This document shows positions 1 through 64,000 of a stretch of 64,000 nucleotides of DNA, one piece after another. Source of the stretch: a virus; the IMG/VR virus record IMGVR_UViG_3300031920_000309. One strand, written 5' to 3'. Each line of letters opens with the position of its first letter. Positions within the stretch are counted from its first letter, which is position 1. The notes beneath the pieces are model-generated. The model saw only the letters and a list, made by a program, of their open reading frames with translations, ran no database searches and was not told the origin of the DNA. Made by a program: the position numbers and the translations under genes.

Positions 1-32
1 CGGACTCCCTCTACCGCGAACATAATTTTTCA

Positions 33-87
33 GACGGGCCAAATTTCGCGCCCTGTCTTGGGTGAAGGGCGCGAAATTAGTCCCTTC
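33..87 (+). promoter_or_regulatory. Long imperfect hairpin upstream of ardA
   Basis: AATTTCGCGCCCT (42-54) is the exact reverse complement of AGGGCGCGAAATT (66-78); imperfect pairing extends to 33/87. Confidence 0.6.
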
Positions 88-98
88 TTAGGAGTTGA

Positions 99-701
99 TT
101 GTATATGATAAACAATGCTACGGATAGTACGGATAGTAATGTGTGCTCGTATTGTGGCTCTGTGGGTCAGATTGAGATGGAAGATTCAGACGAACCCAGA
201 ATATACGTAGCCTGTTTGGCCGCGTATGTCAATGGCAAGTTGTATGGGAAATGGATAGATGCGGACCAAGACCCGGATGACATTTTCAAAGAAATTAAGG
301 AAATGTTGAAAGAGTCTCCAGAACCAGACGCTGAAGAATGGGCAATCCACGACTACGAAGAGTTTGGTGGATTCGAACCCAAAGAACTAGAATCAATTGA
401 AGACGTGGCTGAGATGGCCCGTCTGACTGCTGAATTCGGCGAAGCGATTGGATTGTTCTATATGCATGACCAGTACGACCTAGACGACCTCGAAACGCGG
501 TTCGAAGACGCACACGAAGGCCACTGGGACAGTGAGGTAGAGTATGCCGAATATGTATTCGATGAGATGTACCTAAGCGACGTACCAGAGAATATCCAAT
601 GCTACATCGACTACGAATCGTTTGCAAACGACCTGTTTATGGACGACTGTTTTTCGTTAGATGCAGATGGCGGCGGAGTACACGTATTCCGAAACATTTA
701 G
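99..701 (+). CDS. ardA: ArdA antirestriction protein (DNA mimic inhibiting type I R-M)
   Basis: IYVACLAAYVNGKLYGKWIDA, EEWAIHDYE and YIDYESFANDL motifs; very acidic. Confidence 0.92.
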   Translation: MYMINNATDSTDSNVCSYCGSVGQIEMEDSDEPRIYVACLAAYVNGKLYGKWIDADQDPDDIFKEIKEMLKESPEPDAEEWAIHDYEEFGGFEPKELESIEDVAEMARLTAEFGEAIGLFYMHDQYDLDDLETRFEDAHEGHWDSEVEYAEYVFDEMYLSDVPENIQCYIDYESFANDLFMDDCFSLDADGGGVHVFRNI

Positions 702-709
702 GAGAGACA

Positions 710-1000
710 TATTACGAATATTACGTGTTCCTGGGACAAACCAGAGATACCGAACCAATCTAACAGAGCAACTTCGATGTGGGGTTGGACAGACTGGGTG
801 GAGAATCCGAAACCGTCATCGTGGCCAGAGCAAACCATTGGTTGTGTGGCTGGGTTGAAGTAATCCTAATACATGAATCCGACGGAGAACACATCGACAT
901 GGCCAATGATATGCTGGACGAATTGGATGAATATCCAGTACTCGATGATGACGACTTTGCGATGAGGGAAGACGAATTGGAGAGGAGGCAATGTGAATGA
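710..1000 (+). pseudogene. Broken conserved-looking viral hypothetical gene
   Basis: One frame reads YYEYYVFLGQTRDTEPI*QSNFDVGLDRLGGESETVIVARANHWLCGWVEVILIH with in-frame TAA at 761-763 and no start codon for the 5' part. Confidence 0.5.
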
Positions 1001-1155
1001 GATCAAGAGTATGTCGTCCATCGACGACGGCCCGAAAAACCTTGATGAAAGTATACCGACGAATCGATAAGAGAAACCCCGACAATTGCTATCTCGTAGA
1101 CCGAGATACCGGAGAAATAAAGACATCCACGCATCCACCGAAGAGGGTGATATAA

Positions 1156-1461
1156 ATGACCGCGATATTTGACCTGGAAAAATTGGCAACAGCATTGGAC
1201 AATGCCGAAGAGCACGACGACATGGACGGAGCCATCGTTCGTCGGGTCTATTTAGGCACCGTGTTTGAGCTTCTACCGTCTGGCAAGTACTACATGCCGT
1301 ATGCTTGTAGCAATGTCACAGAAAAAGAAGCGATGGAAGACGAACGATGGTACGAACAAGCCGAATCCGAACTCGACCAGATCAACGCATACATGGAATC
1401 TGGTGAAGGAGATCCGTGTGATCTGTTTGCAACACGGCTCGTCCGGGAAGCAGACGAATGA
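1156..1461 (+). CDS. Hypothetical acidic protein
   Basis: ORF with GGTGA RBS in an operon. Confidence 0.7.
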   Translation: MTAIFDLEKLATALDNAEEHDDMDGAIVRRVYLGTVFELLPSGKYYMPYACSNVTEKEAMEDERWYEQAESELDQINAYMESGEGDPCDLFATRLVREADE

Positions 1462-1611
1462 AATCAAAAAAGACGAGTAACAAAAATCGGTATATGTCGG
1501 GTCGGTCACGGATAGTAAACGACAAAGCCAGATCGCTCAAAGGACGAGCAACTGCCGCTATCTGGTATTGGATGTTAGAGTCGGGAGCATGCCCTACATT
1601 GCACGAAGTAT

Positions 1612-1842
1612 ATGGAGAATAATATGAAAAATTACACACACGAAGACTATCAACTAGATCACGTGGAAAATCCATACGCAGATCGTCCGATCGAGTTTAC
1701 CATGTGGGTTCGCAAGATGCACGAACTCGATCGAATAACGACCAAACTAAATCGACTGTTGGCAGACCCGGATTGGGACGAAGACGAATACTGGGCACTG
1801 GAAAAGAAGTGTTCTGGATTATGTAGATCATTGGGGTTCTGA
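1612..1842 (+). CDS. Hypothetical protein
   Basis: ORF on the coding strand. Confidence 0.65.
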   Translation: MENNMKNYTHEDYQLDHVENPYADRPIEFTMWVRKMHELDRITTKLNRLLADPDWDEDEYWALEKKCSGLCRSLGF

Positions 1843-1843
1843 A

Positions 1844-1948
1844 ATGGATAACATTATTGACATGTTGTGGCAATCGGCAGTGACAATATGGATAGGGGTA
1901 GTGACAATATGGATAGTGGTAGTGTCATTGCAACTGTGGGTGATCTGA
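1844..1948 (+). CDS. 34-aa single-TM micro-protein encoded partly by a 21-bp tandem repeat
   Basis: MDNIIDMLWQSAVTIWIGVVTIWIVVVSLQLWVI; repeat AGTGACAATATGGATAG(G/T)GGT at 1879-1920. Confidence 0.5.
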   Translation: MDNIIDMLWQSAVTIWIGVVTIWIVVVSLQLWVI

Positions 1949-1975
1949 CATGAAACAAACGCACACGCGGGAGAA

Positions 1976-2290
1976 ATGGATATGACAAACCAACTCACCG
2001 ATTTTTCGCCGTTCCTGCCTGACGACAACGACGAAGAAAATATGGTAAGATTGTACACGACAAAAAACTGCACGAAATGCCCACAGGTTCGGGCATGGTT
2101 AGCAAAGAACGACGTCGAATACGACGAAGTGGACATGTCATCAGGGAAGTGGTTGGCAGATCTACGAATGTGTGGCGTATTCGTAATGTCAGCACCTGTG
2201 TTGTACATGGGTAACAGGTTTTACACACCAGACGAACTGTTCACAGACGGACAACTGCGAAATCTGGACCATTTGCTGAAGGAGGAATGA
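1976..2290 (+). CDS. Glutaredoxin/NrdH-like redoxin (true start probably later)
   Basis: VRLYTTKNCTKC (CxxC), VEYDEVDM, SAPVL cis-Pro motif. Confidence 0.85.
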   Translation: MDMTNQLTDFSPFLPDDNDEENMVRLYTTKNCTKCPQVRAWLAKNDVEYDEVDMSSGKWLADLRMCGVFVMSAPVLYMGNRFYTPDELFTDGQLRNLDHLLKEE

Positions 2291-2784
2291 AGATTACCAA
2301 ACAAAATTTCGAACGACAAATGGTCCACGCATTAAATAAATATTTTGAAGATAATGATGTTGATGCGATTGCGTACAGGTTCCCGCAATCAAGATTCAGA
2401 CCGCAACACATCGATATCATGGTGGACTCGAGTATTCACGACAATTATCTCGGCATAGAATGTAAGTCGGTCAAAAGAGCTGGGAACAGATCGTTGTCGA
2501 TACATGACCAATTCACCCGAAAAAGCGTCGGTGACCAGTTTATCACCGAGACCGAATACCTGAAATCGTCAGGGAGGCGAGGTTTTATCGCAGTGGAAAT
2601 CTGGGGGTCGGTAGGCAACTTATGTGGCGTGGTCCCATGGCACGACGCAATCAAACGGTTCTGTGACGATGATAGACCGTTCACACAGGAAGAGATCACG
2701 GGATATCCGGGACCCACCAGAAAAAACGGGAAATACGTGATAGAAGACTTCGCGGTCGTCTTCCCGCCCGACCGCAACATATAA
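2287..2784 (+). CDS. PD-(D/E)XK nuclease, archaeal Holliday junction resolvase-like
   Basis: NFERQMVHALN...HIDIMVDS...YLGIECKS motif. Confidence 0.8.
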   Translation: MKITKQNFERQMVHALNKYFEDNDVDAIAYRFPQSRFRPQHIDIMVDSSIHDNYLGIECKSVKRAGNRSLSIHDQFTRKSVGDQFITETEYLKSSGRRGFIAVEIWGSVGNLCGVVPWHDAIKRFCDDDRPFTQEEITGYPGPTRKNGKYVIEDFAVVFPPDRNI

Positions 2785-2824
2785 ATGTTATGACGGCCAT
2801 ATAGGACAATGGCGGTGAACCGCT

Positions 2825-2983
2825 GTGGATGACATACGAAAAATAAACGTGTACGTGTCAGTGGTTGCGAAAGAACTGCTGATCACGTACAAACGGGAGA
2901 ACGGATTCGCACGGCAAGACGACGCCTTGGATGCGTTAATATTGGACTGGGGCGAAATGAACAAACAACGAAACGGAGCGTGA
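2825..2983 (+). CDS. Small RHH-like protein (52 aa, not in ORF track)
   Basis: MDDIRKINVYVSVVAKELLITYKRENGFARQDDALDALILDW: strand-helix-helix pattern. Confidence 0.5.
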   Translation: MDDIRKINVYVSVVAKELLITYKRENGFARQDDALDALILDWGEMNKQRNGA

Positions 2984-2989
2984 TAAACG

Positions 2990-3136
2990 ATGAAGAAAGT
3001 AACAGTCGTATACCGAGATACAGATGTAGACCCAACCGAGACTATAAAATATGAAGCGGAAGCCGAAGACATCGACGCAGCAGTAGACATGCTAGAGACA
3101 GTTGCAAAAAAACTGCGCGGAGACCCCACATACTGA
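2990..3136 (+). CDS. Small hypothetical protein (48 aa)
   Basis: ATG ORF filling the operon gap. Confidence 0.5.
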   Translation: MKKVTVVYRDTDVDPTETIKYEAEAEDIDAAVDMLETVAKKLRGDPTY

Positions 3137-3181
3137 GACAGATATTCCGTTAAACCCAACGCAGGTAGGAGTGAGTAGTAT

Positions 3182-3382
3182 ATGAGCGAAGAAGAAGAAC
3201 TGGCCAAGTGGGGAAAAGCAGCGAGAAAAGCACGGATGAGCAAATGCCCATTCCAAAATTATCCGTGTGACTCGGGCTGTGCTTTGTTCTGTCGGACCGA
3301 CCTGTCCAACGACGATCCGGCAGGCGGGGTATGTGCCATTAAGATAATAGCACGACAGCTGGTGTATGCAGACAACGATTAA
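3182..3382 (+). CDS. Small Cys-rich protein
   Basis: CPF, CDSGC and C..C motifs. Confidence 0.6.
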   Translation: MSEEEELAKWGKAARKARMSKCPFQNYPCDSGCALFCRTDLSNDDPAGGVCAIKIIARQLVYADND

Positions 3383-3467
3383 AGTAGGAGGATTGATATG
3401 GCAGGAATGATTTGCCAGCGGATGAACGACAGCGACCAAATCCAGCGAGAATTGATACGGATGGCCA

Positions 3468-4514
3468 ATGACCGGTGATAGAATGACAGACAAAGAATTG
3501 TTAGATCGCGTGGAGGAATGGGCGAATGAGAAAAGCCTCAGCCCAAAACGAAAAGATGACATGATCCGGGCGGGAAACGAACACGGTATGGTGGGTTTCT
3601 GGATAGCGCACGACATGCCCGGTGGTTGGAGAGTTGACGGGTCTGGAGAACATGGTCCTATAATGTGCGATGCGATCATCGACATGTTGGGCAAAGAAGA
3701 TACCGCCGAACAGTCGGAAGAGGTTCTTGATAACATCATATGTGATGCAACCCCATGCGAGGGGGAGAAGATCTCACCGAAACGCGAAGGTAAAATGATT
3801 CCCGCGAAACCGCCCAAGAACACTGCGGTCGTGGTACCCGCCACGAAACAACCAACGCCGAAGAAGACCACCCCGTTACCAGCGAAGCAGAAACCAACAG
3901 AAACACGCAAACAACCCCCCGTGATCGGTGGAGCTACAGACCAACTGCAGTCCATCCAAGATAAGGCAGCTGTGCCATACAAAGTACGCGGGGGAAAAGA
4001 AGCACCGACCGCGGCACTTGCCATGCGTGCATTCAACGACGCGGGTGGATCGCTCGAAGAGCTTGTGCATGAACACACACCAGATTACGTCCGTGTGACG
4101 TACCGAGGAATGCTCGACGGAAGATCAATAGACGCCACACAATCGGTATTCAAGCTTGATTACTTGTGTACAAAAGCATGGCAGCTTGTGAATACCAGAA
4201 TAGACGACAACCCAACATTGATTTTGGGCGTTGACCCGGAAACCGGGTTGCCACAGATCAACCCAGACGCGAAAGTAAAGGTCAGGGTAAGCGTTGGCGG
4301 GAGTTCGCTACTCAAAACACGGCCCGCAATAGCTTGGTTTTGGATGGAGTTGTCGGCAGAATGGCTATTTGCCGTTCGGATACTACAGACCCAGGTGAAA
4401 TCGATAATTGCCCGGCAGTTGCTCAACAGGGACAGCAATCCACAGGAATGGCGAGAATCCCGTGAGATCGAACACGAGAATGCAGAAATTGACCAAGTGC
4501 AAAGAAAGAAGTGA
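3468..4514 (+). CDS. Hypothetical protein with Pro/Lys/Thr-rich linker
   Basis: 348-aa ORF; no motif recognised. Confidence 0.75.
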   Translation: MTGDRMTDKELLDRVEEWANEKSLSPKRKDDMIRAGNEHGMVGFWIAHDMPGGWRVDGSGEHGPIMCDAIIDMLGKEDTAEQSEEVLDNIICDATPCEGEKISPKREGKMIPAKPPKNTAVVVPATKQPTPKKTTPLPAKQKPTETRKQPPVIGGATDQLQSIQDKAAVPYKVRGGKEAPTAALAMRAFNDAGGSLEELVHEHTPDYVRVTYRGMLDGRSIDATQSVFKLDYLCTKAWQLVNTRIDDNPTLILGVDPETGLPQINPDAKVKVRVSVGGSSLLKTRPAIAWFWMELSAEWLFAVRILQTQVKSIIARQLLNRDSNPQEWRESREIEHENAEIDQVQRKK

Positions 4515-4693
4515 TTAGTATCATGAGAGTAATACTCGGACCACTCGCCATTGCGATCGGGAGTATCGCGACGGCGTGTGCGACATTGGTGGGCATCGGT
4601 GGAATGTATTCATCAAATGCATATGCGATTGTCTTTGGTGGTATTGGTTGCACGATTGGACTGCTAACAATTGACGCAGGAATACGAAGCTAA
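4511..4693 (+). CDS. Small two-TM membrane protein
   Basis: Two hydrophobic Gly/Ala-rich segments. Confidence 0.6.
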   Translation: MISIMRVILGPLAIAIGSIATACATLVGIGGMYSSNAYAIVFGGIGCTIGLLTIDAGIRS

Positions 4694-5240
4694 TGGAGGA
4701 AACATAATGGAACTAACGCCAGATGAATTTGATACCACTGTAATGAAAGAATTTGGGGAACTTGGCGAAGAAAACGATGAATTGGAACCGGGGCTCCACG
4801 AAAACAACGAATTGGAACCTGAATTCGACGAAACCGACACGCGTGTCCCCGAGCCAACCCCCTTTGGCTTCGTTAACCCGGCGCTCGTTGGTCCGGCACA
4901 GACCAACAACGCACAAACCACTGCCATGTCGTTCAGGATGACGATAGAACTGGACCTTGAACGAGCCATACTAGCAAAAGCAAATGCCGAAAAAGCACAG
5001 CGTCGGGCAAACAAGGCACTGGCAAAAGCCCAGGCAATATCAGTAACAATGGGCGGAGTCGACAAAAGCCTGGAAAAGGCAAAAATCGGGAAAAATGACT
5101 TCAACAGAAAACATGCTCTAACACTGCTCGCGGACAAAGAACAACAGTCAATGTTGGACGCAGAAGACGCGTTAACGGACGCAAAGGCCCTATATGAAAT
5201 TCACAACAACAGGGCGATAGATGCCGGATTGCTGAGATGA
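4671..5240 (+). CDS. Hypothetical protein, acidic N-terminus and coiled-coil C-terminus (start likely 4707)
   Basis: ORF with GGAGG RBS before the second ATG. Confidence 0.7.
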   Translation: MTQEYEANGGNIMELTPDEFDTTVMKEFGELGEENDELEPGLHENNELEPEFDETDTRVPEPTPFGFVNPALVGPAQTNNAQTTAMSFRMTIELDLERAILAKANAEKAQRRANKALAKAQAISVTMGGVDKSLEKAKIGKNDFNRKHALTLLADKEQQSMLDAEDALTDAKALYEIHNNRAIDAGLLR

Positions 5241-5334
5241 TGATTCATGGCAATAGGAGATAAAATAAACAAGTTGTTGGGCAGGCAGACCAAACAAGAA
5301 AAGGAACTTGTAGAGTTGTGTAAGTGGTGGAATA

Positions 5335-5520
5335 GTGGCAAAGAATACCCATTCAAAATATGGAGAGAATAAGCACATGATCGTCCAGATCACAGACGCG
5401 ACATACCAATGGCTACTCGAACGGTATGCCGCAGACGAAGACGAATATGATGGGGAACATACAAACACGTTAATAGGACGAGCACTTGACCACATCGACG
5501 AGCTTACAAAACGAAGGTGA
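5335..5520 (+). CDS. Small hypothetical protein, possibly RHH-like
   Basis: IVQITDATYQWLLE...LIGRALD pattern. Confidence 0.5.
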   Translation: MAKNTHSKYGENKHMIVQITDATYQWLLERYAADEDEYDGEHTNTLIGRALDHIDELTKRR

Positions 5521-5660
5521 TTGTATATGAAAACACAAATTGTGCTGAAATTCAACCCAATCGACGTAGGTCCAAACGAACTCGACATGGTCCTACGCGA
5601 TCTGACACTTGGATGGGTACGCGAGGACATGCGTCCGATGATAACAGAAGTGGTAGAGGT

Positions 5661-5777
5661 CCGGGGGGAGTAACCCCGGCACACACCAGAAAGTCTGGTG
5701 GTAGTTGGTTTCCCTCCTTTTCCAGTCGACCGCCAGTCCTGGCCATGTGTGCCGAAAGATGAACATGTGGAGGAGAA
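5661..5777 (+). promoter_or_regulatory. Structured intergenic RNA-like element with anti-SD sequence
   Basis: Stems 5677-5685/5746-5754, 5684-5690/5694-5700, 5661-5666/5674-5679; TTTCCCTCC (5709-5717) complementary to RBS GGAGGAGAA (5769-5777). Confidence 0.4.
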
Positions 5778-6011
5778 ATGAAATATTATGCAGAGGAAGA
5801 CGACGAATTTGTGTATCCTCTTTCTTATTTTAAAGAAATGATACGCGATGGCAAAGATCCGTTCGTACTGAACGAAATGAAACGAGCCGTGGGCAAGCAC
5901 ACGTCATATAATGGTAAAAGTGGAAAATGCTGGCATCTAGTAGCAAGGTTTTCCCCGACTGGAAAACAGATTTTGTTGTCCAGCACGGGTGTCAAGAGGT
6001 TATACTTGTGA
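5778..6011 (+). CDS. Hypothetical protein
   Basis: Strong RBS; GTGA overlap with the next gene. Confidence 0.6.
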   Translation: MKYYAEEDDEFVYPLSYFKEMIRDGKDPFVLNEMKRAVGKHTSYNGKSGKCWHLVARFSPTGKQILLSSTGVKRLYL

Positions 6012-7435
6012 CCAACAGAACGGAGTTCATAAATCACCCACTACTGAAAACAGACATGATCGAGAGACGTGACTATCAGGTCAATATCGCCGCAACCGCC
6101 ACCGAACACGACACGATGGTGGTCGTTGGAACAGGACTTGGTAAGTCACAAATTGCGATGTTGGTGATGTTGACGAGATTGGACAAGGGAAAAATCTTGG
6201 TATTGGCACCAACCAGACCACTGGTGGACCAACATTACAATTTAATAAAAAACACAATCGCCATAGAGGGCATCGCACGACTTGATGGTACTATCAAGCC
6301 AGGAGACCGAGCAATGATGTTCCGCAAGAGCCTGGTGGTAGTGAGCACCCCACAGACGATCAGGAACGACCTAATTAAACAGCGAATATCATTGGCCGAC
6401 GTCTCGCTGATCGTGTACGACGAATGTCACAGAGCGGTAGGCAATTATGCATATTGTGATATTGCTGCGTACTACACCGTGTACAACCCAGACAACGGCA
6501 GAAGTCTCGGGCTGACCGCGTCACCCGGACACACGACAAAAAAGTTACAGGAAGTGATGGAAAACTTACGATTGACAAAAGCCGAGGTGCGGACCGAAGA
6601 AAGCATCGATGTGGCACCATACATTCAAACCGTGCCGGTCGAGATCATACACACTGAACTAACACGATCCATGGAACTTGTACGTGGTATGCTGAGGAAC
6701 ATGTATAACCTGGCACTTGACGATCTGAACGTTCGTCATACTATTTCCAAGCAAGAACTATTGGCGATACAGAAGAAAGCCGCGATGCAAAAAACGTACC
6801 GAACGATGTCGATAACCGCAAGGGCGTTAAAACTGTCTCATGCGATTCTGCTTGCCGAAACACAGGGATTGAAACCACTCGGATCGTACGTACATAAAAT
6901 GTACAACGACGAAACAAAGGCAGCGGCACTCATCACATCACATCCAGACTGGGCCAGGATTAACAAAATGTGCACCGCACAGCCAGACTTCGATCCGAAG
7001 ATGAGAGAACTTGATATCATCTTCAGACAGTTCGATGGAAAAGCACTCGTGTTCTGTACGTACCGAGCGACCGTGGACTGGGTCACACACCATCTCAACG
7101 AAAAAGATATAAAAGCTGCTAGGTTCATTGGACAGAACAAAGGGCTGACACAGAAGGAACAAAAGAAAACAGTCCAAGAGTTCAAGGACGGCAAACACGA
7201 TGTACTCGTGTGTACATCGATCGGAGAAGAAGGTATTGATATTAGCCAGGTCGACTTGGTCGTGTTCTACGAACCGGTACCATCTGCAATACGATCGATT
7301 CAGCGAAAGGGACGGACGGGGAGAACACGAGCCGGGAAATGCGTGATACTTGTCACGAAAGATACGGCAGATGAAGTGATGCTGCGGGTAGCAGACAAGA
7401 AAATGGAGTCTATGAAAAAAGCACTCGGGGGATGA
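6008..7435 (+). CDS. hef: Hef/FANCM-like SF2 helicase, helicase domain only
   Basis: FINHPLLK..IERRDYQ N-terminus, GTGLGKS Walker A, YDECHRAVGNYAY, GLTASPG, GEEGIDI, QRKGRTGR; no C-terminal ERCC4 nuclease. Confidence 0.92.
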   Translation: MTNRTEFINHPLLKTDMIERRDYQVNIAATATEHDTMVVVGTGLGKSQIAMLVMLTRLDKGKILVLAPTRPLVDQHYNLIKNTIAIEGIARLDGTIKPGDRAMMFRKSLVVVSTPQTIRNDLIKQRISLADVSLIVYDECHRAVGNYAYCDIAAYYTVYNPDNGRSLGLTASPGHTTKKLQEVMENLRLTKAEVRTEESIDVAPYIQTVPVEIIHTELTRSMELVRGMLRNMYNLALDDLNVRHTISKQELLAIQKKAAMQKTYRTMSITARALKLSHAILLAETQGLKPLGSYVHKMYNDETKAAALITSHPDWARINKMCTAQPDFDPKMRELDIIFRQFDGKALVFCTYRATVDWVTHHLNEKDIKAARFIGQNKGLTQKEQKKTVQEFKDGKHDVLVCTSIGEEGIDISQVDLVVFYEPVPSAIRSIQRKGRTGRTRAGKCVILVTKDTADEVMLRVADKKMESMKKALGG

Positions 7436-7581
7436 TGACCAATGGGGACTGAAAAGTTATATGAATCCAAGTGTATAATACTAGTTCCAAAGCTCGGGAG
7501 ATATGTTGCACGTATTCTCCCGGTAGAAATCGAAGAACTTGCCCCACGCTGGCAGACCGTACGTATGACACATCATGAGAA

Positions 7582-8007
7582 ATGAAGGAGGAGGACATGA
7601 GAAACGAAGAACGGACGAGGGACACATTGTTATCAATCCACCCGAAATACGCGGAAGCAATATTGGCAGGAACAAAACGATACGAGTTCAGGAGAGTAAT
7701 ACCAGCACAGCCGGTCGATCGAATGTTCTTATATGCAACGTCACCGGTCGGCAAAGTCGTGGGATACTTTCGTCCGGGATTGATAGTCCATGCAACGACC
7801 GAAGACATCTGGAAAATGTGCCGGTCCGACGGAATGCTCACAAAAAACGAATTTCTCGGATATTTCCGGGAAGCACCCCGAAAATATGCAATAGAAATAC
7901 GAGAAACGTATGCATTTGTTCACGCAAAAGAACTCCCAAACAAAAACCCGCCCATGAACTTTAGGTATGTGTCGGAAGAAGAAGCAGAATACTTTGTAAG
8001 GACGTGA
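7582..8007 (+). CDS. ASCH domain protein
   Basis: LLSIHPKYAEAILAGTKRYEFRR and LYATSPVGKVVG motifs. Confidence 0.88.
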   Translation: MKEEDMRNEERTRDTLLSIHPKYAEAILAGTKRYEFRRVIPAQPVDRMFLYATSPVGKVVGYFRPGLIVHATTEDIWKMCRSDGMLTKNEFLGYFREAPRKYAIEIRETYAFVHAKELPNKNPPMNFRYVSEEEAEYFVRT

Positions 8008-8013
8008 TCGAGA

Positions 8014-8172
8014 ATGAGAACAGGAAGTTTATTGCCAAGATATATGTGCATAGAATGTGGTGCCACCTGGAAACAGGGGGGAACAACTCGCCCATGCCCG
8101 GGGTGTGGATGCATGAACAATTGCCACACAAAAACCGCTAACAGGCGGGTAATTCCGTATAGGAAAACATGA
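8014..8172 (+). CDS. Small zinc-finger protein (not in ORF track)
   Basis: CIEC...CPGC, 52 aa. Confidence 0.6.
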   Translation: MRTGSLLPRYMCIECGATWKQGGTTRPCPGCGCMNNCHTKTANRRVIPYRKT

Positions 8173-8477
8173 AACCAACACCATCCCCGAATGCAATGGT
8201 CTGGTCGTGTGGGATATTACCACACATGCCCAGCACAAAAGAAACCGCGATGACGGCACGCGAGATCGCGGCCGCGACTGGCCTTGTGTTTGACACGGCA
8301 GCATACAGCCCGGTGTACAAAGCACTCATTGCATTGGGAAAGGCAACATACTTGGGAACATTGCGGCGTACTCACGCAGCAAGCAAACAACGACCAGGGG
8401 ACGAATCAAAGTTTAATATGTGGTGGTTTGAAAGCAAGCGAGGAGATGAGAATGAGTATAATAAAGCGGATATTTAA
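8169..8477 (+). CDS. Winged-HTH-like protein
   Basis: MTAREIAAATGL...VYKALIAL. Confidence 0.55.
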   Translation: MKPTPSPNAMVWSCGILPHMPSTKETAMTAREIAAATGLVFDTAAYSPVYKALIALGKATYLGTLRRTHAASKQRPGDESKFNMWWFESKRGDENEYNKADI

Positions 8478-8703
8478 GAAGACCATATATATCCAGTGCT
8501 CTGTATGTGGGACCGGTATACAAGTGTCCGTACCACGGGGAGGCCATACCACGGCCCAGATCCGTTGCCCTTCGTGTCGTACGTGGATTGGGGTTTCTGT
8601 GGTCGATGGAGATTACTTTACATTCGAACGTGCAGCGACACAACCAGGCATAAACATGAGACGACGGCGGGAAAACCCGAGGACCGTCCGGGAGAGACAA
8701 TGA
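8452..8703 (+). CDS. Zinc-ribbon protein
   Basis: CSVC...CPSC. Confidence 0.65.
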   Translation: MSIIKRIFKKTIYIQCSVCGTGIQVSVPRGGHTTAQIRCPSCRTWIGVSVVDGDYFTFERAATQPGINMRRRRENPRTVRERQ

Positions 8704-8840
8704 ACCATTGGGACGTCGATGAATACCAACCGGAATGCCCGGAGTGTGATAGTATTTTACATTACTACTCTCACTCCGGATTACTACGTTGTGGTAAATG
8801 TGGTTGGAATGGCCAAACAATCGCGGAGAGGAGGAAATGA
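8700..8840 (+). CDS. Zinc-ribbon protein
   Basis: CPEC...CGKC. Confidence 0.65.
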   Translation: MNHWDVDEYQPECPECDSILHYYSHSGLLRCGKCGWNGQTIAERRK

Positions 8841-8983
8841 TTAAGACAATGCTAGACCGCGGACCCGAAATCTGTGACGACTGTGGGCAATTGGTATTCT
8901 ATATTTTATACACGGATATGTGGTTTTGCCCTGACTGTGGAGAGAACAACTTTTACGACGACGGGTCATGCCAGATGGTATGA
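8837..8983 (+). CDS. Zinc-ribbon protein
   Basis: CDDC...CPDC. Confidence 0.65.
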   Translation: MIKTMLDRGPEICDDCGQLVFYILYTDMWFCPDCGENNFYDDGSCQMV

Positions 8984-9000
8984 AAAAAAAGGCATTCCCG

Positions 9001-9306
9001 TCAGTCACATATTTTCTTTATTTTATCAAACTGACGACATAACGCACAGGCCGCCTCCACGTTGCACATCCTACCACCGGACTCTTCGGCAACGAGACCA
9101 AGCGTTTTCAGCGTGCTGATACATTCGTTGACGACATCAACCGCGAGCCCCGTCGTTTCCGCAATTTCGGGCACCGTGCTACACGACGACGTCGCGTAAT
9201 AAACTCTTTGAACATCGTTTGCAGTTGCTCTGCCACCGGCCCCATCGACCGCTGTTTCTATCTTACCAACATCGATGTCGGCCCCTTCAATCGGAATCCA
9301 CATCAT
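9001..9306 (-). CDS. HTH protein with Cys-rich tail; paralog of 23127-23690
   Basis: STVPEIAETTGLAVDVVNECISTLKTLGLV wHTH; start inferred at ATG 9306. Confidence 0.7.
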   Translation of the reverse strand: MMWIPIEGADIDVGKIETAVDGAGGRATANDVQRVYYATSSCSTVPEIAETTGLAVDVVNECISTLKTLGLVAEESGGRMCNVEAACALCRQFDKIKKICD

Positions 9307-10021
9307 GCCTCCGGCGTTGAATAACTGAATCAGGCCGCTCCGGCGTTGAATAACTGACATCAGGCCGTGATGGCGATACTAATCGTACCCATGCACGAAC
9401 ATTGAGTTTCGCTCGACCGGTGAACTCTTTACTGATCCAACATGTAACCGTAGCCTGCTTGGTTTCGCCTGGTGCTACGCCCCAGAGGATTGTCTTGAAC
9501 GTTGGGTATGTCGCATCAGGACCACACAACTCATGCGGTTGAATGACGCCATACGATTGATCAGATATGCCAGACTCATATAATCGTGCAACGGGTTCAG
9601 CAAGACACCGACTTGTGTCCACCACGCCAGTTTTCGATAGCACGACAACAACCTCGAAATCGCCTGGTGCATCACCACAGTTTTTTACACTGAATTCGAA
9701 ATCGAATTTCCTGTCAATCTTGACCATGTCCGGCCGTTTGACCAACCGTGCTTCACATACGACCGGGGCGGGTATTTTTGTGGGCGATTCGATTTTGATA
9801 TCCGGAATATCGATCTCGTGTGCCTCCTGTCGGATACGGATCGACGGCATCGATATGCCAGTACGCTTGATTATCCCCTCGATCCGTTCCTTTATCACTT
9901 CGGGCGTAACTCTCGTACCAACCCTTTCAGGTTGCGATATGCTGTATCCACCCGGTCCTGGCACAGTCACACGACGTGTAATAACGCTCTTCAACTCATC
10001 TGGTATTTCCATATCAATCAC
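9287..10021 (-). CDS. Protein with CARDB/Ig-like domain
   Basis: FDFEFSVKNCGDAPGDFEVVV...VAPGETKQATV pattern. Confidence 0.65.
   Translation of the reverse strand: MIDMEIPDELKSVITRRVTVPGPGGYSISQPERVGTRVTPEVIKERIEGIIKRTGISMPSIRIRQEAHEIDIPDIKIESPTKIPAPVVCEARLVKRPDMVKIDRKFDFEFSVKNCGDAPGDFEVVVVLSKTGVVDTSRCLAEPVARLYESGISDQSYGVIQPHELCGPDATYPTFKTILWGVAPGETKQATVTCWISKEFTGRAKLNVRAWVRLVSPSRPDVSYSTPERPDSVIQRRRHDVDSD
9309..9367. repeat. 29/30-bp tandem duplication
   Basis: CTCCGGCGTTGAATAACTGAATCAGGCCG then CTCCGGCGTTGAATAACTGACATCAGGCCG. Confidence 0.95.
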
Positions 10022-10904
10022 CTCGTTTGTTCAGCAATATATGTATTCCTATCGTGCCGTGCAGTGTGTCAGGCGGCACGAACGAACACCACAGCATTTT
10101 GATTTCACCAGGCAGGATCTCGGTCGCATAATCAGGGATACCAGTAAACGTCCATTCGACATCGTTTTCATCCACCAGCCGTACCCCGATCCACCACCTC
10201 CCGCTTACTGTTCCGATGTTCTCAAACTCACCGCCAACCCAATTATCCTCCCCGATTTTAATGCTGTACGGAAGCTCGGTGTTACCAGTAAATCTAGCAC
10301 TTGCATCAACAGGCGGTTCAGGTTCTGGTGGTGGTTCTACCACAACATCACCGACATATTCTTCCCATTCTAACAACTCTTCCGCGGTCCATGGTGTAGC
10401 GAACCCGGTTGCGATGAGCAGTTCGTTGATGTTGTTATTATTCTCGTCATACACGATCCCAAGAATCCGGTCGTACGGATCTTGGCCTTTGTTCTCGAAC
10501 GAGATCTCGCTGCCAACCGGTAGCATCTCCTGTAGCCATTCGGTCGCCTCGATGCCACTTGGGTAATCATCCGACGGCCCCGACACATGCCAGAGCCGGA
10601 TTCTACGTGTCGTAAGCGGCGCGAGTTCACATACATTTCCGGGACAGACGAAGACGTCCAGTGTATCGGCATCGAGTATGCGATCAACAACCGCAGTCTG
10701 TAGAACAATCTCTATCGGAGGCGGCGTGGTCCCAACACAATATCCTGGATTGTTGTACAACCACTCGACATCCCACGACGCCAGGTCTGTTTCTTGGGTC
10801 AGATCGTCGTGTGCTGCTTCGAGAGCACTTCCCGATGTGATACACAGTCCTTCGTCACCATACCTGGTCGCGAGTTCATTCATTCGTGCGATTGCTATCG
10901 TCAT
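10014..10904 (-). CDS. Degenerate thermonuclease (SNase) domain fused to an Ig-like domain
   Basis: VDRILDADTLDV, RIRL, DPYDRILGIVY, NINELLIATG; C-terminal FENIG...ILPGE. Confidence 0.8.
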   Translation of the reverse strand: MTIAIARMNELATRYGDEGLCITSGSALEAAHDDLTQETDLASWDVEWLYNNPGYCVGTTPPPIEIVLQTAVVDRILDADTLDVFVCPGNVCELAPLTTRRIRLWHVSGPSDDYPSGIEATEWLQEMLPVGSEISFENKGQDPYDRILGIVYDENNNNINELLIATGFATPWTAEELLEWEEYVGDVVVEPPPEPEPPVDASARFTGNTELPYSIKIGEDNWVGGEFENIGTVSGRWWIGVRLVDENDVEWTFTGIPDYATEILPGEIKMLWCSFVPPDTLHGTIGIHILLNKRGD

Positions 10905-12763
10905 TCTGGCTCACCCCCGCTTGTCGGACACACGGTTCCAGCATTTATCATCTCATATGCCGCGGCATAGTCATCGATCGCCAGGTAGTACACAAACAAC
11001 GCATCGCTGAGAGTAACCGTCGCCGGGAACGTGCCGATGGCCGGATCGCACTTTTGGCCCATTCTGTCTGCCGCCTCGTGCCAGCGTTTGTACTTGAAAT
11101 ATACATACAAGAAGTGTTCGGTGGTCACGTTTTCAACCCCCCCAACATCATCGACAAACATGCAGATGTCCGGATCTTTCTCGTACAAAATCATCCGAAT
11201 ACTTGTCGTTTTACTGGCATATACCAACACGACTGTCGTTCTGGAATGATATCCAAACTTTGCGACCGTGATGGTATATTCACCAGCGGGTAATGGAATG
11301 ATGCCCGTGTCGGTATAACCAACAACCATGTCTTGGACAATAACCTCGGCCTCGATGCCGTCAGAGTATATGAACAAACCAGGAGTACCTGACGCATAAC
11401 TGCGATTGCCCGACGACGATCTACCGCCCCCTCCGCCGCCCCCCTCGCCACTGCTGTATGAGGTGGGGAGCTTTTGTATGTACGTGGGCTTCCCGTATGG
11501 GTCCTGTGTGGCACAGAACGTCTCCCATGCTCCGGGAGCTCCAGGGTCCCCAAACTCACCGTTCAAGAATCGCATATACAGTTCCCGGTTCAATTTGTGT
11601 GTGTATTCGTACTTACCGTCGTTTATTCGAATGGTCTCAACACCGTCGGCATATTGGCCATTGGGTCCTAACACTCGGCCAACTTCGAACACATACATGC
11701 TGTGAGATTTCCCGAGCCCGTCTGTCCATTCGACTTTGCGCTCGGCGACATTTATACGAGTAACATAATTGCCGGGAATAGAACAATACGTATCGTATGC
11801 ATCTGCATACCGGTTGGGCACGTTCCAGTCAGTGAAATCACCGGCACGGGCCATGAGATCGATCGCAGCTGCGGCTTTTTGTGGGTCTTCTTTGTACAAT
11901 TCCGCAAGCCAGTCATCCATCATCGGATACCCAGCCTCAAGATACCGAGCGCCGTACTCAGCATCGATTGTATCTGTGTCTGGGTCATACAATCGGCTGG
12001 GATCGAATGGTTCGTGCAACGAACTGTACTGATCGTATTCACTGATAATAAAGTCCCAGGCGTCATCGGAGAGTTTGCCGTCAGCGTGAAGTTGTAACGC
12101 GTTTTGCCACCCCTCTACATCATCTGCGTCTTTGACCAGTGTACTCCTAGCAACAAATTTTGTGTTTTTGTTCACGAGTAGCTGGTTTAGTATGGCAGAG
12201 TCTGTTGTGGGATCTTCGACTAGGCGTTTGGCCGTTATCTGTATTGCATTCTGGTTGTCCGAGAACAACAAAACCATATCGTCGACAGCGCCTGGAGCTG
12301 TTAGTTCTTTTTTGTTTATAATAGCGAACGTTTCGATATCAATCGACCCGTCGGACATGGTCAACGCATCTGCTACCATTTGTGCAGACTTGAAATCCCC
12401 GGCAAACTGAGCAAGAGAATCCGCGTTTGCGGCCGGATCTTCCGCCAACATGTTTATTGTGGTTTTTATTTTGTCCGGGTCATCTTCGTACAAACTGAAC
12501 AGCTCATCCACAAATCCAGGGGACCCTTCGTCTATGCCACACACATCTGCAAATCGGGCGGTATCAATCACACCGTCGGTCACCAACGCGCCACGAATCA
12601 CACCTTTAGTACTATAATCTGCATAAAAGTCATTCAAGACACTGGTATCAGTCGTTCGGTCGTTAACCAAGTTCGCAATCGTTTTTCTGTACATTTCAGT
12701 ATCTGATCCATCGCATATGGCCTCAATATCCGCTTGACAAATACACGCCATTATCAACACCAC
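10901..12763 (-). CDS. 620-aa acidic protein with helical repeats, Gly/Ser linker and PEGA domain
   Basis: DG.ID..F repeats; GEGGGGGGRSSS linker; LPAGEYTITVAKFGY PEGA signature. Confidence 0.8.
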   Translation of the reverse strand: MVLIMACICQADIEAICDGSDTEMYRKTIANLVNDRTTDTSVLNDFYADYSTKGVIRGALVTDGVIDTARFADVCGIDEGSPGFVDELFSLYEDDPDKIKTTINMLAEDPAANADSLAQFAGDFKSAQMVADALTMSDGSIDIETFAIINKKELTAPGAVDDMVLLFSDNQNAIQITAKRLVEDPTTDSAILNQLLVNKNTKFVARSTLVKDADDVEGWQNALQLHADGKLSDDAWDFIISEYDQYSSLHEPFDPSRLYDPDTDTIDAEYGARYLEAGYPMMDDWLAELYKEDPQKAAAAIDLMARAGDFTDWNVPNRYADAYDTYCSIPGNYVTRINVAERKVEWTDGLGKSHSMYVFEVGRVLGPNGQYADGVETIRINDGKYEYTHKLNRELYMRFLNGEFGDPGAPGAWETFCATQDPYGKPTYIQKLPTSYSSGEGGGGGGGRSSSGNRSYASGTPGLFIYSDGIEAEVIVQDMVVGYTDTGIIPLPAGEYTITVAKFGYHSRTTVVLVYASKTTSIRMILYEKDPDICMFVDDVGGVENVTTEHFLYVYFKYKRWHEAADRMGQKCDPAIGTFPATVTLSDALFVYYLAIDDYAAAYEMINAGTVCPTSGGEPE

Positions 12764-15700
12764 CCGTCCGAGTCAGCGACCAACGCATCCACGTCCAAAG
12801 ATCCATCCGAGTTTGTATAAGCGGCTCGGTATGTTTGTTGTTCTGTCCTTGACATAGTACCGAACGCATCACCGACAGACACTCCAGTCTCGTCCGACGT
12901 TTTCATCACATATGTTGATTCTTCCACAGCGGTATTTTCACCGCCACCGGCTCCACCACTGTCACTTGGCGCAGAAACGTGGTCTTTTGTCGAGATTCTG
13001 GTAGGAACTGTTATTCGGGTAGGGACTGCCCAGCCAATGTCAGCGGTTACCATGGATTCCAGCTTGTAACTACCGTCTGGCTGTTCAGCCAGGTGCCACA
13101 TCCCACCACGCAATGTATTTTTAATATATTCTTCGGCTTCTGGGAGTGTCATGCCGAACAAAGCAGCAACGTCTGCGATCATCGATGGCGTGACGTCTGC
13201 CATGTCAGTAACACTGGTCGGTTCAACGACACCAATTCCCACAGTCGGTACATGGACTGTCGGTCCACCTGGCAACTCACCACGGCTGTCAAGATCATCA
13301 ATGATTATACGGTATTTATTGTACAACACTGGACTATCGCGGATAGTCTCAAGCATTGCAACGATCGGAGACTCAAACCCAAGGATTTGGCTCATAACCG
13401 CCGTGTGTTCCGTCTGTGACCACATCCAATACAACACCGCGATACCTTCCTCGCCTGTGCCATATGGACAATTGATGAGCGCATCGGCCCAGGTTTCTGG
13501 GCGGTGGATGTTAATCTTCGACCCGTCGATGTTAAGGAACTCACCGACCACATTGGATGGGTTTTTGAGCAATGTGCTCGGAGATGCCAGCCAAATATTT
13601 CTTATCTCTTCTGTTGTCCTAACTCGGCCGTATCCATATTCGGTGGGACATTCGGACTGCGAACACCACCAACCACGGCTTTCCAGTGCGTCAAGCTTGT
13701 TGTCGATATAACCAGCGGCACTCTCGTTAAGGTACAACCCGAAATAATACCCAGGCGCGACCAGTGTTTTTGCGAGATCTCCTATGACGGGCACATCGAA
13801 TATCCTGCCCATCGTGGAATTCCACGAATCAAGCGCGAGTGCCCATTTGGGCAAGTGCTCAGCAAAGTGGAGTGCAGCGCGTTCTGGGTCTTCTTCCAGG
13901 GTGAACATCACGAACTGGAAGAGAGTCTGGAAGCCCTCCTCGAGACCAAACGCAGAGAATCCGACAGCCCCATTGATACCCGCCCAAGCCGAGACCGTGG
14001 TGGCAACCGGGTGTCGTCCAGCCCATGCTCTTATGCCCGTCAGCTGGTTAATAAATATCTCTGCGAGCAGTTTCTGGCCGACCACGTCGGATCGTCCCCA
14101 CAACTTGAGATATTCATCGAAGAACCTGGGGTCTCTCGGGAAACCGCCTTCGGTGATCACGCGGTTAATAACATTTTTGCCATGCCGATCAATCCTGTGC
14201 CAGAACGATTGGCCACGGGGACTTTCGATCATAAACGTGGTAGATTCTCTCACGTATGCTTTCCCGAACTTCACTGCTGGATCGACACCATATCGACGAC
14301 CCACGTGTTCGGAATAGCGAAATGCGTCGTCCGGTGAGAGTGTTCTGAAATATGCACGGACGTCGGGATCATTGAGACGAGATACCCACCGATCGCCAGC
14401 GGACACATTGCGAGTGCCACCACGAAGTGTCTTACTGGGTGTTTGCATGCGTATCAACTGTTTTTCCAAGAACAATCGCCGCTCGACGGAAATCGTTTTG
14501 TCTGCGAGTAGTTTTTCGAGTGCTTCGAACGGCTTATCTATTTCGTCCAGGAGTGATTTCCCTCTCGCAGCAGACCCACCAGTAGCCTCGAATGTTTCTT
14601 CTGCGGCTTCTTCCGCAGCATGGGTAACACGAACTTTGTTGTCCGCGCCTTTGACCGCCTCGTCTGCCTGTTTTATCAAGTTCGGGTCTCTGGACCGGAC
14701 GGAGTTGTCCAATTCTTCATATGCTTTTTGCTGGTCCAACTTGGCTTCTGCCTTTGAATTGGATGTTTCGTCGTACTGTTTTTTAGCAGCATCCGCATCA
14801 GCCTTGTTTGCACCCGTTTCCGCGTGCCGGGTCTCTTCTGCGTGTTTGCCAACGTCATCTGCTATTTCATCGACGTGTTGTTTCCCGACAACGATCATTT
14901 CGTCGAACATGTCTCTGGGTTTGTCGGCACGTTCCCAAACATTCGCATATCCATCTACCAGTGATTGTTTACGAGGAATTTCGCCGTTGGTTACCATGCG
15001 GTTTATGGTAGAAGCGTCTTGTGAACTGAGTCCACTTACCCATAGTTTCCCTTCTCGTGTACCTGCCAACCACTCGGCCGATGCTTTGACATACGCTTGT
15101 TCGGCTTTACGTGCGGTACTTGTTCCGTATCGTTGTTCGGTCATACGCACATATTCAGACGCATCTGTCGGGTGAAGCCGTGTGAAGAATGCCGTCGTGT
15201 CCGGTTGATACAGTCGCTGTTCCCATCTAGCAGAAAAATCAGTGCGACGCTGTAGATCCACCAAGACCTCGTCCCACGTACCAGAGTGTGTGCCAGGCAA
15301 AGGCTGATCAATGTTATGGAGGACGGTATCAAACACATCATCAATTGCAGCCAGTCGGCTGTTTCCGACATCCTGTCCCAGCCCGCTTGCAATTGTGATT
15401 CGGCGATCAGAGGCAGACACCGCATTACCGATCGCAGTGTTCATTCGCTTGCGTTCTATATCAATGGCATCAAAATCCCCGGTTTCAATGGATTTCGCAA
15501 ATTCGTCGTATGATTTTTGGAGTGTGTTTTTGGCCGTGCGTTCGGACGCTTCTGCATATGCCAAGCTTGCGGACGTAGGCGGGGTTTCTGTAGGAACACC
15601 CTTTACAATACATTCAACACTTTCGTCCATGAACGCAACTGGTTTTCCAACGGCCGTGCCCGGTGTAATCGTAACAGCGTCACCTGTTGCATGCTGGACG

Positions 15701-18700
15701 TCGATTATGGAACTGGCACGAGCAGCATCTGCACCAGTGATTTTTCCTTTTGCAGCATTGTAGTTGAACTGAGCCTTGAGTGCATCCGTACTAATATCAT
15801 CAGCCGCGTGTAGGATAGCAGCTTGTTCTACGTCGTCGGCTCCCTTTATGACGTCGTCAGCGGTTTTTGGCAACACGCGCCTTGTGCGTACGAATTTAGC
15901 AAGAGTGGAATAACTACCGGGGTATCCCTCCTTCTGAAGCAGATCGAATATTTTCCTGCTAGATGCAGCCGGATCAACCTCAAGCATGTCCACTACTCTG
16001 GATTCGAACGGGACGAGTACGCCAATCCGACTAACCGGGACAACCTCTTCCGCGATGACTTTGCTAGGCACGAACACTTCGGGTATGGTGACTTTTACCA
16101 CGCCTTCCGCGACAGCCACGTCAGGAATAGGACGTTCGGGCACTTTGCCGACACCAAGATCCGCCGCGAGTTCTTTGAGACGTTCTGTACGGGCGGCGAC
16201 GATTGGTTTAACATCCACATATTTCGGGTACAGCGTGAGTTCGGGAATGATGTCCCCGACCAAAAACTCCGGTTCCGGGACTGCCCTGATTCCTTCCAGT
16301 CCCTGCAACTCGGTGATCCGTTCTATAACAGCAGCGTTGATTGTGCCAAGTTGGTGAGCGTCGAACCCTTCTCGCCACGCAACCCCCATCAACGGCGGCA
16401 TTTCGGTCAATTCGAACACGTTGTTTTTGACAGTATTGCCAAGTTCGGTGGGTGACATTTTGATCATATCACCATGAGACACACCGCCAAGACCAAACGC
16501 ACGTTCGTACGCACGCCAAATCTCGTTGGCATGTGGGGCATTGACGCCGGGGAGAATACCAACAACCTCACCGACCGCATTATCTCCCATCCGCCCAACC
16601 AGATTGCGCATTTCAGCCGTTCCTTTCAATTCGTCGCCGCCGGTGGCATGCCAGAAATGGCTTCCGAAGTTACGACCACCGTTTTTGTTGTCCGACAACA
16701 CATTGTACATAGACTTTGGTGATACCTTACCAGCACCGACGGTTTCTTTGTTGACAATGATGTCGACATCCACCCTCCCAGTCGAAAGTATGTTCTCTCT
16801 GATCTTGGTTGCTTTGATTGTCTCGCGATATCCACTCCGGGCAGAACTGGGCAACTCCGTGTACAACGCAGCATTAATCATGGCACCGTCTTCGACAGTA
16901 TATGGAGTGCCGGAGAACACCTTCCGGAAAGCTGTCTGTTGGTCGGTGGTGAGATCCGGGAAGATATTGTCGACGAACGATTTCTGGAATACGCCAGAAC
17001 GGACATCTTGAATTGCTTGCGTACGGGAAGCATCAACACCAAGTTTGGGTACAACACCATCGGGCAGATCACCGATTTCCGCTGCATACCGAGTTGTGTG
17101 TGCATCAAATAATGCCGGTGTCATGGTATCAAGTTCTGCACCCGTTTTGCCACCGATCGTGAAACTTCGATCTTGTACATCACTAACAGTTCGCTTGAGG
17201 ATAGAATCGTCAATCATATCAACTGAATACCGGACCGTGTCCGGCCCCAGCTCGATCTGAGCACGACGAAGTTCTGCAAGCTGCTGGTCACCGGGTAATT
17301 TGATAAGTTCTTCCGCCCACGCATTCGCACCGTGCTTACCAGTTGGCAGATTATCGATCAGACTGATGCCGAGTTTGCCGACAGGTACCAGGTCATCACC
17401 AATTTGGATTGTTTTCATGACGACTTTCCCGCCCTTCGCAATCCACCCAACGGGAGTAACACCCGCAATGACAATACCAGCGTCTACCACACGATTGCCC
17501 GTGAGCCCGTCGGCGGCGGTCAAGAAATCAGCCACATGCAACAGGTAATCCCCTGTACGTTTGTTGTGCTCATCACCAGTCAACATACGTGGTCCGATAT
17601 TTTCTTGGTATTGTTCCGGAATCTGTTCATAACTAGCGCCAGATTCTACTCTGGTGAGCAACGACAATTGTTCGTCGGTGTTGTCTGTAAACAATAAAGA
17701 CTGCTCTGCTTGGTTGTAATCAGTGATGATGGTATCACCATCCGCGAACTTGTGGAGTTCGGAATTCTTCCACACACCCCCATCCGCAGTGAGTTCGACA
17801 GTCGCTACATTGGGATCATACGAAACAATCCCGCGATCACTGAGAGACCTTGCTTGTTCACCGAAGTTGTCACCATGTTTAGCAATACCGGCATTGATGA
17901 GGGCAATGTTGGCAACATCATCGGTATCAGGATCTATACGAGCCCCACGGAAGAAATCCGGATTCTCTTCGAGCACTTGCACGACATGCTCAGGCGGGAC
18001 GTATTTTGCCCACACCTTGAACGCATCACGTGAAGGCAATGAACCAACGCGGGTCAGATCGTCCAGTGTCGCACCTGGTACCGATGCTTCTTTTGTCCAC
18101 GCTGATAACTGCTGCGAACCAGAATCGGTAGGAGTATATACGGTAATGGGTTTCTGGAACACGTCATTGATATACGCTTTTTCGTCGTCGGTCTCTGCCA
18201 TACCAAGCGACGAATATTTGAACATCGTACGCAATATCGGAGTTTCGGTCAAAACTCGCTCGGCAAAACCAGACGGACCTTCTGACACCGCGTATGTTGG
18301 TTGTACCACCGTCTTGTCCAGTATTCCAGCATCGGTACCAGATTCTTCCGCAGGAATGACAAGACCAGCACCAAAACGAGCAACGTCACCAAGTGTTTCA
18401 CCGACGTATGGAACACGCTCGGCACTAGTGACCAAACGCTCGGCAAACGTCGGAGGATCTGCCACACCAGGGCTTTGTGTAATAACAAGTGTGTCCGGTG
18501 TTACGATTTCGTTTGTAATTGCTTGGCGATCGTCCTTACCAATCCCCAGAAATCCAAGTGTGGCAGAATACCCAATCCTGACTCGATCAAGCAAGCTTTT
18601 TTCTGGCAGTTTTTCTACTTCGGGACGTATGACTGTTTCAGGCGTTTCGCCCCGCATTTGGAATAATTCTTCTTCTGTAGGGTGAGGAGGCAACTCGATC

Positions 18701-21399
18701 TCGGCAAACATTTCTGGTCCGTACAATTTTCCAGTTTCGTGAAGATACGTCCGCTCGTCATAATATCCAGTCTCCTCCGGATACCATGGAACTTCTTCGC
18801 CTTTGGTCAGTGGTGTAATACGCAGCACGGGCTCATACGACACGGGGTTATCGGATTGTGGTTCGTATAACACGTACGCGGTATCTTTTATGAGTTTGGT
18901 TTGGTTTGCAGCCGCGGCAATATCAGTTAATGGAACCAATCGGTTGTCTGTAGAATACGCACCGTAAACACGCGCAGCTTCTTCTCCGCTGACAGACGTA
19001 CCATCGGGGTTGAAAAATTCAGGGGGTGGGTTTACAGCATAATACACATCACCAACTTTCAAAACCACAACAGCATGACCACCGCCCCCTGGGGCATCTA
19101 CTACAGCTGCATATACATCACCGAACCCATCTCGCGTGGCATTAGTAACAAGATCCGCAGCAAATTGCCGACATTCGTGCCTATCCTCGGGATATGTTAA
19201 ATGTGGGTCGTTCATGGCTGTATACGCACTAATATATGGACGTTTGTCGGTCGGATCTTGTGCCAACCACGATTCGAACTCAGTGATCTTTTCTTGTTGA
19301 GCAATGGTAGGAGTTTCCCATATCAACGACATACCTGGCTCAACAACAGAAACCCATCTACCACTACGCATATCATATACATGTCCTGGGCCGGTTGCTG
19401 CTGGATCATCGCTCACCCCTCGGATAACAACATGCGCGATTGGATCATATTCGTCACCAGTGACATTTTTGTATGCACCCGAAAATGCACCGTCGACATC
19501 TTGGGCGGAGAGAACATCGGCAGCTTCGCCGGATTTGAGCAATTCGCCAAAAGCATCGGCAGAATGTACCCGACCGGTTTTTTCGTTGTAGATGTTCCGG
19601 AGATTTTCAACGTTCTCTCGTTGTAATGTTTGGTATTCGGGATGCGATAATCCCATGTCGGTGGCGATTTGTTTGGCTTTCTCGGTGTCAGCTTCGTCTA
19701 GATCGGTTTGGATCGAAGTGACCACGCGTTCGCTGATGGGAACTAGTCTGGCACGTTTGTCTGCCGCGCTTTGGTGTTTTCTAAGATAGCTCACAGGTTC
19801 AGCCAACGTTGGATCAAGTTGTGCTATCTCGTTGTCTGTATAATACAACAAATTACCATCGTCGTCACGTGCCGTGTTACGGATCCTATCTGCATAATCA
19901 AGATCACCAGAATCTGGGTTTATAACGAACACATCACGACCAAGGTTGCGATCTTTGTTGTAATTGATTTTGTCATCGAATCCTGTCCACCCCGTCCCAT
20001 GATAACCATATGAACCAACACGACTCAAGTACTCTGCTTCACTGGCCGCAACCTCCGCAGACAGGTCTTCTTTGGTGCCCTCCGTTGCATATACATTGTG
20101 TCGGTGGCGAATGTCATCGTCTGGGCGATGTGCCAACCCCTTTACAATTACCCGGTCACCAGGATTTGCATCCGACTCGAATATGCCCAGCGCTCTGTCT
20201 GGATCATACCATTCGGATTTTTCTGACTCGGAAAGCAAGTTGTAGTCCCACTCTGGAATCAGCGCGCCTTCCTCGTTATGGTAATACGTAAACTCACGAA
20301 CACCAGGAGACGTCATGAATCGTTTTTCTGCTCGGGCGATCTGTGCGGCAGACACGCCAGCAGCTCGGAGTTGTTCAACTTCTATCATACTCGGTACGTA
20401 CGGCTCCGCTTCGACAGTAATATCTGCCAACCGAGCAGCCATCTCAATATCGTTTTCATCGAGGCTTTGTACGAAATCACCGACATGGTCTTGTATACCA
20501 CCAAATGCGGTTGATGTCCGAAGAACATACTCATCGCCTACCATGCGATCGTTTGCAAGATGGTCGGTGAGTGCCTTCTGGTTTTCTTGTGATACGACAT
20601 CAAAAAACCTATTCACATCAAACATAGTAGCATCAACAATGTCTTGTGAAGTGGCATGGGCACCGACTATCGCATCCATGAAATCGGACATCCGTGCGAT
20701 GTAACTGTCTGCATCAGCATGAGTTCCGAGATCATTGATGTATTGACTGGCAATCGTACCGAGATCTATAATGCCCGTGGTTGCGTTGCGTACAAGCTGA
20801 TCTTTTGTGGTAGTCGCATTCGTCTGAACCGCGTCTCGCAGAGAATCTGCGACCGTGTTTTTCTGGGCGAACAATGCTCCAAGTACCCCAGATCGTCGTT
20901 CGAGTTCTGTTTCTATCGACGATTTTGTGTCGTGTTCGATCTTGGCGAGATCTTCCAACTGCGAACGCATTCGTATACTACCATCTTCAACAACAAACGG
21001 AGCAAGCACATCGATCGCACCGAGCCGTCGATCGGACTCGGCCCTAATAAAGTCAGTGGCAACATCAGATCCCATCGTAACGCCATGTACGTATTCCATG
21101 TCGACGTTGTCGTATATCGGAGAAATGTCACGGGCGGGGGTTTGACCAACCGCTCGCATTGCAAGATCTTCGTTCACGCTGGTTACTCTATCAAGATCCC
21201 GTTGTCGCTGCTCGGCACCACCATAAAACAAAAGATTTTTCTCTGCTTGTGACATGCCAACGGACGGAACAACGGGGGCCGGTTCGTAATATGGTTCAGG
21301 TTCATAAACATCAATGGTCTCAGCTCGATGTTGGTCCAACCCGACTTCGTCTATTCGGTCTTGCCAATCACCCTCGAAGAAAGCATCGAGAAATCCCAT
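12754..21399 (-). CDS. Giant 2881-aa multidomain protein, probably virion-associated, with a papain/transglutaminase-like motif
   Basis: 8.6-kb uninterrupted ORF; HECRQFA...GHAVVV...YAVNP motif; hydrophobic segments; internal duplication. Confidence 0.85.
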   Translation of the reverse strand: MGFLDAFFEGDWQDRIDEVGLDQHRAETIDVYEPEPYYEPAPVVPSVGMSQAEKNLLFYGGAEQRQRDLDRVTSVNEDLAMRAVGQTPARDISPIYDNVDMEYVHGVTMGSDVATDFIRAESDRRLGAIDVLAPFVVEDGSIRMRSQLEDLAKIEHDTKSSIETELERRSGVLGALFAQKNTVADSLRDAVQTNATTTKDQLVRNATTGIIDLGTIASQYINDLGTHADADSYIARMSDFMDAIVGAHATSQDIVDATMFDVNRFFDVVSQENQKALTDHLANDRMVGDEYVLRTSTAFGGIQDHVGDFVQSLDENDIEMAARLADITVEAEPYVPSMIEVEQLRAAGVSAAQIARAEKRFMTSPGVREFTYYHNEEGALIPEWDYNLLSESEKSEWYDPDRALGIFESDANPGDRVIVKGLAHRPDDDIRHRHNVYATEGTKEDLSAEVAASEAEYLSRVGSYGYHGTGWTGFDDKINYNKDRNLGRDVFVINPDSGDLDYADRIRNTARDDDGNLLYYTDNEIAQLDPTLAEPVSYLRKHQSAADKRARLVPISERVVTSIQTDLDEADTEKAKQIATDMGLSHPEYQTLQRENVENLRNIYNEKTGRVHSADAFGELLKSGEAADVLSAQDVDGAFSGAYKNVTGDEYDPIAHVVIRGVSDDPAATGPGHVYDMRSGRWVSVVEPGMSLIWETPTIAQQEKITEFESWLAQDPTDKRPYISAYTAMNDPHLTYPEDRHECRQFAADLVTNATRDGFGDVYAAVVDAPGGGGHAVVVLKVGDVYYAVNPPPEFFNPDGTSVSGEEAARVYGAYSTDNRLVPLTDIAAAANQTKLIKDTAYVLYEPQSDNPVSYEPVLRITPLTKGEEVPWYPEETGYYDERTYLHETGKLYGPEMFAEIELPPHPTEEELFQMRGETPETVIRPEVEKLPEKSLLDRVRIGYSATLGFLGIGKDDRQAITNEIVTPDTLVITQSPGVADPPTFAERLVTSAERVPYVGETLGDVARFGAGLVIPAEESGTDAGILDKTVVQPTYAVSEGPSGFAERVLTETPILRTMFKYSSLGMAETDDEKAYINDVFQKPITVYTPTDSGSQQLSAWTKEASVPGATLDDLTRVGSLPSRDAFKVWAKYVPPEHVVQVLEENPDFFRGARIDPDTDDVANIALINAGIAKHGDNFGEQARSLSDRGIVSYDPNVATVELTADGGVWKNSELHKFADGDTIITDYNQAEQSLLFTDNTDEQLSLLTRVESGASYEQIPEQYQENIGPRMLTGDEHNKRTGDYLLHVADFLTAADGLTGNRVVDAGIVIAGVTPVGWIAKGGKVVMKTIQIGDDLVPVGKLGISLIDNLPTGKHGANAWAEELIKLPGDQQLAELRRAQIELGPDTVRYSVDMIDDSILKRTVSDVQDRSFTIGGKTGAELDTMTPALFDAHTTRYAAEIGDLPDGVVPKLGVDASRTQAIQDVRSGVFQKSFVDNIFPDLTTDQQTAFRKVFSGTPYTVEDGAMINAALYTELPSSARSGYRETIKATKIRENILSTGRVDVDIIVNKETVGAGKVSPKSMYNVLSDNKNGGRNFGSHFWHATGGDELKGTAEMRNLVGRMGDNAVGEVVGILPGVNAPHANEIWRAYERAFGLGGVSHGDMIKMSPTELGNTVKNNVFELTEMPPLMGVAWREGFDAHQLGTINAAVIERITELQGLEGIRAVPEPEFLVGDIIPELTLYPKYVDVKPIVAARTERLKELAADLGVGKVPERPIPDVAVAEGVVKVTIPEVFVPSKVIAEEVVPVSRIGVLVPFESRVVDMLEVDPAASSRKIFDLLQKEGYPGSYSTLAKFVRTRRVLPKTADDVIKGADDVEQAAILHAADDISTDALKAQFNYNAAKGKITGADAARASSIIDVQHATGDAVTITPGTAVGKPVAFMDESVECIVKGVPTETPPTSASLAYAEASERTAKNTLQKSYDEFAKSIETGDFDAIDIERKRMNTAIGNAVSASDRRITIASGLGQDVGNSRLAAIDDVFDTVLHNIDQPLPGTHSGTWDEVLVDLQRRTDFSARWEQRLYQPDTTAFFTRLHPTDASEYVRMTEQRYGTSTARKAEQAYVKASAEWLAGTREGKLWVSGLSSQDASTINRMVTNGEIPRKQSLVDGYANVWERADKPRDMFDEMIVVGKQHVDEIADDVGKHAEETRHAETGANKADADAAKKQYDETSNSKAEAKLDQQKAYEELDNSVRSRDPNLIKQADEAVKGADNKVRVTHAAEEAAEETFEATGGSAARGKSLLDEIDKPFEALEKLLADKTISVERRLFLEKQLIRMQTPSKTLRGGTRNVSAGDRWVSRLNDPDVRAYFRTLSPDDAFRYSEHVGRRYGVDPAVKFGKAYVRESTTFMIESPRGQSFWHRIDRHGKNVINRVITEGGFPRDPRFFDEYLKLWGRSDVVGQKLLAEIFINQLTGIRAWAGRHPVATTVSAWAGINGAVGFSAFGLEEGFQTLFQFVMFTLEEDPERAALHFAEHLPKWALALDSWNSTMGRIFDVPVIGDLAKTLVAPGYYFGLYLNESAAGYIDNKLDALESRGWWCSQSECPTEYGYGRVRTTEEIRNIWLASPSTLLKNPSNVVGEFLNIDGSKINIHRPETWADALINCPYGTGEEGIAVLYWMWSQTEHTAVMSQILGFESPIVAMLETIRDSPVLYNKYRIIIDDLDSRGELPGGPTVHVPTVGIGVVEPTSVTDMADVTPSMIADVAALFGMTLPEAEEYIKNTLRGGMWHLAEQPDGSYKLESMVTADIGWAVPTRITVPTRISTKDHVSAPSDSGGAGGGENTAVEESTYVMKTSDETGVSVGDAFGTMSRTEQQTYRAAYTNSDGSLDVDALVADSDGWC

Positions 21400-21400
21400 A

Positions 21401-21517
21401 TCACTGCCTCATGGCTTCTATCTTGCGAATAGCTTCTGCTTTCAGTCTGTCAATCTCCTTCTTCGCTTCCGACCTAACTTCTTCAATTGTATTTGTATTT
21501 TCGAACACCAAGATCAC
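21401..21517 (-). CDS. 38-aa coiled-coil peptide preceding the giant gene
   Basis: MILVFENTNTIEEVRSEAKKEIDRLKAEAIRKIEAMRQ; stop 2 nt before the giant ATG. Confidence 0.5.
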   Translation of the reverse strand: MILVFENTNTIEEVRSEAKKEIDRLKAEAIRKIEAMRQ

Positions 21518-21519
21518 CT

Positions 21520-21706
21520 GGGTAAGTATATAACGGAGAACCGATATAAAGTTATCTCATGGAGATCGAGATATTCGTTGGGTCGGTGGAGTCAGAAAGA
21601 TGTCCAACGTGTGCAATATTAACGGATATCATACACAAGGACCCACCGAATAATAATGACATGATCAAAGTCAACGTGTTTTCGCAATGCGAATTATGGG
21701 GGAATT
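21520..21706. promoter_or_regulatory. Divergent promoter region
   Basis: AT-rich gap with TATATAA and GATATAAAG TATA-like boxes between oppositely oriented operons. Confidence 0.55.
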
Positions 21707-22825
21707 GTGATGGTCGAGGATAAAGAGGCATACGCCAGAGTATTGGTTTTGAGAGTACTGGGTAACATATGGCAAGCCGGACTGATCAGTGACCGAGCCC
21801 GCGAAGCAATGAACTACAGACGAAACACCATTCCATGGTACAACGCCGCGCTGCTCAAGCTTGCGGCGACCCAGGCAGACCTGGCCGCACTCAAAGAATT
21901 CGTCGCGGCCAACGCGGGCGAACTACAGACCGACTACCACGGGAACGAGATCGCGTCGTTGGAACAACAGATGATAGCGCTGGAGAACAACTTACCCGTG
22001 CCACAGATGACACTCGAACAGTCTGCCAACGAGCAGCTGCGAGGTATAGTGACTGCCGTGGACGACGGTGATACCATCTTCATCGGGGAGATGGAGATCA
22101 GGCTGGCGTCGATCGATACGCCCGAGAAAGGGACGCCACGAGGCCAGGAAGCGAAGCGGTTCCTGGAGGGCATGGTGCTCAACAAAGAGGTCACGGTATA
22201 TTTCGACGAACACCAGCCGGTCGAGCTGTATGGCCGAGTGCTCGGGGTAGTGTACCTGGGGGACACGAACGTCAACCTTGAATTGGTCAAGAACTGTGTT
22301 GCGGTTGTCAACACGAAGTTTGGTCGACACAAGTATATCGATTCGGAAGAGTTCAAGAGAGAAGGAGAGAGATGTACAATTACCTGGCCAGGATATGGTG
22401 TTGTGAAGTTTTACAGTACCCCAACAAACGCTGCGGTATGGATTGATGGTATACCGTCCGACATAGTAACCCCCGGCGAGATCGATATGACGATCGGTAC
22501 CCATCGAATAACGATCATTGCACCAGACCATTCCCCGGTACACGAGACAATCGTCGTCGCCGCGGGAAAACAAGAACTGAAGTTCACGCTGTTTAAGATG
22601 CCGGTGGCGTCTGGTCTGGTTGTACTCGAATCGGACCCAGATGGGTGCGACTTCACCGTGAACGAGATTCCGTACGGGATCACCCCCACGATACTCGAAC
22701 TTGGGTCGGACGTGCCGCACGCAATAGTTTGTTACAAAGACGGATATGAACCAGCTGCAGGCAGTGTTGTCCCTGTCGCGGGAAGGAAAGTTAGAGTCAC
22801 GCTAACACTGGCCAAAGCAGATTGA
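21707..22825 (+). CDS. Coiled-coil + thermonuclease (SNase) + two PEGA domains
   Basis: VDDGDT, IRLASIDTPE, LYGRVLG catalytic motifs intact; STPTNAAVWIDG and SDPDGCDFTVNE PEGA starts. Confidence 0.9.
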   Translation: MMVEDKEAYARVLVLRVLGNIWQAGLISDRAREAMNYRRNTIPWYNAALLKLAATQADLAALKEFVAANAGELQTDYHGNEIASLEQQMIALENNLPVPQMTLEQSANEQLRGIVTAVDDGDTIFIGEMEIRLASIDTPEKGTPRGQEAKRFLEGMVLNKEVTVYFDEHQPVELYGRVLGVVYLGDTNVNLELVKNCVAVVNTKFGRHKYIDSEEFKREGERCTITWPGYGVVKFYSTPTNAAVWIDGIPSDIVTPGEIDMTIGTHRITIIAPDHSPVHETIVVAAGKQELKFTLFKMPVASGLVVLESDPDGCDFTVNEIPYGITPTILELGSDVPHAIVCYKDGYEPAAGSVVPVAGRKVRVTLTLAKAD

Positions 22826-22838
22826 GGAGTGATTCTGG

Positions 22839-23000
22839 ATGGCCATTTCGGAAGAAGTGGTGTTTGGTGGCCGGGTTCGTAAACGTGACCCCGGCCCGAT
22901 GCGCGATCGCGATGGTTCTTGTCCTTGGGACGTGGAACCTCGCCGCCGCGTGATGATAAATGGTAGATGGAGATGCCGATGGCACCGGACCGTGGATTAA
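22839..23000 (+). CDS. Small Arg-rich basic protein (53 aa)
   Basis: GGAGTGA RBS; MAISEEVVFGGRVRKRDPGPMRDRDGSCPWDVEPRRRVMINGRWRCRWHRTVD. Confidence 0.55.
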   Translation: MAISEEVVFGGRVRKRDPGPMRDRDGSCPWDVEPRRRVMINGRWRCRWHRTVD

Positions 23001-23126
23001 TCCATCGGTTATATATGCGACTGGAAGTGTGGGCGATAGGTCCAGAAGTTCCGTTACCAGGCACGCCGGGTGGTTCGCAGGATGTTCGGGATTGGGCCGA
23101 TCACCCGTGTATAGATTTTTCGGAAT

Positions 23127-23690
23127 TTACACCGCACGTTCAATCGTCAGACCAGCCTTTGTGAACTTGGCAGACAACTTCCGAACCACTTCATAACCAC
23201 ATGCTTTGTTTTCTGCATCGACCACAACGATTCCCAGTTCTTTAAGAACGCCAAGACAATCTTTTACTTTGCGTTCGTCGAGCCCTGTTTTATCTACGAT
23301 TTCTTTCAACGATTGACAGGTCGACAGCAAATGAAATATTCTGACCAGATCCGAAGCGGACGCCATGGCAGGCGGTACGGCAACCGGGACTTGGTGGGTT
23401 GGTATGGGTGGCGTGGGTGGTATGTACGCGGGTTTGGTTGGTTGTTTTTGTGTGGATACTGCCGCGAGCGGAATGTCCACTTGTTCGTATCCAGAAGGTG
23501 ATACGGTGGCTTTGATCTGTTCCCACTGTTCTTCCGGGGTGAACAGGGTGGCCCCAATCGCTCCCAAAAAAACACCTTCTTCACTTTCCATTACACCACC
23601 GACTGGTACTGTGATTACCTCGGCATCTCCAGACTCTTGGTCCACGACCACTGTACCAACCTCAATTTCAACAGGCATTGTACACATCAC
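23127..23690 (-). CDS. Pro-rich linker + wHTH protein; paralog of 9001-9306
   Basis: SLKEIVDKTGLDERKVKDCLGVLKELGIV. Confidence 0.7.
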   Translation of the reverse strand: MMCTMPVEIEVGTVVVDQESGDAEVITVPVGGVMESEEGVFLGAIGATLFTPEEQWEQIKATVSPSGYEQVDIPLAAVSTQKQPTKPAYIPPTPPIPTHQVPVAVPPAMASASDLVRIFHLLSTCQSLKEIVDKTGLDERKVKDCLGVLKELGIVVVDAENKACGYEVVRKLSAKFTKAGLTIERAV

Positions 23691-24557
23691 CTAGAACAAC
23701 GTATTAATTATCACATACAAAGACACATTATCACCAATGTCGTAGCCGTCTATTTGTGTGGGGACAGGCACATCGATTTCCACCATTGCTGATGTATGTG
23801 GGTGGATCGGGTTTATTATGTTCGGTCTGCCGTTATAAAAAAACTTTTTGTTATAATTGTCTACCATCCGCAACCCCAGCCACCCTCGCCATTTTGCCCC
23901 GCCTATGTTTTCGACCGCAACCGCGAACCGGTTGTTCTGTCCAAGCAGTATTGTCGCGGGAAGGTATACTTCCCCGGTCAATCGTATAATAGGACGGTTG
24001 GTAGCAAAATTGTCATACGCTTGGCGAGCATAACCCACGGCCGAGTTCTTCATTTCGGTCACATGTGTCACACTTTCTGTTATGTTTGCCGACACTTCTG
24101 CCGACACCTCGTCTACTTTTGTACTTATCGCGCCAAGCTCTGTTTCGAGCCTGGCGTTGAACCCGTCGGGATCTTCAAGCAGCACGCCACGCAGACTGTT
24201 GTCAATGTCATCATATAACTGGCGTATCCCCTCATTGAAATCCGTGCGGACATTCTCTATTTTGGTGTTAAACTCGAACGCTGATTCGGTTATCACGTCG
24301 TTGACAATCTCATTAACATCGTCTTGTGTGTGTTTCAACGCGTCCGAGAACTTGGGGCCGGGCAGGACTCGGTTAATCGTTCTCCCAGCCAACAACTTAT
24401 CTACACTGATATCAGATTCGTCAAGTTTGTCAATGTATGCGGTTGATGCCACATCGATGGCCTGAGCCACGCTGTCCTTCGTTTCGCCCAACGCCTCCAC
24501 GAACGCCTCCACGACGGCATCTATCAGCGAGTAGTCGTCTTTCTCTACGGTGACCAC
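23691..24557 (-). CDS. Helical (apolipoprotein-like) protein with C-terminal Ig-like domain
   Basis: GGAGG RBS before GTG 24557; long amphipathic helices; FAVAVENIG...IHPHTS domain. Confidence 0.7.
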   Translation of the reverse strand: MVTVEKDDYSLIDAVVEAFVEALGETKDSVAQAIDVASTAYIDKLDESDISVDKLLAGRTINRVLPGPKFSDALKHTQDDVNEIVNDVITESAFEFNTKIENVRTDFNEGIRQLYDDIDNSLRGVLLEDPDGFNARLETELGAISTKVDEVSAEVSANITESVTHVTEMKNSAVGYARQAYDNFATNRPIIRLTGEVYLPATILLGQNNRFAVAVENIGGAKWRGWLGLRMVDNYNKKFFYNGRPNIINPIHPHTSAMVEIDVPVPTQIDGYDIGDNVSLYVIINTLF

Positions 24558-24609
24558 GATGGATTTCCTCCAAACAACCAAACGCACTACAACCATAAAA
24601 ACGTTGCGT

Positions 24610-24876
24610 TCATATTGGAGTTTCGTGGCGAACACGCTGACGAAGATCTGCCTTGTATCGGAGCCGCCGTCTCTTGGACAACTTCCAATCACGGGCACAT
24701 TTCATTACCCATTGAGCATAAGGATGATAACAGGCATATTCCAATATCCTATAATGATGTGGCGAATCGTCGGCAGTAAGTCTTGTTATTTTGTTGCTAA
24801 CAACCCACCCACGATACCCAGGACCGCCGTCAAGCGGGGCTTTGTTGTACATTCGCCGAGTGTTCGACATGTTCAA
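24610..24876 (-). CDS. Hypothetical basic protein
   Basis: GGTGA RBS; fills the gap downstream of the tRNA. Confidence 0.5.
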   Translation of the reverse strand: MNMSNTRRMYNKAPLDGGPGYRGWVVSNKITRLTADDSPHHYRILEYACYHPYAQWVMKCARDWKLSKRRRLRYKADLRQRVRHETPI

Positions 24877-24885
24877 TCACCAAAA

Positions 24886-24959
24886 TTGCAGGGCACGGAT
24901 TTGAACCGTGGTTCGTGCGTTCCAGGCGCACAAGGATGACCAGACTACCCTACCCCGCA
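24886..24959 (-). tRNA. Atypical tRNA-Pro(UGG)-like gene
   Basis: Cloverleaf: acceptor TGCGGGG/CCCTGCA, D loop with GG, anticodon stem GTGCG/CGCAC with loop CCTGGAA, T arm CACGG-TTCAAAT-CCGTG. Confidence 0.8.
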
Positions 24960-25089
24960 TAGGAGAGAATTGGAGGAACGTGGCCGGACGTTCCCCCGTA
25001 CACACAGTGGCAGAGTATATGAGTACAGGCTCTTAAACAAGCCAATCGTATAAAAGCTTTTCTGTTAAGCGAACATAAAAAGAAAATGG

Positions 25090-25115
25090 TTTGGCACCCG
25101 TACGCGGTGGGTGCC
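25090..25115 (-). terminator. Hairpin followed by a U-rich tract
   Basis: GGCACCC/GGGTGCC stem then TTTTCTTTTT on the minus strand after 25132-25380. Confidence 0.45.
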
Positions 25116-25131
25116 TGATCAACGGATGAGT

Positions 25132-25380
25132 CTATCTCCTCATCGCGTTGCCGATACATCCCCTAAGTGCTTCTACCTTCTCTCTGCCTTTGGGCAGGCC
25201 AGAGATTGCGGCCTTGCAGGATCGTGCCGCGGCAGTGAACTTCTCAGTGTACGATACCAGGTGTGCGGGAGTGGCACCGGGGGGGAAGGATCTCCTTGCA
25301 AAGTAGAACGCGTTTCCGCCTCCCCAGGGATTCTTCTTGACGATGATTTTCCCGATCTCCGAAAGTGCTGGTGCAGCCAT
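25132..25380 (-). CDS. Small basic hypothetical protein
   Basis: GAGGTGA RBS; Lys/Arg-rich. Confidence 0.65.
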   Translation of the reverse strand: MAAPALSEIGKIIVKKNPWGGGNAFYFARRSFPPGATPAHLVSYTEKFTAAARSCKAAISGLPKGREKVEALRGCIGNAMRR

Positions 25381-25430
25381 TTTATATCACCTCGCACCTC
25401 ATATTATCGCACAGGTATTAATATACATGC

Positions 25431-25448
25431 CATAAAAAATTTTTTATG
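25431..25448. promoter_or_regulatory. Perfect 18-bp palindrome, candidate operator
   Basis: CATAAAAAATTTTTTATG between divergent genes and next to TATA-like boxes. Confidence 0.55.
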
Positions 25449-25484
25449 CAAAGGCTTAAGTACTATACCGTACGACACTGTACC

Positions 25485-25700
25485 ATGGCAGCGATACATT
25501 TCACGTTGTCTGAAAAACTAGCAGCCGAGTTTCAGGCAGCGATGGAAATGAGAAAGAGGCGCGAGACAGACGGTGTGCCAGAGTTGGAGAGAGGAGACAA
25601 GAGGCGATTCATGTGTGAAGCAATCAGGGAATGGATCGAAGAAGAGAAAATGACAAAGCGAACAATGGCAGACAAAGTATGGGGGGATGATGAAAGGTGA
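25485..25700 (+). CDS. RHH-type regulator
   Basis: AIHFTLSEKLAAEF...RFMCEAIREWIE. Confidence 0.65.
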   Translation: MAAIHFTLSEKLAAEFQAAMEMRKRRETDGVPELERGDKRRFMCEAIREWIEEEKMTKRTMADKVWGDDER

Positions 25701-25936
25701 CCGGAGAGTACATATACAAAGAAGCGTGGAAGAATTACGGGCCGTGCGAGGAAACGACGATGAATAAGATAGAATTGGAACGACTGAACGACTTCGTCAA
25801 AAAACACCGGACGGAACAAATCAGCAGATCAAATTTTCTGTTGGCCGTGGAAGGTACCGGGGTAGGGACAAACTATAGGATCACATGTTTGAATTGCGAC
25901 AAAGCACAGAACATCAGCGACTACGACCATTGGTGA
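25697..25936 (+). CDS. Hypothetical protein with CxxC
   Basis: YRITCLNCDKAQNISDYDHW. Confidence 0.65.
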   Translation: MTGEYIYKEAWKNYGPCEETTMNKIELERLNDFVKKHRTEQISRSNFLLAVEGTGVGTNYRITCLNCDKAQNISDYDHW

Positions 25937-25950
25937 AGAGGTGGGACAGA

Positions 25951-26298
25951 ATGTTAAACAGGATAACAAGATGGCTGGCAGACAGAAAGGAACGAGCAAC
26001 ACCCGGAGTCCTTAACTCTCAATCAATGAGCGAACACCGGAAGAGAATGGATCGTATTTACGCGTTGCTTATGAAATCGCGGACGCGTGACGAACTGGCC
26101 GAACTCATCGAATTAGACAAGGGAGAGGAAAAGTATTACGTAGCCCGATTCCAGTGCTTGCGAGACGCAGTTGGGGGTAACTACGAACACGCATCAAAAA
26201 AAGACATGCGGTGTTTGGACATACTCGACACCTTGATATGTGCAACACGGCGATGCATAATACTCAACGAGGACGATTTACACGAGTTAAAAGTGTAA
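25951..26298 (+). CDS. Hypothetical protein
   Basis: GAGGTG RBS; ORF in operon. Confidence 0.6.
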   Translation: MLNRITRWLADRKERATPGVLNSQSMSEHRKRMDRIYALLMKSRTRDELAELIELDKGEEKYYVARFQCLRDAVGGNYEHASKKDMRCLDILDTLICATRRCIILNEDDLHELKV

Positions 26299-26799
26299 TT
26301 CCCTAAGAACATACCCATCACGTGGCCAACGAAGAAGATGATGTTTGGCATCTTCGCCAACTCGCTGTGGTTCGGCCACAACTATTTTTAGTTCGTCGTC
26401 GTCCTTGACAATGGCGACGTTTATTGCGTGGGCACCTGTCAAATATGGCACTGCGTCCATCGTTGCATATGCGAATGCGCCAGTGGGATACTTTTTTCGT
26501 ACAGCGCAGAACAACCGCCTGGCAGCATCATCACAATCCTGTCGATTGGCTATCCAGTTCCTGGCTGGCAACGACTCGGCAACTTTGATGATCTGCAATT
26601 TTGTGAGCGGATCAAGGGTGACGTCAGGCCAAGACGCACGCATACACCATTTCGTATTTCGTTTGGACTTGATCTTAAACGCGTCAGAAACCAACTGCCA
26701 TGCAACACTTGCCGTGATGTCGCGGGCACGGACGACGTTCCGTTTCCGTTTAAGCAAAAGCATTTTAACGGAGGTGATGAGAAACTGTCTATTCCACAT
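26287..26799 (-). CDS. Papain/transglutaminase-fold cysteine peptidase-like protein
   Basis: DCDDAA...GAHAINV...AEPQ (Cys-His-Glu arrangement). Confidence 0.7.
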   Translation of the reverse strand: MWNRQFLITSVKMLLLKRKRNVVRARDITASVAWQLVSDAFKIKSKRNTKWCMRASWPDVTLDPLTKLQIIKVAESLPARNWIANRQDCDDAARRLFCAVRKKYPTGAFAYATMDAVPYLTGAHAINVAIVKDDDELKIVVAEPQRVGEDAKHHLLRWPRDGYVLRELHF

Positions 26800-27502
26800 A
26801 GCAACCTTCACCAGTCTCATCCACATCGAACACGGCAGCATCAACATCATCCTCTAACCATACTGGCCAGGTACCTTCTCCGATCAGCCCACACGCAAGC
26901 CAGTCGTCATTGTCCCCTCCGGCGGGAGGAGCCATCCCGTACACGGATGCAATGTAATCAAAACCACCATCAGCGAACGTCATGGTATAATCAGTCGGGT
27001 GGCGGCCGTCAGCGACCCGTATAGACGCACTGAGGTTGCCACTGCCTCGCATACCAATGTCAGTGTAGAATGCCACAGAATCGCTTTCTATGAAGTTTTC
27101 AGTCTTTATATTCTTCAGACCACAGACATCCACAGAATGCCGTACCCCAACAACAGGATGGATCGCCGTAATCGCGTATCGGTTGCGACGCTGGGTCGCG
27201 CCGTCCAGTTCGTAATAGGTAGACAACGCAGTTCCGCCCTCGTCATCAACTTCGAGTTCGCGCATATAAGACTGGACCCCAACACCGGACGCATAGTCAC
27301 TGGCTTGTGGCAATGTTGACATCGTCAACAGAGTTCCTGTACCATTGATTTCGACAGATTCTGATACCTGAATACCATGCGCCACGCCCGCAAACAGGTA
27401 TCCAACACAGACCACCGTTATGACCACGGCAGTCAGAAATACGGCGGTCCTGCATACACCATTCATTCTAAATATCATATCACCAAAACCGTTCATTATC
27501 AC
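26789..27502 (-). CDS. Secreted or membrane-anchored beta-rich protein
   Basis: N-terminal hydrophobic segment AVFLTAVVITVVCVGYLFAGVAHG. Confidence 0.7.
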   Translation of the reverse strand: MIMNGFGDMIFRMNGVCRTAVFLTAVVITVVCVGYLFAGVAHGIQVSESVEINGTGTLLTMSTLPQASDYASGVGVQSYMRELEVDDEGGTALSTYYELDGATQRRNRYAITAIHPVVGVRHSVDVCGLKNIKTENFIESDSVAFYTDIGMRGSGNLSASIRVADGRHPTDYTMTFADGGFDYIASVYGMAPPAGGDNDDWLACGLIGEGTWPVWLEDDVDAAVFDVDETGEGCYVE

Positions 27503-27807
27503 ATCACCATCCTCAAATCCACATACCTACCAACCCCCACCAACGTGAGGATCAGCACCAACAATCCCGCAATACCGCGCATCATCCAGTCGGTGTTTTC
27601 CGTGGCTTTTATCCGGACATCGTGTGTGTCCAACCGGTTCGGAATGTCGACACCGATCATTTCCGATTGCCACAGTTCGAGACACCCAACCCGAGCATCG
27701 ACGGCATCGCCATGATCACACAACTTATCCAGTTTGCCCCGAATCCATTTGATGTCGGTCGACATCTCGATTACCAAATCATGACGTTCGCCGGGCACAA
27801 AAAACAC
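27499..27807 (-). CDS. Coiled-coil protein with C-terminal TM helix
   Basis: DIKWIRGKLD...RIKATE coil; WMMRGIAGLLVLILTLVGV. Confidence 0.7.
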   Translation of the reverse strand: MFFVPGERHDLVIEMSTDIKWIRGKLDKLCDHGDAVDARVGCLELWQSEMIGVDIPNRLDTHDVRIKATENTDWMMRGIAGLLVLILTLVGVGRYVDLRMVM

Positions 27808-28046
27808 TACTCCGGCGGATGACGCTCTACATCAGATTTGAAGTAGTAGTACACGATCACGGCAATCGGCGCACCATACATCGCAAGTGCCTCTTTCGTC
27901 ACGTCGAACATCCCGAGATATAACACAGCAGTCAGTATAATGAAATACTGCCATATCAATGTCTGTGCTATACAAAACCGCTTCGTTATCAGCCCCTCAA
28001 GTATGCCCTGCTTGACAGCACACTGTTCACAACATGTTTCATCCAT
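27807..28046 (-). CDS. Small multi-TM holin-like protein
   Basis: 79 aa with hydrophobic helices and a charged C-terminus. Confidence 0.55.
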   Translation of the reverse strand: MDETCCEQCAVKQGILEGLITKRFCIAQTLIWQYFIILTAVLYLGMFDVTKEALAMYGAPIAVIVYYYFKSDVERHPPE

Positions 28047-28097
28047 TTGTTAATCACCTCTCGTATACTAGCCGTTCACATTTAAAACCCTTTCTCT

Positions 28098-28436
28098 TCA
28101 GTCGTCCAGGAATATCACCCGGTCGCCACCACCAGTCAGATGAACAAACATTGTATTCCCAGTATCGAGCCCCAACTGTTCACCGCCCAATTTGGTCAGA
28201 ATCATCATGCCATGACCAACGTCGTAGTCAACCAACGAATATGTCTTTGACTTGTAGTCATAAATGACGATCTCACCACTCACCAGCTTTTCAAGCCGAT
28301 ACCGAAGGCAGTTGCTTTTCTTCTTTACGCCGTAATGATCAGTGACGTCGAACACGCGGCCCACCAACCCACGCAATGTCATCGGACCGCATTCAACTAA
28401 CCAACGCAACACCGCCTTATCATATTTATCCATCAC
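28098..28436 (-). CDS. Winged-HTH protein
   Basis: AVLRWLVECGPMTLRGLV...LRYRLEKLVSGEIV. Confidence 0.65.
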   Translation of the reverse strand: MMDKYDKAVLRWLVECGPMTLRGLVGRVFDVTDHYGVKKKSNCLRYRLEKLVSGEIVIYDYKSKTYSLVDYDVGHGMMILTKLGGEQLGLDTGNTMFVHLTGGGDRVIFLDD

Positions 28437-28644
28437 GTTCCTCCAACCAATTCAGCACGTCGACAATGTCATTATATGTTTCCAACGCTTCAATCGTATA
28501 ATCATTCCAAAACCTCCGTACAGCCATTGTTTGATGCGGCAGTTCGTTGGCAGACGTGCCACCGTACAACTCCCCAGCAACGTTGTCAACAACGTCATCC
28601 GTTATTTCGATCTTTTCTCTCATCACATTACCCCGATCGTACAT
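28426..28644 (-). CDS. Hypothetical protein
   Basis: Coupled ORF. Confidence 0.6.
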   Translation of the reverse strand: MYDRGNVMREKIEITDDVVDNVAGELYGGTSANELPHQTMAVRRFWNDYTIEALETYNDIVDVLNWLEERDG

Positions 28645-29447
28645 TGTTCAATCGCTTCGTCGACCGTCTTTGCTTTGTTGCTAGACAATTTGGCACAACT
28701 GCAAAACTTGAGTTTTTTGTCAGCCATTCTCGGGTCCACGCCCGGGTCCATCTCGTCAGACGTGAGACATTTGCCCATACGATCGTGGTACGGAGACTGT
28801 TGTCGGGCACCGCCTTTTTTTGGTGGTGTCGGTGTATCGGACGTACCCCTCACATCCACATACGTTTGACGCAGATCAACCAGCCGTTGCCGTACACGCG
28901 CTTTCTCAGCATTGCACGCGGCAGCACTGTAATCACAAATATTGCGAGTGTTGCTGACGTTGATCGCCTCGACCACAACCGATTCCTGGCATGCCGCGCA
29001 CTCAAGTTCTTCGGAAAGATTGCCAAGAGTGTCGAATGCTTCGTCGTACTTACCCGAATCGAACTTTGTCAACGCGGCGTCGATACCGCCGACAATCTGA
29101 TCAGCAACAGCAACGACTTCCGGATCGACTTGACGTGAGGCAGCCGGGGTCGACGGGAAGACGCTGTCAGGGGGTTCTGGATCTAGCATCTGAATGCCGT
29201 CCGGGTAGTAATGATCAATGTAAGCAGCACTGACGTAAAAACGACATACACAACACTGGTTTTCTGGTTTGGAAGCAGAACCAACATCAGAAACGGCCTC
29301 GGAACATGGGCACATACGCGCCGGATCACATAAACAAGCACCACCATTCTGGTTTATGTCTTCTGCCCACTGGACGGGACCTCTGCCGGGATGGATAACC
29401 AGCCCATGTGTTGTACCGAACGCAATCAACTCTTCAGCCGTTACCAT
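28623..29447 (-). CDS. Ferredoxin:thioredoxin reductase catalytic-subunit-like Fe-S protein with Cys-rich extension
   Basis: CLC-x5-CPC-x17-CVCRFYV resembles the FTR CxC/CPC/CxC motif. Confidence 0.6.
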   Translation of the reverse strand: MVTAEELIAFGTTHGLVIHPGRGPVQWAEDINQNGGACLCDPARMCPCSEAVSDVGSASKPENQCCVCRFYVSAAYIDHYYPDGIQMLDPEPPDSVFPSTPAASRQVDPEVVAVADQIVGGIDAALTKFDSGKYDEAFDTLGNLSEELECAACQESVVVEAINVSNTRNICDYSAAACNAEKARVRQRLVDLRQTYVDVRGTSDTPTPPKKGGARQQSPYHDRMGKCLTSDEMDPGVDPRMADKKLKFCSCAKLSSNKAKTVDEAIEQCTIGVM

Positions 29448-29623
29448 CGGTTATACCACCTCGGACAAGTCGATCGAACCGTCCCCGTTTTTACGCACAC
29501 GGTACGTCCTGCCATCGTGCTCCACGACGTAACACACATCAACCAACATCATGCTGGCATGTATCTTTATCATGCCGTCATTGGTAGTGACTGCGTAAGT
29601 CTCATCAGCAGTGATTTGTCTCA

Positions 29624-30076
29624 TCATACGCCCCGGCGCACAATGAGATATTTGTATAGTTTCAGATCGTCGGGCTCGACGGGTTCGCCCGCGTCCAGCT
29701 TCTTCTGCACATAACCGATTACGGCAGTATGCATTACCTCGTTAACGACTTCTGAATACGCGCTGATACTCTTCGTGCCAGCATGCTCGATGATGCCTTC
29801 TGCGACATGTTCCAAACTGTCGATCAGCTTGGGATCGAGTGCCTCAGACCAAGCAATACATTTCTCCCTCTGCTCTTGGTCTTCTACCAACTGGCATGAC
29901 GTTTGCGCAAGTCCGAGCACAGCCATCATGTTCACCACATCGCACGTTTTGCACTCCCCGTCTGCCTCATCCTCGTTTGGCACAGGTTCCGTCGACACTA
30001 GTTCCGGTGTAGGTTCTTCCTGTTCCGATTCGTCATGTTCCACGTTCACGATTTCTTCTTCAGTCATATCAAACAC
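29624..30076 (-). CDS. Acidic hypothetical protein with CxxC
   Basis: GAGGTG RBS; CKTC. Confidence 0.7.
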   Translation of the reverse strand: MFDMTEEEIVNVEHDESEQEEPTPELVSTEPVPNEDEADGECKTCDVVNMMAVLGLAQTSCQLVEDQEQREKCIAWSEALDPKLIDSLEHVAEGIIEHAGTKSISAYSEVVNEVMHTAVIGYVQKKLDAGEPVEPDDLKLYKYLIVRRGV

Positions 30077-30094
30077 CTCTTTACTTTGACCATA

Positions 30095-30424
30095 TTAATA
30101 CGTTCCTAATAACGGGGGTGGATATGCATGTGCATTTGGTAGTGGGATTGCCCCACATGACGCCAATAACACCAATTCCGCAATACACGCATCAGCACCC
30201 ACGCGGTCGGCCACACGATCAGTAACAATATGAAGCCAAGCCGACCACGCGGCATAAATACCACCAACCTGGCACATATACGCGACGGCATCGTCGTTGT
30301 GGAACCATTGCCTGTGGTTCGGACCGATTGCTTTTGCGTATATATCCAGTATTCGGTGGACACCAGGATATTGTACACCAATAAACATCAAGTCGACGTT
30401 CAGATGAAACCCGTGGCTCGGCAC
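30095..30424 (-). CDS. His-rich putative metal-binding protein
   Basis: GGAGG RBS; MPSHGFH...VHRILD...NHRQWFHND...LHIVTD. Confidence 0.6.
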   Translation of the reverse strand: MPSHGFHLNVDLMFIGVQYPGVHRILDIYAKAIGPNHRQWFHNDDAVAYMCQVGGIYAAWSAWLHIVTDRVADRVGADACIAELVLLASCGAIPLPNAHAYPPPLLGTY

Positions 30425-31185
30425 GACCACCCCTCCACACCGAAGTTTATTTCTGGGTTCATGGCCCAATGGTTATACAACAAACTGAACCAGTGCCATC
30501 TGTTGTGGTTCGTCTTTGTGTGGCAATTCGTGCACAGCGGTAGCAAGTTCCAATCCGCCGTTGTGCATCCTTGCATCTTGTTGTAATCGGTGTGGTGTAC
30601 ACAATGTTTTTTACCGTTCTCTTCCGCACCACACAAATAACATTTTCTATCATGCAGTTCTCGAATCTCCTCTTTCTTTGCTTCATTAAACTTGAAACAA
30701 TACGGTGCGAACGAAACACCGCCCCGCCAACCGGGGTTCTTCCCCCCCCGTTTTGCCTCGCTTAGGTTTTGTCTGGTTTCATCCGAAACATATTTATTTC
30801 TGTGAGCGTTGCCTATTTTTTGTTTGGTTTCTTCTGAAAGATGTCTTCCTTTACGCAATTCGCTTAGTTTCTTTCTGGTTTCTTCGGAAGGATGCTTGCC
30901 TCGTTTTGCTTCGCTTATTTTCTGCCGAGTTTCTTCCGAACGATGTTTACCATAATTGAGATTTTTGTTTCCTCTCTGCGCATCACTCATTTTTCGTTTG
31001 GTTTCCGCTGAATGGTATCTCCCTCTGCTTGTTTCGCTGATCGTTCGCGCACAAACACCAAACGCGTGTAGCCAGTTACGTATCGTCGTCCTGCTACAGT
31101 CAGCAAGCTTTGCAATCTCACGTGGTGACAATTCTTCAATGTCGTGTTTCTCTCGCATCCACGCTTCATTTTTGTATAGCATCAT
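30400..31185 (-). CDS. Free-standing HNH homing endonuclease with HTH and NUMOD3 repeats
   Basis: HSAETKRKMSDAQRG-type repeats; CYLCG...HCVHHTDYNK...LCTNCHTKTN. Confidence 0.92.
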   Translation of the reverse strand: MMLYKNEAWMREKHDIEELSPREIAKLADCSRTTIRNWLHAFGVCARTISETSRGRYHSAETKRKMSDAQRGNKNLNYGKHRSEETRQKISEAKRGKHPSEETRKKLSELRKGRHLSEETKQKIGNAHRNKYVSDETRQNLSEAKRGGKNPGWRGGVSFAPYCFKFNEAKKEEIRELHDRKCYLCGAEENGKKHCVHHTDYNKMQGCTTADWNLLPLCTNCHTKTNHNRWHWFSLLYNHWAMNPEINFGVEGWSCRATGFI

Positions 31186-31385
31186 TTCTCCTGAATTCGT
31201 TTTGCCATCGCAAGCAGGGCATCCAACCCATACTTCGTGATGCTGTACGTGCTGTTCGTACGGATATGTTCGTGGAGGAGCAACCAATCCCCAAACCGCT
31301 CCAGTTCCTTTGCTTCTTCTGTCGATATCAGGCAACACATACTGAACCGATTTTTCCCTCTCGGAGCAAAACTTTTCCATGGCAT
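31182..31385 (-). CDS. Small RHH-like protein
   Basis: RFSMCCLISTEEAKELE...SITKYGLDALL; ATGA-coupled to the HNH gene. Confidence 0.5.
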   Translation of the reverse strand: MPWKSFAPRGKNRFSMCCLISTEEAKELERFGDWLLLHEHIRTNSTYSITKYGLDALLAMAKRIQEK

Positions 31386-31476
31386 TGCACATCACCTCCA
31401 CATCGTGTCTTCATTTGCATGTACTACATGTAACACGGCAAAGATATATATATGTTTCCGATAAACAGACACAAAC

Positions 31477-32589
31477 ATGGCAACACAACAGAGCACGAAA
31501 GAAACCGGAAAGTCGAAAGCAAAATCAAAGAAACTATCTGATCCAGTGGCAATGATCAAGGAAGTGACCGCCCTAAAAGAATCGCCTGCCGCCTCGTTCC
31601 CTCCAGACGTGATTGAACTGGCGGTTGACCAGATCGCAAGCAACCAAGCGGCGACTGCCCGAAATCTGAGCAGGGCACAACTGGAAGAATCACAGCAAGA
31701 CCTGGAGCGACTCCGGCAGCCGACGGCACCACCACAACCACAGCCAACCGGCGGATTATTCGGGCAGGGACAACATCCATTGATCGCAATGATCGATCAG
31801 ATACCGAAAGAAGAACGTCTCAAATTCATCGAAAACAACAAAAGCGAGATATTCGGATCAGTCGAGGGTACAGGAACAAACCCGCAGCTGGCGGCACTGT
31901 TGCACAAAGATGACAACGGAAAAGACAGACCATCAGCGGCTACAGACATGGCATCAATGTTGCTGGCACTAAGCCAGATGCAGACCAACAACATGAAGAT
32001 GTTCATGGATATACAACAATTCCAAAAACCAGCCACCACCGGACCCACCGACGGGATGGAAAAAATGATGGCATTGACGCTGCAACAGATAAAGACAATG
32101 CAAGAGAACATGGTCGGTCAAAAAGAGGAAACGGCAGCGCAAATATATGCATTACAACAGGAAAACATGCAAATGCAGCGTGAGCAAATGGCAAGCCAGA
32201 TGGAATCGATAGCGGCACAACATTCCGAGGAAATCCAACAGATGAGAAAGGCAATAGAAAACAAAGACGGGCAAGTGACGCGAGGAGACCTGGCATCGCT
32301 TATAGAACAGGCAAACCAGGTGGCGGGGGTGAAGTTCTCAGCCGAAACCGCGGAGGATGCTCGTATAAGGAATGAACATCTACTTGAAATGGAAAAGCTG
32401 AAGATGGAAGGGGAGCAGTTGGCCCAGGCACACGAAGCACAACTCGCCGCAGCGGCGGCAAAACAGCAGCAGTGGAACGCAATCGCCGCAGTCGCTGCGC
32501 CGTTCGTGGACGTGATGCGATTGAAGAAAGCCGTACAAGGCGGCGGATCGCCGTCCGCACGTGCACTTGCAAACAGGATAAGTGATTAA
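31477..32589 (+). CDS. Gln/Met-rich coiled-coil protein
   Basis: 370 aa of predicted helices, hydrophobic WNAIAAVAAPFV near the C-terminus. Confidence 0.8.
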   Translation: MATQQSTKETGKSKAKSKKLSDPVAMIKEVTALKESPAASFPPDVIELAVDQIASNQAATARNLSRAQLEESQQDLERLRQPTAPPQPQPTGGLFGQGQHPLIAMIDQIPKEERLKFIENNKSEIFGSVEGTGTNPQLAALLHKDDNGKDRPSAATDMASMLLALSQMQTNNMKMFMDIQQFQKPATTGPTDGMEKMMALTLQQIKTMQENMVGQKEETAAQIYALQQENMQMQREQMASQMESIAAQHSEEIQQMRKAIENKDGQVTRGDLASLIEQANQVAGVKFSAETAEDARIRNEHLLEMEKLKMEGEQLAQAHEAQLAAAAAKQQQWNAIAAVAAPFVDVMRLKKAVQGGGSPSARALANRISD

Positions 32590-32592
32590 ACA

Positions 32593-32931
32593 ATGACCGA
32601 AGACATGTTGTGCGAGCTATTAGCCGCGACGGCGTCGTTTCTACCGAATGAGACGGAGGCAAGGAACACAATCGAGAAGTTCTCGATGCTTGACGCACCT
32701 GCCGTGATAAAGAGAATAACGAAAAGCTCGGAATTCAGTGCGATCATGCCGCAACTCGAACTCGCGTTCGAGGGGTTAGGAACGAAAACAATCGCCGATC
32801 ATGTTATATTGTTCCTCGACATGTATTACCCCAATGTACTACACGAGATCGAAGTGGACGAAACAAAAGCACAGTTATTCGAAGACATCATCACGGGTGG
32901 AATCGAGGTGGTGAAGAATGGAAATAAATGA
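32593..32931 (+). CDS. Hypothetical helical protein
   Basis: Coupled ORF. Confidence 0.7.
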   Translation: MTEDMLCELLAATASFLPNETEARNTIEKFSMLDAPAVIKRITKSSEFSAIMPQLELAFEGLGTKTIADHVILFLDMYYPNVLHEIEVDETKAQLFEDIITGGIEVVKNGNK

Positions 32932-33691
32932 GCATGGTGAATACTGGAAAGTGGTCGTGAATCCGGCGGTAGTCGTGGAACAGGACTTCCCGATGCAAAG
33001 TTCCAGGGCAGGGGCACCAACGTTCCTGGCCGGTATCGGATACGACCCGAGGCCGCCAGCGGGACACAAAATGGGGTACGTGATGTACCCGAAAAACGTG
33101 TGGTCCCGAGAGGAATTGATGAACGACGCACAAGTCCAGAAGATGGCAATGCGATGTAACGTTTGTAGCGCATTGGACCTGGCAAAACAAAGCGTCGACG
33201 CGAAAGCGAAAGAACCAAGCATCGCCCCGGCCCCTGTTATCCAGGCACCACCGGCAACTCCACCACCCGCCACATTCAGTGCAGGGAATATAATCACGCC
33301 AACATACATACCATTGATCACGAAAGTGGCAAAGGGAATAGTATGTACCAAACTGGGCGACATAGCAACATCAGTGGTGATGAGCGTTATCGCGGATGTT
33401 GTGGGCGGCTGGTCGTCAGACCCAGGTCAGAAAGAAGCCATGAGACAGATGTCAGACGGATTTGCAACACTCGACCTGTGCCCAGATGACATGGTTCAAC
33501 TGCGACGAGACGCACAGGTCATGTACGACGAATGGAAGAAGGGCGGGGTAGGCAATGCAATGAAAAAGTCAATGTTCAAGTCGGTCGATGATGCCCTGCG
33601 AGACGGGGTTGGGATTGATGTGAAGCAAACAAAGACCAAGCACATCAGAGCATCGTTTAACCGAGGCGGTATGTCAAATTTGGTGGACTAA
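32918..33691 (+). CDS. Hypothetical protein with CxxC and Pro-rich linker
   Basis: RCNVCS; APAPVIQAPPATPPP. Confidence 0.75.
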   Translation: MEINEHGEYWKVVVNPAVVVEQDFPMQSSRAGAPTFLAGIGYDPRPPAGHKMGYVMYPKNVWSREELMNDAQVQKMAMRCNVCSALDLAKQSVDAKAKEPSIAPAPVIQAPPATPPPATFSAGNIITPTYIPLITKVAKGIVCTKLGDIATSVVMSVIADVVGGWSSDPGQKEAMRQMSDGFATLDLCPDDMVQLRRDAQVMYDEWKKGGVGNAMKKSMFKSVDDALRDGVGIDVKQTKTKHIRASFNRGGMSNLVD

Positions 33692-33815
33692 ACCATGAGA
33701 CTCGACTATTTGATAACAGACGAAAGTACAGATACGACATATAATTGGCGGGAAGAACAACGAAGGATCACACACACCATCCGCAATAGATGGGAAGAAC
33801 GGAGGAGACGCACAG

Positions 33816-33938
33816 ATGCCGACTGAGCGCGACAGGCAGATGGTATACGTACCAGCGACCGAAACAAAACTCACACACACTGATCGTGGAGGCGCCAGGT
33901 ACAAATACAACCCAAGGAGAAAAACCAATGTCGATTGA
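33816..33938 (+). CDS. 40-aa basic peptide
   Basis: GGAGG RBS; MPTERDRQMVYVPATETKLTHTDRGGARYKYNPRRKTNVD. Confidence 0.4.
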   Translation: MPTERDRQMVYVPATETKLTHTDRGGARYKYNPRRKTNVD

Positions 33939-34164
33939 ACGGGCGATCACCCAGCTACGGCGATCGCCGCTCACCGTGACCGCGCTGACATCGGCGAGGC
34001 AGATATGTATCGAGAACGGTATAAACCCCATCGACATTGATCTGGCGCTTGTGTTCATGAAACAAGGCAACGTCGACCTGGCGTCTAAATACATATTCGG
34101 ACCGGTACCGGCCAGGGCGAGTCCAGGAGCAATCGCAACCCTCGAAATGGCACGAGATCGGTGA
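33928..34164 (+). CDS. Hypothetical protein
   Basis: AGGAG RBS before ATG 33928. Confidence 0.6.
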   Translation: MSIERAITQLRRSPLTVTALTSARQICIENGINPIDIDLALVFMKQGNVDLASKYIFGPVPARASPGAIATLEMARDR

Positions 34165-34174
34165 GAATACACAC

Positions 34175-34287
34175 AGCCCCGTGGAGTAGTGGCCAATCTC
34201 ATGGGTCTTTGGTGGATACCGGGCCACCTGGCGTGGAACCGGGTCCAAGGATAACCCATGACAGCGGTTCGAATCCGCTCGGGGCTA
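34175..34287 (+). tRNA. tRNA-Gln(UUG) with 40-nt BHB intron at 37/38 (34213-34252)
   Basis: Acceptor AGCCCCG/CGGGGCT, anticodon CT-TTG-G, central helix CTTT/AAGG with 3-nt bulges GGT and ATA, T arm AGCGG-TTCGAAT-CCGCT. Confidence 0.95.
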
Positions 34288-34345
34288 TGTCCACACGCGT
34301 CAAGTTTGGTCAAGTTTATATAGAATGTAGTACACGTAGTATGCC

Positions 34346-34660
34346 ATGACAAACGATGTCATGGCCGGGAAAACCCACAGGTACACGATCGTTGTGCCAG
34401 GACTGCCGCCGTACGACGCCGACGTTTTTGCGTTAAATCAGGTCGCGGACCTACAGTTCGCGTGGGAGGAAGACGACGGAAAAACAAAGCTCGCGATAGT
34501 GCGATTTCCGACGAACGTGGTTGTGGTGGACAACGAGTGCCCAGAAACGGTGGAGAGTCTGAAAACCGGACTCGATGAGTTCCGGGAAAAGATGCACGAC
34601 GACCACATAGCAGCAGCTGAACAAGCAACAAAAGGAGTCAAGTTGCCATGTTATCAGTAG
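34346..34660 (+). CDS. Hypothetical protein
   Basis: ORF after a TATA-like TTTATA. Confidence 0.65.
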   Translation: MTNDVMAGKTHRYTIVVPGLPPYDADVFALNQVADLQFAWEEDDGKTKLAIVRFPTNVVVVDNECPETVESLKTGLDEFREKMHDDHIAAAEQATKGVKLPCYQ

Positions 34661-34962
34661 CGGACATCAAAAGCATTCGCCCCACAAAGGTCTGTTTTGA
34701 TCTGCCAACGCGGGTAACCAGGGCAGAAGAAGAGTTCTTCAGTAAGACAGGAGACTGGGTATACCAGCTGGAACTGTGTGAAAAACTGCACCGCAAATGC
34801 GTGGACGAGATGGTACGCGTGTCCAAAAGCGGCCACAGTGAAGATGCTATCCACCGACGTGTTCAGGAAATCGGTGAACTTGTGGTGAGGATGGATATCC
34901 TGCTACTAAAAGGAATACAAAAAACAGAGGAAGCCGATCGACTTGTAATCGATCGGTGCTGA
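34648..34962 (+). CDS. Hypothetical protein
   Basis: Coupled ORF. Confidence 0.6.
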   Translation: MLSVADIKSIRPTKVCFDLPTRVTRAEEEFFSKTGDWVYQLELCEKLHRKCVDEMVRVSKSGHSEDAIHRRVQEIGELVVRMDILLLKGIQKTEEADRLVIDRC

Positions 34963-34979
34963 CATTTTCTTATATCTCG

Positions 34980-35108
34980 TCATATATGGTGATACTCGAG
35001 ACAGCGTGCTTTCGTTGCTTCCTTGTTATTTTTATAGTCCCTACGCCCAATCTCTCGCTTGCGCTCCAGATATGCCTCCCGGCTTTCGTTTTTTCGTTGT
35101 GTGACCAT
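34980..35108 (-). pseudogene. Possible HNH-gene relic
   Basis: Basic REAYLERKREIGRRDYKNNKE segment then CLEYHH and stop. Confidence 0.3.
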
Positions 35109-35125
35109 GGCCCCACTTCTGTATT

Positions 35126-35302
35126 TTAATCCACGAACACTTTTGGTCCAGGTCGTTCCCGATGGGACTTGATATAGCCCGTGATCGCCGCCCGCAACAC
35201 AGCACTCATGTTCGTTTCGTTGTCTATGCACAACTTCTGGAACTCCCTATGCATAGACGGGGTAATGAGCACGGCGACCTCTCTGTCTCGGCGTTTAGCC
35301 AT
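35126..35302 (-). CDS. RHH (ParG/CopG-like) regulator, not in ORF track
   Basis: REVAVLITPSMHREFQKLCIDNETNMSAVLRAAITGYI. Confidence 0.75.
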   Translation of the reverse strand: MAKRRDREVAVLITPSMHREFQKLCIDNETNMSAVLRAAITGYIKSHRERPGPKVFVD

Positions 35303-35339
35303 CGCATGGTAATATGGGCAAACTGGTATTTATGGGTTT

Positions 35340-35404
35340 CGGTATTACCGCGTCCGGGTATATATACAAGTGCCATAATATGGGTAGTTGGAGGTATTTA
35401 TTAA
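35340..35404 (+). promoter_or_regulatory. Promoter and RBS of the first capsid-like operon
   Basis: TATATATACAAG and GGAGGT upstream of ATG 35405. Confidence 0.6.
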
Positions 35405-36580
35405 ATGGCTGAAAGTTTCATAAGGAGACCGATCGACTTCATCTTCGATTTCGCCACAGTAAACGTGAGCGCGGGAGAAGAAGTTCGTACCGGCGAGCCA
35501 AGTTATGGCTACGAGGTCGACGGCAGGGCCGCCGTCAAGAACTACGAACTCGACAACGAGTCTGTTATGGAAATCGAAGGGATTGAAATAATGGGCCCCA
35601 ACAACGTAACGTACAGAGAAAAGCTGAAGGCGGTTAGGCTCGTTATCGACGGGAAAGAACACAACGAGATGTCGTTCAATGAGCAAATGTGTCCGGCAAT
35701 GCTTGGTGGCGCTCTGAACGTGGTACCTGACTTCAGGGACGGGTATGTATGTACCAATCTGGGGCGAGGAATGCTCGCGGGCGGTGACCCAGCAAACGCA
35801 ACTCCGAAGGTAGGACCTGGTCAGGATCTGCTTATCAGCGTAAACATGCCAAGGCTGACCGAAGGAGGCGCGGCAACCGTCAGCACCCCGATGAGAGTGA
35901 GGCTGCACACGATTCAGATCCGAGGAGAACACAAGCTCAACGAAGTGCTAGAACATTATGGGCATCTGACTAGCGGAAATGTCAATCAGTCATGGAGCAT
36001 GGGCGACCTGGAGAACACCATGGCCATGCCACTCAAGACGATCGAGAAAACTGTGGGTGACGGGGCATTTGGGTTAGCAGATTGGACCAGTCTACACGGC
36101 GGAAATGAAGCAGACCTACCGTACATCGAGAACTACATTACGTATGCGCAGAATTCTGCCGCGACCACGCCAAATGCTTGGTACCAATTCACCATGGAAG
36201 GGCAGCGCGTCGACCAGACGTTCCAGGAGCTAAACTGGAATTTCACACAGAGAGACGCACTGAAGTTGACCCACGTTGGGATGATGACGCACAACAACAC
36301 CGAGTGGGTAAGGCTGTGGAAAGACGGAAAGCCGAAGGTGCCTGAGTTCCGCGTGACACCGGCAACCAACTCGCTGCTGATGCCACAGGGCCGATGGACC
36401 AACACACCACAGCACAACGGGCCGACCAGGCTTGGTAGGTCGTACTGGGTGTGGAACGAGCATGGCGCGATAGAGCTGAAGGACAACGGGACGGCAGTTC
36501 CTGCATGGGCCGCAGTGCCGACAACTGGCGCGATGCTCGCTGTGTGGGGTAAGAGGTTCCACCTTCGCGGGACCGAGTGA
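35405..36580 (+). CDS. Putative capsid protein family A, copy 1 (double jelly-roll-like)
   Basis: 391 aa, two beta-rich halves; shares EIEG.EI, FNE..AP, T.K.GP, RYITYA.N, LTHVG, AVWG with two paralogs. Confidence 0.6.
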   Translation: MAESFIRRPIDFIFDFATVNVSAGEEVRTGEPSYGYEVDGRAAVKNYELDNESVMEIEGIEIMGPNNVTYREKLKAVRLVIDGKEHNEMSFNEQMCPAMLGGALNVVPDFRDGYVCTNLGRGMLAGGDPANATPKVGPGQDLLISVNMPRLTEGGAATVSTPMRVRLHTIQIRGEHKLNEVLEHYGHLTSGNVNQSWSMGDLENTMAMPLKTIEKTVGDGAFGLADWTSLHGGNEADLPYIENYITYAQNSAATTPNAWYQFTMEGQRVDQTFQELNWNFTQRDALKLTHVGMMTHNNTEWVRLWKDGKPKVPEFRVTPATNSLLMPQGRWTNTPQHNGPTRLGRSYWVWNEHGAIELKDNGTAVPAWAAVPTTGAMLAVWGKRFHLRGTE

Positions 36581-36969
36581 TAATCATGTACGCATCTTGG
36601 CATTTAGGCACATCGGAAGTAACGACAACCACCAAATTCGGGGTTGAAGGATATTGGGCCAAGCTGCCGGACGCATTCCCACCGATCCAGTACATCCGGA
36701 CCACATCAATCGCGGTGCCAGCCGACGGGAACACCCGTGGTTGTATCGTAACAATTGTCGAGACCACGACCGGCGACAACGGGTACGGCCCAGTACAATA
36801 CCACATAGATGCCAGGGGTATAATACAATACCAAACTGGTGATAAGTGGTTCTTGTTCAGAAGCAGGCCCGACCTGAGACTGAACCAAGAGGAACGACCG
36901 CAGATAGTATATACCCAAGTACAGTTGTACTATCGAGCATTGCCCGAAGTAGGCACCATAGGAGCGTGA
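36577..36969 (+). CDS. Small beta-rich structural protein, tandem copy 1
   Basis: MYASW.GTS.VTT.TKFGV.G.WA.LPD.FPPI family. Confidence 0.7.
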   Translation: MIIMYASWHLGTSEVTTTTKFGVEGYWAKLPDAFPPIQYIRTTSIAVPADGNTRGCIVTIVETTTGDNGYGPVQYHIDARGIIQYQTGDKWFLFRSRPDLRLNQEERPQIVYTQVQLYYRALPEVGTIGA

Positions 36970-37370
36970 TTAGCATGTATGCATCATGGCTAATCGGAAC
37001 GTCTGCAGTAACAACCGTGACCAAGTTCGGGGTTGCAGGACACTGGGCAAGATTACCAGACGCGTTCCCGCCAATACAGTTCATCAACACAACGTCAATT
37101 GCATTAGCAACAATGCCAACGAACGGATGTGTGGTGACAATCGGCGAGACAACGACTGGCGCAAACGGCCCAGGTCCGATCATTATGATCAGAGACCGCC
37201 GCGGTGTCGAACAATACGTGAAGGGTGACCGGTGGTTCAGATTGCGAAGTGGACCAGCAAATTCAAACGAAGCTGCGGTCGATCCAGCCGGGATACAAGT
37301 ACAGAGAGTGTTCACTCGGATCGAGTTGTATTACCGGGACAGTGTCGAGTTAGACACAGTGGGGGCATGA
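36966..37370 (+). CDS. Small beta-rich structural protein, tandem copy 2
   Basis: Paralog of both neighbours; GTGA overlap. Confidence 0.7.
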   Translation: MISMYASWLIGTSAVTTVTKFGVAGHWARLPDAFPPIQFINTTSIALATMPTNGCVVTIGETTTGANGPGPIIMIRDRRGVEQYVKGDRWFRLRSGPANSNEAAVDPAGIQVQRVFTRIELYYRDSVELDTVGA

Positions 37371-37771
37371 TTGAGATGTATGCCACATGGTTGGTAGGAA
37401 CGTCCGAAGTGACAACCGTGACCAAGTTCGGGGTTGCAGGACACTGGGCAAAACTGCCCGATGTATTCCCGCCAATAGAGTTCATCAACACAACGTCGGT
37501 AGCAATAGGAGCAATGCCATACCGAGGGTGCATCGTAACGATCGTTCAGACAACGACCGGCGACAACGGCCCCGGACCGGCAATAATGACAAGCGATCGG
37601 CGCGGTGTTGAAGCGTATGTAAAGGGTGACAGGTGGTTCCGTCTGAGAAGTGGACCAGCGACCCTGAATGCATTGGCAGTAGACACGGACAACATAGACG
37701 TACAACGAGTGTACACACAAATAGAGTTGTACTACAGAGACAGGGTAGATGGTGGAGAGATCACCGCGTGA
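37367..37771 (+). CDS. Small beta-rich structural protein, tandem copy 3
   Basis: Paralog with long identical nucleotide runs to copy 2. Confidence 0.7.
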   Translation: MIEMYATWLVGTSEVTTVTKFGVAGHWAKLPDVFPPIEFINTTSVAIGAMPYRGCIVTIVQTTTGDNGPGPAIMTSDRRGVEAYVKGDRWFRLRSGPATLNALAVDTDNIDVQRVYTQIELYYRDRVDGGEITA

Positions 37772-37800
37772 TCAACCCACCCAACTTTTCTTTTTTCTAT
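37772..37800 (+). terminator. U-rich archaeal terminator at a convergent junction
   Basis: CTTTTCTTTTTTCTATTTT after the stop codon. Confidence 0.55.
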
Positions 37801-38906
37801 TTTGTGTATTTGTCGTAGAACGTCTGGGGTACCAGATCGAGTTTTGCCATGAGCCAGAACAACGGTCGAAGTCGTTTGAACCACGGGCGGTATGTTTTAT
37901 AGTCCGTATGATCGAGTGGCGGACGATCCATTATATCACAACCGAATTCCGCGGAACCAACACCAAGCCGGTGTAATACAGTTTGTTTGGTGGCAGAACC
38001 AAATGCAGGATACGAACGAATTGTTTTCAGCGCATCGTCTCGATCCATCTGACCAGACCGCACCAGCGCAGAATACTCAACCAACCTGAGATCTATACCG
38101 AACTTGTGGTACAGATAGTAGTCATCACAAAACTCGGTGAGGGTGTTTTCTTTGTGGTGACCGCCGTACCATCTCCACCCGAACCTTTTCGCAAGGTATT
38201 GTTTTGCACCTTCCTTGTCATAATCCAGATAGTACAATGGCCGAACATGCTTGATGCGTTTTACGAGGGTCCACCACAACCAATCTCTGAGCCACAGATT
38301 AGGGAACGTCTTAAGTATGCCGCCAGACACCTCATCGACATACTTGCCATCAAAATAGAACCAACCAGGGGGCGTAACCCCTTCAGTCCTAAACGAATGA
38401 CCGTTCAATATGTATTTGATGCCGTACATTTCGGCAGCTCTATACGCACACACCGCCAGCGCAACGTCCACAGGAGCATCGAGTTCTGGTACCCCGGCAC
38501 GCAAAAACGCGCGGGTGATATCATCATACTCGTTAAGATCACACCGGAACCGCATACAACCGACGCCAAGTTCTTCAAGCACAACCTTCATGTTATGTTC
38601 AGCGATGTCCGTGTTCCAACCATTGTCACAATGAACGGCGAGTGGCCGCAGTCCGTTTTGGACCGCAAGATCAAGCAGGTACGACGAATCGCACCCACCC
38701 GAAATACCCACAACACAATCGTACGGCTTGTTTTTGCCAGACTTTCGTATTTTGTCAACCAGATCGTCCAAGAAAAACGCACCGGCAGGACCAGTTGGAC
38801 ACTTCTCACACATCACATCGTGTTGTTTACAGTAGTTACATTCACCAAACGAATCAAACTCTATGCCCGGGATGCTGTCGTCCATGACACAGCGAGAACA
38901 TCTCAT
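37797..38906 (-). CDS. N-acetyl sugar amidotransferase (WbpG/WbuX-like, PP-loop)
   Basis: CSRCVMD...CNYC N-terminus; YDCVVGISGGCDSS; VHCDNGWN; YGGHHKEN. Confidence 0.92.
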   Translation of the reverse strand: MRCSRCVMDDSIPGIEFDSFGECNYCKQHDVMCEKCPTGPAGAFFLDDLVDKIRKSGKNKPYDCVVGISGGCDSSYLLDLAVQNGLRPLAVHCDNGWNTDIAEHNMKVVLEELGVGCMRFRCDLNEYDDITRAFLRAGVPELDAPVDVALAVCAYRAAEMYGIKYILNGHSFRTEGVTPPGWFYFDGKYVDEVSGGILKTFPNLWLRDWLWWTLVKRIKHVRPLYYLDYDKEGAKQYLAKRFGWRWYGGHHKENTLTEFCDDYYLYHKFGIDLRLVEYSALVRSGQMDRDDALKTIRSYPAFGSATKQTVLHRLGVGSAEFGCDIMDRPPLDHTDYKTYRPWFKRLRPLFWLMAKLDLVPQTFYDKYTK

Positions 38907-39407
38907 TCAGATACCACCATAACCTGCTCCACCGTTAGTTACTTTTCTATACCGAAGCACACGTGCCGGATTACCCGCAGCCACCGCAAATGGGAATATG
39001 CTCTTGGTGGCCACGGCACCGGCGCCGACCATGACACCTTCACCGATTTCAACACCAGGCATAATGATTGCCCCGACACCGATATCAACATTGTCGTGGA
39101 TGCGAACAGGCCAATACACAAGGTCGTTGTCTATTATCGGAGAATCCCAACCAACGCCATCAATCTTGTGTGTAGACGTGATAATCTTCACATGAGGCCC
39201 GATACCAACATTGTTGCCAATGATAATATCACCAGCACCGTGTATATACACACCCTCTCCTATCCACACATCATCTCCGATTGTTATGCCATTACCATAA
39301 CCACCATCCAAGTATGTACCACAACCGATGGACACACGAGCGCCAACACGGATGTTACTACCATTACTATAAGACACACCACGGAACCGACCAGTAATTG
39401 AGTCCAT
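38907..39407 (-). CDS. Hexapeptide-repeat (LbetaH) acyltransferase
   Basis: IGDDVWIG, IGNNVGIG, IGVGAIIMPGVEIGEGVMVGAGAV, GNPARV. Confidence 0.92.
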   Translation of the reverse strand: MDSITGRFRGVSYSNGSNIRVGARVSIGCGTYLDGGYGNGITIGDDVWIGEGVYIHGAGDIIIGNNVGIGPHVKIITSTHKIDGVGWDSPIIDNDLVYWPVRIHDNVDIGVGAIIMPGVEIGEGVMVGAGAVATKSIFPFAVAAGNPARVLRYRKVTNGGAGYGGI

Positions 39408-39411
39408 ACTA

Positions 39412-40371
39412 TCACCTACCTTTTGCCCATTCTACAAAGCATCCCCATTTCTCAGCAATAACCGACGCATGGTGATGCGACCGGACCCACAGTGGCGCAT
39501 GACGAGACACCAAACCAGCCCCAGCATCATACGATTTGATGTCAAGGATGCGCGTTTTGACCACCTCGTACATGTCAAGACCATCACACGGTTTAACAGG
39601 GAAATCTGGGTAGATCATATAGCACCAAGGCCCGATGTAAGAGACAACGTGCTGCTGAAGAACCATTGCTTCGAGTACGTTAAGTCCATATGTCGGCATG
39701 ACCAGATCGTCGATCACAACGTGTGATTTTGCTTTCCGTTTGATCGTCTGTTCCCACGACAGGCCAGATATGGCATCAAACTTGACACCAGCCAGATCAG
39801 GATCAGATTCAAGTCGGGTGATAAGTTCACCACCCTTCGATCCGGGATTGGTATGCGCATGGCAAACCGTAAACTCATCGTTCTTTTCAATACCGTCAAC
39901 AAGTTCTACGATTTCGTCGATGTCAACGATGACAAAATCAAATGGTACGCCAATCAGTTGAGTTGTGAGAGTTTCGTCCTGAGGGGGAGTCACGACAACC
40001 AAATCACGTTTGATCTGAGCCATAAGCACCTGATCAACGGTGTGACGAAGGCCAGACCCGACACCAACGATACAATGGTTATTCGGAGTCAGGTACCGAC
40101 CGAGTGGAAGTTGTGGGATGTCAACGATCGAGTCCAGGAATATGAAATACGTACAATTCGAAGCATATTCCAACACGGTCGCAATTCCAACATTCTGCTC
40201 AAATACCCAGTCAACTGGATATTGGAGATAAGACTCACCAAACACCAGGCACCTCGCATCCCACCCAAGATATTTCTTCATCGCCTTAGCCATCAACCAA
40301 CCCTGGTTCCCGGAGTCCATACCCCCGGTCCCAGGGCCAATGCCAGCCACTATGAGAACTTGTTCGTTCAT
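39412..40371 (-). CDS. GT-B (GT4-like) glycosyltransferase
   Basis: VIDDLVMPTYGLNVLEAMVL signature. Confidence 0.8.
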   Translation of the reverse strand: MNEQVLIVAGIGPGTGGMDSGNQGWLMAKAMKKYLGWDARCLVFGESYLQYPVDWVFEQNVGIATVLEYASNCTYFIFLDSIVDIPQLPLGRYLTPNNHCIVGVGSGLRHTVDQVLMAQIKRDLVVVTPPQDETLTTQLIGVPFDFVIVDIDEIVELVDGIEKNDEFTVCHAHTNPGSKGGELITRLESDPDLAGVKFDAISGLSWEQTIKRKAKSHVVIDDLVMPTYGLNVLEAMVLQQHVVSYIGPWCYMIYPDFPVKPCDGLDMYEVVKTRILDIKSYDAGAGLVSRHAPLWVRSHHHASVIAEKWGCFVEWAKGR

Positions 40372-41348
40372 AATAAATCACGCTCTTCAAGGTGCCCGAC
40401 CAATCTATCATAACTATTTTTCAGGTTGTAATACTTGCACGCTTCTGTACCACGTTCCGCCTCCCACGTGGCGAACTCGGCATCGGTAAGCAACTTCTCA
40501 AGAAGAATGTCAACAGCAACCTCATCATGAGGAGACACCGCGAGTTCTGGCCATATGTGATTCATGGCATGTATGGTGTTCGACCCGATGGTAGGAACAC
40601 CGAGCGCGGCAGCCTCGACAATGCCTCTGCCGTACGTGTAGTCTGGGGCGAGATCGATATTGACGAAACAATCACCGAGCATATCAAGATACACCGCATA
40701 CGGTGACCGATCGACGATGTCATCGAACAGCGAGTCCAATGCAACGACGACAGTTGTATCGTTGTAGTTCATGAGGGCGGTGCGGATGCCGAACTGCTCT
40801 CTGTCGTGCCTCAGCCGGTACGTGCCGTAATAATAAGTGGCCCAGGTGTACATATACCGATGGTATTGGCAGGCCACCAACGGAGGTAGTGACGGCTGTT
40901 TGCGGTACGACATGATTTTGTCAACGTCCACTGGATGTGGGATAGCTGGAACGTCGTAACCGAGATAGTGCTCAAGACGACGAGCACCGTTCGGCTCAAC
41001 ATGGAATACAAAGTCCGCAAGCGCGAGCTGCTGTCGCAGGATGAGAGGATCTATGCTATTCCACAATCCAATCGCGAAGTCAACCTGTGTGACGATCTTT
41101 GTGTCACTATCAGGCCCAATGGCATCACGGATCGCAGCGATGTAGCTGGCATTGCTTGGGGTATAGTTGACATGGATTATGTCGAACTGTTCTATCAGTT
41201 CTTTCGTTAGATTCGCAGACATGTCACCCTTTTTGCCATGCGTATCAAATGCCACCGGCCAATTGAACAATCCACCAAGCACAATCTGATCCGATCCCGC
41301 AGGCATCTGGGCGCCCGAGAACAAACAATAAGATATTCTTCTAGTCAT
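40368..41348 (-). CDS. GT-B (GT4-like) glycosyltransferase
   Basis: YTYGRGIVEAAALGVPTIGS signature. Confidence 0.8.
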   Translation of the reverse strand: MTRRISYCLFSGAQMPAGSDQIVLGGLFNWPVAFDTHGKKGDMSANLTKELIEQFDIIHVNYTPSNASYIAAIRDAIGPDSDTKIVTQVDFAIGLWNSIDPLILRQQLALADFVFHVEPNGARRLEHYLGYDVPAIPHPVDVDKIMSYRKQPSLPPLVACQYHRYMYTWATYYYGTYRLRHDREQFGIRTALMNYNDTTVVVALDSLFDDIVDRSPYAVYLDMLGDCFVNIDLAPDYTYGRGIVEAAALGVPTIGSNTIHAMNHIWPELAVSPHDEVAVDILLEKLLTDAEFATWEAERGTEACKYYNLKNSYDRLVGHLEERDLL

Positions 41349-42318
41349 GTTTATCACGCGCGTTTTCTGTGTACCAATCAACAGTTTTTTCGATCCCGTC
41401 TTCAAACGACACGAGCGGATCATATCCAATCAGATCCCGTGCCAAATACGTGTTTGCGATATGCCTTCGCACGTCACCAGGCCGGTCATCTTGCCAGTCA
41501 ATCTCGACACTAATACACATTGCATCGATTATGGCGTCAATGACTTCATTGGTACTGGTCTCTTTACCAGACCCAATGTTGACAACCCGCCCTCGCGTTT
41601 TGGGCTGCTTGTACATATCGATTGCAGCACGAACTACATCAGTCACATAGCTATAATCCCGAGTTTGTTCACCGTTACCATATATGACAGGACGTCCACA
41701 ATTGAGCAGCCGTTTAATGGTAACGGGGATGATAGCCGCATACGTGCCGCAGTTCTGACGTGGACCAAATATATTAAACGGACGAAGTATTGCGCAATCG
41801 ATCCCAAACGTCTCGCGATACGACTGGATCAACATGTCGGACGCTGCTTTGCTGGCAGCATATGGAGTCAGTGGGCACAACGGATGATCCTCGCCCATGC
41901 TGACACGTTGGCTCGTGCCGTACGCTTCGGACGATGAGAAGTGTATCAACGTGTCGTAATACTCCTCACACAGCAACTCGCACATGGTTGAGGTGATGTT
42001 GATGTTGTTCAAGAAACTTTCCCGTGGGTGCACCAACGACGCGGGCAGCGGCTGTACCGCGAGATCGAACACCACATCAACACCACGGCTGGCCATGATA
42101 TCACGCGTGGTATTGTAATCTGCCACACCACATGCCGCGTCATACAACACGACACCAGGGAAGTGTGTGTCTGCGAGGTTGTCATACGAACCCAATGACA
42201 TATCGTCGACGACTACAACCTGGGACACCCGTTCTTTCACCAACGCATCGACAAGATGGCTGCCCACAAACCCGGCACCCCCGGTGACCATTACAACTTT
42301 ATTCTTCAGGGACAACAT
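41341..42318 (-). CDS. NAD-dependent nucleotide-sugar epimerase/dehydratase (extended SDR)
   Basis: VTGGAGFVGSH, SSSEAYG, PYAASK, RPFNIFGPRQ, TRDYSYV. Confidence 0.95.
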   Translation of the reverse strand: MLSLKNKVVMVTGGAGFVGSHLVDALVKERVSQVVVVDDMSLGSYDNLADTHFPGVVLYDAACGVADYNTTRDIMASRGVDVVFDLAVQPLPASLVHPRESFLNNINITSTMCELLCEEYYDTLIHFSSSEAYGTSQRVSMGEDHPLCPLTPYAASKAASDMLIQSYRETFGIDCAILRPFNIFGPRQNCGTYAAIIPVTIKRLLNCGRPVIYGNGEQTRDYSYVTDVVRAAIDMYKQPKTRGRVVNIGSGKETSTNEVIDAIIDAMCISVEIDWQDDRPGDVRRHIANTYLARDLIGYDPLVSFEDGIEKTVDWYTENARDKHD

Positions 42319-42322
42319 TTGA

Positions 42323-43447
42323 TTATAACCCCGCGTACACATACCGTTTCAGCAGCATTTCGATTTCGTTCACAACCCGTTCCTGGCCCTCTACCCCCAG
42401 ACCATGATACATCGGCAAAGTAAGCAGCTGATGATACAACCCCAACGAATTGCCAAAATCCGCGCACCGATCAACGTGAACAGCATAAAACGGCTGCTGG
42501 TGAAGAGCGTACGTGCCAATCTGGGTTTCGATCCCAACCCTTTTCAGGTCTCGGATCAACGCGTCACGCCACGACGCTTGGTCGACGTTTATGCAGTACG
42601 ATTGGTATGTTTGTCGTTCGTCACCAGTCGATGGAACGGGGGTGGTAACGTGATCAACGTCTTTCAACAACTCGTCGTATGTGCGTGCCATCGCGTTGCG
42701 TTCGGTAATTATCTGATCAATCTTACTCATCTGAACAAGACCGATCGCAGCATTGATGTCAGACATTTTCATGTTATATCCTGCACATTCTATGCGGCCA
42801 TCGGCCCACCCGAAGTTCTTGCGAACACGCATCTCATCGGCAAGCCCGCCGTCGTTCGTGACCACCATACCGCCTTCCCCAGTCGTAATGATCTTGCGCG
42901 GATGGAACGACAGAACCGACATATCGGCAAACGACCCAGTCATCTCACCATTTGATTGGCGAGCACCGAAACTGCATGCACAATCTTCGATTACGATATG
43001 GTCCGAGTCACACAACCTATGATCCCACACGTCATCGCGTATGGGACGTCCGCCCCAAGACACGAGCATCGTGGCACCAATGGGATACGGCATGCCCATC
43101 ATGTGATCAAGAGCATTGACACCAATACACTGAGTATGTGGATCAACATCAACCAACATTGGGTGGAACCCGTTGTGTATCACGCTGTTTGCCGTAGCAG
43201 GGTGCGTGAAATCGGGAACAATTACCCGCGTGGAATTCATACAAGCCCTGGTAACACGAACTGCCAAGTCCAGCCCCATTGAACAGGACGGAACGGCGAT
43301 GGCATGTTTCACACCAACGTATTTGGCGACAGCTTCCTCGAACTCGATGACAATTTCACCTTCGGTCAGATGTCCAGAGTCCATGACATCAGCAACAGAC
43401 TGTTTTTCTTCTTCACCGACCCACGGACGCATCAGAGGAATGTTCAT
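42323..43447 (-). CDS. DegT/DnrJ/EryC1/StrS sugar aminotransferase
   Basis: VIEDCACSFG, SFHPRKIITTGEGG (PLP Lys), GYNMKMSDINAAIGL, LTLPMY. Confidence 0.95.
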   Translation of the reverse strand: MNIPLMRPWVGEEEKQSVADVMDSGHLTEGEIVIEFEEAVAKYVGVKHAIAVPSCSMGLDLAVRVTRACMNSTRVIVPDFTHPATANSVIHNGFHPMLVDVDPHTQCIGVNALDHMMGMPYPIGATMLVSWGGRPIRDDVWDHRLCDSDHIVIEDCACSFGARQSNGEMTGSFADMSVLSFHPRKIITTGEGGMVVTNDGGLADEMRVRKNFGWADGRIECAGYNMKMSDINAAIGLVQMSKIDQIITERNAMARTYDELLKDVDHVTTPVPSTGDERQTYQSYCINVDQASWRDALIRDLKRVGIETQIGTYALHQQPFYAVHVDRCADFGNSLGLYHQLLTLPMYHGLGVEGQERVVNEIEMLLKRYVYAGL

Positions 43448-43653
43448 TTGTTCATTACCACCTTGGCAATATCTCGCAACCGATCGAAGTGGTTCCCAAT
43501 CTCAATAGCAGAATAATCACGACCGGGAAAAACAGCGACAAACTCGTCGCTGATCAACTGCAATTTAGTGCCATTCTGGACGTTGTTCGATTTAACCCAT
43601 TCTGCCGGGAGGGACACATGATAGCTACCACCGGACTTGGATACTTTTCGCAT
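43444..43653 (-). CDS. AbrB/MazE-type DNA-binding regulator
   Basis: MRKVSKSGGSYHVSLPAEWVK. Confidence 0.85.
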   Translation of the reverse strand: MRKVSKSGGSYHVSLPAEWVKSNNVQNGTKLQLISDEFVAVFPGRDYSAIEIGNHFDRLRDIAKVVMNK

Positions 43654-43689
43654 AGTGAAATATGGCATGTGACATAGACACGTGGGCAT

Positions 43690-43770
43690 GGTATATAAAC
43701 ATTATGGAATACTATCAATATACAATACAAAGAAACGTATTTATAATACATCAGAGTATGTACACCTACT
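43690..43770. promoter_or_regulatory. Divergent promoter region (sugar operon / structural operon)
   Basis: TATATAAA and TTTATAA boxes in an AT-rich gap. Confidence 0.6.
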
Positions 43771-44805
43771 ATGAGCCCCGCATATATCGACCCCAAACGC
43801 ACAGCATATTGGCCCGAGTCGCTGCCAGAATGTCAGAACATACCAGCAGTCCCAGTAGGAGGGGTGAGATTCGCCTCTTACACGGACTGGGCACCACGTA
43901 TTGTAGAAGTACGACAATTGGTAACATCACCAGGAACAGCATGTGAAACGACTGTTAGTGTCGATGGCTTCAAACACGGGATGTCTTTCCATAACGAAGC
44001 GGATGCGATACACGACACAGTATACGCAGAACCGACCAAGGTATTGGCAAAGGACTCACTGGAACTAGCGATGAACACCATCACCGGTGGAGGGGAGACG
44101 AACCTCCATGCAAGATGGAACTTGACTATCAGAGACCCATCCATTGCAGACAAGATCGTGATGGGTATTCCACTAAGCGACACCGAAGAGGCAATCGCCA
44201 AAAAATACGAGCTACACGACATGCACGAGATGGGCACGTTACCGAAACATAAAAATCTGCTCGGTGACGATGTTGTCAATTGGTTCGACGAAGTGATTGA
44301 GGTCGCAAGACGCCTACCGACCGTAGCAGCAGGCGGTGAGTTGATAGTCGGTGGCGTGAAAAACGTCCCAATGTCAGCGAACAAGGTATTTGTACTGCTC
44401 GGGATCGCATTCGACACCGCCGCACTAAAAACTAACGCAGGCATCGGGCTGGATGACACATTCATCAAAGTAGATCGGGATGCAATGACAGAATATGTGG
44501 TCCTAGACGCAGCTACGATGCCAGGATTCGTTTCCACCGACGCTTTCCACTTGGACGACACTGTCCGTATGTACATGCCAGCACTGGAGAAATTTGCGGT
44601 GCGAATAACAACGACAACCGGGTTCACTGCTGCAAACAACCTGCGACTGCGGTACATATACGGTGTCAGATCGCTAACCGTAATAGACTACATAAAATGG
44701 GGGCTCACGCCACGAACGAACGCGGCAATTGCACGAGCAACCGAACTCGACGAAAAACACGACATCGCCGAACGTGTTGTAGCGGGTGTTCTTGGGGTAA
44801 TGTAA
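43771..44805 (+). CDS. Putative capsid protein family B with internal duplication
   Basis: Halves end alike: NLHARWNLTIRDPSIADKIVMG..KKYELHD..G and NLRLRYIYGVRSLTVIDYIKWG..EKHDIAE..AG. Confidence 0.55.
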   Translation: MSPAYIDPKRTAYWPESLPECQNIPAVPVGGVRFASYTDWAPRIVEVRQLVTSPGTACETTVSVDGFKHGMSFHNEADAIHDTVYAEPTKVLAKDSLELAMNTITGGGETNLHARWNLTIRDPSIADKIVMGIPLSDTEEAIAKKYELHDMHEMGTLPKHKNLLGDDVVNWFDEVIEVARRLPTVAAGGELIVGGVKNVPMSANKVFVLLGIAFDTAALKTNAGIGLDDTFIKVDRDAMTEYVVLDAATMPGFVSTDAFHLDDTVRMYMPALEKFAVRITTTTGFTAANNLRLRYIYGVRSLTVIDYIKWGLTPRTNAAIARATELDEKHDIAERVVAGVLGVM

Positions 44806-44806
44806 A

Positions 44807-45133
44807 ATGAACATCAGGCGCACCCCGTTCATCGTGGACAGTTACGTGTTCGCGACCGGCGGAGTTGATGATATATTACAACTGGATTTCGTCGAGGACC
44901 GAGCACAAGGACTCGGTGTGCCCGCCAAATCAATGGTAATACGAAACGCAGGCGCCGGTACTATTTATTTCATATTCTCCGAAGATGGAGAACACTGGTC
45001 TGGGATCGGATCACTGGCAGCCGGTGCGCTCGAGGGGTACAACTACGAGGATGGGATTGAAATCACGCTGATGCACGTATGGGCATCTGCTGCAGGAACT
45101 ACCGTCACGATAAGGGCAACACCAGGGATGTGA
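44807..45133 (+). CDS. Small beta-sandwich structural protein
   Basis: KSMVIRNAGAGTIYFIFSEDG...LAAG pattern. Confidence 0.55.
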   Translation: MNIRRTPFIVDSYVFATGGVDDILQLDFVEDRAQGLGVPAKSMVIRNAGAGTIYFIFSEDGEHWSGIGSLAAGALEGYNYEDGIEITLMHVWASAAGTTVTIRATPGM

Positions 45134-45139
45134 TTTTAG

Positions 45140-45475
45140 ATGCCTATATTAGGACGAGACGAGCCAGCAACAACAATAACACAACTAAAAATAAGTATTG
45201 CAGCGGCAGGACCGAACGAAATAATCGCAACACCTGGGGCGGGCAAACAGTTATGGATACACAAATTAATGTTATCGGTTGCAAGAGGAAGTCAGACTGC
45301 TATCACATACCAGTCGGGTGCAAACGAATTGTCTGGTGCGATGCAAGCAGATGTTATTGCAGACGACCTGGGATCATCCCCCATGAAATGTAATACAAAC
45401 GAAGCGTTCAATGTGACGTTATCTGACGCAGTTGCTGTGACAGGGTACGTGATGTACCAGGTGGTCAACGCATGA
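45140..45475 (+). CDS. Small single-jelly-roll-like protein, copy 1
   Basis: IAAAGPNEIIATPGAGKQLWIHKL...CNTNEAFNVTLS; paralog of 46625-46972. Confidence 0.65.
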   Translation: MPILGRDEPATTITQLKISIAAAGPNEIIATPGAGKQLWIHKLMLSVARGSQTAITYQSGANELSGAMQADVIADDLGSSPMKCNTNEAFNVTLSDAVAVTGYVMYQVVNA

Positions 45476-46614
45476 GTGTATCAAGAGATATCGTGGATTT
45501 TTATTTCAACATGGACCCAGCAAGCAACAAATCTGGAGTAGGGGTCGCTACCGGGGTGGAAATCTGGACCGGTGACAACGAAGACTATTTCGCAGTATTG
45601 AATGGCGTAATGACAAACACCAAATGGGAACTGCCAAACAATACCGTGGGCGAGATAGAAGGGGTTGAAATATATCTATACCCAGACTCACTTACGGGCA
45701 CGTATAACCAACTGAACTTTGTGCGGATCGATGTGAATGGTATAGATATACCAAACATCAATTTATGCGAACTAATGGCCCCTATGAACAGTCTGGGAAG
45801 GCAACCAGACTTAGGGCCATGGAGAGATGGGTCAGTATATCAGAACATTGGATTGCCGATATTGTTAGGCCATGATGGAACACGACCGACGATCAAACTT
45901 GGGCCAGGTGATATTGTTAGATGCCATGTGCAAAATTGTACTGCAGCACAAGGAGGAGTAACAATAAATGAAGCACTGGTTGTAAGATTGCACGTCGTAA
46001 CTGCGAAACAACCAGACATAGACGAAATGTTCGGGGGAACCATAGACCAGTCATTCGGTATACCGGGCGAACCGATGATATCAAAAACCGTGGATGCGTC
46101 GATACACGAGTGGCCAAAATTGCATGGAGGACAAAAGGCAGAACGGCCTAATGTAGAACGGTATATCACGTACGCTCGCAACATGACAGCAACAAGTCCA
46201 CACAAACGATACCGGTTTGATACGTCAGACGGTTCGGTGTTGGGAGATTGGTCAGAACTCGTCTGGGCGACCGACGATATTAACGCAGTCGAACTAACCC
46301 ACATCGGTGTCGCGGAAGACGAAACGAACCAGATAGGAAACCCACCGAACCTAGCATGGTTACACTTGCCAGAAAACAGAACACTTGCTTATTGTTATCC
46401 AATCGTACCATATATTGGGGTAGGACAGTTCCAGATGCCACTGCATAGAAGACTGTTACAAATGTTCGACGGTCCTGGAAAATTACCAGCACCGATAATA
46501 TTACAGAACGCCACAGAGTCGATTGAGATCCAAGACAACGGGAATGCCATACAAGCATGGGCAACAGGACCAGGTGTAAAAGTAGCAGTGTGGGGACGGA
46601 AATTTTACGTGTAG
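45472..46614 (+). CDS. Putative capsid protein family A, copy 2
   Basis: GEIEGVEI, RDGSV..NIG, TIKLGPGD, RYITYARN, LTHIGV, VAVWG. Confidence 0.6.
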   Translation: MSVSRDIVDFYFNMDPASNKSGVGVATGVEIWTGDNEDYFAVLNGVMTNTKWELPNNTVGEIEGVEIYLYPDSLTGTYNQLNFVRIDVNGIDIPNINLCELMAPMNSLGRQPDLGPWRDGSVYQNIGLPILLGHDGTRPTIKLGPGDIVRCHVQNCTAAQGGVTINEALVVRLHVVTAKQPDIDEMFGGTIDQSFGIPGEPMISKTVDASIHEWPKLHGGQKAERPNVERYITYARNMTATSPHKRYRFDTSDGSVLGDWSELVWATDDINAVELTHIGVAEDETNQIGNPPNLAWLHLPENRTLAYCYPIVPYIGVGQFQMPLHRRLLQMFDGPGKLPAPIILQNATESIEIQDNGNAIQAWATGPGVKVAVWGRKFYV

Positions 46615-46624
46615 GTGATTAAGA

Positions 46625-46972
46625 ATGGTAGATTATGATCCAAGAACAATTGGTTGGCTTGATCCAGCCGGACTGGACACAGATCCAGTGAGTATCGCTG
46701 CGGCAGGTGCAAACGAAGTAATAGCAGCACCAGGAGCAGGACGACAGTTGTGGATATACAAATTGGTGTTGGTGGTAGCAAGGAACCAAGCGGTAGATAC
46801 AACGTTACAAACAGGAACAACAGATTTCTCTGGTGCATTGCCATTCGACGGCATGTCAGAAGATCTGGACTGGAAGCCATTACGATGTGGGACAAACGAA
46901 GCGTTCAACATCACATTGTCTGCGGCAGTCGCGGTCACTGGGTTTGTGACGTATAGAACAGTGGTGGTCTGA
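46625..46972 (+). CDS. Small single-jelly-roll-like protein, copy 2
   Basis: IAAAGANEVIAAPGAGRQLWIYKL...CGTNEAFNITLS. Confidence 0.65.
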   Translation: MVDYDPRTIGWLDPAGLDTDPVSIAAAGANEVIAAPGAGRQLWIYKLVLVVARNQAVDTTLQTGTTDFSGALPFDGMSEDLDWKPLRCGTNEAFNITLSAAVAVTGFVTYRTVVV

Positions 46973-46974
46973 AA

Positions 46975-48663
46975 ATGAGTTATATATATAGAAGACCTGG
47001 ATTGGAACTGTTGGCAACGTTGCCTGCACATTACGAACGTGATCAGAACTGGCAACAGAAAGGATTTGCAACAGCAGACGAACGTTACACGTTGCAAAGT
47101 CCGAACTTGATGACGGTGAACATAGATGGTGACGGATACGTATTAGACGGACAACAGGATTACGAGCTGACCACGTTAACAAACTGGGACAATTACACCA
47201 TAACCGATTGGGCCGCACTGACTGCTTACGAAGTCGGCGATCTGGTTTTGCCCGTTGTTGGTGGTGCAAACTGTATTTATGTTTGTGCTGTAGCGGGTAC
47301 GAGCGGGGCGGCTGAACCTGCCTGGTCAGTAGTTAAAAACGCAAACAACGTAGACGCAACAGCCCAGTGGACTACAACATTTGATAACACGATAGCTGCG
47401 CAACGCGCGGGATACGATCATTACGTGTATGCGTGTGTACCGGCAGGAGGAACTACACCAGACATCATACTGAGTGACAACGTGACAATTCCGATTGGAT
47501 ACACAACTGACAATTCTCGTAAAATAAGCGGGTTCCATTGCGAGTGTGTGGCAATTGGTGTGATAGGTGGGCATGTTCTAACCGGTTACGTGGCTGGAGA
47601 CATTCTGCCATTGTCTGTTTGGGACCTAAACTTCAGATCGGCTGGGTTACAAGAAGGCATGATCCACGACGAATTAGCCCATCAATGGGCCGGAATCTAT
47701 ATGAACTCAGGAACTGGCGCGAACACCGTTTCTGTTTACGGGGCTACAGCAACAGATTCTCGTGATTGGATGGATTCCGTTGATGATTGTGGTGCAGTTG
47801 GATGCAAGTTGCCAACCGACGATGAGTTCCAGATCATAGCTCGTGGTAGCAACGAAGAAACCAACGCAGCAGGAGGGGCAGATCCTGTGACCACAGGAGG
47901 ACACCTGGACACTGCCGGACGAAGGATGACTTCGGACGATGGTTGTGAAGATTGTTGTGGTGCATGGAACCAATGGACCAGGACGTATGGATATCGTGCA
48001 GACGGTCTGACAATGGAAATTGTTGCCGGAGAGAAAACCGTCACGGTATATCATGATGTAGTGCCAGACGGGAACCAGATTTATCTGAAATTTGACAACG
48101 GTCAGCCATATCTATGCTGTAACATGGCAAACGACACGGTTGACAAGATAATTACGCTTGGCACTGATTACAAAATAACAATCGTACATGATGTTGGTGC
48201 AGCAGGCGGGTTGCCAATTTATTTCGATGACGACGCAACACAACCATCGAGACTGTTGGTAAACAACACGATACTAACGAAAGATTGTTACATACTGAGT
48301 AACAGCCCATCGTACATGTTAAAACTGAAACACGACGCGGGAGCGGCAGGAAACGGATCTGCCCTCCACTTCGATGACGGGGGGGACGAACGGTTGGAAT
48401 CCAATTGCGCAGGAACAGCGAACGCTGCAATCGACCTGGCATACTTTGATTCAGCTGAACTAGCGTTCTTGTACGAGGACTTACCCGGCGCGAAAGGATC
48501 GTTGTACAGACAAGGAACATACGGAGATGCGTTCTTGCTTGCCGGTGGAAATTGGGCGAATGCGGCGGACGCCGGTTCGCGGTATCGGAGTGCGCTTTAC
48601 TCTCGCTGGTATGCGGCTGCGAGTCTCGGTTGCCGGGTGGTCGCGGAGTCGAAGACGTCGTGA
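46975..48663 (+). CDS. Mtd-like receptor-binding protein (CBM-like module, Mtd N-terminal domain, C-type-lectin/FGE domain)
   Basis: WAALTAYEVGD..YVCAVAGTSGAAEP; YVYAC..PIGYTTDNSRKISGFH; LPTDDEF; CEDCCGAWNQW; AGGNW..GSR..RW..GCRVVAE. Confidence 0.88.
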   Translation: MSYIYRRPGLELLATLPAHYERDQNWQQKGFATADERYTLQSPNLMTVNIDGDGYVLDGQQDYELTTLTNWDNYTITDWAALTAYEVGDLVLPVVGGANCIYVCAVAGTSGAAEPAWSVVKNANNVDATAQWTTTFDNTIAAQRAGYDHYVYACVPAGGTTPDIILSDNVTIPIGYTTDNSRKISGFHCECVAIGVIGGHVLTGYVAGDILPLSVWDLNFRSAGLQEGMIHDELAHQWAGIYMNSGTGANTVSVYGATATDSRDWMDSVDDCGAVGCKLPTDDEFQIIARGSNEETNAAGGADPVTTGGHLDTAGRRMTSDDGCEDCCGAWNQWTRTYGYRADGLTMEIVAGEKTVTVYHDVVPDGNQIYLKFDNGQPYLCCNMANDTVDKIITLGTDYKITIVHDVGAAGGLPIYFDDDATQPSRLLVNNTILTKDCYILSNSPSYMLKLKHDAGAAGNGSALHFDDGGDERLESNCAGTANAAIDLAYFDSAELAFLYEDLPGAKGSLYRQGTYGDAFLLAGGNWANAADAGSRYRSALYSRWYAAASLGCRVVAESKTS

Positions 48664-48677
48664 GGTACGATCCTTCG
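48540..48677 (+). other. DGR variable-region-like segment with downstream hairpin
   Basis: A-poor 3' end with NNY/GCG codons at typical variable sites; imperfect hairpin 48650-48677. Confidence 0.65.
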
Positions 48678-48707
48678 CCCCAATATACAACAAAGGTGAT
48701 ATGAACA

Positions 48708-49025
48708 ATGAAGAACTATCCAAGAACGCCACCGGTCTTGTTCACAGCACAGGATTGGAGCAATCTGTTGGCAGACGACAGGTTCGCAGAACGAGCAGAG
48801 AGAGATCTCGAAACTATAAGAGATCTGGACGATGACAAGGTAACGAGGTGTATCCAAGTAGCAGATCCAAACGATCCGAAAAGCAAAGACATCATAGAGT
48901 TGATCGACAATCCGGCACCAGCGTACAGAAGAGGAACCGGGTGCAAGACAAGAGCAGAGATGACCACCAGATTCAAACTGAAACCAACCGGAAGGGTAAT
49001 TGAACATGGGGTAATAAAAAGATGA
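48708..49025 (+). CDS. Hypothetical protein following the Mtd-like gene
   Basis: GGTGA RBS. Confidence 0.7.
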   Translation: MKNYPRTPPVLFTAQDWSNLLADDRFAERAERDLETIRDLDDDKVTRCIQVADPNDPKSKDIIELIDNPAPAYRRGTGCKTRAEMTTRFKLKPTGRVIEHGVIKR

Positions 49026-49558
49026 AGTCTTGGTATGGATTGCAGAACGTGTTTAGGGACATGCTGGTTGCGGACACAAACAACATCGTTGCAGCCGAAG
49101 CTCTTAACGCAGGAACTCCGATCACATGTGGTATAGCTGCTCAGACAGATGTACCGAGAAACATCATCATAACAGTGACAGACGGTGACGTAGGTATTTC
49201 TGCGTTCCAGATTGACATTGTAGGAACAAACGCGAAAGGTGATGCAGCTACAGAACAGTTCGTATTTGGTGATGGACTGGTTCAAACGGGTAACGTTATC
49301 TGGGCATTCATTACTTCGATAACGGTAACTTCAATCACGGGCGCAGGAGCAGGAGACGTGCTGGACGTGGGGTCTGGATCAAGGGTTGGAGTATCGAACG
49401 GTATCCACTCTACTGGATCAGTGTACAAGGTCCAGAAAAATAATGCACATATGGCTGTTGCGGATTATACGGTCAATACGACGTATGATTCGGTAGACTT
49501 GTCGACAGGAGGAGCAATCGGAGCAGGTGACGACTTCACGATATGGTATTATACATGA
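49022..49558 (+). CDS. Structural beta protein
   Basis: QTDVPRNIIITVTD motif; Gly/Thr-rich. Confidence 0.65.
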   Translation: MKSWYGLQNVFRDMLVADTNNIVAAEALNAGTPITCGIAAQTDVPRNIIITVTDGDVGISAFQIDIVGTNAKGDAATEQFVFGDGLVQTGNVIWAFITSITVTSITGAGAGDVLDVGSGSRVGVSNGIHSTGSVYKVQKNNAHMAVADYTVNTTYDSVDLSTGGAIGAGDDFTIWYYT

Positions 49559-50175
49559 ATAAACTACTACTGAATACACTGCTGAACACCACGAACCCAG
49601 TACACACTGGTGCATGCGAAGCATCGGGCCAGATAACAATGGTCAGTGATGGTGTATCACAAATTGAAATTAGGCCAGAACTAGATCAAGCAAGAACGAT
49701 TGCACCAGGAACACCAACCAGAGTATCACGAGGAATCTACCGTGGATACAGCTTGCCAACATTCGCAGCAGGCGAAGACCTATTTTTTGACATCTGTGTG
49801 CCACAACGATGGAACGGGACAAGCAACATAATAGTTCATGTGCACGGTTGGTTAGATACCGCAAACACGGACAAGAAATTCAAGTTATGCATCGACTGGG
49901 AACATATAACAGCGGGAACTGATGTGGTACCAAACACATCGAATACAGTGCCAGTAGAAACAAGCACGGGGACAGCGGCACAATACAAAACGTTCGAAGT
50001 CAGTTTTGTTATCGATTATAACATAGACGGCGGAGATGACATAGCGTACGACGATGATTTAGCATTCCGATTGTACCGAATAGCAGCAACAGGGGACGAA
50101 ATAGCAGGAGAATTCGTCGTAAAACATGCCGGAGTGATATTTCAAAGGGACAAGATAGGAGCAGCCGTACCATGA
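49543..50175 (+). CDS. Structural beta-sandwich protein
   Basis: Beta-rich ORF in the structural operon. Confidence 0.6.
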   Translation: MVLYMNKLLLNTLLNTTNPVHTGACEASGQITMVSDGVSQIEIRPELDQARTIAPGTPTRVSRGIYRGYSLPTFAAGEDLFFDICVPQRWNGTSNIIVHVHGWLDTANTDKKFKLCIDWEHITAGTDVVPNTSNTVPVETSTGTAAQYKTFEVSFVIDYNIDGGDDIAYDDDLAFRLYRIAATGDEIAGEFVVKHAGVIFQRDKIGAAVP

Positions 50176-50187
50176 GGTGGCATTGAT

Positions 50188-51198
50188 ATGGTTTTCATGG
50201 GAATTTCCAGTATCCGGGTCGAGATATCAGAGCTGAGTGTATCGAAATCGGGGTGGACAACGTTGTTCGTCGATAAAAATTTCGCTGCTGCATCAGACGA
50301 CAACGATGGGTACTCTTGGTCAAGGCCAAAGAAAACGATTGGTGGTGCTCTTGCGGACGCAAAATCATGGTGTAAAATTTATGTAAATAGTGGACAATAT
50401 GAAGAAAACATCACAATTTCATACGAACATGTACAAATAATCGGTGTCGCAAAAGACGGTCCGGACATTGTCAACCTAAAATCAAGCATAGGAACACCAT
50501 TAACAATAACGGCTGGCTTCTGTGAGCTACAGACCTTAGCTGTAGAAGCTATAGATCAGCACGGAATCCAGGTTACTGCGCCAGGACACATATTAAATGA
50601 CGTAGTGGTAGCTATCACAAACACAACCGGTGTCGCCAGGATAGGGATATGGCTTAACGATTCGGACAGCACTGAAATTAAGAACTGCCATATAGACGGA
50701 AACGGCGACGACGAGGTGATCGGTATACTTGTTGGCGATGATACAGTTGGTGCGGAAGTCACGGAAAACTATATCACAGGATGTGGAGATGGGATTGGTG
50801 TGGGATGTGGAGCGGGAGGAGCTTGTACAGCAAACGGATATGCGATCGGAATTGCGGAATCAGCACAACGATGTATAATCAGCGACAACGAAATAATAAC
50901 TAATTGTGTGGGAGTTTACTTTTACAAGGTCGGAGCTGATGCGTTCAAGGGACATGCTGTCTTGCACAACGCATTCTGGGAAAATTGCTCATACGACGTG
51001 TTTGATTTATATGCTCCAGAAATAAGCGCAATTGCAATAAGAGAAAATTATTATGGTTACAGCGGCTGGTTCGTGGATTCCAACAACGACGGGCGGGCCG
51101 ACATCATCGTAGACTGTAACACAAACAAAGACCACGCACCCCTATTCAATCCCCAGACCTGGCGGACGGAAGCTATTTCTAGAGCGGGGTACATATGA
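50188..51198 (+). CDS. Right-handed beta-helix (pectin-lyase/NosD-like) protein
   Basis: PKKTIGGAL, G.Y.ENI start; periodic IKNCHI, VTENYI, ISDNEI, VLHNAF repeats. Confidence 0.85.
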   Translation: MVFMGISSIRVEISELSVSKSGWTTLFVDKNFAAASDDNDGYSWSRPKKTIGGALADAKSWCKIYVNSGQYEENITISYEHVQIIGVAKDGPDIVNLKSSIGTPLTITAGFCELQTLAVEAIDQHGIQVTAPGHILNDVVVAITNTTGVARIGIWLNDSDSTEIKNCHIDGNGDDEVIGILVGDDTVGAEVTENYITGCGDGIGVGCGAGGACTANGYAIGIAESAQRCIISDNEIITNCVGVYFYKVGADAFKGHAVLHNAFWENCSYDVFDLYAPEISAIAIRENYYGYSGWFVDSNNDGRADIIVDCNTNKDHAPLFNPQTWRTEAISRAGYI

Positions 51199-52076
51199 AG
51201 GGCATGGACCCGAGTGTGACATACAAAAACTACGATTGGATGTACCAAAAATACATTGTCGAAGAACTGTCCACACCAAAAATAGCAGACGTTGTGGGGT
51301 GTGGGAGCACAACTGTTTTTAGGTGGCTAAGAAAACTGGGAATCCGCCCCCGCTCTCGCAGCGAAGCTTGTCGTGGGAATAAAAACCACAACCACGGCAC
51401 AACGTTGTCAGAAAACACGCGGAAGAAAATTGGTGACGCACAACGTGGTAAACTTGTTTCAAATAAAACCCGGATGAAGATGAGCAAGGCACAAACGGGC
51501 AGGATACAATCGGAAAAGACTCGCAATAAAATCAGCGATGCTAAACGTGGTAAACCGTTGCCAGAAAAAACCCGACAAAAAATGAGCAAGGCACGCCAGG
51601 GACCAAAAAACCCAAATTATGGTAAACATCATTCGCCAGAAGCACGTCAGAAAATGGGTGATGCTGAGCGAGGCGAGAAACACCACTATTACGGCAAGAC
51701 GTTCACAGCCGAACACCGGAAGAAAATTGGTGACGCACAACGTGGTAAGAAAGGATCTAATTGGCACGGAGGCATTTCGTTCGAACCATACTGCCCAGCA
51801 TTCAACAAATCCAAGAAAGAAGAAATAAGAGAATCACACGGCAGGAAATGTTTCTTGTGTGGTGCTGGTGAGAACGGTAGAAAACATGCAGTCCATCATA
51901 CGGATTACAACAAGATGCAAGGATGTGACACAGAAGATTGGAATCTAATACCATTATGCAATCAATGCCACTCGAAGACAAACTTCAATCGATGGTACTG
52001 GTTCAGTCTTCTGTATAGTAACTGGGTTATGAACCCAGACATAAATTTCAACACGGCGGTGATAACACAATGGTGA
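51195..52076 (+). CDS. Free-standing HNH homing endonuclease with HTH and NUMOD3 repeats; paralog of 30400-31185
   Basis: LSENTRKKIGDAQRG repeats; CFLCG...HAVHHTDYNK...LCNQCHSKTN. Confidence 0.92.
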   Translation: MKGMDPSVTYKNYDWMYQKYIVEELSTPKIADVVGCGSTTVFRWLRKLGIRPRSRSEACRGNKNHNHGTTLSENTRKKIGDAQRGKLVSNKTRMKMSKAQTGRIQSEKTRNKISDAKRGKPLPEKTRQKMSKARQGPKNPNYGKHHSPEARQKMGDAERGEKHHYYGKTFTAEHRKKIGDAQRGKKGSNWHGGISFEPYCPAFNKSKKEEIRESHGRKCFLCGAGENGRKHAVHHTDYNKMQGCDTEDWNLIPLCNQCHSKTNFNRWYWFSLLYSNWVMNPDINFNTAVITQW

Positions 52077-52234
52077 AAAAGATGCCAAGGATTGTTAAAA
52101 AAGGAGAAATCCCGGGACAACTTGCAAAGATCAAGCTGAAAGGAAAAGGAAAGATATTATCAGAGGTAAACGGTCTGAAAATGAAACGACGAGTCAAAGA
52201 AATAAAAATACCAGAATGGAAGGTTGGGAAATGA
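52070..52234 (+). CDS. Lys-rich 54-aa basic protein (not in ORF track)
   Basis: MVKKMPRIVKKGEIPGQLAKIKLKGKGKILSEVNGLKMKRRVKEIKIPEWKVGK; coupled on both sides. Confidence 0.6.
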   Translation: MVKKMPRIVKKGEIPGQLAKIKLKGKGKILSEVNGLKMKRRVKEIKIPEWKVGK

Positions 52235-53418
52235 GATTACCACCATACGCAGGGACACCAAGCCATGTTTCCGTTGCCGACAGATTTGATGATACTGATA
52301 TAGATACTGCGGTGTGGGGGACAAAAGTAGAAGTGGGTGGTACGGGAATATCCGAAGTAGCGGGAGAGTTGAAGATAACAAATCCAGCAGGAGCACTCGG
52401 GTTATCCTATTTACCTTCAGCGTTCAAGTGGGGAAACTACGCGATCGTTGAGGTTCAACTAAAAGTCGTAGATGGCGAGGCAGGTGGAGACGGGGAACGC
52501 TGTGAAGCATCATTGCACTTATTCAAGGATACAGACAATTATATCAAATGGGGTGTATACAGAGATACTTCGGAGGCTGTCAATTCGTCCGGGTACTTAA
52601 GATACAACATGGCAGGAGCAGGAGAAGTCGCTGTCGATGTGACAGTCGCGGTTGTAGATAACATTTATCATACATTCAAACTTATACTATACGAATCAGC
52701 AGTAGAACTTTGGTATGACAACACGTACCAAACAGCATTCGCTTTTCCAGGTCTAATAAACTACGAGATACGGTTAGAAGCAGGGACACAGGACGCGGGA
52801 GATGTAATCGACATCAGGTTCGACACGTTCAAAGCTCTGAACATGGCAGATCCGTTCGGTACTGATTTGACAGGAGTAACCACAGACTTAACAACGTTAC
52901 TAACACGGCTGTCTGCAGTAAGAGCCGGGTATCTTGATTATTTGGCAGACGGTACTTATGGGTTGGCTGCAATAGAAACGTTGGTAGACGACCTAGAAAC
53001 AAGATTGTCTGCAGCAAGAGCAGGATATCTGGACAACCTAGCAGGATACCAAGTATCAGCACCAGGGTCAGGAACGGTGACGTTAACAAACGCCACCGCA
53101 GTAGCAGTTGAGTTCGCGACAGGAACATTCGGATCGGTGTTCGAATTGACGTTTATTGCGGATTTGAACGAAGTAGACACCAATGGGGCCGCAGATACCA
53201 TTTTAACAGTAACAATATGGAGAAAGATCGGAGGGGTGTACACAACACTGCCAAACGACATATACGCATGGCAAAAATCTGCAACCCTTGACAGAAACAT
53301 GGACTTGGACCACATCCGATGCGGAGAAGATACAAAAATCCAGTTCAAACTTGATTTGGTACCGGGAGCAAACGTTAACATTCCATATAGGTACATAATC
53401 AGAAGATTACGGGCGTGA
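52231..53418 (+). CDS. Structural protein: lectin-like beta domain, coiled coil, C-terminal beta-sandwich
   Basis: DRFDDTDIDTAVW start; repeated RLSA.RAGYLD.LA coil. Confidence 0.7.
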   Translation: MRLPPYAGTPSHVSVADRFDDTDIDTAVWGTKVEVGGTGISEVAGELKITNPAGALGLSYLPSAFKWGNYAIVEVQLKVVDGEAGGDGERCEASLHLFKDTDNYIKWGVYRDTSEAVNSSGYLRYNMAGAGEVAVDVTVAVVDNIYHTFKLILYESAVELWYDNTYQTAFAFPGLINYEIRLEAGTQDAGDVIDIRFDTFKALNMADPFGTDLTGVTTDLTTLLTRLSAVRAGYLDYLADGTYGLAAIETLVDDLETRLSAARAGYLDNLAGYQVSAPGSGTVTLTNATAVAVEFATGTFGSVFELTFIADLNEVDTNGAADTILTVTIWRKIGGVYTTLPNDIYAWQKSATLDRNMDLDHIRCGEDTKIQFKLDLVPGANVNIPYRYIIRRLRA

Positions 53419-53424
53419 TGACAA

Positions 53425-56169
53425 ATGGTAATCGTTTCAGGCAAACTGCCAAACCTCGCAGCAGCCAAAGAGATAAAACTGGTGTTGTACACAAACCCAA
53501 CTGCTGCTGCCCTAACAGGATATCGAACAATGATCCCGGGGGCCGCGGTTGCTGAAAAACTGAACGGCGGCATGGACGACGGATTGGTACGGGTGATCGA
53601 TGTTGGAACAGGGCTGGTTGTACCACACTGGGGCGAGAGTTACGGTGCTGGTCCAGCAGATGCCAAAGTTTGGCACAAAATAAGTCCAGACGCAAACAAA
53701 GTAGAACCGATTATCATTTACGATGTACCACCAAGCCCTGCTCCACCAGATGGTGGTGGTGGTGCCGAAGATGATGACGACCCAGACCACAAGAAAGTTG
53801 TAACCGACATTACACCAACAAAAGGCCATACCATTTATTTGTTATTTGCAGGAGGGGCAACACCAGCCGGTTACGACTTGGTATCCGGTGCCGGTGGTTA
53901 TTTTGCTGATAAGTTCCCGGTGGGAAACAAGGTGGGGATTGTCGCCACGAGCGATACGAGTGCACCAGAATACGCGGGGATTGTGTGTTCAAACCAAGTG
54001 TCTGATGCAAACCACGATGCCGTGGCCAATACCGGGGGGGAAGCATCACAATGGACTATGCGAACACACAACCACAACACAGACAGTGCAAACTTGGTAT
54101 GCAACGCATCTGACGCGAAACCGGTGTACAAAACACTGAAAATGGTACGAGTACACAAAATCAAAGCGATGATACCAAAAGACACCATCATAATATTCGA
54201 TGATGCTGTCCCAACAGGGTTCACGAGATATGCAGCACAAGATGGAAATTATGTCCGGTGTGCTGCAGTGGTCGGCGCGGGGGGGGGGAACGCGACACGC
54301 ACGTTCGCGGTGAACGGTGTCACGGAAACAAAGTCACCAGGGCACACCGATTGGAATGCCGATGGCAATGACATGTATACGTTGCCCGCGCATTCTCACA
54401 CTTTCAACAAGACCACAGCGGCAGTGAACAATTTTCCACCAACACAAAACATCATACTTGGTCAAGCAGACAATGACCTGGCTTACATTCCAGCCGGGGC
54501 CATACTAATGTTTGATGAGACGCCACCAATAGACGACTGGGAAGTGGTTGCGGCACTGAAAGGTAAGATGTTGAAGGGAAACGCAGCATATAACGATGGG
54601 GGTGGCACGGAGACCGTCACACCAACGCAACTTGTAGGAAACACCTCAATCAAAACGTCATCATATGGATTTAACAACGCATATGTCTCAAACACATTTT
54701 ATAGCCACCACCACATACTTACAATCGATTTTGACCCAGTGACAACGTACCCCGCTTGCAGACAAGTGGTGTTTGCGAAAGCCAGGCACCAGATAGATGA
54801 TGACGGGTACGAAGCTAATATTATTGCAAGTGACGTGGTGGATTCTCGTTTAACCGCTGCATATACAATATACAGTAACTGTGGCAGACACATAGCTGTC
54901 AACAACAAAGGATTGTTGCAGGGAGTATTGCACGCGGCATATACGGACGGAGCAAGTGGAACAGACCATGCTTATCATGCATATTCGATCAATGGTGGAG
55001 AAAATTGGACACCAGAACGAATAGACGTTGGTTATGCAGGAAACCAAATTTCATCGGATCTTGTAATAGACGCGAATGGGAATGTACATTTCGTGTGGGC
55101 GGAATATGACGTAGGTGACGCAAACCACCGGCAAATAATGTACAGACGGCTAAGTTCGGCAGCGGTGTGGGGAGCAGTAGAAACTGTGTCACAGGCAGGA
55201 AACCCGTTTTACCAGATGGACCCGTGTATCCAAGTAAAGAACGACGGGGAAACGATTGGCGTGGTATGGGTAGGACAAGGATGGGGGGCTGGAAACAACG
55301 ACATGGACGTAGCATACCGAGAAAGAACAGGAGCAGGAGTATGGGACATAGCAGAAACACACATCACGGCGAACGCTGCCGCAGGATTCGATTACAGACA
55401 CCCAGCACTGGATTATGATTTAGATGATTACCCACACGTCGTGTATGACTACCTAAAAGCAGACTGGACAACATTGGACGTGTATTATAATTACGAGATC
55501 GGTGCAGGATGGCAAGCACAAGAACACGTGAACAACGACGGGGGGGACGCAGGGGTATGTTCAACAAACTCGAACATCTTACTAGACAAAGACAACAACA
55601 TACACGTTGCATACTTGAAAGTATCGTTAGTATCGCCATACCTGCACACGCTGTACTATAAGAACAAGGCAAGAGGAGGGGCATGGGGGGCAAAAGAAGA
55701 AGTGTTAGCAGCGACCGTGGCAGAAGGCGCCAGAGCACCACAAATACAGCTGGACGGAACGGGACAGGTGTATTGTACATATGCACGATTGTATGATGCG
55801 GGAGGGGGCAATTTCCTCGTAGACGGACAATACAAAGTTCGGAGCAGTGGCGGTGTGTGGGGGGCAGCCGTAATCGTAATGCAAGACACGTGCAGAATGA
55901 TCACACACATCCAGATGCTATGGAGCCGACTACCACTGAAAGACGGGATATATCAAACATGGTCACAACAACACGTTGTCTGGGTATTCGTGAGAATACC
56001 AATATATGACAGTTATGTTGGCAACATCGAATTCAAGGCAGATCCAACGACAGTGATCGGAGACATAGATGATCCAGTCACGACAGAAACATACAGGTTC
56101 AGGCAAAGAGGAGCAATTTGTCGACAGAAAATAAACCACGGGAAAGTTACTCCGTACGCGATAGGATAA
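53425..56169 (+). CDS. 914-aa spike/fibre: DUF2341-like N-terminus, collar-like repeats, beta-propeller
   Basis: VRVID..VPHWGE..AKVWHKI; IP.G.I.MF..TPP repeats; blades D.NGNVH.VW, D.D.YPHVVY, DKDNNIHVAY. Confidence 0.75.
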   Translation: MVIVSGKLPNLAAAKEIKLVLYTNPTAAALTGYRTMIPGAAVAEKLNGGMDDGLVRVIDVGTGLVVPHWGESYGAGPADAKVWHKISPDANKVEPIIIYDVPPSPAPPDGGGGAEDDDDPDHKKVVTDITPTKGHTIYLLFAGGATPAGYDLVSGAGGYFADKFPVGNKVGIVATSDTSAPEYAGIVCSNQVSDANHDAVANTGGEASQWTMRTHNHNTDSANLVCNASDAKPVYKTLKMVRVHKIKAMIPKDTIIIFDDAVPTGFTRYAAQDGNYVRCAAVVGAGGGNATRTFAVNGVTETKSPGHTDWNADGNDMYTLPAHSHTFNKTTAAVNNFPPTQNIILGQADNDLAYIPAGAILMFDETPPIDDWEVVAALKGKMLKGNAAYNDGGGTETVTPTQLVGNTSIKTSSYGFNNAYVSNTFYSHHHILTIDFDPVTTYPACRQVVFAKARHQIDDDGYEANIIASDVVDSRLTAAYTIYSNCGRHIAVNNKGLLQGVLHAAYTDGASGTDHAYHAYSINGGENWTPERIDVGYAGNQISSDLVIDANGNVHFVWAEYDVGDANHRQIMYRRLSSAAVWGAVETVSQAGNPFYQMDPCIQVKNDGETIGVVWVGQGWGAGNNDMDVAYRERTGAGVWDIAETHITANAAAGFDYRHPALDYDLDDYPHVVYDYLKADWTTLDVYYNYEIGAGWQAQEHVNNDGGDAGVCSTNSNILLDKDNNIHVAYLKVSLVSPYLHTLYYKNKARGGAWGAKEEVLAATVAEGARAPQIQLDGTGQVYCTYARLYDAGGGNFLVDGQYKVRSSGGVWGAAVIVMQDTCRMITHIQMLWSRLPLKDGIYQTWSQQHVVWVFVRIPIYDSYVGNIEFKADPTTVIGDIDDPVTTETYRFRQRGAICRQKINHGKVTPYAIG

Positions 56170-56198
56170 AATACAATGGATAACAGAGGTGATACGTG

Positions 56199-56330
56199 AT
56201 GAGAGTCGATGATGAGAAACAGCGGAAAATGCTATTGGATTTGCTGGGTGCGGCGACGTTCCAAGGAACAGCCATAGACGAGGTAGCCACACTAAAGAAC
56301 GCGATCGTGGGAGCGAAGGTTGGTGACTGA
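56199..56330 (+). CDS. 43-aa hypothetical protein
   Basis: GAGGTGA RBS; stop overlaps the next ATG. Confidence 0.55.
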   Translation: MRVDDEKQRKMLLDLLGAATFQGTAIDEVATLKNAIVGAKVGD

Positions 56331-57448
56331 TGGCGATTTTGCGCTGGCCCATGGACTTCCTATTTGACTTTACCAGCGTACCACTGTTAGCTGGCGACAA
56401 AGCCACGACAGGGGACAACATCGCACATACGACACTGGTTAATGGAAGCAGAATCCACCCCGCATGGGAGATGCCTGCCGATTCGGTAGGAGAAATCGAA
56501 GGTGTAGAGATTCTACTACAACCAGACGCAGCCACAGACATATACAACCCACTTGAGTACGTAAGAGTAGAAATAAACGAAGTAGAGATAGAAAACATAA
56601 CGTTCAACGAACTAACGGCTCCAATGCAGTCGGGAGGGACACCACCGGGGGGAGACCCATTCCGAGATGGTGGCGTGTGTATAAATATCGGAAAAGGGCT
56701 ATTGGTGGGGGGAGATCCGACCACACCGACAATCAAAATCGGGCCAAAAGATAAAGTCAGAGTCGTGGTAAAGAACACCAGGGCTGCATATGGCGGTGTT
56801 ACAATAAACGAACTGTTGGTGGTTCGGTTATGGGTGGCGACTGCAAACCAGTTTGATCTCGAACAAAAGTGGACGGACGGACGGATACCGATAGGAACAG
56901 CATCAGCACCGAAAACAATTCTGGCCGAGATAGAAAAATGGACAGAAGGAAACGGAGGCGCGGAAGTGAAGACGCCGCATTTCCAGAGATACATCACGTA
57001 CGCAAAAAACATAACACCAACCACACAAAACGACCCTTACACGTTTGCAAGAAGAGCAGGCACAACAGAAGATCTATGGTCGGACTTGGACTGGAGAGTA
57101 GACACATCCAGAGTCGTGCAACTAACGCACGTGGGGGTTGCTGAAGACGAATCAAATGGTATCCACGTTGCACCGAACGTGTCGTGGATCAAACTTCCTC
57201 ATTATCCAGTTGAGCTGCCGATAGTTTATCCGGTGGCGCCGTACCCGAGCCTGGGACAATTCCCGATGCCGTTGAATCGGAACATGGACCCAACGTTTGG
57301 AGCACCCGGTAAGTTGCCACAGCCGATTAATATTTATAACGAGAACTGTTCACTAACGATACGTGACAGGGGAGATCCAGTCGTCGCATGGGCGCCAGGA
57401 GACGTGGGTGTAAAAATCGCGGTATGGGGATATATATATTATGTGTGA
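56330..57448 (+). CDS. Putative capsid protein family A, copy 3
   Basis: GEIEGVEI, FNELTAP, FRDGGVCINIG, TIKIGP, RYITYAKN, LTHVGV, IAVWG. Confidence 0.6.
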   Translation: MAILRWPMDFLFDFTSVPLLAGDKATTGDNIAHTTLVNGSRIHPAWEMPADSVGEIEGVEILLQPDAATDIYNPLEYVRVEINEVEIENITFNELTAPMQSGGTPPGGDPFRDGGVCINIGKGLLVGGDPTTPTIKIGPKDKVRVVVKNTRAAYGGVTINELLVVRLWVATANQFDLEQKWTDGRIPIGTASAPKTILAEIEKWTEGNGGAEVKTPHFQRYITYAKNITPTTQNDPYTFARRAGTTEDLWSDLDWRVDTSRVVQLTHVGVAEDESNGIHVAPNVSWIKLPHYPVELPIVYPVAPYPSLGQFPMPLNRNMDPTFGAPGKLPQPINIYNENCSLTIRDRGDPVVAWAPGDVGVKIAVWGYIYYV

Positions 57449-57467
57449 TAACCAGGCGGTGGGATGA

Positions 57468-58154
57468 GTGGGGCACGACTGGAGGGTACTTGCAAGGCGC
57501 ACACAATTACTGGCCGACCACCACAACCTAACAGCCATAGCTGCGCCGACCGCATGGGATGACGATACAGACAGGTACACAATAGGATCGGTTTGGATAG
57601 ACACCGCAACGGATACTTTTTATATATGTGTAGATGCTACAACGGGCGCTGCTGTCTGGCTTATATGCGAGGGTATATCAAATAATTATGTGGCGATAAT
57701 AGATCCGGTGATTTGGGACGATGTTGATGCAGGTTATTCCGTAGGATCTGTGTGGGCCAACACGACAACAGACGACGTGTTTGTCTGCGCGGACAACACG
57801 AACGGAGCGGCAGTTTGGAGAAATTCGGCGGGCGACGACATTGACGATGCGGTTACCAAACGACATACACAAGGTACAGACCAGAAGTTAGACGATGGTG
57901 GGGTGAGCGAAGTTACTGCTGCTCAGGTGAAAAGTGCCGTCGGATTGAAACATACACAGGGAACTGACCAGAAATTGGACGATGGCGGCACTAACGAGAT
58001 CATGGTTGAAGAGGTCGCAGGGAACTTATCTATCCCAACCGAGTTCAGTATCCCAGTAGGTCATACTAGAAAAATAGATGTTGCGTCTGGTGAGTATGTT
58101 ACGTTTGAAGGGACTTACAATATTGCAGGATCATTAATAATTATGGGGTGGTAA
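57468..58154 (+). CDS. Fibre-like protein with duplicated motifs
   Basis: 2x P..DDD...Y.VGS.W..T.TD..Y/F.C.D.T.GAAVW; 2x HTQGTDQKLDDGG. Confidence 0.75.
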   Translation: MGHDWRVLARRTQLLADHHNLTAIAAPTAWDDDTDRYTIGSVWIDTATDTFYICVDATTGAAVWLICEGISNNYVAIIDPVIWDDVDAGYSVGSVWANTTTDDVFVCADNTNGAAVWRNSAGDDIDDAVTKRHTQGTDQKLDDGGVSEVTAAQVKSAVGLKHTQGTDQKLDDGGTNEIMVEEVAGNLSIPTEFSIPVGHTRKIDVASGEYVTFEGTYNIAGSLIIMGW

Positions 58155-58753
58155 GGATGACGGATGAATTTAGAGGAGCAAATGGTTGGTGTTTGATTGA
58201 AGCAGAACATCCTATCTGGGCGCTAATGGACACTGGTGGAAGTGGTGTATACACCGCCATAAGAGCATACCAGGGTCAGATACAATTTGGAATTGTCACG
58301 GTGACTACAGGAGTCCCTTCGTGGTTATCCACTTATTGCGACTTACGCAAAGAGATCATAATGCAATGGCTTCCAGCCGATGCTGCTGCTGGTGATACGT
58401 GGGAGCGGACGATCTTTCGGGCTGGCGGTGAAAATGCGTCGTCCCAGGACGAGAAGTACACGGTTGTTTTTGCTAGTCTCATCCCCGACGGAGATATTGG
58501 ACAGGCTACAAATTATATGACATTGCAGATTCAGAACAAGGGTACTGACGGTAATGGAACTACTGCTGTGGCCACTAAAGTGGTTGATGATAGTGGTACA
58601 CTTACAGACTTTAACGAGACTAGTATGGGTACAATCCTATCTGCGAGCATCACCGAAGGACAAGTACTTAGTTTGAAGAAGACTGTTACGCTTACTGGGC
58701 AGATCTGGCCTGGTGGTATGGTGGTTCTTGAATTGCAGCGGGTTGGGGTATAA
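58148..58753 (+). CDS. Structural beta-sandwich protein
   Basis: Beta-rich ORF in the structural operon. Confidence 0.6.
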   Translation: MVRMTDEFRGANGWCLIEAEHPIWALMDTGGSGVYTAIRAYQGQIQFGIVTVTTGVPSWLSTYCDLRKEIIMQWLPADAAAGDTWERTIFRAGGENASSQDEKYTVVFASLIPDGDIGQATNYMTLQIQNKGTDGNGTTAVATKVVDDSGTLTDFNETSMGTILSASITEGQVLSLKKTVTLTGQIWPGGMVVLELQRVGV

Positions 58754-58754
58754 T

Positions 58755-60194
58755 ATGGTCGATCTGGTGACACAGGAACAGTTCCGGCAAGATTGGCACG
58801 ACTATCAGCGATTTACCACGATCGGCCCAGATCCTACTTGCGACTATATCGTTGATGGTGTGGATGATGATGTTCAGATCCAAGCAGCAATTGACGACGC
58901 CACGATATACGCGGAACACACAAAGTGTGACATATACTTCAAACCATATGCTTACCAGTGTGCAAATCCGATAACTATTACAATACCGGACACGGATTCG
59001 ATAAGATCACTGCATTTGTTCGGTGCGGGAGAAGAAAGTAGACTGGTTTTTGCCGGATCAAATGGCATCTTGTTGAAAAAGCTAGAAAATGCTGCGAAGT
59101 TAGGTTCGTTGTATATTGAAAAAATGTCATTTTATGGTCCTGGTGGCGCTACTGCATACAAAGGAATATCGGGACACGACGATTTGGCAAATTATCCATC
59201 ATGGTTGGTATTTCGGGATTTGCGGTTACATGAGTGGGGCACCGGTATTGAGCTGATGCCAACAATAACTGTGCCACAAGCAGCACCATACTGTGGGTCA
59301 TTTGAAAATATATTTATCCGAGATGTCAATGTCGGGTTTAAAATCGACGGCGCGGGAAATTACTTACAAAATATAAAATGCTATAACCCAGTTGGAGCAA
59401 ACAGTGTTGGTATCCATTTACCAGGAACCACGGCTACCAGAGGCATGGCTGATGTAATCAACTGTGATGGTAGCAGTTTTGAGACGGGCATACTCGTCGA
59501 GTGTGGAGGAAATACGATAAAAAACTTTTATCACGAAGGAAATCCAGGAACGACCGTTGGAATTAATATCAACAGGTCTAGTGGGTACGCATGCAACACC
59601 GTGATAAACCCACATATGGCAACCCCATTATATATAGGAAAGGGGGGCAACAACACACATAGCACCGAAGTATATGGACTAACTACATATCATGCGGGCG
59701 AGACTGATATTCGTGTGCCATTGTATATCGGGGCGAACGCGTATGGGGTATACGTCCAAACAAACGGCAAATACAGAACAATGAACATACAAGAAAACAA
59801 CGGCACGAATGTAAACATTGTACGCAGCTTACAGCGAGCAGACACAGCCGTCCAGGATGCACAGGTTGGCGACCGGATATGGCAGACTACACCAATTGCA
59901 GGAGCATCTCCTGGGTGGGTTTGTACTGTCGCAGGATCACCAGGCACCTGGGCAGCGATGCCAATATTAGGCATCGAAAACCGAGGAACTGGTACAATTG
60001 GGAACGGAACACAAACGTCTGGCAACATTGCACACGGGCTGGGGGGAGCACCAACTGGCGTAATTGTGTCCGGGTCAACCACAGACACCGATTGTCTGTA
60101 CTTGTCATCAAAAGACGCAACAAACATTGTAATAAACGCAGCAGACGGCAACGTGGGCGGAGACAGAACCATATATTGGTACGCTTGGATCTGA
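58755..60194 (+). CDS. Beta-helix (pectate-lyase-like) spike protein
   Basis: CDYIVDGVDDDVQIQAAID start; beta-helix periodicity; GWVCTVAGSPGTW and HGLGGAP C-terminal motifs. Confidence 0.85.
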   Translation: MVDLVTQEQFRQDWHDYQRFTTIGPDPTCDYIVDGVDDDVQIQAAIDDATIYAEHTKCDIYFKPYAYQCANPITITIPDTDSIRSLHLFGAGEESRLVFAGSNGILLKKLENAAKLGSLYIEKMSFYGPGGATAYKGISGHDDLANYPSWLVFRDLRLHEWGTGIELMPTITVPQAAPYCGSFENIFIRDVNVGFKIDGAGNYLQNIKCYNPVGANSVGIHLPGTTATRGMADVINCDGSSFETGILVECGGNTIKNFYHEGNPGTTVGININRSSGYACNTVINPHMATPLYIGKGGNNTHSTEVYGLTTYHAGETDIRVPLYIGANAYGVYVQTNGKYRTMNIQENNGTNVNIVRSLQRADTAVQDAQVGDRIWQTTPIAGASPGWVCTVAGSPGTWAAMPILGIENRGTGTIGNGTQTSGNIAHGLGGAPTGVIVSGSTTDTDCLYLSSKDATNIVINAADGNVGGDRTIYWYAWI

Positions 60195-60296
60195 TACGTT
60201 ATGAGTAACAAAACCAACGTTCAGTACGCACAACCTTTTTTGTGGTCAACACACATACCGCCACCACTATATACCATCGATACCAATTAGATACGC

Positions 60297-60461
60297 ATGG
60301 CAAAGAACCGAGGGCCGGACAAAACGTTGCATGTCGACGTCGAAAATCGTAAGCGATTGTCTACGTTTGGCGAGCACGGCGATACCTGGAATGATATTGT
60401 CGGAAAAGTATTGGACATTGCAGAAAAACACCGGGGGGACAACGACGATGGACGACTGTGA
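60297..60461 (+). CDS. RHH/CopG-like protein (not in ORF track)
   Basis: KTLHVDVENRKRLSTFGEHGDTWNDIVGKVLD. Confidence 0.7.
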   Translation: MAKNRGPDKTLHVDVENRKRLSTFGEHGDTWNDIVGKVLDIAEKHRGDNDDGRL

Positions 60462-60591
60462 ACTGGATAACGCACTTTGCATCATAGAATGCAAGATAGA
60501 GAAACTTGCGGACACGCCGCCATGTGTTATGCGGAACGAGACGTGCCGGGGTCGTGTGGGTACCAGGGCAAGTTTTGGGCGGCAATTGTGA
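60448..60591 (+). CDS. Small Cys-containing protein
   Basis: Coupled ORF. Confidence 0.4.
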   Translation: MDDCELDNALCIIECKIEKLADTPPCVMRNETCRGRVGTRASFGRQL

Positions 60592-60601
60592 GGAGTGGCC
60601 G

Positions 60602-60808
60602 ATGACCGACGCCAAATTGTGTATACGCTGCAAACATTTCAACCCAAAGTGGGGCAGGCATTGCGATCGGGTGGTAAAAACCAAATACAATCGAATTTGT
60701 GGAGAGTACACGACCACCGGACATCGGCATTGTTGGAAGGAGCGCAGCACGATCGGAGGATGGCTTGGTCTGTGTGGGCCGGGGGGAAAGTACTTCGAGG
60801 GGAGATAA
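60602..60808 (+). CDS. Small Cys-rich protein
   Basis: LCIRCKHF...CWKER...CGPGGKYFE. Confidence 0.65.
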   Translation: MTDAKLCIRCKHFNPKWGRHCDRVVKTKYNRICGEYTTTGHRHCWKERSTIGGWLGLCGPGGKYFEGR

Positions 60809-60810
60809 AT

Positions 60811-60969
60811 ATGGAAATATTCAGGTCATCCAAAGTAATCGTGTGTCCGCGGTGCGGGGTTAGGATACCATGGAATGCATGGCCCCATCTAAGACGACAC
60901 CCGGAATACCAATACCGGCCACAGTGTCCGTTTTGTAAGAAACCAATTCTGGACGAACACTCGGATTGA
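60811..60969 (+). CDS. Small zinc-finger protein
   Basis: CPRC...HLRRH...CPFC. Confidence 0.65.
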   Translation: MEIFRSSKVIVCPRCGVRIPWNAWPHLRRHPEYQYRPQCPFCKKPILDEHSD

Positions 60970-60978
60970 GATGAGTAT

Positions 60979-61659
60979 ATGAAAAAGATGAACAAAACCA
61001 ACGATAATATAGAATGGGCATCATGGTCATGGAACCCCGTAACAGGATGCAAACACGGTTGCCCATATTGTTATGCGCGGGATATTGCAATGCGGTTTGT
61101 GGGATCGTTCGAACCAGCATTCCATCCTGATCGACTTCAAATGCCACAAAACACCATGGTTCCTACAGGAGCCGACAAAAACATCGGGCAGAAGAACGTT
61201 TTTGTTTGTTCGATGGCAGACCTGTTCGGAAACTGGGTCCCAGACGAATGGATCAACCGGGTGATGGGCGTGGTGAGAGGAAATCCGAAATGGAACTTTT
61301 TGTTCTTGACCAAAAACCCAGCACGATTGGTTGACATCACATGGCCGGAAAACGCGTGGGTCGGTACGACAGTTGACGTCCAGAGTCGAGTAAGGCCAGC
61401 ACAAGATGCATTCAGACAGATCGAGGCATCGGTGAAATTTCTGTCGTGCGAGCCGTTGAAGGAACAACTCGATTTTGGCGGTGACATGACAATGTTTGAT
61501 TGGCTGATCATCGGAGGACAGAGCAAAAGCACGGGCGAACCTGCGTTCCAACCAGAATGGAGTTGGGTTGAGAACCTGTTGCTAGTTGCTAGATTATCTG
61601 GGATTAGGGTGTATTTCAAGCCGAACCTGAAAACACGGCCGAGGGAATACCCAGAGTAA
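60979..61659 (+). CDS. DUF5131 / phage Gp37-Gp68 radical-SAM-like protein
   Basis: IEWASWSWNPVTGCKHGCPYCYAR, VFVCSMADLF, FLTKNP, FLSCEPL, WLIIGGQS. Confidence 0.92.
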   Translation: MKKMNKTNDNIEWASWSWNPVTGCKHGCPYCYARDIAMRFVGSFEPAFHPDRLQMPQNTMVPTGADKNIGQKNVFVCSMADLFGNWVPDEWINRVMGVVRGNPKWNFLFLTKNPARLVDITWPENAWVGTTVDVQSRVRPAQDAFRQIEASVKFLSCEPLKEQLDFGGDMTMFDWLIIGGQSKSTGEPAFQPEWSWVENLLLVARLSGIRVYFKPNLKTRPREYPE

Positions 61660-61705
61660 ACGAGAGAGGAAAAGGTTTATATGCTATGCGAATGGGGGTA
61701 TATGC

Positions 61706-61855
61706 ATGACACGAAAGAACGTCATGATCCGGCTACCAGTAGATCTGATTGCCGAGATCGATGGAAAAGTGGATAAACTGCGGTTCAGAACAAGAACCCA
61801 TTTTATCGAAGTGGCGCTAAGGAACGAGTTGGAGAGAATCAACAACGAGGTATGA
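61706..61855 (+). CDS. RHH/CopG regulator (not in ORF track)
   Basis: NVMIRLPVDLIAEIDGKVDKLRFRTRTHFIEVALR; TTTATAT box upstream. Confidence 0.8.
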   Translation: MTRKNVMIRLPVDLIAEIDGKVDKLRFRTRTHFIEVALRNELERINNEV

Positions 61856-61867
61856 GGGTGGTTTGAA

Positions 61868-62284
61868 ATGGACGTTAAACGTATGAACAAGACAGAAGAC
61901 GATGTGTATAATTTCATCAACAGGAAGGGGGGAGGCGTTTCGTTTGCCGAGATAGAGTCCGAGTTCGGTTCGGGTAAGTGTGCACTCGTCCGTGACGACA
62001 TGAACATAACGCTGTGGCCATGTCTGACACAAGAAACAGTCGATGCCGTGATGTTGTTGTACAATGAAAAGCGCGTCGTGTTCGTTCCAGCCACTGTTTT
62101 GATATACGTTGTGGACGGCAGGGTACCAGATTTGCCTGTTGTGCGTCGTCCTCCGGTCAATGGGTACAAAGAACTACATTGGTTGCCTGTCTCACTCTAT
62201 ACCACACCCCAGGTCCGGGATGGCGCGGCGGGAATATCTGAAGAACAGATACAGGCGTATCGAGAAGGCGGATATGATCTTTAG
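61868..62284 (+). CDS. Conserved-looking viral hypothetical protein
   Basis: GVSFAEIE...NITLW...YVVDG...HWLPV. Confidence 0.7.
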   Translation: MDVKRMNKTEDDVYNFINRKGGGVSFAEIESEFGSGKCALVRDDMNITLWPCLTQETVDAVMLLYNEKRVVFVPATVLIYVVDGRVPDLPVVRRPPVNGYKELHWLPVSLYTTPQVRDGAAGISEEQIQAYREGGYDL

Positions 62285-62297
62285 GTGGTGATATAGA

Positions 62298-62696
62298 ATG
62301 AATGTTAAAATTATTGGCACAGACGAAGCTGTCGAACACGCAAGGGCACGGTTGAACGAGGACTGGATGGTTATTGTGGGCGACCTCAACATCATAGAAC
62401 ATCTGGAAAATGTGGTGTACACACCAGGGACGAACGACAACGCGGATTTTGAGGTTATTGGTATAATGCCAATCATATTTCTGGGAAAAAAAACGAAGCG
62501 ACTGGACGACGCACTGCAAAACCAGCCGGTGTTTGACACCACCCTGGCATTGTTGGTAAAACCCGACGAAATGTTACTGATGAATTACGACAAAAACGAG
62601 GTGTCGGTAGAAAAGGCCGCGGATGACATCGTAAAACTTGTCAGAATATCATTTGAATCCGGGGTGCTGTTCCCTGGGTTGTTGTTTGACGAGTGA
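62298..62696 (+). CDS. Hypothetical protein
   Basis: GGTGA RBS. Confidence 0.7.
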   Translation: MNVKIIGTDEAVEHARARLNEDWMVIVGDLNIIEHLENVVYTPGTNDNADFEVIGIMPIIFLGKKTKRLDDALQNQPVFDTTLALLVKPDEMLLMNYDKNEVSVEKAADDIVKLVRISFESGVLFPGLLFDE

Positions 62697-62718
62697 TGCC
62701 ACAGACGAGTTGTATGGC

Positions 62719-64000
62719 ATGAACGACACCGACGAGCTGGGACTCGCGACGAGCGTTTCGGACGAAATCAGATCACGTGTACGTGACATGTGTGAAAAGG
62801 CCAAAGAAGACAGCGGTGCACCGTTCGAACTGTGTGTATTAGAAGATTTGGTATACATCAAACAACACGATCCGGCTGGATGGGAACGAGTTCGTACCAG
62901 GTTACAGAAAGCAAAGATCCGGATGAGGGCGCTTGACAATGCCGTAGACGAAATTGTGGTAAGCGCGGATGCCGCAGAAAAGAACGACGCATTGACACAC
63001 ACGGTAGACCCAAAAATAGTCAACGCGGCATGGGAGTTACTGGAAACAGGTACACTATTGGACAGCATTGTCACGGCAACTGCTGCCAATATGAAGGGCG
63101 GCGGAGATTTTAGACGGTTGGTGACAATATCAGGAAACACAGCGTTTGTCGAGGGTACAAAATTGTCGTTGTCAACGGTAGGTGGGGCGATGAGCGGAAA
63201 AACGGCCCAGTCCGATGAGGTGATGCGCCACTTTCCGCCAGAAAACGTGATCAACCTAGCAGAGGTAAGCCCAAAAGCATTTTATTATATGTCCAAACAC
63301 ATGGATTTTAGTAAAAAAATAGTACGAATCAACGACGCCAGAGAATCTCATATTCCAGTGATAAAAGTCCTTGAGGACGATTCGCCGATACCTGCCACCA
63401 ATTATACCGTCCATGACGGGGTAGGGGTGGAACTGACGATTAGGGGCAAGCCGGTTCTGTGGACAACTTCGGTCGGGCCGCTGACAGACAAGGATGGGCA
63501 AACGGTGAGTAGGTCGCTGATGATAACACCAGGCAAAATGGGAGAGGAGGGGGACCGGACAGTAAAGCGGGCGATCTGGGAAAACGAGCAGTTCGGTGAT
63601 ATGCTAGACAATGAAGGGGAGGAGCAACGACAGATCCACAAAGAAGCGTTCAGGATATTGAGAGATCGTGAGGGTACAGTACTGATACCATTCCTGGCAG
63701 ACCCACCAAAGAGTTGTAGCAGGAGAGGGGTTAGGCAGTTCGCCGCGATGATAAAATCATTGGCATTCATCAACCAGTACAAACGAACCAGGATAGTGGC
63801 GGGCGGTAACCGGTACATACTCGCGAACTACGACGATTTTGCAGAAGCCGCCAGGTTGTGGTACATGTTCGCGGATCTCCAAACGCACAAGAGCGGAGGA
63901 AAGACCGTAACCGACGTTATTGTCTGCCTTCTGACCGAAGCACCGAACGTGGACCTGGGGAGGGATGACCCGTTGTGCAGGACACCAAAAGAGATCGCCG
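62719..64000 (+). CDS. MCM-like AAA+ replicative helicase, partial (runs off the window; not in ORF track)
   Basis: Open frame from ATG 62719 to the end: GGAMSGKT Walker A, VRINDA, VSRSLMI Arg finger, RQFAAMIKSLAFINQYKR, DDFAEAARL. Confidence 0.75.
   Translation, partial: MNDTDELGLATSVSDEIRSRVRDMCEKAKEDSGAPFELCVLEDLVYIKQHDPAGWERVRTRLQKAKIRMRALDNAVDEIVVSADAAEKNDALTHTVDPKIVNAAWELLETGTLLDSIVTATAANMKGGGDFRRLVTISGNTAFVEGTKLSLSTVGGAMSGKTAQSDEVMRHFPPENVINLAEVSPKAFYYMSKHMDFSKKIVRINDARESHIPVIKVLEDDSPIPATNYTVHDGVGVELTIRGKPVLWTTSVGPLTDKDGQTVSRSLMITPGKMGEEGDRTVKRAIWENEQFGDMLDNEGEEQRQIHKEAFRILRDREGTVLIPFLADPPKSCSRRGVRQFAAMIKSLAFINQYKRTRIVAGGNRYILANYDDFAEAARLWYMFADLQTHKSGGKTVTDVIVCLLTEAPNVDLGRDDPLCRTPKEIA

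Follow-up and report, generated by a model that had tools for sequence, protein, structure and literature searches.

Results

A Giant Gene in a Conserved Virus Operon

We analyzed a window of 64,000 nucleotides from virus record IMGVR_UViG_3300031920_000309. The window belongs to a ~73-kb virus-like contig, part of which was also assembled from SRR1971621, the metagenome of the Haakon Mosby Mud Volcano (PMC9012536). The minus strand carries at 12754-21399 a single uninterrupted ORF with an ATG start, which encodes, as the sequence-only reading of this DNA had claimed, a protein of 2881 amino acids (hereafter P0001) and makes up ~12% of the virus genome. Reading along the operon, TATA-like boxes are followed by a 35-aa ORF, the giant gene, and genes for a 616-620-aa PEGA-domain protein, a 296-aa SNase-like protein and a 241-aa protein; the operon and an SNase-PEGA gene are transcribed divergently. 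The position of the giant gene and the gene order were kept in three other metagenomic contigs (L002/L007, L005 and L006), and the arrangement of SNase-PEGA gene, 31-36-aa ORF and giant gene was kept in four independent contigs. Note that the 620-aa PEGA protein encoded downstream of the giant gene (10901-12763, minus strand) contains seven consecutive glycines and numerous cysteines, and P0001 is Cys-poor.

The 35-aa ORF upstream of the giant gene (21401-21508, minus strand) was found in every related contig with 77-80% identity, so that it is better conserved than the N-terminus of the giant protein itself. The TATA-like boxes lie upstream of this ORF, and its stop codon is separated from the start of the giant gene by 1 nt. 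Its counterparts in the relatives, of 31-36 aa, are located at L002:15244-15339, L003:9410-9520, L005:4300-4407 and L006 ~9313-9423. The product is predicted to form a single amphipathic helix with the core ...EVR.EAK.EIDRLKAEAIRKIEAMR, and it could be a partner, chaperone or regulator of the giant protein. Exact look-ups of this small ORF yielded no new contigs.

Elsewhere, the window encodes a DEAD-box helicase, sugar-pathway genes, an Mtd-like fibre gene, a beta-helix protein and homing endonucleases. Genes of the homing-endonuclease type are present at 30400-31401 (minus strand) and 51195-52076 (plus strand), one of the NUMOD3/HTH and one of the HNH kind, the HNH gene being inserted in the fibre/structural gene block. 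At the left end of the window, an ArdA antirestriction protein is encoded at 99-701 on the plus strand (Pfam E 9e-40), indicating that the virus invests in anti-defence functions. At the other end, 62638-63999 (continued in L008:10968-12686) corresponds to a 572-aa Walker A protein matching PF27228 (MTBMA_p00010_2nd, named for a Methanothermobacter plasmid gene); it is probably the replication protein and gives a hint at the host lineage. In two related contigs, a short ORF with a fragment of NRDD (anaerobic ribonucleotide reductase) stands beside a 180-aa gene (L003:5524-5883 and L004:4130-4477). The window has no NRDD fragment there, showing that gene content varies among the relatives. Terminase, portal and packaging ATPase genes were not seen in the 64-kb window of the ~73-kb contig, and neither were genes for an HK97 capsid, tail tube, sheath or chaperone pair in the same 64 kb; the other available contigs end close to the edges of the window.

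Relatives of P0001 Are Reached by Synteny

Homologues of P0001 were reached through a neighbouring 187-aa gene, whose 68-84% identical relatives lie on contigs that carry a syntenic giant gene. Two of these homologues cover the Cys-His-Asn motif described below, namely P0011 (2547 aa, cut at the contig end; L007:1-7641, minus strand) and P0010 (977 aa, also cut; L005:4409-7339). A JGI scan with alignment A1 recovered one further N-terminal fragment of 473 aa on L006, and the same scan with alignment A2 recovered no relative. Protein-level searches returned little else: a word-indexed protein search at near and shorter lengths found the query only, as did an exhaustive phmmer search of P0001 residues 1-1200 against 1.84 billion representatives. 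Moreover, tblastn of P0001 against the INPHARED phages gave no match, IMG/VR scans with P0001, with alignments A1 and A2 and with neighbouring genes gave no relatives, and no relative of the giant protein was found in GTDB genomes. The cut homologues appear to be missing from both large protein libraries. The empty protein searches are thus probably explained by giant genes being cut at contig ends, with such products absent from the libraries. For giant genes, an empty protein search is not proof that relatives do not exist, and synteny through a small neighbouring gene is needed to find them. The P0001 family is confined to a few uncultured archaeal-type viruses from methane-seep and marine sediments.

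The comparison of P0001 with P0011 gave dN/dS values of 0.09-0.36, with dS saturated and dN low in the conserved parts. The low dN at saturated dS indicates that the entire P0001 frame is coding and constrained; it is a real gene under purifying selection.

The Giant Protein Has a Mosaic Architecture

P0001 is acidic along its entire length and has six cysteines, at positions 743, 1930, 2579, 2584, 2644 and 2881. Residues 1-350 (20350-21399, minus strand, as for all the following features) form a variable N-terminal module with ~65% identity to P0010 and ~20% to P0011, and this part looks like a swapped module in the three-way comparison. Module 2 (residues 351-650; 19450-20349) shows the reverse pattern, with ~65% identity to P0011 and an unrelated sequence in P0010. 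The core discussed in the next section is followed by a central conserved region (residues 935-1760; 16120-18597), which is 60-75% identical to P0011; this level extends over residues 935-1900, a part outside the coverage of P0010. Near the C-terminus lies a conserved Trp/Cys-rich domain (residues ~2570-2790; 13030-13692), in which Cys2579, Cys2584 and Cys2644 are conserved, and residues 2601-2700 form the best-conserved stretch of the protein (82-84% identity to P0011). By these patterns, the giant protein is a mosaic with module swapping between relatives.

Internal repeats had been claimed for this protein, and self-BLAST located a duplication. Residues 2051-2159 matched residues 2330-2438 with 33% identity (E 2e-18), and the match stretches to ~1952-2159 versus 2215-2438. 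Repeat unit A (residues ~1952-2159; 14923-15546) is absent in P0011, and repeat unit B (residues ~2215-2438; 14086-14757) is kept. The P0011 gap opposite P0001 residues 1936-2169 corresponds to one copy of the duplicated unit, so that the duplication produces a length difference of ~230 aa between relatives. Shorter repeats were observed near the N-termini of the relatives. The P0011-type N-terminus (L007:1-7641, minus strand; L006:9428-9500) begins with Pro/Ser-rich tandem repeats of SFKFSTPPAT and APSPSY units, and since the N-terminal module of P0001 differs from it, the virus group has two alternative N-terminal cassettes. Residues ~330-420 of P0010 (L005:4409-7339) contain two tandem copies of a ~30-aa unit, EAEPYVPS...AGVSEAQIARAE, which occurs once in P0001 and is not found in P0011.

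Of the hydrophobic segments noted in the sequence-only reading, two are present and Gly-rich, but their hydrophobicity is only moderate (Kyte-Doolittle 1.1-1.5 for residues 1299-1328 and 2465-2486). The first (17416-17505), inside the central conserved region, was modelled by AlphaFold as a beta-hairpin and not as a membrane helix. The second (13942-14007) scored 1.12 in P0001 and 1.6 in its P0011 counterpart.

Family searches gave almost no matches. Pfam, PHROGs and NCBIfam searches with full-length P0001 and with eight pieces of it returned noise only, except for an IS21 helix-turn-helix (HTH). Residues 1-350 had Tape_meas_lam_C as their sole family match, at a non-significant E of 0.14, and module 2 had no family match in the profile search. 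No Pfam, PHROGs or PDB match was obtained for the central region (935-1760), and no ESM-atlas or PDB match for the C-terminal Trp/Cys-rich domain; PDB sequence and profile searches with the core, central and C-terminal regions were empty except for a coiled-coil artefact. We also considered several enzymatic activities and rejected them. For a virion RNA polymerase, P0001 lacks a D-x-D-G-D-type motif and has a single DPDTD only; the P-loop-like GSAARGKS is not conserved in P0011; and for a zincin there is a single HFAEH with nothing else in support.

A Conserved Cys-His-Asn Core

The sequence-only reading had pointed to an HECRQFA/GHAVVVL/YAVNP motif at ~19030-19190 as part of a cysteine-peptidase-like core. 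We mapped the motif to nt 19030-19173, with Cys743 of HECRQFA at 19171-19173, His775 of GGGGHAVVV at 19075-19077 and Asn790 of YAVNP at 19030-19032; the spacing is Cys, 32 residues to His and 15 to Asn. The core containing this triad spans residues ~730-865 (18805-19212). In the three sequences that cover the core, Cys743, His775, Asn790 and Pro791 are invariant in all three, as are Asp749, Thr755, Gly758, Gly783, Tyr787, Val789 and Pro847-Gln848 (n = 3). The most distant pair, P0001 and P0010, is identical at 21 of 115 positions (18%) in the core. Furthermore, Cys743 is the sole cysteine in the first ~1900 residues of P0001, its counterpart is the sole cysteine in the first ~2300 residues of P0011, and in P0010 the core cysteine is one of two. 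Invariance against an 18% background, together with a nearly unique cysteine, is strong evidence that this residue is functional.

We then modelled the core with AlphaFold, using a single sequence for residues 640-900 and the three-sequence alignment for residues 705-1900. Both are low-confidence models (mean pLDDT 34.5 and 37.3, respectively, and 34-55 (~50) in the core), and both show a helix starting at the Cys, a strand, a strand starting at the His and a strand ending before the Asn. The papain-like core is defined by a helix that has the Cys at its N-terminus and packs against an antiparallel sheet, with the His and a polar residue located on strands 2 and 3 of that sheet (PMC10318531). 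The predicted secondary-structure order of the core is papain-like in these models. Conservation of the Cys and His in homologues, proposed earlier as a check on a catalytic site, was thus observed and includes the Asn, and the residues take papain-like positions in models with pLDDT of 34-55.

The conserved catalytic-type residues speak for the peptidase-like core that had been claimed, but no known peptidase family could be assigned to it by sequence, profile or fold. Searches of the core against Pfam, NCBIfam and PHROGs retrieved no peptidase family, phmmer and profile searches of the PDB produced no match with E<=10, and a Foldseek search of the PDB with the core model was not significant. 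Fold searches with these weak models, including VIA-align with the small model, stayed at noise level; the longest alignments across the core were to papain-fold enzymes, which we regard as a hint only. The weak fold matches of the core were NAT, TGase and 3c9q, the last of which we take to be Ntaq1. The pattern C-x-x-[FYI]-[AS] ... G ... H-[AS] ... [YL]-x-V-N-P presumably recalls the transglutaminase-core motif, and ESM-atlas features for the core led to small viral clusters, some with PF18022; both are leads only. In comparison with the papain-like and transglutaminase-like enzymes (SCOP d.3; PeiP/PeiW of C71 and bacterial transglutaminase-like peptidases), the P0001 core has the Cys-His-Asn order in common, with the Cys predicted at a helix N-terminus and the His and Asn on successive strands. 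It differs in that transglutaminase-like enzymes have Asp as the third residue where the core has Asn, and in that the core is embedded in a 2881-aa protein, unlike the SCOP d.3 enzymes named. We consider it fairly probable that the core is a papain-like or transglutaminase-like thiol enzyme, and keep the assignment as putative. If the site is active, the core would define a new family of thiol enzymes, encoded by viruses of uncultured seep archaea.

Membership in Peptidase C71 was rejected (hhalign 0.14% for the core versus PeiP, and no pseudomurein-binding repeats in Pfam). The core had also been likened to a peptidase gene at 26287. This likeness holds at the motif level but did not extend to the alignments (BLASTP E 0.19, hhalign 0.5%), and kinship with the 187-aa gene at 26287-26850 was rejected; the hhalign comparison aligned only the 'EPQ' region.

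An IS21-Type Helix-Turn-Helix Domain

Residues 1791-1846 (15862-16029) form an HTH domain like HTH-2 of IS21 IstA, supported by both profile and structural matches. Specifically, the NCBIfam IS21 transposase model matched P0001 residues 1792-1842 with E 2.9e-4 and P0011 residues 1763-1818 with E 7.4e-5; in both proteins the match spans positions 45-103 of the profile (length 294) and scores 20-22 bits, the cut-off being 160. P0001 also matched HTH-2 of IstA (PDB 8b4h, IstA residues 55-104) by sequence-profile and structural comparison over ~56 residues. HTH-2 of IstA recognizes the terminal repeats via the major groove (PMC10122671). Neither HTH-1, the DDE catalytic domain nor the beta-barrel of IS21 was found in P0001, and we rejected P0001 as a whole IS21 transposase given that the match is limited to positions 45-103 of the 294-position profile. 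By this sequence evidence the domain is best described as a putative borrowed DNA-binding domain and not a transposase, and the HTH-2 match suggests that P0001 very probably binds DNA. This HTH was absent from the sequence-only reading, and it points to a role on DNA, beyond the envelope alone.

Discussion

Given that P0001 is large, acidic, clade-restricted and module-swapping, that it combines an HTH with a probable thiol enzyme, and that its operon encodes surface-type and nuclease proteins, the evidence points to its travelling along with the genome and acting early in infection. We therefore weighed a virion-delivered, DNA-binding giant protein with a thiol peptidase module, to which we give a tentative preference at slightly below even confidence, against three other explanations. 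That P0001 acts inside the cell as a non-virion scaffold for replication or host takeover, with a Cys-His-Asn site that is structural or non-proteolytic (transglutaminase-type, amidase or acyl-transfer), is a serious contender, though on balance unlikely. Papain-fold enzymes do include transglutaminases, acyltransferases and amidases (PMC10318531), and the weak fold matches of the core are enzymes of this kind (NAT, TGase, 3c9q). An HTH would suit a DNA role inside the cell, and the giant gene stands among replication-type genes, namely the helicase and a weak O-like replication protein. However, an acidic, module-swapping protein that takes up 12% of the genome and is encoded in a PEGA/nuclease operon is more like virion or injected proteins than like replication factors. 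The same HTH is what an envelope-cutting enzyme would leave unexplained. Under that explanation, which follows the sequence-only reading, P0001 would be a vertex or internal virion protein whose thiol peptidase cuts the S-layer or pseudomurein and whose hydrophobic segments open the membrane, in parallel with the peptidase or lysozyme domains of T5 Pb2 and T7 gp16. The conserved Cys-His-Asn core, the two conserved hydrophobic segments and the flanking genes with PEGA surface-type domains and secreted-type nucleases are consistent with it. So are the use of the Cys-His-Asp enzymes PeiP and PeiW on pseudomurein by methanogen viruses (PMC2989375, PMC4592898) and the match of the replication protein at the window end to a Methanothermobacter plasmid family. 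On the other hand, the core is dissimilar to PeiP (hhalign 0.14%), family searches revealed no pseudomurein- or S-layer-binding repeats, and the hydrophobic segments are weak, one of them being modelled as a beta-hairpin. We thus regard envelope cutting as improbable.

A tail tape measure had been dismissed earlier on the grounds that a tailless virus would have no use for one. This exclusion is invalid: large double-jelly-roll viruses use capsid tape-measure proteins. P0001 could in principle serve a tailed archaeal virus as a tail tape measure with an enzyme domain built in, and the duplication would then alter tail length. The large size, helical stretches, Gly-rich hydrophobic segments and the duplication-based length difference of ~230 aa would all suit such a protein, and further points in its favour are the Mtd-like fibre gene, the beta-helix protein and the weak Tape_meas_lam_C match (E 0.14). 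However, this match is below threshold, and the neighbours of the giant gene are the 35-aa ORF, PEGA and SNase genes. The fibre genes are ~25 kb away from the giant gene and on the other strand, and within the 64-kb window we saw neither terminase and portal genes nor those for an HK97 capsid, tail tube, sheath or chaperone pair. In the model, moreover, P0001 is multi-domain, with beta regions and the HTH, and not one long helix. Together, these observations make a tail tape measure very unlikely.

For the virion-delivered protein that we favour, the following course may be proposed. P0001 would be packaged in the virion and enter the cell with the genome, as a protein of the pilot or 'polyvalent' type, and the IS21-type HTH would hold it on the DNA. 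The Cys743-His775-Asn790 module, acting as a papain-like or transglutaminase-like thiol enzyme, might then process P0001 into functional fragments or, upon entry, cleave proteins of the host. The N-terminal modules, which swap fast, could meet variable host factors, e.g., defence or entry components.

The polyvalent proteins of phages and conjugative elements offer one comparison. Like P0001, they are very large and multi-domain; they are thought to be delivered with the DNA, and many of them contain a peptidase that has been proposed to process the polypeptide (PMC5512222). They differ in carrying methylases, helicases, ARTs and a zincin-like MPTase, none of which was detected in P0001, and in that their peptidase is a zincin whereas the candidate in P0001 is of the thiol type. 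P0001 was rejected as a polyvalent protein by domain definition, with one recognizable domain (HTH) and a candidate peptidase only.

The closest precedent, by role and not by sequence, is VP1 of the halosphaeroviruses SH1, PH1 and HHIV-2. This virion protein is likewise giant and acidic, has a predicted HTH, and shows replaced blocks at its N- and C-termini (PMC3622292). A recent study reported that VP1 inhibits type V BREX and that particles form without it (bioRxiv 10.64898/2026.04.28.721311). VP1 and P0001 are each the product of the largest gene of their virus (1390-~1650 aa and one-sixth of the genome for VP1, versus 12% for P0001). They also share a strongly acidic composition, an HTH prediction, block replacement between relatives at the N-terminus and near the C-terminus, and the lack of homologues outside their clade. 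Differences are also clear: P0001 is twice as long, and VP1 has no reported Cys-His-Asn core. Furthermore, VP1 is a virion protein of tailless viruses with an internal membrane, whereas P0001 is a putative virion protein. Homology of P0001 to SH1 VP1 (ORF13) was rejected (hhalign 0.08%; no tblastn match in the phage collection that includes SH1). By analogy, P0001 might represent a new class of giant virion-borne proteins of archaeal viruses, brought in on the genome by a transposase-derived DNA-binding domain and cut into effectors by its own thiol peptidase, with the fast-swapping N-terminal modules disarming host defences. It would then be an independently evolved functional counterpart, in viruses of methane-seep archaea, of the anti-BREX VP1 of HHIV-2, although we think this rather unlikely.

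By sequence, the P0001 family is new; its kind, giant multi-domain proteins that are borne by viruses and contain an enzyme, is known. Giant proteins without assigned functions occupy much of some archaeal virus genomes, and VP1 of HHIV-2/SH1 is the only one for which a role has recently been found. P0001 provides a second example, unrelated to VP1, with two handles on its function: the Cys-His-Asn site and the predicted DNA-binding HTH.

Follow-up and report, generated by a model that had tools for sequence, protein, structure and literature searches.

The capsid proteins P3 of PRD1 (1w8x), B345 of STIV (2bbd) and P2 of PM2 (2vvf) carry two jelly rolls in a single chain of ~270-400 aa, and prokaryotic Varidnaviria with such double jelly-roll (DJR) capsids have genomes of 10-18 kb. 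Several DJR capsid paralogs per genome are found in giant viruses, e.g., PBCV-1 with Vp54 and its paralogs; these viruses infect eukaryotes, exceed 300 kb in genome size and encode an A32 ATPase. In the Coyopavirales (Chaacviridae and Ixchelviridae), viruses of ANME-1 archaea, DJR capsid proteins were recognisable only via structure modelling with AlphaFold2, and the chaacviruses have uniform genomes of 10-11 kb and a protein-primed polymerase, pPolB (PMC9894754). In addition, a proposal by Krupovic et al. 2022 (as cited in PMC12714852) makes GH172/DUF2961 proteins the cellular homologs of DJR capsid proteins. The viral DNA analysed here (the window, a stretch of 64,000 nucleotides) encodes a protein family, which we label family A, for which the same two jelly rolls per chain are predicted and which has no detectable sequence similarity to the PRD1, STIV and PM2 capsid proteins. 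The virus resembles the Coyopavirales in being archaeal, in belonging to a marine sediment or seep setting (marine sediment in its own case) and in having a candidate capsid protein that is invisible by sequence (PMC9894754). In contrast to the prokaryotic Varidnaviria with DJR capsids, the genomes here measure 40-85 kb; compared by description, they are at least 4-8 times larger than those of chaacviruses, and no pPolB was seen in this virus.

The genome continues past the window, which falls short of it by at least 1.6 kb, and at more than 65.6 kb and unclosed it agrees with the size of over 64 kb given in the original prediction. That prediction had also taken the DNA for an archaeal virus of a possibly undescribed family; an archaeal host is supported, and no GenBank virus was found carrying either family A or the second family described below (family B). 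The window probably represents a new large-genome lineage of archaeal DJR viruses. Family A has three members in the window, all located in late operons on the + strand: copy 1 (P0001, 391 aa, 35405..36580), copy 2 (P0002, 380 aa, 45472..46614) and copy 3 (P0003, 372 aa, 56330..57448). These had been described as three ~380-aa paralogs sharing a series of motifs from EIEG.EI to AVWG, and the description was accurate in its coordinates as well as in substance. BLASTP homology extends over the full length at 30-46% pairwise identity (E 4e-42, 8e-104 and 1e-48), copy 2 being 45% identical to copy 3 (E 8e-104) and 30% to copy 1, and neither EIEG.EI nor the terminal AVWG varies when the three are aligned. 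The wider family comprises 111 clusters at 50% identity, every one of them 330-410 aa long. No Pfam (E up to 1) or PHROG match was obtained for family A and a profile search against PDB sequences returned noise only, and membership in GH172/DUF2961 is accordingly not indicated at the sequence level.

The AlphaFold2 model of copy 3 (pLDDT 91.8, pTM 0.92), which was built on the family alignment and from which the fold of copy 1 was taken, is a double jelly roll with two consecutive jelly rolls in a single chain, as in DJR capsid proteins. Its best whole-chain matches were PRD1 P3 (Z 9.9, 254 residues) and the STIV major capsid protein (Z 9.8, 249 residues), and further matches were obtained with PBCV-1 Vp54 (Z 8.4), PM2 P2 (7.9) and FLiP (7.7). 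Foldseek also lists the capsid proteins of Melbournevirus, SGIV, STIV and PM2, but the TM-scores to capsid proteins are 0.3-0.4, low values that speak against the capsid reading. A jelly-roll fold resembling STIV B345 and PRD1 P3 had been anticipated for these proteins, and on the model family A is a previously undescribed DJR protein family. Like PRD1, STIV and PM2, the virus has the gene for a second jelly-roll protein close by, but it differs from them in having three DJR paralogs and in that no FtsK/A32-type ATPase was found. For the assembly, three copies of a distant relative, P0028 (residues 16-348), were modelled in place of a window protein with a custom-made alignment, a set-up outside the calibration of the tool, and the trimer score was 0.77 compared to 0.00 for the best control. 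The predicted interface sets residues 84-145 of one copy against residues 277-311 of the next, and jelly roll 1 of one copy would thereby pack on jelly roll 2 of its neighbour. Family A may assemble as head-to-tail trimers with pseudo-hexameric capsomer geometry; since GH172 proteins are also trimeric, the trimer result does not discriminate between a capsid protein and a GH172-like one.

The same structural matches allow for a different role, in which the DJR-fold proteins would be trimeric glycan-binding or glycan-cleaving virion proteins, kin to GH172/DUF2961, PNGase F and PHM, acting as receptor-binding or depolymerase heads by the fibres, while the real capsid protein would be another, unannotated or novel gene. 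The cellular chains of GH172 (8ic8, 7v1v) and DUF2961 (4kq7) have the same fold, are trimeric and tie with PRD1 P3 and STIV at Z 9.4-9.9; the model also matches PHM and PNGase F, and the Foldseek lists for both PDB and AFDB are dominated by PHM together with proteins that bind carbohydrates. The conserved polar residues of family A (K136, N227, T231, N234 and D346) would suit an enzyme or binding site too, copies 2 and 3 adjoin fibre genes, copy 1 adjoins a sugar-modification cluster, and the missing packaging ATPase fits this role as well. However, GH172/DUF2961 proteins are enzymes of cellular genomes, whereas family A occurs in viral contexts with the synteny of a structural module and has no Pfam match to a glycosidase or carbohydrate-binding family. 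Orthologs of copy 1 follow a scaffold-like gene in a conserved module (L001, L007, L020 and JGI loci) and do not lie among fibres. Moreover, BLAST detects just two genes, the DJR gene and family B, that are common to the window and a very distant, near-complete archaeal relative of 41 kb bounded by inverted repeats, which is the behaviour expected of hallmark capsid genes and unlike that of host-range proteins, which turn over quickly. Neither the window nor the 41-kb relative yielded another candidate for the capsid, and we regard a glycan-directed role for family A as unlikely.

In the reading that we prefer, copy 1 is the capsid gene of a late module whose order appears to be conserved: a coiled-coil scaffold-like gene, genes for a small protein and for one with a hydrophobic segment, then the DJR gene with one to three X genes behind it, family B and Y. 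The module opens with P0145 (370 aa, 31477..32589, + strand), a low-complexity, helical coiled-coil protein rich in Q/E/M/A with a weak match to phrog_8914 'virion structural protein' (E 0.0023), which is a candidate scaffold or tape-measure protein; a TATA box lies ~30 nt upstream of its ATG, and its position is kept in L001, L007, L020 and several JGI loci. It is followed on the + strand by P0146 (112 aa, 32593..32931), a small conserved protein without a family match that is syntenic in L001, L019 and L020, and by P0147 (257 aa, 32918..33691), which has one hydrophobic segment in a hydropathy scan, is 25-77% identical to the syntenic genes of relatives and may be a membrane-associated virion protein. 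Copy 1 is preceded by a TATA box of its own and a strong ribosome-binding site, GGAGGT, and its orthologs at syntenic positions show 32-99% identity. Directly after it on the + strand come three tandem paralogs, X1 (~130 aa, 36577..36969), X2 (36966..37370, starting at GTG 36966 or ATG 36975) and X3 (37367..37771, starting at ATG 37367), which are 56% identical and were found by jackhmmer in three copies in the window; in most of 25 JGI loci the DJR gene is likewise followed by one to three tandem X genes. Judged by sequence comparison, copy 1 is the only universal copy of family A and the ancestral one. The archaeal dsDNA viruses that carry it, at ~40-85 kb, make up an undescribed lineage, in which copy 1 most likely serves as the major capsid protein.

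Family B is represented by P0004 (344 aa, 43771..44805, + strand), whose gene has a TATA box ~30 nt upstream and adjoins the DJR gene in L001, L007, L009/L016 and L022. Its halves align with z = 5.8 (residues 62-154 versus 248-332; none of 300 shuffles reached the score), and the AlphaFold2 model (pLDDT 83, pTM 0.85) shows two sandwich-plus-helix units, in keeping with the internal duplicate that had been noted at this position. Structural matches of the N-terminal domain are to Ena/XepA (Z 8.4-9.1), those of the C-terminal domain to the SPV1 capsid protein (Z 8.9) and to STIV C381 (Z 7.0), and no whole-chain match was obtained for the two-domain arrangement. A capsid-type DJR was considered for family B and rejected, as its tandem jelly rolls, with helices after each, are arranged otherwise. 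The original prediction of four capsid-like genes in two families therefore stands for the DJR fold of family A but not for family B as a capsid-type DJR. The most likely place of family B is at the vertex or among the minor components of the capsid. The analogy is with A223 and C381 (4ind), the turret proteins of STIV, which are likewise minor proteins with several jelly rolls and have their genes close to that of the capsid protein, although family B matches by single domains only. Y (108 aa, 44807..45133, + strand) is a small beta-rich protein always encoded directly after family B, with homologs in that place in L001, L007, L022 and L024. No single jelly-roll penton protein was identified, which counts against the capsid reading; family B does carry jelly-roll domains, and the small beta-rich X and Y are candidates for the penton.

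Copies 2 and 3 differ from copy 1 in descent and in setting. In the tree, copy 1 groups with its syntenic orthologs, whereas copies 2 and 3 are united with 100% support in a clade of their own with a long stem; both are without promoters of their own. On the + strand, copy 2 is flanked upstream by a 111-aa protein (45140..45475) and downstream by its 115-aa paralog (46625..46972; 58% identity, E 4e-37), after which follows an Mtd-like fibre or receptor-binding protein of 562 aa (46975..48663; Pfam Mtd second domain 2.3e-14, phrog_11262 'tail protein' 5e-38), and in the syntenic contig G001:C7 copy 2 is missing between Y and the Mtd-like gene. Downstream of copy 3 are three fibre-like genes (57468..60194, + strand) for proteins of 228, 201 and 493 aa, the first and last of which have PHROG tail-fibre-type matches. 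The first 64 aa of the 228-aa protein recur with 53% conservation beside a copy-3-type gene in L021, and contig G002:C62 holds a paralog 48% identical to copy 3, followed by a homolog of 57468-58154. Copies 2 and 3 are a lineage-specific duplication inside fibre-gene cassettes, which took place within this virus's own sub-lineage and was followed by fast divergence. Embedded in host-recognition cassettes, the one with the Mtd-like fibre and the other with the fibre-like genes, they would be specialised capsomers or capsomer-like bases that anchor fibres and not part of the bulk lattice. A placement of paralogs at special fibre-bearing positions of the shell is also proposed for giant viruses, from which this virus differs by its archaeal host and by having the paralogs in one sub-lineage only.

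A mosaic, multi-paralog capsid had originally been proposed, in which all three paralogs would form the lattice as co-assembled heterotrimers or position-specific homotrimers, comparable to the shells that Sphaerolipoviridae build from two proteins or to the capsid paralogs of giant viruses. The full-length fold and the motifs are kept in all three, all three lie in + strand late operons, and a shell of large T-number could use position-specific capsomers. In the available DNA of the relatives (25 JGI loci, L001, L007, the 41-kb genome and G001:C7), though, family A is of the copy-1 type only, so a multi-paralog shell is not a property of the lineage, while copies 2 and 3 are long-branched, promoterless and tied to fibres. 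We therefore hold a mosaic lattice to be improbable.

The virus could, on the other hand, be a head-tailed member of Caudoviricetes whose HK97 capsid, portal and terminase are unseen or too divergent, the DJR proteins then being tail proteins associated with baseplate or fibres. A genome size of 40-85 kb is usual for tailed viruses, the window is part of a genome, look-alike clusters in the ESM Atlas are labelled 'Uroviricota' (which we also counted against a tailless DJR virus), and Gordonia phage 'minor tail proteins' are among the BFVD matches of the family A model, at low TM-scores. Pfam and PHROG searches of ORFs of at least 200 aa detected no HK97 capsid, portal, terminase or tail tube in the 64 kb, and no prohead protease or tape-measure protein was found there by Pfam or PHROGs. 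The absence of the first four, as originally stated, holds for the window and no such gene turned up elsewhere on it, yet three proteins (46975-48663, 57468-58154 and 58713-60194) do match PHROG tail or tail-fibre families via fibre-type domains. TerL, portal and HK97 capsid were likewise absent from the 41-kb relative bounded by inverted repeats and from the 38-kb contig G001:C7, and none of the three was present on those contigs of the phage-rich bins G001-G003 that bear the DJR gene, although TerL and HK97 genes were many on other contigs of the same bins. Seven TerL seeds, which detected each other as controls, gave no jackhmmer match in 497 kb of DJR-bearing DNA; the corresponding HK97 control was insensitive, as its two seeds missed each other, and fold-level detection of HK97 was limited to some ORFs. 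In addition, the gene upstream of P0145 is on the opposite strand, and hence no portal-terminase block occupies the canonical position. We consider a tailed virus very improbable, and the proposed tailless state is consistent with the absence of terminase, portal and HK97 capsid from all inspectable DNA, which is an argument from absence, the genome (more than 65.6 kb) being incomplete.

Packaging genes of the other kind were not apparent either: a six-frame Walker-A scan together with Pfam and PHROGs detected no FtsK/HerA/A32-type ATPase in the window, which is short of the genome by at least 1.6 kb. The window has only two P-loop proteins, one a DEAD-box helicase and the other Rep-like, and the sole extra ATPase of the 41-kb relative looks Sak4/DnaC-like. 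As a packaging ATPase is expected of DJR viruses, this result counts against family A as a DJR capsid protein. The explanation as a whole, namely a tailless icosahedral virus with copy 1 of DJR family A as major capsid protein, family B as vertex or minor component and copies 2 and 3 as fibre anchors, is in our view moderately probable. A wider proposal, rather doubtful at present, is that this is a lineage of family level or higher in which archaeal viruses with large (40-85 kb) capsids made of a DJR protein without sequence kinship to any known one would package DNA without terminase or FtsK/A32-type ATPase, and in which, in one branch, duplicated capsomers would have become docking platforms for diversifiable receptor-binding fibres. 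If true, it would be a prokaryotic parallel to the specialisation of capsid paralogs in giant viruses, and in size the lineage would stand between the tectivirus-like and the giant DJR viruses.

The structural module is split by the sugar-modification cluster (37797..43447, - strand), which was assigned by Pfam and PHROG matches and encodes an ATP-PPase-like protein of 369 aa, a hexapeptide acyltransferase, a 319-aa protein, a GT4 glycosyltransferase, an NAD epimerase/dehydratase and a DegT aminotransferase. The cluster occupies the same place in G001:C7, and in L001 just the genes for the 319-aa protein and GT4 are found there. Between copies 2 and 3 the + strand also encodes a right-handed beta-helix protein (336 aa, 50188..51198; Pfam Beta_helix, DUF1565 and NosD), which is conserved in the module with orthologs in L007 and L022, and two large late-operon proteins of 400 and 914 aa (52216..56169) without a Pfam or PHROG match, the former of which has a repeat-bearing ortholog in L007.

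Four large ORFs were found where the original prediction had placed capsid-like genes, and three of them encode full-length paralogs (family A): copy 1 (P0001; 35405-36580, 391 aa), copy 2 (P0002; 45472-46614, 380 aa) and copy 3 (P0003; 56330-57448, 372 aa). In full-length alignments P0001 showed 30% identity with both P0002 (E 4e-42) and P0003 (E 1e-48), P0002 and P0003 shared 45% identity (E 8e-104), and the motifs EIEG.EI and AVWG were invariant columns in the alignment of the three. The three-paralog profile matched 111 representatives (50%-identity clusters) among 1.84 billion proteins; with truncated fragments set aside these are 320-420 aa long, and the clusters come from public metagenomes, marine-sediment and subsurface samples among them. 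Pfam and PHROGs gave no match for P0001-P0004 or among 60 family A members, PDB sequences searched with the family A profile returned noise only, tblastn of P0001, P0003 or P0004 against the GenBank phage and archaeal-virus collection yielded no match, and neither did a scan of IMG/VR with the family A alignment and three single relatives.

The double jelly-roll (DJR) fold that had been proposed for the three paralogs was borne out by an AlphaFold2 model of P0003 (60-sequence alignment; pLDDT 91.8, pTM 0.92), in which the chain forms two beta-sandwiches. This model was compared exhaustively with 48,161 PDB chains and whole-chain matches were assessed by Z. PRD1 P3 (Z 9.9 over 254 aligned residues) and the STIV major capsid protein (Z 9.8 over 249) gave the best capsid matches, followed by whole-chain matches to PBCV-1 Vp54 (Z 8.4), PM2 P2 (Z 7.9) and the FLiP capsid protein (Z 7.7), and at lower Z by the capsid proteins of faustovirus, ASFV and SGIV. 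Foldseek results were consistent with this comparison, with low TM-scores of 0.3-0.4. The modelled fold of family A is thus a double jelly roll; since the cellular DJR-like proteins GH172 and DUF2961 tie with the capsid proteins at Z 9.4-9.9 (PHM and PNGase F come next), structure alone cannot assign it to capsid proteins over cellular look-alikes. A trimer was predicted for P0028, a shorter and distant family A relative from outside the window: three copies (residues 16-348), modelled from a custom alignment, reached a score of 0.77, the best of three controls 0.00; this set-up lies outside the tool's calibration. The predicted interface, residues 84-145 of one copy against 277-311 of the next, matches the head-to-tail packing expected for a pseudo-hexameric capsomer. 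Because GH172 proteins are likewise trimeric, the prediction supports oligomerisation and not specifically a capsid role. Both the tie in Z and the shared trimeric state speak for the main rival explanation, in which family A would be a trimeric virion protein akin to GH172 and have no capsid role.

Copy 1 lies in a conserved module whose gene order recurs across several relatives' loci. The module begins with a coiled-coil, scaffold-like protein (31477; Q/E/M/A-rich), a small protein (32593) and a hydrophobic-segment protein (32918), which are followed by the DJR gene, small X proteins, family B, a small beta-rich protein (Y), a beta-helix protein and a protein of 400-550 aa. At 25 JGI metagenome loci a copy-1-type gene is the sole DJR gene within the available DNA, usually with one to three tandem X genes after it. 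In the window, X1-X3 (36577-37771) are three tandem, beta-rich paralogs of ~130 aa that are 52-56% identical, and they are candidate penton, cement or decoration proteins. A plus-strand ORF at 37983-39401 (472 aa) was discarded as spurious, as it overlaps real minus-strand genes. A distant relative, the near-complete 41,154-bp ENA contig k141_49458 with 141-nt inverted ends (a similar contig at JGI has 40,870 bp), was compared with the window by BLAST, which detects just two shared genes, those for the DJR protein and for family B. For a pair of structural genes to persist after all other similarity has gone is typical of viral hallmark capsid genes, and on this ground the shared pair provides the strongest argument that family A would have a capsid role. 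The same behavior counts against a GH172-like virion protein, which we consider unlikely.

Family B (P0004; 43771-44805, 344 aa) proved to be an internal duplicate, as had been noticed: residues 62-154 align with residues 248-332 (z = 5.8), with a score reached by 0 of 300 shuffles. Its model (pLDDT 83, pTM 0.85) has two jelly-roll domains with helices after each. The N-terminal domain resembles the jelly rolls of Ena and XepA (Z 8.4-9.1) and the C-terminal domain the SPV1 single jelly-roll capsid protein (Z 8.9) as well as one jelly roll from C381, a turret protein of STIV (Z 7.0). Given that the two domains match singly and that the model has no whole-chain match to DJR capsid proteins, family B is, as modelled, an internally duplicated tandem jelly-roll protein, and a capsid-type DJR was not upheld.

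In a quick maximum-likelihood tree (IQ-TREE), P0001 clusters with its syntenic orthologs, and P0002 and P0003 come together, on a long stem, in a clade with 100% support whose only other members are their near-copies. A closely syntenic 38-kb contig (G001:C7) carries family B, Y and the Mtd-like gene in this order, with copy 2 absent in between. In the window, copy 2 is located between two small genes that are 58% identical to each other, with the Mtd-like fibre gene downstream; on another relative (G002:C62) a copy-3-type gene (48% identity) is followed by a homolog of the fibre-like N-terminus encoded at 57468 (53% over 64 residues). A TATA box is present at copy 1 and family B, and a GGAGGT ribosome-binding site at copy 1; no promoter of their own was found for copies 2 and 3. 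From the tree, the synteny, the fibre-gene neighbors and the promoters our conclusion is that the ancestral structural protein is copy 1 and that copies 2 and 3 represent a recent, fast-evolving duplication functionally tied to fibre genes; they might serve as specialised capsomers, or capsomer-like bases, that carry fibres. The Mtd-like protein itself (46975-48663) is of the DGR-target kind (Pfam Mtd second domain; phrog_11262), and no reverse transcriptase match was obtained within the window.

We favor, with moderate confidence, the explanation that the window belongs to a new archaeal lineage of DJR viruses with large genomes. On this reading the major capsid protein would be copy 1, family B would act at the vertices or as a minor protein, and copies 2 and 3 would be derivatives associated with fibres. 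Formal placement in the DJR-virus realm is tentative, because neither a packaging ATPase nor a penton was identified. To our knowledge, such an ATPase accompanies nearly all DJR viruses; it was not found here, the only P-loop proteins of the window being a DEAD-box helicase and a Rep-like protein (62638). The latter was rejected as a packaging ATPase, as it is a distant relative of a Methanothermobacter plasmid Rep (it had no match in JGI metagenomes or bins G001-G003), and a 258-aa ATPase of the 41-kb relative was rejected because it looks Sak4/DnaC-like.

The original remark that HK97 capsid, portal, terminase and tail tube genes are not recognisable held up: none of the substantial ORFs across the 64 kb gave a match to a terminase, portal, prohead protease, HK97 capsid, tail tube, sheath or tape-measure family. 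These Caudoviricetes morphogenesis families were likewise not found in the 41-kb relative, in 21 kb of an 84-kb relative contig, or on the DJR-bearing contigs of three bins otherwise rich in terminase large subunit (TerL) and HK97 genes. An iterative search with seven TerL seeds, that of ANMV-1 included, gave no match in 497 kb of DJR-bearing DNA, and the seeds did find each other; for HK97 the jackhmmer control proved insensitive, so that search carries no evidential weight. PHROG 'tail' matches were to fibre-type domains (Mtd, beta-helix, fibre C-termini), which occur also on the spikes of tailless viruses. The genome extends beyond the window by 1.6 kb or more without closing on it, the Logan contigs that extend the window ending at window position 745 and ~65,618. 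This extension leaves room for a tailed virus with unseen morphogenesis genes, but in view of the negative surveys and the TerL search with its working controls we regard such a virus as quite improbable, more so than a GH172-like family A. A tailless virus, as originally predicted, is on gene content the better-supported reading and not a demonstrated one, because the genome continues past the window and the DJR packaging ATPase was not found either.

The window DNA comes from a marine-sediment metagenome, and JGI samples contain loci (L025-L027) at 97-99% identity. An archaeal virus had been predicted, and TATA boxes ~30 nt 5' of start codons, GGAGGTGA-type ribosome-binding sites and the archaeal replication and recombination genes carried by relatives fit an archaeal host. 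Lineage contigs (L017-L020; JBBACV01, JBAZKI01, JBAZMT01) also lie inside MAGs labelled Acholeplasmataceae, Patescibacteria and Parcubacteria. These labels were rejected as host evidence, the bins being rich in phage contigs; at least 10 terminase genes lie on other contigs of one such bin, so viral contigs contaminate these bins. Related contigs carry 'Uroviricota' labels. Because current virus-detection markers appear to miss or mislabel such contigs, the family A alignment could be used as a new hallmark profile for virus detection.

Known prokaryotic DJR viruses are small (~10-20 kb), and large DJR viruses, as far as we know, all infect eukaryotes. If our favored reading is true, no other prokaryotic representative of the fold would be as large as this archaeal DJR lineage of 40-85 kb, which would bear on the evolution of capsid size, capsid-gene duplication and fibre attachment in the DJR realm; should both known packaging enzymes be confirmed absent on a closed genome, a new question on DNA encapsidation would arise. 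No description of a DJR archaeal virus >40 kb or with capsid paralogs was found in the literature. The ANME-1 viruses of the proposed order Coyopavirales are like the window lineage in that their DJR capsid proteins are visible only by modelling, and chaacvirus genomes are 10-11 kb (PMC9894754). Bathyarchaeia viruses described to date are tailed, filamentous or spindle-shaped (PMC10848311). Identity with ANMV-1 (KP703175), which has a similar methane-seep setting and an Mtd-like target, was rejected, as that virus encodes a terminase and a DUF5131 gene is all that it and the window have in common. ANMV-1 carries a full DGR.

The ends of k141_49458 are exact 141-nt inverted repeats, 141 being the assembler k-mer size, which suggests either that the genome is linear and its terminal inverted repeats are longer, or that an inverted repeat has collapsed; this relative showed no protein-primed polymerase. 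Among its products are Hjc, a GINS51 domain, a DHH phosphoesterase, a helicase and a faint TBP-like protein, and the GINS51 C-terminal domain protein, large helicase and DHH-family protein (L015, 5743-8105 and 16981-17844) together suggest that the virus encodes a CMG-like replicative helicase complex. In the window, a 2881-aa protein (12754-21399, minus strand) had no Pfam or PHROG match and has a 3590-aa counterpart at the same position in a relative (L007). Around residues 740-795 it shows a Cys...His...Asn/Asp pattern resembling a transglutaminase-like cysteine-peptidase core, and residues 1413-1501 match lambda gpD without significance (E 0.15). SNase-like nuclease and PEGA domains are encoded on either side of this giant gene (10014-10904 and 10901-12763, minus strand; 21707-22825, plus strand), and the SNase-PEGA gene is kept in L007, L020 and L022 (37-51% identity). 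Two NUMOD3-type homing-endonuclease genes (30400-31401, minus strand; 51195-52076, plus strand, also with an HNH domain) were found, one abutting the structural module and the other within the late operon, the second containing a 30-bp exact repeat (51422-51451 and 51719-48). The window starts with an anti-restriction-like protein (99-701, plus strand; phrog_2059, E 3e-32), and one tRNA gene, tRNA-Pro(UGG), lies at 24886-24959 on the minus strand.

Follow-up and report, generated by a model that had tools for sequence, protein, structure and literature searches.

A coupled sugar operon beside capsid-like genes

The DNA analyzed here is a 64,000-nt window (the whole stretch under study) from an uncultured sediment virus with a genome of roughly 73 kb. 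Seven ORFs on its minus strand, running from 43653 to 37797 and adjoining a capsid-like gene, were all found where the original prediction had placed them. From the head gene onward they code for an AbrB/MazE/SpoVT-like small DNA-binding protein (43444..43653), a DegT/DnrJ/EryC1 PLP-dependent sugar aminotransferase (DegT, 42323..43447), an extended SDR (41341..42342, with an alternative start possible at 42318), two glycosyltransferases with a GT-B fold, termed glycosyltransferase A (40368..41348) and glycosyltransferase B (39412..40371), a left-handed beta-helix (LbH) acetyltransferase (38907..39407) and a WbuX-family N-acetyl sugar amidotransferase (37797..38906). The stop codon of the AbrB-like gene overlaps the DegT start in an ATGA, the same overlap joins the two glycosyltransferase genes, and the other junctions measure 0-20 nt. 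The genes thus overlap or abut as one coupled operon with the AbrB-like gene at its head, as had been proposed. GC content and tetranucleotide use of the operon are ordinary, with no composition break.

Note that assignment of the head gene to the AbrB/MazE family is marginal, because it scores 25.2 bits against a PF04014 cutoff of 24.7. An ortholog (72% identity, dN/dS 0.05) is also the first operon gene in the related lineage L003, with weaker AbrB-like matches in L006 and L022, and the protein probably serves as a regulator of the operon. A candidate operon promoter, read from the sequence, is a minus-strand TTTATATA box (43692..43699) located 38 nt 5' of the AbrB-like ATG, in the intergenic stretch between this gene and the divergently transcribed plus-strand gene that starts at 43771. 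A sigma-70-like site fits at 43719-43747 for the opposite-strand promoter, and the promoter evidence on the host domain is ambiguous.

The plus-strand genes on one side of the operon code for a 391-aa double jelly-roll capsid-like protein (MCP-A1, 35405..36580) and for three tandem ~130-aa paralogs (p130, 36577..37771) identified by tblastn and our own HMM. The AF2 model of MCP-A1 (pLDDT 91.7) gives VIA-align Z scores of 10.7 with PR772/PRD1 P3, 10.0 with the STIV MCP and 8.3 with PBCV-1 Vp54, a capsid match that is barely above non-capsid folds because GH172 enzymes score 10.0-10.4 and PHM 8.8. Pfam DUF2961 gave no match. The p130 genes occur at the same position in every relative, in one or three copies, and their products are candidates for vertex or decoration proteins and perhaps for acceptors of the sugar. 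On the other side lies a divergent plus-strand gene for a conserved 344-aa protein (43771..44805), 82% identical in L003 and also adjoining the island head in L022, followed by a 380-aa MCP-A1 paralog (MCP-A2, plus strand, 45472..46614) that was recovered by tblastn, with 30% identity to the MCP-A1 ortholog of L001/L002 (E 1e-40), and by our own HMM (520 bits). The operon had been described as lying between capsid operons, which holds for the 391-aa gene upstream and the paralog downstream; the product of the 344-aa gene has no detectable relation to the MCP-A profile (hhalign probability 0.7%). The window also holds an Mtd-like tail-fibre protein, beta-helix proteins, homing endonucleases and ArdA, and Shine-Dalgarno-like sites are present in the element. 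Nothing in the window was recognized as a packaging ATPase, portal or terminase.

Enzymes encoded by the operon

Pfam and NCBIfam profiles together with structure models confirmed the gene identities originally assigned, with only the WbuX subfamily model reaching an equivalog-level cutoff. DegT matches PF01041 at 3.7e-84, and its best characterized matches are all C4 aminotransferases, namely GDP-perosamine synthase 3bn1 (1.8e-43), PseC, LegC, ArnB and DesI. Its PLP lysine (HPRK) and aspartate (IEDCAC) line up with those of ArnB and WecE, and it probably acts at C4. The SDR matches PF01370/PF16363 at about 1e-47 and contains the motifs GGAGFVG, SSSE(A/V)YG and YAASK, the second of which is common to 119 of its 120 closest homologs. 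The Glu in this motif aligns with RfbB E136, Gmd E135 and ArnA E434, a position occupied by Thr in GalE, and this dehydratase/decarboxylase-type Glu is present in all viral orthologs. None of the NCBIfam equivalog cutoffs was reached by the SDR, and the solved structures closest to it are those of UDP-GlcNAc/Glc 4-epimerases (6dnt, 2.3e-53; PelX, 1.5e-43). The enzyme is predicted to be an NDP-sugar 4,6-dehydratase.

LbH matches PF00132 at 2e-13, with maltose/galactoside/WcaF O-acetyltransferases as the best PDB and NCBIfam matches. Its catalytic His in TSTHKI is conserved, and close relatives (150 bits or more) are confined to archaeal DegT-SDR-LbH cassettes. WbuX scores 212.1 bits against NCBIfam TIGR03573 (cutoff 203.2), has a conserved SGGCDS PP-loop and four conserved N-terminal zinc-ribbon cysteines, and is 70-75% identical to its viral orthologs and 54-55% identical to its best cellular homologs. 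Its predicted activity is conversion of an acetamido to an acetamidino group. No HisH- or HisF-type partner of WbuX is encoded within the 64,000-nt window; in distant viral relatives an AglZ/HisF2 protein is paired with WbuX. As aligned, the motifs of DegT, SDR, LbH and WbuX indicate that the key catalytic residues of all four enzymes are intact.

Glycosyltransferase A, a GT4-like enzyme of the retaining type, has just a weak GT4 match in Pfam. However, its AF2 model (pLDDT 81, pTM 0.84) superimposes on PimA, MshA, BshA, SenB and PglA with TM scores of 0.70-0.76 (probability 1.0), and ALG2 is also among its closest structural matches. Glycosyltransferase B has no Pfam match; its ESM Atlas model (pTM 0.82) reaches TM scores of 0.80-0.84 to GT1/GT4 clusters, and its nearest feature clusters are viral GT1. 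Orthologs of glycosyltransferase A are present in all island types, and orthologs and paralogs of glycosyltransferase B occur in related contigs. The T4 alpha-glucosyltransferase (1y6f) and the AGT family are among the lower-ranked structural or feature matches of both enzymes. GT4 enzymes are known to act on lipids, small molecules or proteins.

The sugar island in related viruses and its cellular counterparts

Matching operons with their flanks were recovered in independent assemblies of other samples, in lineages L001-L004, L015 and L017-L019. Among related contig lineages with enough flank to be counted, 13 of 13 have a sugar island at a fixed site right behind the capsid-like and p130 genes. 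The island core consists of DegT, SDR and a glycosyltransferase, and its tail varies: some lineages have WbuX with or without an AglZ/HisF2 partner and others have a FemAB-like/WbmS-like/second-SDR set. The sugar island is a family-wide virus locus with fixed position and variable content. This family-wide arrangement had been missed in the original prediction.

The operon genes have dN/dS values of 0.04-0.2 relative to their relatives, well below 1, which at the sequence level shows purifying selection. Together with the conserved synteny in independent contigs and the uniform composition, this supports the claim that the operon is virus-encoded. A misassembled host fragment was ruled out by the ordinary composition, by recurrence of the same gene arrangement in separately assembled samples and by the conserved island site. 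The related contigs cluster at 57-77 kb across many samples.

Cellular members of the same SDR subfamily occur in similar company. Specifically, of 80 cellular loci, 50 have DegT as the immediate neighbor, and within 4 kb there is LbH in 61, WbuX in 18 and AglZ in 13, which supports the proposal that the viral genes act as one pathway. Archaea (methanogens, ANME-1, Methanomassiliicoccales) carry the cassettes closest to the viral one, the nearest relatives of SDR, LbH and WbuX are archaeal too, and the same SDR subfamily is also found in many bacteria. DegT-SDR-LbH cassettes are seen in Methanotrichaceae, Methanospirillum, Methanoculleus, ANME-1 and Methanomassiliicoccales MAGs, and share with the viral operon the gene order, the SSSE SDR subfamily and nearby GT4 genes, with identities of 52-57% for SDR, 47-49% for LbH and 36-37% for DegT. 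In Methanoculleus and ANME-1 the DegT-SDR(-LbH) genes lie beside GT4 genes, and one Methanomassiliicoccales locus reads WbuX-AglZ-GT-DegT-SDR-LbH. In contrast to the viral island, the archaeal cassettes are chromosomal and sit in surface-glycan clusters among flippase-like, GT4 and other agl-like genes. In the SDR tree, eight viral sequences group as a single clade (SH-aLRT 97) adjoining ANME-1 inside a mostly archaeal group, and therefore represent an old acquisition and not a recent host fragment. An archaeon of the methanogen/ANME/Methanomassiliicoccales type is the probable host.

Putative pathway, target and known systems

We lean toward viewing this island as a resident functional glycosylation locus of a ~60-77 kb anoxic-sediment virus with double jelly-roll capsid-like proteins. 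Its predicted product is a rare positively charged amino sugar that is attached to a target. Starting presumably from a host NDP-hexose or NDP-HexNAc, the SDR would act as a 4,6-dehydratase to give an NDP-4-keto-6-deoxy sugar, C4 of which would then be aminated by DegT. We infer that LbH N-acetylates the new amine, after which WbuX, an ATP-dependent PP-loop enzyme, would convert the acetamido to a positively charged acetamidino group with nitrogen from free ammonia or from a host AglY/AglZ-like partner. The two soluble GT4-like transferases would finally attach the amidino sugar, and probably a second sugar too, to an acceptor, for which we favor the virion proteins encoded by neighboring genes (the capsid-like protein and/or p130). 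The pathway had been called complete; it is so just from the host NDP-sugar onward, because the operon has no nucleotidyltransferase.

The same pathway may instead serve the host surface, with the GT4-like enzymes acting on dolichol- or polyprenol-linked glycans at the cytoplasmic face of the membrane, which we regard as possible though doubtful. It would alter an S-layer, pilus or archaellum N-glycan or a surface polysaccharide, leading to superinfection exclusion as with seroconverting phages, or letting progeny virions escape trapping. The lipid-linked-acceptor enzymes PimA, PglA and ALG2 among the closest structures of glycosyltransferase A, the surface-glycan setting of the cellular cassettes and the surface-glycan targets given in the family description of cellular WbuX-type amidation fit this idea. 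However, profile searches found no flippase, oligosaccharyltransferase, initiating phosphoglycosyl transferase or membrane protein in the island, every relative has its island at the one site immediately after the capsid-like and p130 genes, and seroconversion genes are generally rare in lytic-type structural modules. Glycosylation of viral DNA is known from T4 glucosyltransferases and arabinosylating phages, where it counters host restriction. That the GT-B-fold enzymes here place an amino sugar on hydroxymethylated bases is highly improbable: the AGT-type matches and the investment in anti-restriction (ArdA) would suit it, but AGT is outranked by PimA, MshA, BshA and SenB, the ORFs scanned included no recognizable pyrimidine hydroxymethylase, the operon lies in the structural and not the replication module, and its cellular counterparts are surface-glycan clusters.

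It is also improbable that the SDR is a plain C4 epimerase and that DegT, LbH and WbuX tailor separate host-made sugars outside a linear pathway, one example being amidation of a HexNAc at its 2-acetamido position and O-acetylation of some other residue. SSSE is invariant in the viral subfamily, its Glu lining up with the catalytic one in RfbB, Gmd and ArnA, whereas the epimerases that match the SDR best have SSSA/SSAA/SGG there. DegT needs a keto-sugar, the island offers no other oxidase, and SDR and DegT genes are neighbors in most cellular loci; the resemblance of LbH to O-acetyltransferases points the other way. Finally, the element is unlikely to be a bacteriophage, or a non-viral mobile element with cellular-type GH172/DUF2961-like double jelly-rolls, rather than an archaeal virus. 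Bacterial elements typically have ArdA and Mtd and commonly show Shine-Dalgarno-like sites; these features, the sigma-70-like fit, the capsid-like Z scores of GH172/DUF2961 structures and the lack of a recognized packaging gene would agree with such an origin. Against it stand the missing Pfam DUF2961 match, the three paralogs, the tail-fibre-like and beta-helix proteins and homing endonucleases of the window, the clustering of related contigs at 57-77 kb, nearest Atlas clusters that are viral, and the archaeal affinity of SDR, LbH, WbuX and whole cassettes.

A pathway of this kind would be a new form of virus-encoded glycosylation, for which we found no published archaeal-virus counterpart. 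The parallel drawn earlier with giant viruses is a fair one. These include Mimivirus with UDP-viosamine (R141/L136/L142) and bacillosamine pathways, Megavirus with its clusters and PBCV-1 with its Vp54 glycosylation machinery. As there, a double jelly-roll-type capsid virus would encode a dehydratase, aminotransferase, acetyltransferase and its own cytoplasmic glycosyltransferases independently of the host glycosylation pathway, with lineages differing in gene content. Here, however, a genome of about 73 kb belongs to a virus of prokaryotes (probably archaea), all genes of the locus lie in one translationally coupled operon, the enzymes come from archaeal-type cassettes, and a WbuX amidotransferase, to our knowledge not known in giant viruses, is added.

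Cellular acetamidino systems, with family definitions from NCBIfam TIGR03573 and NF038364, include WbuX/WbuY/WbuZ (E. coli O145), WbpG with HisH2/HisF2 (P. aeruginosa O5), PseA (Campylobacter) and AglX/AglY/AglZ (Methanococcus maripaludis). The viral enzyme resembles them in its curated-family score, PP-loop and zinc ribbon, in its DegT, SDR and LbH neighbors and, in distant relatives, in its AglZ/HisF2 partner. It differs in being virus-encoded, in its partnerless window and in its substrate, probably a 4-acetamido-4,6-dideoxyhexose and not a mannuronic, fucosamine or nonulosonic acid. Isolated transferases and host-made sugars are used by archaeal viruses that have a single glycosyltransferase and a glycosylated capsid (STIV with A197 and MCP B345; rudivirus and lipothrixvirus transferases) and by phage systems for virion glycosylation or seroconversion (mycobacteriophage transferases, Gtr). 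The present locus shares with them virus-encoded transferases adjoining structural genes, and STIV, a double jelly-roll virus of archaea, has a glycosylated capsid protein that matches MCP-A1, but here a putative four-enzyme sugar-tailoring pathway accompanies two transferases in a locus that is family-wide and variable.

Enzymes of the sugar operon

Seven minus-strand ORFs, with junctions that overlap or abut, lie between 43653 and 37797. Every gene listed in the original prediction was recovered, five by Pfam and NCBIfam scans and the two glycosyltransferases by their GT-B fold, and the operon is headed by an AbrB/MazE-like protein that matches PF04014 at 25.2 bits versus a cutoff of 24.7. 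The concern that key catalytic residues might be inactive was not borne out, with intact motifs observed in DegT (Lys and Asp), the SDR (Glu and YAASK), LbH (His) and WbuX (PP-loop and ribbon).

The aminotransferase is a clear member of the DegT family (PF01041, 3.7e-84, 283 bits) with a PLP-binding Lys (SFHPRK) and a cofactor Asp (IEDCAC) that align with those of ArnB and WecE. It is not assigned to the PseC, LegC, ArnB, DesI or WecE equivalogs, with the best of these being PseC at 233 bits versus 423 and the others also below cutoff. However, its top characterized matches (GDP-perosamine synthase, PseC, LegC, ArnB and DesI) are all C4 aminotransferases, and this is the one basis on which we predict C4 specificity.

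The SDR belongs to the extended SDR family (~1e-47) and contains the Rossmann motif GGAGFVG as well as SSSEAYG and YAASK, with a Glu located two residues past the catalytic Ser/Thr as in dehydratase-type enzymes. We read it as a probable 4,6-dehydratase-type enzyme because this Glu, when aligned to E. coli reference enzymes, coincides with the catalytic Glu of RfbB, Gmd and ArnA, a position where GalE has Thr, and because the SSSE(A/V)YG...YAASK motif is near-invariant, occurring in every viral SDR ortholog as well as in 119 of the 120 nearest homologs in the databases. A decarboxylase-type activity is less likely. The closest solved relatives are UDP-GlcNAc/Glc 4-epimerases (6dnt, PelX) that have SSSA, SSAA or SGG in place of SSSE, and the protein falls outside of the characterized dehydratase equivalogs RmlB, LegB and Gmd (TIGR01181, 189 bits versus 365; LegB, 187 versus 475). 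The SSSE(A/V)YG subfamily is present in at least 595 archaeal and bacterial species genomes, usually beside a DegT gene as seen in cellular loci L042-L121, and reaches no NCBIfam equivalog cutoff. It looks like an uncharacterized family of sugar 4,6-dehydratase-like enzymes, and the present analysis defines it as a subfamily that is widespread across archaeal and bacterial glycan clusters. The possibility that its Campylobacterota members are LegB proper was rejected since these members fall below the LegB cutoff.

The LbH protein has hexapeptide repeats (PF00132, 2e-13) and a His in TSTHKI that lines up with the one in the catalytic loop of Maa, WcaF and WbbJ, which places it in the Maa/LacA/WcaF class. 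Its best matches are O-acetyltransferases, with WcaF-type enzymes scoring 70 bits versus only 46 bits for NeuD/PglB/VioB. N-acetylation is predicted only from context, with close relatives occurring in archaeal DegT-SDR-LbH cassettes.

The last gene of the operon codes for a member of the WbuX/N-acetyl sugar amidotransferase family (TIGR03573, 212.1 bits versus a cutoff of 203.2, residues 3-321). Its PP-loop GISGGCDSSY and the N-terminal zinc-ribbon residues C3, C6, C24 and C27 are kept across viral and cellular homologs, with the SGGxDS motif present in 119 of the top 120 homologs. WbuX-type amidation is known from surface glycans of bacteria and archaea, and in the most likely scheme this WbuX is a predicted converter of a sugar acetamido group into an acetamidino group. 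Neither the operon nor the other window ORFs that were scanned include a partner of the WbuY/HisH type or of the WbuZ/AglZ/HisF2 type. In L006 and L008, both distant viral relatives, an AglZ/HisF2-like gene does adjoin WbuX (220 bits, below the 310 cutoff).

Regarding the two glycosyltransferases, neither reaches the gathering score of the Pfam GT1/GT4 models, with GT-A (326 aa, 40368-41348, minus strand) at 20.5 bits versus 28.5 for PF13439 and GT-B (319 aa, 39412-40371, minus strand) giving no match. Their assignment comes from structure models. Specifically, the AF2 model of GT-A (pLDDT 81) has the two-Rossmann GT-B fold with TM values of 0.70-0.76 to PimA, MshA, BshA, SenB and PglA, and the ESM Atlas model of GT-B gives TM values of 0.80-0.84 to GT1/GT4 clusters. 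The GT-A orthologs of L006 (11923-12987) and L008 (11937-12998) have a CxxC...CxxC zinc-ribbon-like insertion of ~35 residues near the N-terminus, which the GT-A of the window does not have.

We searched the GTDB species genomes for members of the SSSE SDR subfamily and, using HMMs made from the viral orthologs, annotated 80 of the loci. A DegT gene is directly adjacent to the SDR gene on the same strand in 50 of these 80 cellular loci; within 4 kb, an LbH gene is found in 61, WbuX in 18 and an AglZ/HisF2-like gene in 13. LbH proteins closely related to the viral one (at least 150 bits) occur in archaeal loci only (4/14 archaeal versus 0/65 bacterial). One Methanomassiliicoccales locus reads WbuX-AglZ-GT-DegT-SDR-LbH, and in Methanoculleus and ANME-1 contigs DegT overlaps the SDR gene and LbH comes next, with GT4 genes flanking. 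This recurrent association is good indirect evidence that the dehydratase, aminotransferase, acetyltransferase and amidotransferase act on one sugar.

In the pathway that we propose, a host NDP-hexose or NDP-HexNAc would be dehydrated to a 4-keto-6-deoxy sugar that would then be aminated at C4, after which the new amine would be acetylated and an acetamido group amidated to an acetamidino group. The two soluble, retaining-type GT4-like enzymes would then move this product, probably together with a second sugar, onto an acceptor. As there is no glutaminase partner here, WbuX would obtain its nitrogen from a host partner or from free ammonium, of which anoxic sediment has plenty. The operon thereby yields a compact, testable four-enzyme route to what would be a charged rare sugar.

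Residence of the sugar island in viral genomes and its variation

The original prediction would fail if the operon were a misassembled host fragment, and five lines of evidence show that it is not one. The GC, GC3 and tetranucleotide composition of the operon is inside the range of the remaining window. Independent assemblies of related viral contigs span both of its ends, with the junction between WbuX and the p130 genes (~130-aa genes, 36577-37771, plus strand) covered by L001, L003, L004, L015, L017 and L018, and the junction between AbrB and the divergent 344-aa gene covered by L003 and L022. Comparison with L003 and L001 gave dN/dS values of 0.04-0.2 for every gene with an estimable dS, where dS is saturated. 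A metagenome scan with the capsid-like protein (391 aa, 35405-36580, plus strand) provided 24 more loci, and the sugar island occupies the same position in 13 of the 13 lineages that have at least 4-5 kb beyond the capsid-like gene. The expected presence in related viral contigs was likewise observed, as contigs from other samples contain the same operon and the same flanks with WbuX orthologs that are 70-75% identical.

Nucleotide identity to the related contig L017 adds to this argument. The island is 55-80% identical and the upstream region 71-76% identical, versus 85-95% for the capsid-like and p130 genes (35127-37800), with a breakpoint at ~37800. The island is thus read as diverging like the genome backbone. 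The drop in identity at the island boundary, together with the lower identity upstream, suggests that it is the capsid cassette that has recently been exchanged between lineages.

DegT, the SDR and the GT-A/GT-B transferases make up the core of the island, and the remainder differs by lineage. Most lineages add LbH and WbuX, and L006 and L008 additionally have the AglZ/HisF2-family gene beside WbuX. The L010/L026 and L020-L023 lineages are without WbuX and instead contain a FemAB-like acyltransferase, a WbmS-like protein, a second SDR and a third GT, while in L025 the island genes are in inverted order. This variation from lineage to lineage resembles that of bacterial O-antigen loci.

NUMOD3/HNH homing endonuclease genes are scattered through these genomes (window 30400-31401 and 51195-52076; L001 967-1716; L008 19490-20212). 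Inside the islands of L001 and L008 they are located between GT-A and GT-B and between DegT and GT-B.

Capsid-like neighbours and the glycan acceptor

The 391-aa protein has a confident AF2 model (pLDDT 91.7), the whole length of which can be aligned to double jelly-roll major capsid proteins, specifically PR772/PRD1 P3 (Z 10.7, 249 residues), STIV (10.0), and PBCV-1 and PM2 (8.3). Since two-sandwich proteins that are not capsid proteins score nearly as high (GH172, Z 10.0-10.4; PHM, 8.8), we call it only a probable capsid protein. Two further paralogs are present in the window at 45472-46614 (520 bits with an HMM of the family built here) and 56330-57448 (287 bits), giving three copies per genome. 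The 344-aa gene (43771-44805, plus strand), initially considered as a second capsid-like family, has no detectable relation to the double jelly-roll family (hhalign probability 0.7%). The p130 gene invariably separates the capsid-like gene from the sugar island. The window, L001, L015, L018 and L024 have it as three tandem paralogs, versus a single copy in L003, L006, L008 and L010.

This capsid-like family is rare, with only 148 relatives among 1.84 billion representatives, 37 of which are at E <= 1e-30. A contig scan of 185,579 species genomes found no provirus with the family, neither the capsid-like protein nor WbuX had relatives in IMG/VR scans, and the operon DNA has no match among GenBank phages. 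Related contigs are up to 57-77 kb in size. The DNA derives from a marine sediment metagenome, and the window also holds an Mtd-like tail-fibre protein, beta-helix proteins, NUMOD3/HNH endonucleases, ArdA and mostly unknown ORFs. No family match to an FtsK/HerA-type packaging ATPase or a single jelly-roll penton protein was found in the window, with 9.5 kb of the contig lying outside of it. Apart from the helicase, a Walker A motif is seen only in the ORF at 62638-63999 and in two unlikely ORFs. The former is open at its 3' end, where it leaves the window after at least 454 aa. It has the Walker A sequence GGAMSGKT without a family match and is a candidate packaging ATPase or terminase.

In regards to the acceptor, we lean slightly toward virion proteins since the position of the island, beside the capsid-like and p130 genes, is the same in every relative, and since the island is without a flippase, an initiating transferase or an oligosaccharyltransferase. 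The main rival explanation, that the enzymes remodel lipid-linked glycans of the host, is less probable, with perhaps a quarter of our confidence, and glycosylation of DNA appears highly improbable. Giant eukaryotic viruses encode dehydratase/aminotransferase/acetyltransferase/GT sets and, to our knowledge, host-independent virus-encoded sugar pathways have so far been a hallmark of those viruses; from archaeal viruses we know only of single glycosyltransferases. The literature that we searched contained no report of an archaeal virus with DegT, a comparable sugar-pathway cluster or WbuX-type amidation. N-acetyl sugar amidotransferases are listed among the genes exchanged between Nitrososphaeria viruses or mobile genetic elements and their hosts, with no such locus described (preprint 10.1101/2025.08.23.671958).

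Our broader reading is tentative, and we hold it with somewhat less than even confidence. These contigs may represent an undescribed family of ~60-77 kb archaeal double jelly-roll viruses with an obligatory O-antigen-like 'serotype' locus in the structural module, in which a conserved dehydratase/aminotransferase/glycosyltransferase core and interchangeable tailoring genes (amidino versus aminoacyl or other) would build a virus-specific capsid glycan coat in the cytoplasm. If true, this locus would do for a prokaryotic virus what giant viruses do when they glycosylate their capsids, and it would be the first known case of a nucleotide-sugar pathway among archaeal viruses. A family-wide variable locus by the capsid gene would show that prokaryotic double jelly-roll viruses are likewise able to make their own glycan identity, that acetamidino sugars may serve in virus-host recognition, and that glycan diversification in the style of bacterial O-antigens may also act on virions.

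Host assignment and promoters

The host is probably an archaeon. Among named close homologs, those of the SDR are archaeal without exception, as are the top two of WbuX, and the best SDR matches in the genome scan, at 52-57% identity, are from Methanotrichaceae, Methanospirillum, ANME-1 and Methanomassiliicoccales. In a quick IQ-TREE analysis eight viral SDRs form one clade (SH-aLRT 97) whose sister is an ANME-1 sequence (93), in a group made up mostly of archaeal sequences. L006, L008 and L037 form another viral clade that was left unplaced, and L033 is a long branch. TATA-like boxes were detected 23-24 nt ahead of the ATG at three genes only, and a sigma-70-like site fits as well, so that the promoters do not decide between the host domains, and neither do ArdA and Mtd, which are common in bacterial elements. 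The ArdA antirestriction protein encoded at 99-701 (PF07275, 9e-40) is not what one would usually expect of a putative archaeal virus.

Some of the TATA boxes are followed by the motif ATGTAGTACAC. As this motif is not enriched across the window (22 matches versus 17.4 expected), an argument for co-regulation through it was dropped. An exact ATGTAGTACAC directly follows the TATA box at 34325 (34315-34345), and a palindrome, CATGTAGTACATG, is located at ~31417-31431 in a divergent promoter region (31402-31476).

Follow-up and report, generated by a model that had tools for sequence, protein, structure and literature searches.

The DGR of phage BPP-1 (mtd-VR, avd, TR, brt) diversifies the receptor-binding protein Mtd through a variable region (VR), the final ~130 nt of the gene, which codes for a lectin-fold binding face; avd, the template repeat (TR) and the reverse transcriptase (RT) gene brt all lie within 1.7 kb of the VR. 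The AdtA DGR of ANMV-1, a virus of marine sediment, likewise acts on the C terminus of an Mtd-like lectin-fold target, and its intact cassette comprises an RT, two 114-bp repeats and Avd-like ORFs (PMC4372165). Phage-associated DGRs can also act in trans and on targets that do not adjoin the RT but lie as much as about 50 kb from it; in such cases, which include the Treponema denticola TvpA family, the VR lies inside a prophage without an adjoining RT and is served in trans by a matching TR in the same genome (PMC5758913). Remote targets have been missed by surveys (PMC8144416), and as DGR surveys begin from the RT, targets that have lost their retroelement go unseen.

We analysed a 64,000-nt stretch of viral DNA (IMG/VR record IMGVR_UViG_3300031920_000309; hereafter the window). 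On the target side, it works like a phage DGR of the BPP-1 and ANMV-1 type. As in BPP-1, the target is a member of the Mtd family, the VR occupies the last ~130 nt of the gene and the encoded surface is a lectin-fold binding face, with the same VR motif in the two proteins, in the order GG.W, GSR, RW and G.R (GG.W....SGSR....W........G.RG in BPP-1, GGNW....AGSR.R....RW......GCR in the window). ANMV-1 shares with the window an origin in marine sediment and an Mtd-like lectin-fold target diversified at its C terminus, and its hairpin has a three-base loop like that of several members of the window's Mtd family; this likeness is drawn from the published description of ANMV-1 rather than from a comparison of sequences, and does not imply that the window comes from an archaeal virus. 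Unlike both systems, the window has no recognizable TR or RT near its VR. The features of the target gene are as follows.

46975–48663, + strand: predicted Mtd-family receptor-binding (tail-fibre tip) gene, 562 aa (ORF, Pfam, PHROG and fold match)
47359–47625, + strand: predicted Mtd second domain, aa 129–217 (PF21916, mtd_2nd; E 2e-14, above the curated cut-off)
48010–48480, + strand: beta-rich insert with three internal repeats, aa ~346–502 (translation, 40-sequence consensus; pLDDT about 90)
48528–48660, + strand: DGR variable region, approximate limits (A-poverty, codon-position variation, TR comparison)
48628–48648, + strand: G+C-rich 3′ end of the VR with the family-conserved GCGGAG, putatively IMH-like (20-locus alignment; VR/TR alignments of L005 and L007)

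Several lines of comparison point to an Mtd-family protein, as the earlier note had proposed from the sequence alone. In addition to the PF21916 match, the 562-aa product resembles phrog_11262 (tail protein; E 5e-38) and is 28% identical to BPP-1 Mtd over 191 aa (E 8e-12); a match to FGE-sulfatase was weak (E 0.065) and below the Pfam cut-off. An AF2 model built from a 40-sequence family alignment (mean pLDDT 77.7) had as its best Foldseek matches in the PDB five Mtd variants, 1YU0–1YU4 (E about 1e-11, probability 1.0), followed by the DGR variable protein TaqVP (5VF4) and then by formylglycine-generating enzymes (FGE). Sequence and model together give an Mtd second domain with a C-terminal domain of lectin fold after it, and place the VR at the C terminus of a ligand-binding domain with the C-type-lectin/FGE fold.

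Between the conserved lectin-fold part and the VR lies the three-repeat insert, which is kept across the family. Each of its three ~45-aa repeats has a core of the form ...HD.(G)AAG...(Y/H)FDD..., and no counterpart is present in BPP-1 Mtd; the window protein, with ~155 aa of insert, has 562 aa compared with 381 aa for BPP-1 Mtd. We found 868 homologues of the window protein, and nearly all of those listed carry PF21916. A single 90% cluster unites it with four others (P0001, P0121, P0123 and P0124), encoded at loci that are syntenic with the window (L003, L008, L010 and L009, respectively). A megablast search of the window sequence against GenBank phages gave no match.

The 3′ end of the gene has the composition expected of a DGR product. 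A makes up 11.3% of the VR (133 nt) and 29.0% of the remainder of the gene (binomial p 9e-7). A-poverty of this degree is found in only 0.06% of all + strand stretches of 133 nt, and the AT skew of this 3′ end is −0.38, with positive values around it. This bears out the A-poor tail reported in the earlier note, and the codons it quoted are present in frame at 48586–48630. Such a tail could also arise without a DGR, by ordinary mutation combined with strong positive selection or through local base composition; phage receptor-binding tips often evolve fast, and the window holds no TR that would prove templating. The pattern of variation, however, makes this explanation very improbable. Across the window gene and its four close relatives, 43 of 133 VR columns and 250 of 1,553 upstream columns vary, and the variable sites are distributed over codon positions 1, 2 and 3 as 22/16/5 in the VR and 32/30/188 upstream (Fisher p 2e-15). 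Positions 1 and 2 therefore vary in the VR while position 3 keeps T or C. Among the 43 variable VR columns, 33 have an A in at least one of the five genes; of the 90 that are invariant, just 4 are A.

Comparison of near-identical relatives points the same way. L003 and L009 differ at 27 sites over 2,098 nt, of which 23 fall inside 126 nt of the VR and about 21 of those 23 are inferred A-sites. Outside the VR, these two loci show only four clustered changes (T/C and GGT/AAG; L003:1108–1122, about aa 340–344 of the Mtd-like protein). L010 and L008 have 23 differences in 7,025 nt: 8 fall in 56 nt of the VR and 9 are clustered at the end of the contig, which leaves 6 for the rest. Changes in the VR between near-identical relatives include AGT versus TCT, which both encode Ser, so that this double change is beyond explanation by protein-level selection and is a further argument against a non-DGR origin.

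The template itself can be approached through the TRs of more distant relatives. When the window VR was aligned to the TR of L062, 73 positions matched, and mismatches fell at 21 of 32 TR adenines compared with 12 of 74 other bases; the TRs used here are heterologous ones from relatives with a complete cassette, so the confinement of substitutions to template adenines is seen indirectly, but the VR appears to follow it. The earlier note had reconstructed a template for the quoted codons by restoring adenines, and the reconstruction is nearly identical to the actual TRs of L007 and L083, which read AAT GCG AAT AAC/AGC TAT CGC TGG AAT ACG/GCG AAT.CG AAT ATC over this stretch. That the VR equals distant TRs save at their adenines, and that homologous genes at 52 loci have a TR 166–207 nt downstream, is difficult to reconcile with selection or composition alone. 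Taken together, the A-depletion, the variation at positions 1 and 2, the nearly A-free invariant columns and the match to distant TRs except at adenines identify 48528–48660, on sequence grounds, as a genuine DGR VR, and the comparative evidence thus upholds the earlier proposal of a DGR-type VR at the C terminus of an Mtd-like gene.

To place the window in its family, we surveyed 80 IMG/VR loci that encode family members, found by means of the 40-sequence alignment; a search with the single protein had returned no related IMG/VR loci. In 52 of the 80, a TR matched the VR at 50/50 and lay 166–207 nt downstream in register, apart from one at about 1.35 kb, and an RVT_1 gene followed the TR wherever the contig reached far enough. 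Canonical members from IMG/VR and other metagenomes (for example, L005, L007, L017, L059 and L062) have targets 44–59% identical to that of the window, which they match in the order of domains, in the insert and in the VR motif; unlike the window, they also have a hairpin, the TR and an RT of 320–340 aa. An alignment of 20 family loci after the stop codon revealed a conserved hairpin, GTAACA-loop-TGTTAC, followed by GGGTTGG, about 10–15 nt before the TR. The seventh pair of its stem covaries, being A-T in L017 and T-A in L005 and L015. A scan with the pre-TR hairpin motif gave no matches in IMG/VR and only chance-level matches in the window. Two loci depart from this arrangement in other ways: L026 has an RT right after the gene and no TR that the scan described below could find, and in L089 a match of 45/50, with 44 positions exact, lies 1.2 kb upstream of the VR and is perhaps a duplicated C terminus.

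Neither of the two defining parts of a DGR was found with the window VR. Using 50-nt pieces of the VR, we looked for a template on both strands and took a position to fit where the two sequences agreed or where the candidate template had A. The best score in the window was 42/50, equal to that of shuffled queries (39–42), and the flanking contigs L012 and L013 gave at best 42 and 37; the positive controls L005 and L007 returned their TRs at 50/50, 182 and 189 nt downstream. The DNA examined amounts to 65.9 kb, that is, the window and 1.9 kb of flanks from Logan contigs, which add 1.6 kb beyond its right end and 0.3 kb beyond its left end. A general repeat search of the window, run at default sensitivity, did not pair the VR with any other sequence. 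No RT was detected in the window by tblastn with Brt and two family RTs or by Pfam on about 39 window ORFs, and an unfiltered search of all six frames of window and flanks with an HMM built from 24 family RTs gave a best E of 0.81 (control locus, 8e-175). The neighbouring ORFs tested have no Pfam family. BPP-1 Avd had no tblastn match in the window; canonical relatives also lack a recognizable Avd, so its absence here says little. The window element is therefore not a complete DGR, in agreement with the earlier note, whose author had found no TR, RT or avd by eye.

A wider search for the template was also negative. A long degenerate VR/TR pattern had no match in IMG/VR, and a shorter core pattern matched only the VR of L008 itself among JGI metagenome contigs and nothing in IMG/VR. 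The core pattern also matched a GTDB Iamiaceae MAG, inside an ABC-transporter ATPase gene, and we discarded this match as due to chance. The earlier note had looked to a TR-like copy and to A-specific variation in reads or homologues as the tests of its proposal: no TR copy was recovered, whereas homologues vary strongly at A-sites.

A missing cassette might in principle be an artefact, in which the real genome has a TR and RT that were collapsed out of the assembly, because VR and TR repeat one another and repeats can be joined wrongly in metagenome assembly. We consider this the least probable of the explanations weighed here. The TR-less synteny is identical in five independent assemblies (Logan, JGI, two ENA/MEGAHIT and the source of the window), all five of which have a proper ribosome-binding site before the next gene; moreover, VR and TR share no exact run that could collapse at k = 31 or more, and the junctions lie in unique sequence. 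In the source-sample assembly, one contig passes through the VR with a single allele, which is weak evidence against a VR that is still being diversified, as contigs drop rare variants. Contigs assembled from a subsurface run represent a 90–95% relative of the window locus. Runs X3 and X4, which share small numbers of words with the window, contain relatives rather than the same virus.

The sequence downstream of the VR, where canonical relatives have their hairpin, TR and RT, bears the marks of a deletion.

48650–48677, + strand: imperfect hairpin described in the earlier note (chance level)
48664–48707, no strand: intergenic gap of 44 nt, the putative deletion scar (site of hairpin, TR and RT in canonical relatives)
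48708–49025, + strand: gene of 105 aa after the gap, without a Pfam or PHROG family (synteny kept in every close relative; bounds the deletion on the right)

The gap in the window retains no trace of the family hairpin, a TR stub or an RT. The hairpin pointed out in the earlier note does not survive scrutiny: its folding energy is −6.2 kcal/mol (z −0.36), 71 of 200 shuffled sequences fold as well, and it has no homology to the family-conserved hairpin. By comparison, the four closest relatives (L003, L009, L008 and L010) have kept the conserved hairpin and the pre-TR motif, followed by a TR stub of ~20 nt that matches the 5′ edge of their own VR and then by unrelated A-rich DNA up to the next gene. 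Gap lengths form a series of 171 nt (L003 and L009), 101 nt (L008 and L010) and 44 nt (window), and in a further relative, from the subsurface, 82 nt replace 28. The truncated TRs that survive at the canonical site in the closest relatives indicate that TR and RT were deleted from that place, a loss rather than a relocation. Apart from Mtd, structural-module proteins of the window gave no tblastn match in L004, L005 or L007, so the right edge of the deletion cannot be mapped onto the canonical cassette. The stretch 48628–48648 coincides with the point at which VR/TR homology stops in canonical relatives, consistent with a predicted IMH-like role.

Loss of the cassette has recurred in the family. 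About 11 of the surveyed IMG/VR loci have neither TR nor RT despite 2–10 kb of downstream sequence, and two more are ambiguous. TR-less L016 and L023 break off directly after the hairpin or at the upstream edge of the TR, which implies that loss occurred more than once. Three complete genomes with TR-less homologues (69, 58 and 41 kb, with direct terminal repeats) encode no RVT_1 protein, and the control record was positive. At two further loci from a single sample (IMG/VR, 3300037608), the proviruses L040:1–13509 and L082:1–12564 share 11,686 nt, up to and through the Mtd-like gene, at 99.97% identity; past the target gene, one has TR and RT (about 1.57 kb) and the other has 625 nt of unrelated sequence, and the two rejoin for 253 nt only. 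The pair may be a natural polymorphism between DGR-positive and DGR-negative forms, or else may reflect alternative assembly.

These observations suggest the following history. The ancestor would have carried the standard family cassette, consisting of the target gene, the GTAACA-loop-TGTTAC hairpin, a TR about 170–205 nt downstream and a DGR RT, and would have used adenine mutagenesis to rewrite the lectin-fold tip of the receptor-binding protein. A deletion in the lineage of the window would then have removed the whole RT and left little of the TR, and further erosion in the window genome may have left the present 44 nt between stop codon and next gene. In the orphaned VR, the depletion of A and the NNY codons would be the imprint of the last homing events; the VR probably still forms the receptor-binding surface and may now change by ordinary mutation and recombination. 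With TR and RT deleted, the hypervariable tip is most likely frozen, and we consider it fairly probable that the window VR is a deletion-orphaned and now static product of a former DGR.

A competing possibility, which we judge less probable but of real weight, is that the VR is still diversified by a TR and RT that are not adjacent to it, acting from the ~7.5 kb (or more) of genome beyond the 65.9 kb examined (the presumed source contig is 73,473 nt) or in trans. In the trans variant, a co-infecting DGR-positive relative may supply a TR that matches this VR; L040 and L082, identical through the target gene and from one sample but with TR and RT in only one, suggest that DGR-positive and DGR-negative forms may co-occur. 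An argument for a live template is that the VR holds nearly all the changes that separate near-identical TR-less relatives, with 23 of the 27 differences between L003 and L009 and, between L008 and L010, 8 in 56 nt compared with 6 over about 6,900 nt (a count that omits the 9 differences clustered at the contig end). The differences between L003 and L009 span the whole VR, which fits a fresh homing event, and six 3′ sites are A in L009 and G in L003, as in a fresh TR copy; the AGT/TCT double change at Ser and the retention of the G+C-rich VR 3′ end in the window agree with this as well. Both pairs, furthermore, have the same truncated TR stub. If this truncation predates the split of the two sub-lineages, whose flanks are about 5–8% apart, then the VRs changed after the loss and a template elsewhere would be needed.

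Several observations nevertheless weigh against continued diversification. No TR or RT is present from −47 kb to +17 kb of the VR, and the cognate TR was found in none of the JGI contigs (including those of L008's own sample), IMG/VR or GTDB sequences scanned; non-adjacent DGR targets, by contrast, have a matching TR in the same genome (PMC5758913), and the window has none in 65.9 kb or three public collections. The complete genomes of other TR-less family members are without any RT, and the hairpin conserved between VR and TR is gone from the window. The tract of differences between L008 and L010 lies inside the VR, and the variable codons on its 3′ side are the same in both, a poor fit to 3′-anchored homing that is better explained by recombination among existing alleles. 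The earlier note had left the choice between diversification in trans and a relic; for the window genome we favour the relic, and assign service from a distal or trans template the lesser likelihood just described. More broadly, adenine mutagenesis may still be rewriting the receptor-binding tip in members of this lineage that have neither TR nor RT, with the template supplied from outside the canonical cassette by a co-infecting DGR-positive strain or by a distant module of the genome; this is a tentative proposal that we think rather unlikely. If true, such genomes would be cheaters that profit from hypervariation while sparing themselves the retroelement. The near-identical TR-less pairs that differ in their VR make such trans service of orphan VRs testable.

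A deletion-orphaned VR, our preferred reading, belongs to a class that is uncatalogued in RT-centred surveys (PMC8144416). Within the window's Mtd family, decay can be followed from the full cassette through hairpin and TR stub to nothing, and about one in six members of this large viral-metagenome family is orphaned, including the three complete RT-less genomes. The graded decay and the one-in-six loss are modest additions, being new observations on a known kind of system, and they offer a concrete case for how often phages give up programmed tropism switching. For annotation, an A-poor C terminus with NNY codons in an Mtd-like gene marks a DGR product even where no RT is present.

The remainder of the window contains further features of interest. 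Upstream of the target gene, two small paralogous genes (45140–45475 and 46625–46972; 111 and 115 aa), with about 76% nucleotide identity over parts, each precede a large structural gene, and proteins of 380 and 372 aa have a C-terminal motif in common (46573–46612 versus 57407–57446). These paired small and large genes look like duplicated fibre or adaptor modules. Three tandem paralogous units of ~400 nt, 68–79% identical, occupy 36577–37771 (ORFs of 127, 131 and 134 aa). They are followed by a sugar-modification cluster (37797–43447, − strand), directly upstream of the structural module, with a DegT aminotransferase, a NAD epimerase/dehydratase, a hexapeptide acyltransferase and a weak GT4 glycosyltransferase match. 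NUMOD3 homing-endonuclease-like genes are found at 30400–31392 and 51195–52076; the latter, inside the structural module, also has an HNH domain with a bit score at the Pfam cut-off, and L008 and L010 have a NUMOD3 gene of differing length in the matching place. A giant ORF of 2,881 aa (12754–21399, − strand) has PEGA-domain and SNase-domain genes as neighbours (10017–12751, − strand, and 21710–22822, + strand). The left end of the window encodes an ArdA antirestriction gene (105–701), and there is a single tRNA, tRNA-Pro(TGG), at 24886–24959. At the right end, a 3′-open ORF that reaches 572 aa in the flanking contig L012 (L012:10968–12686) matches PF27228 (MTBMA_p00010_2nd).
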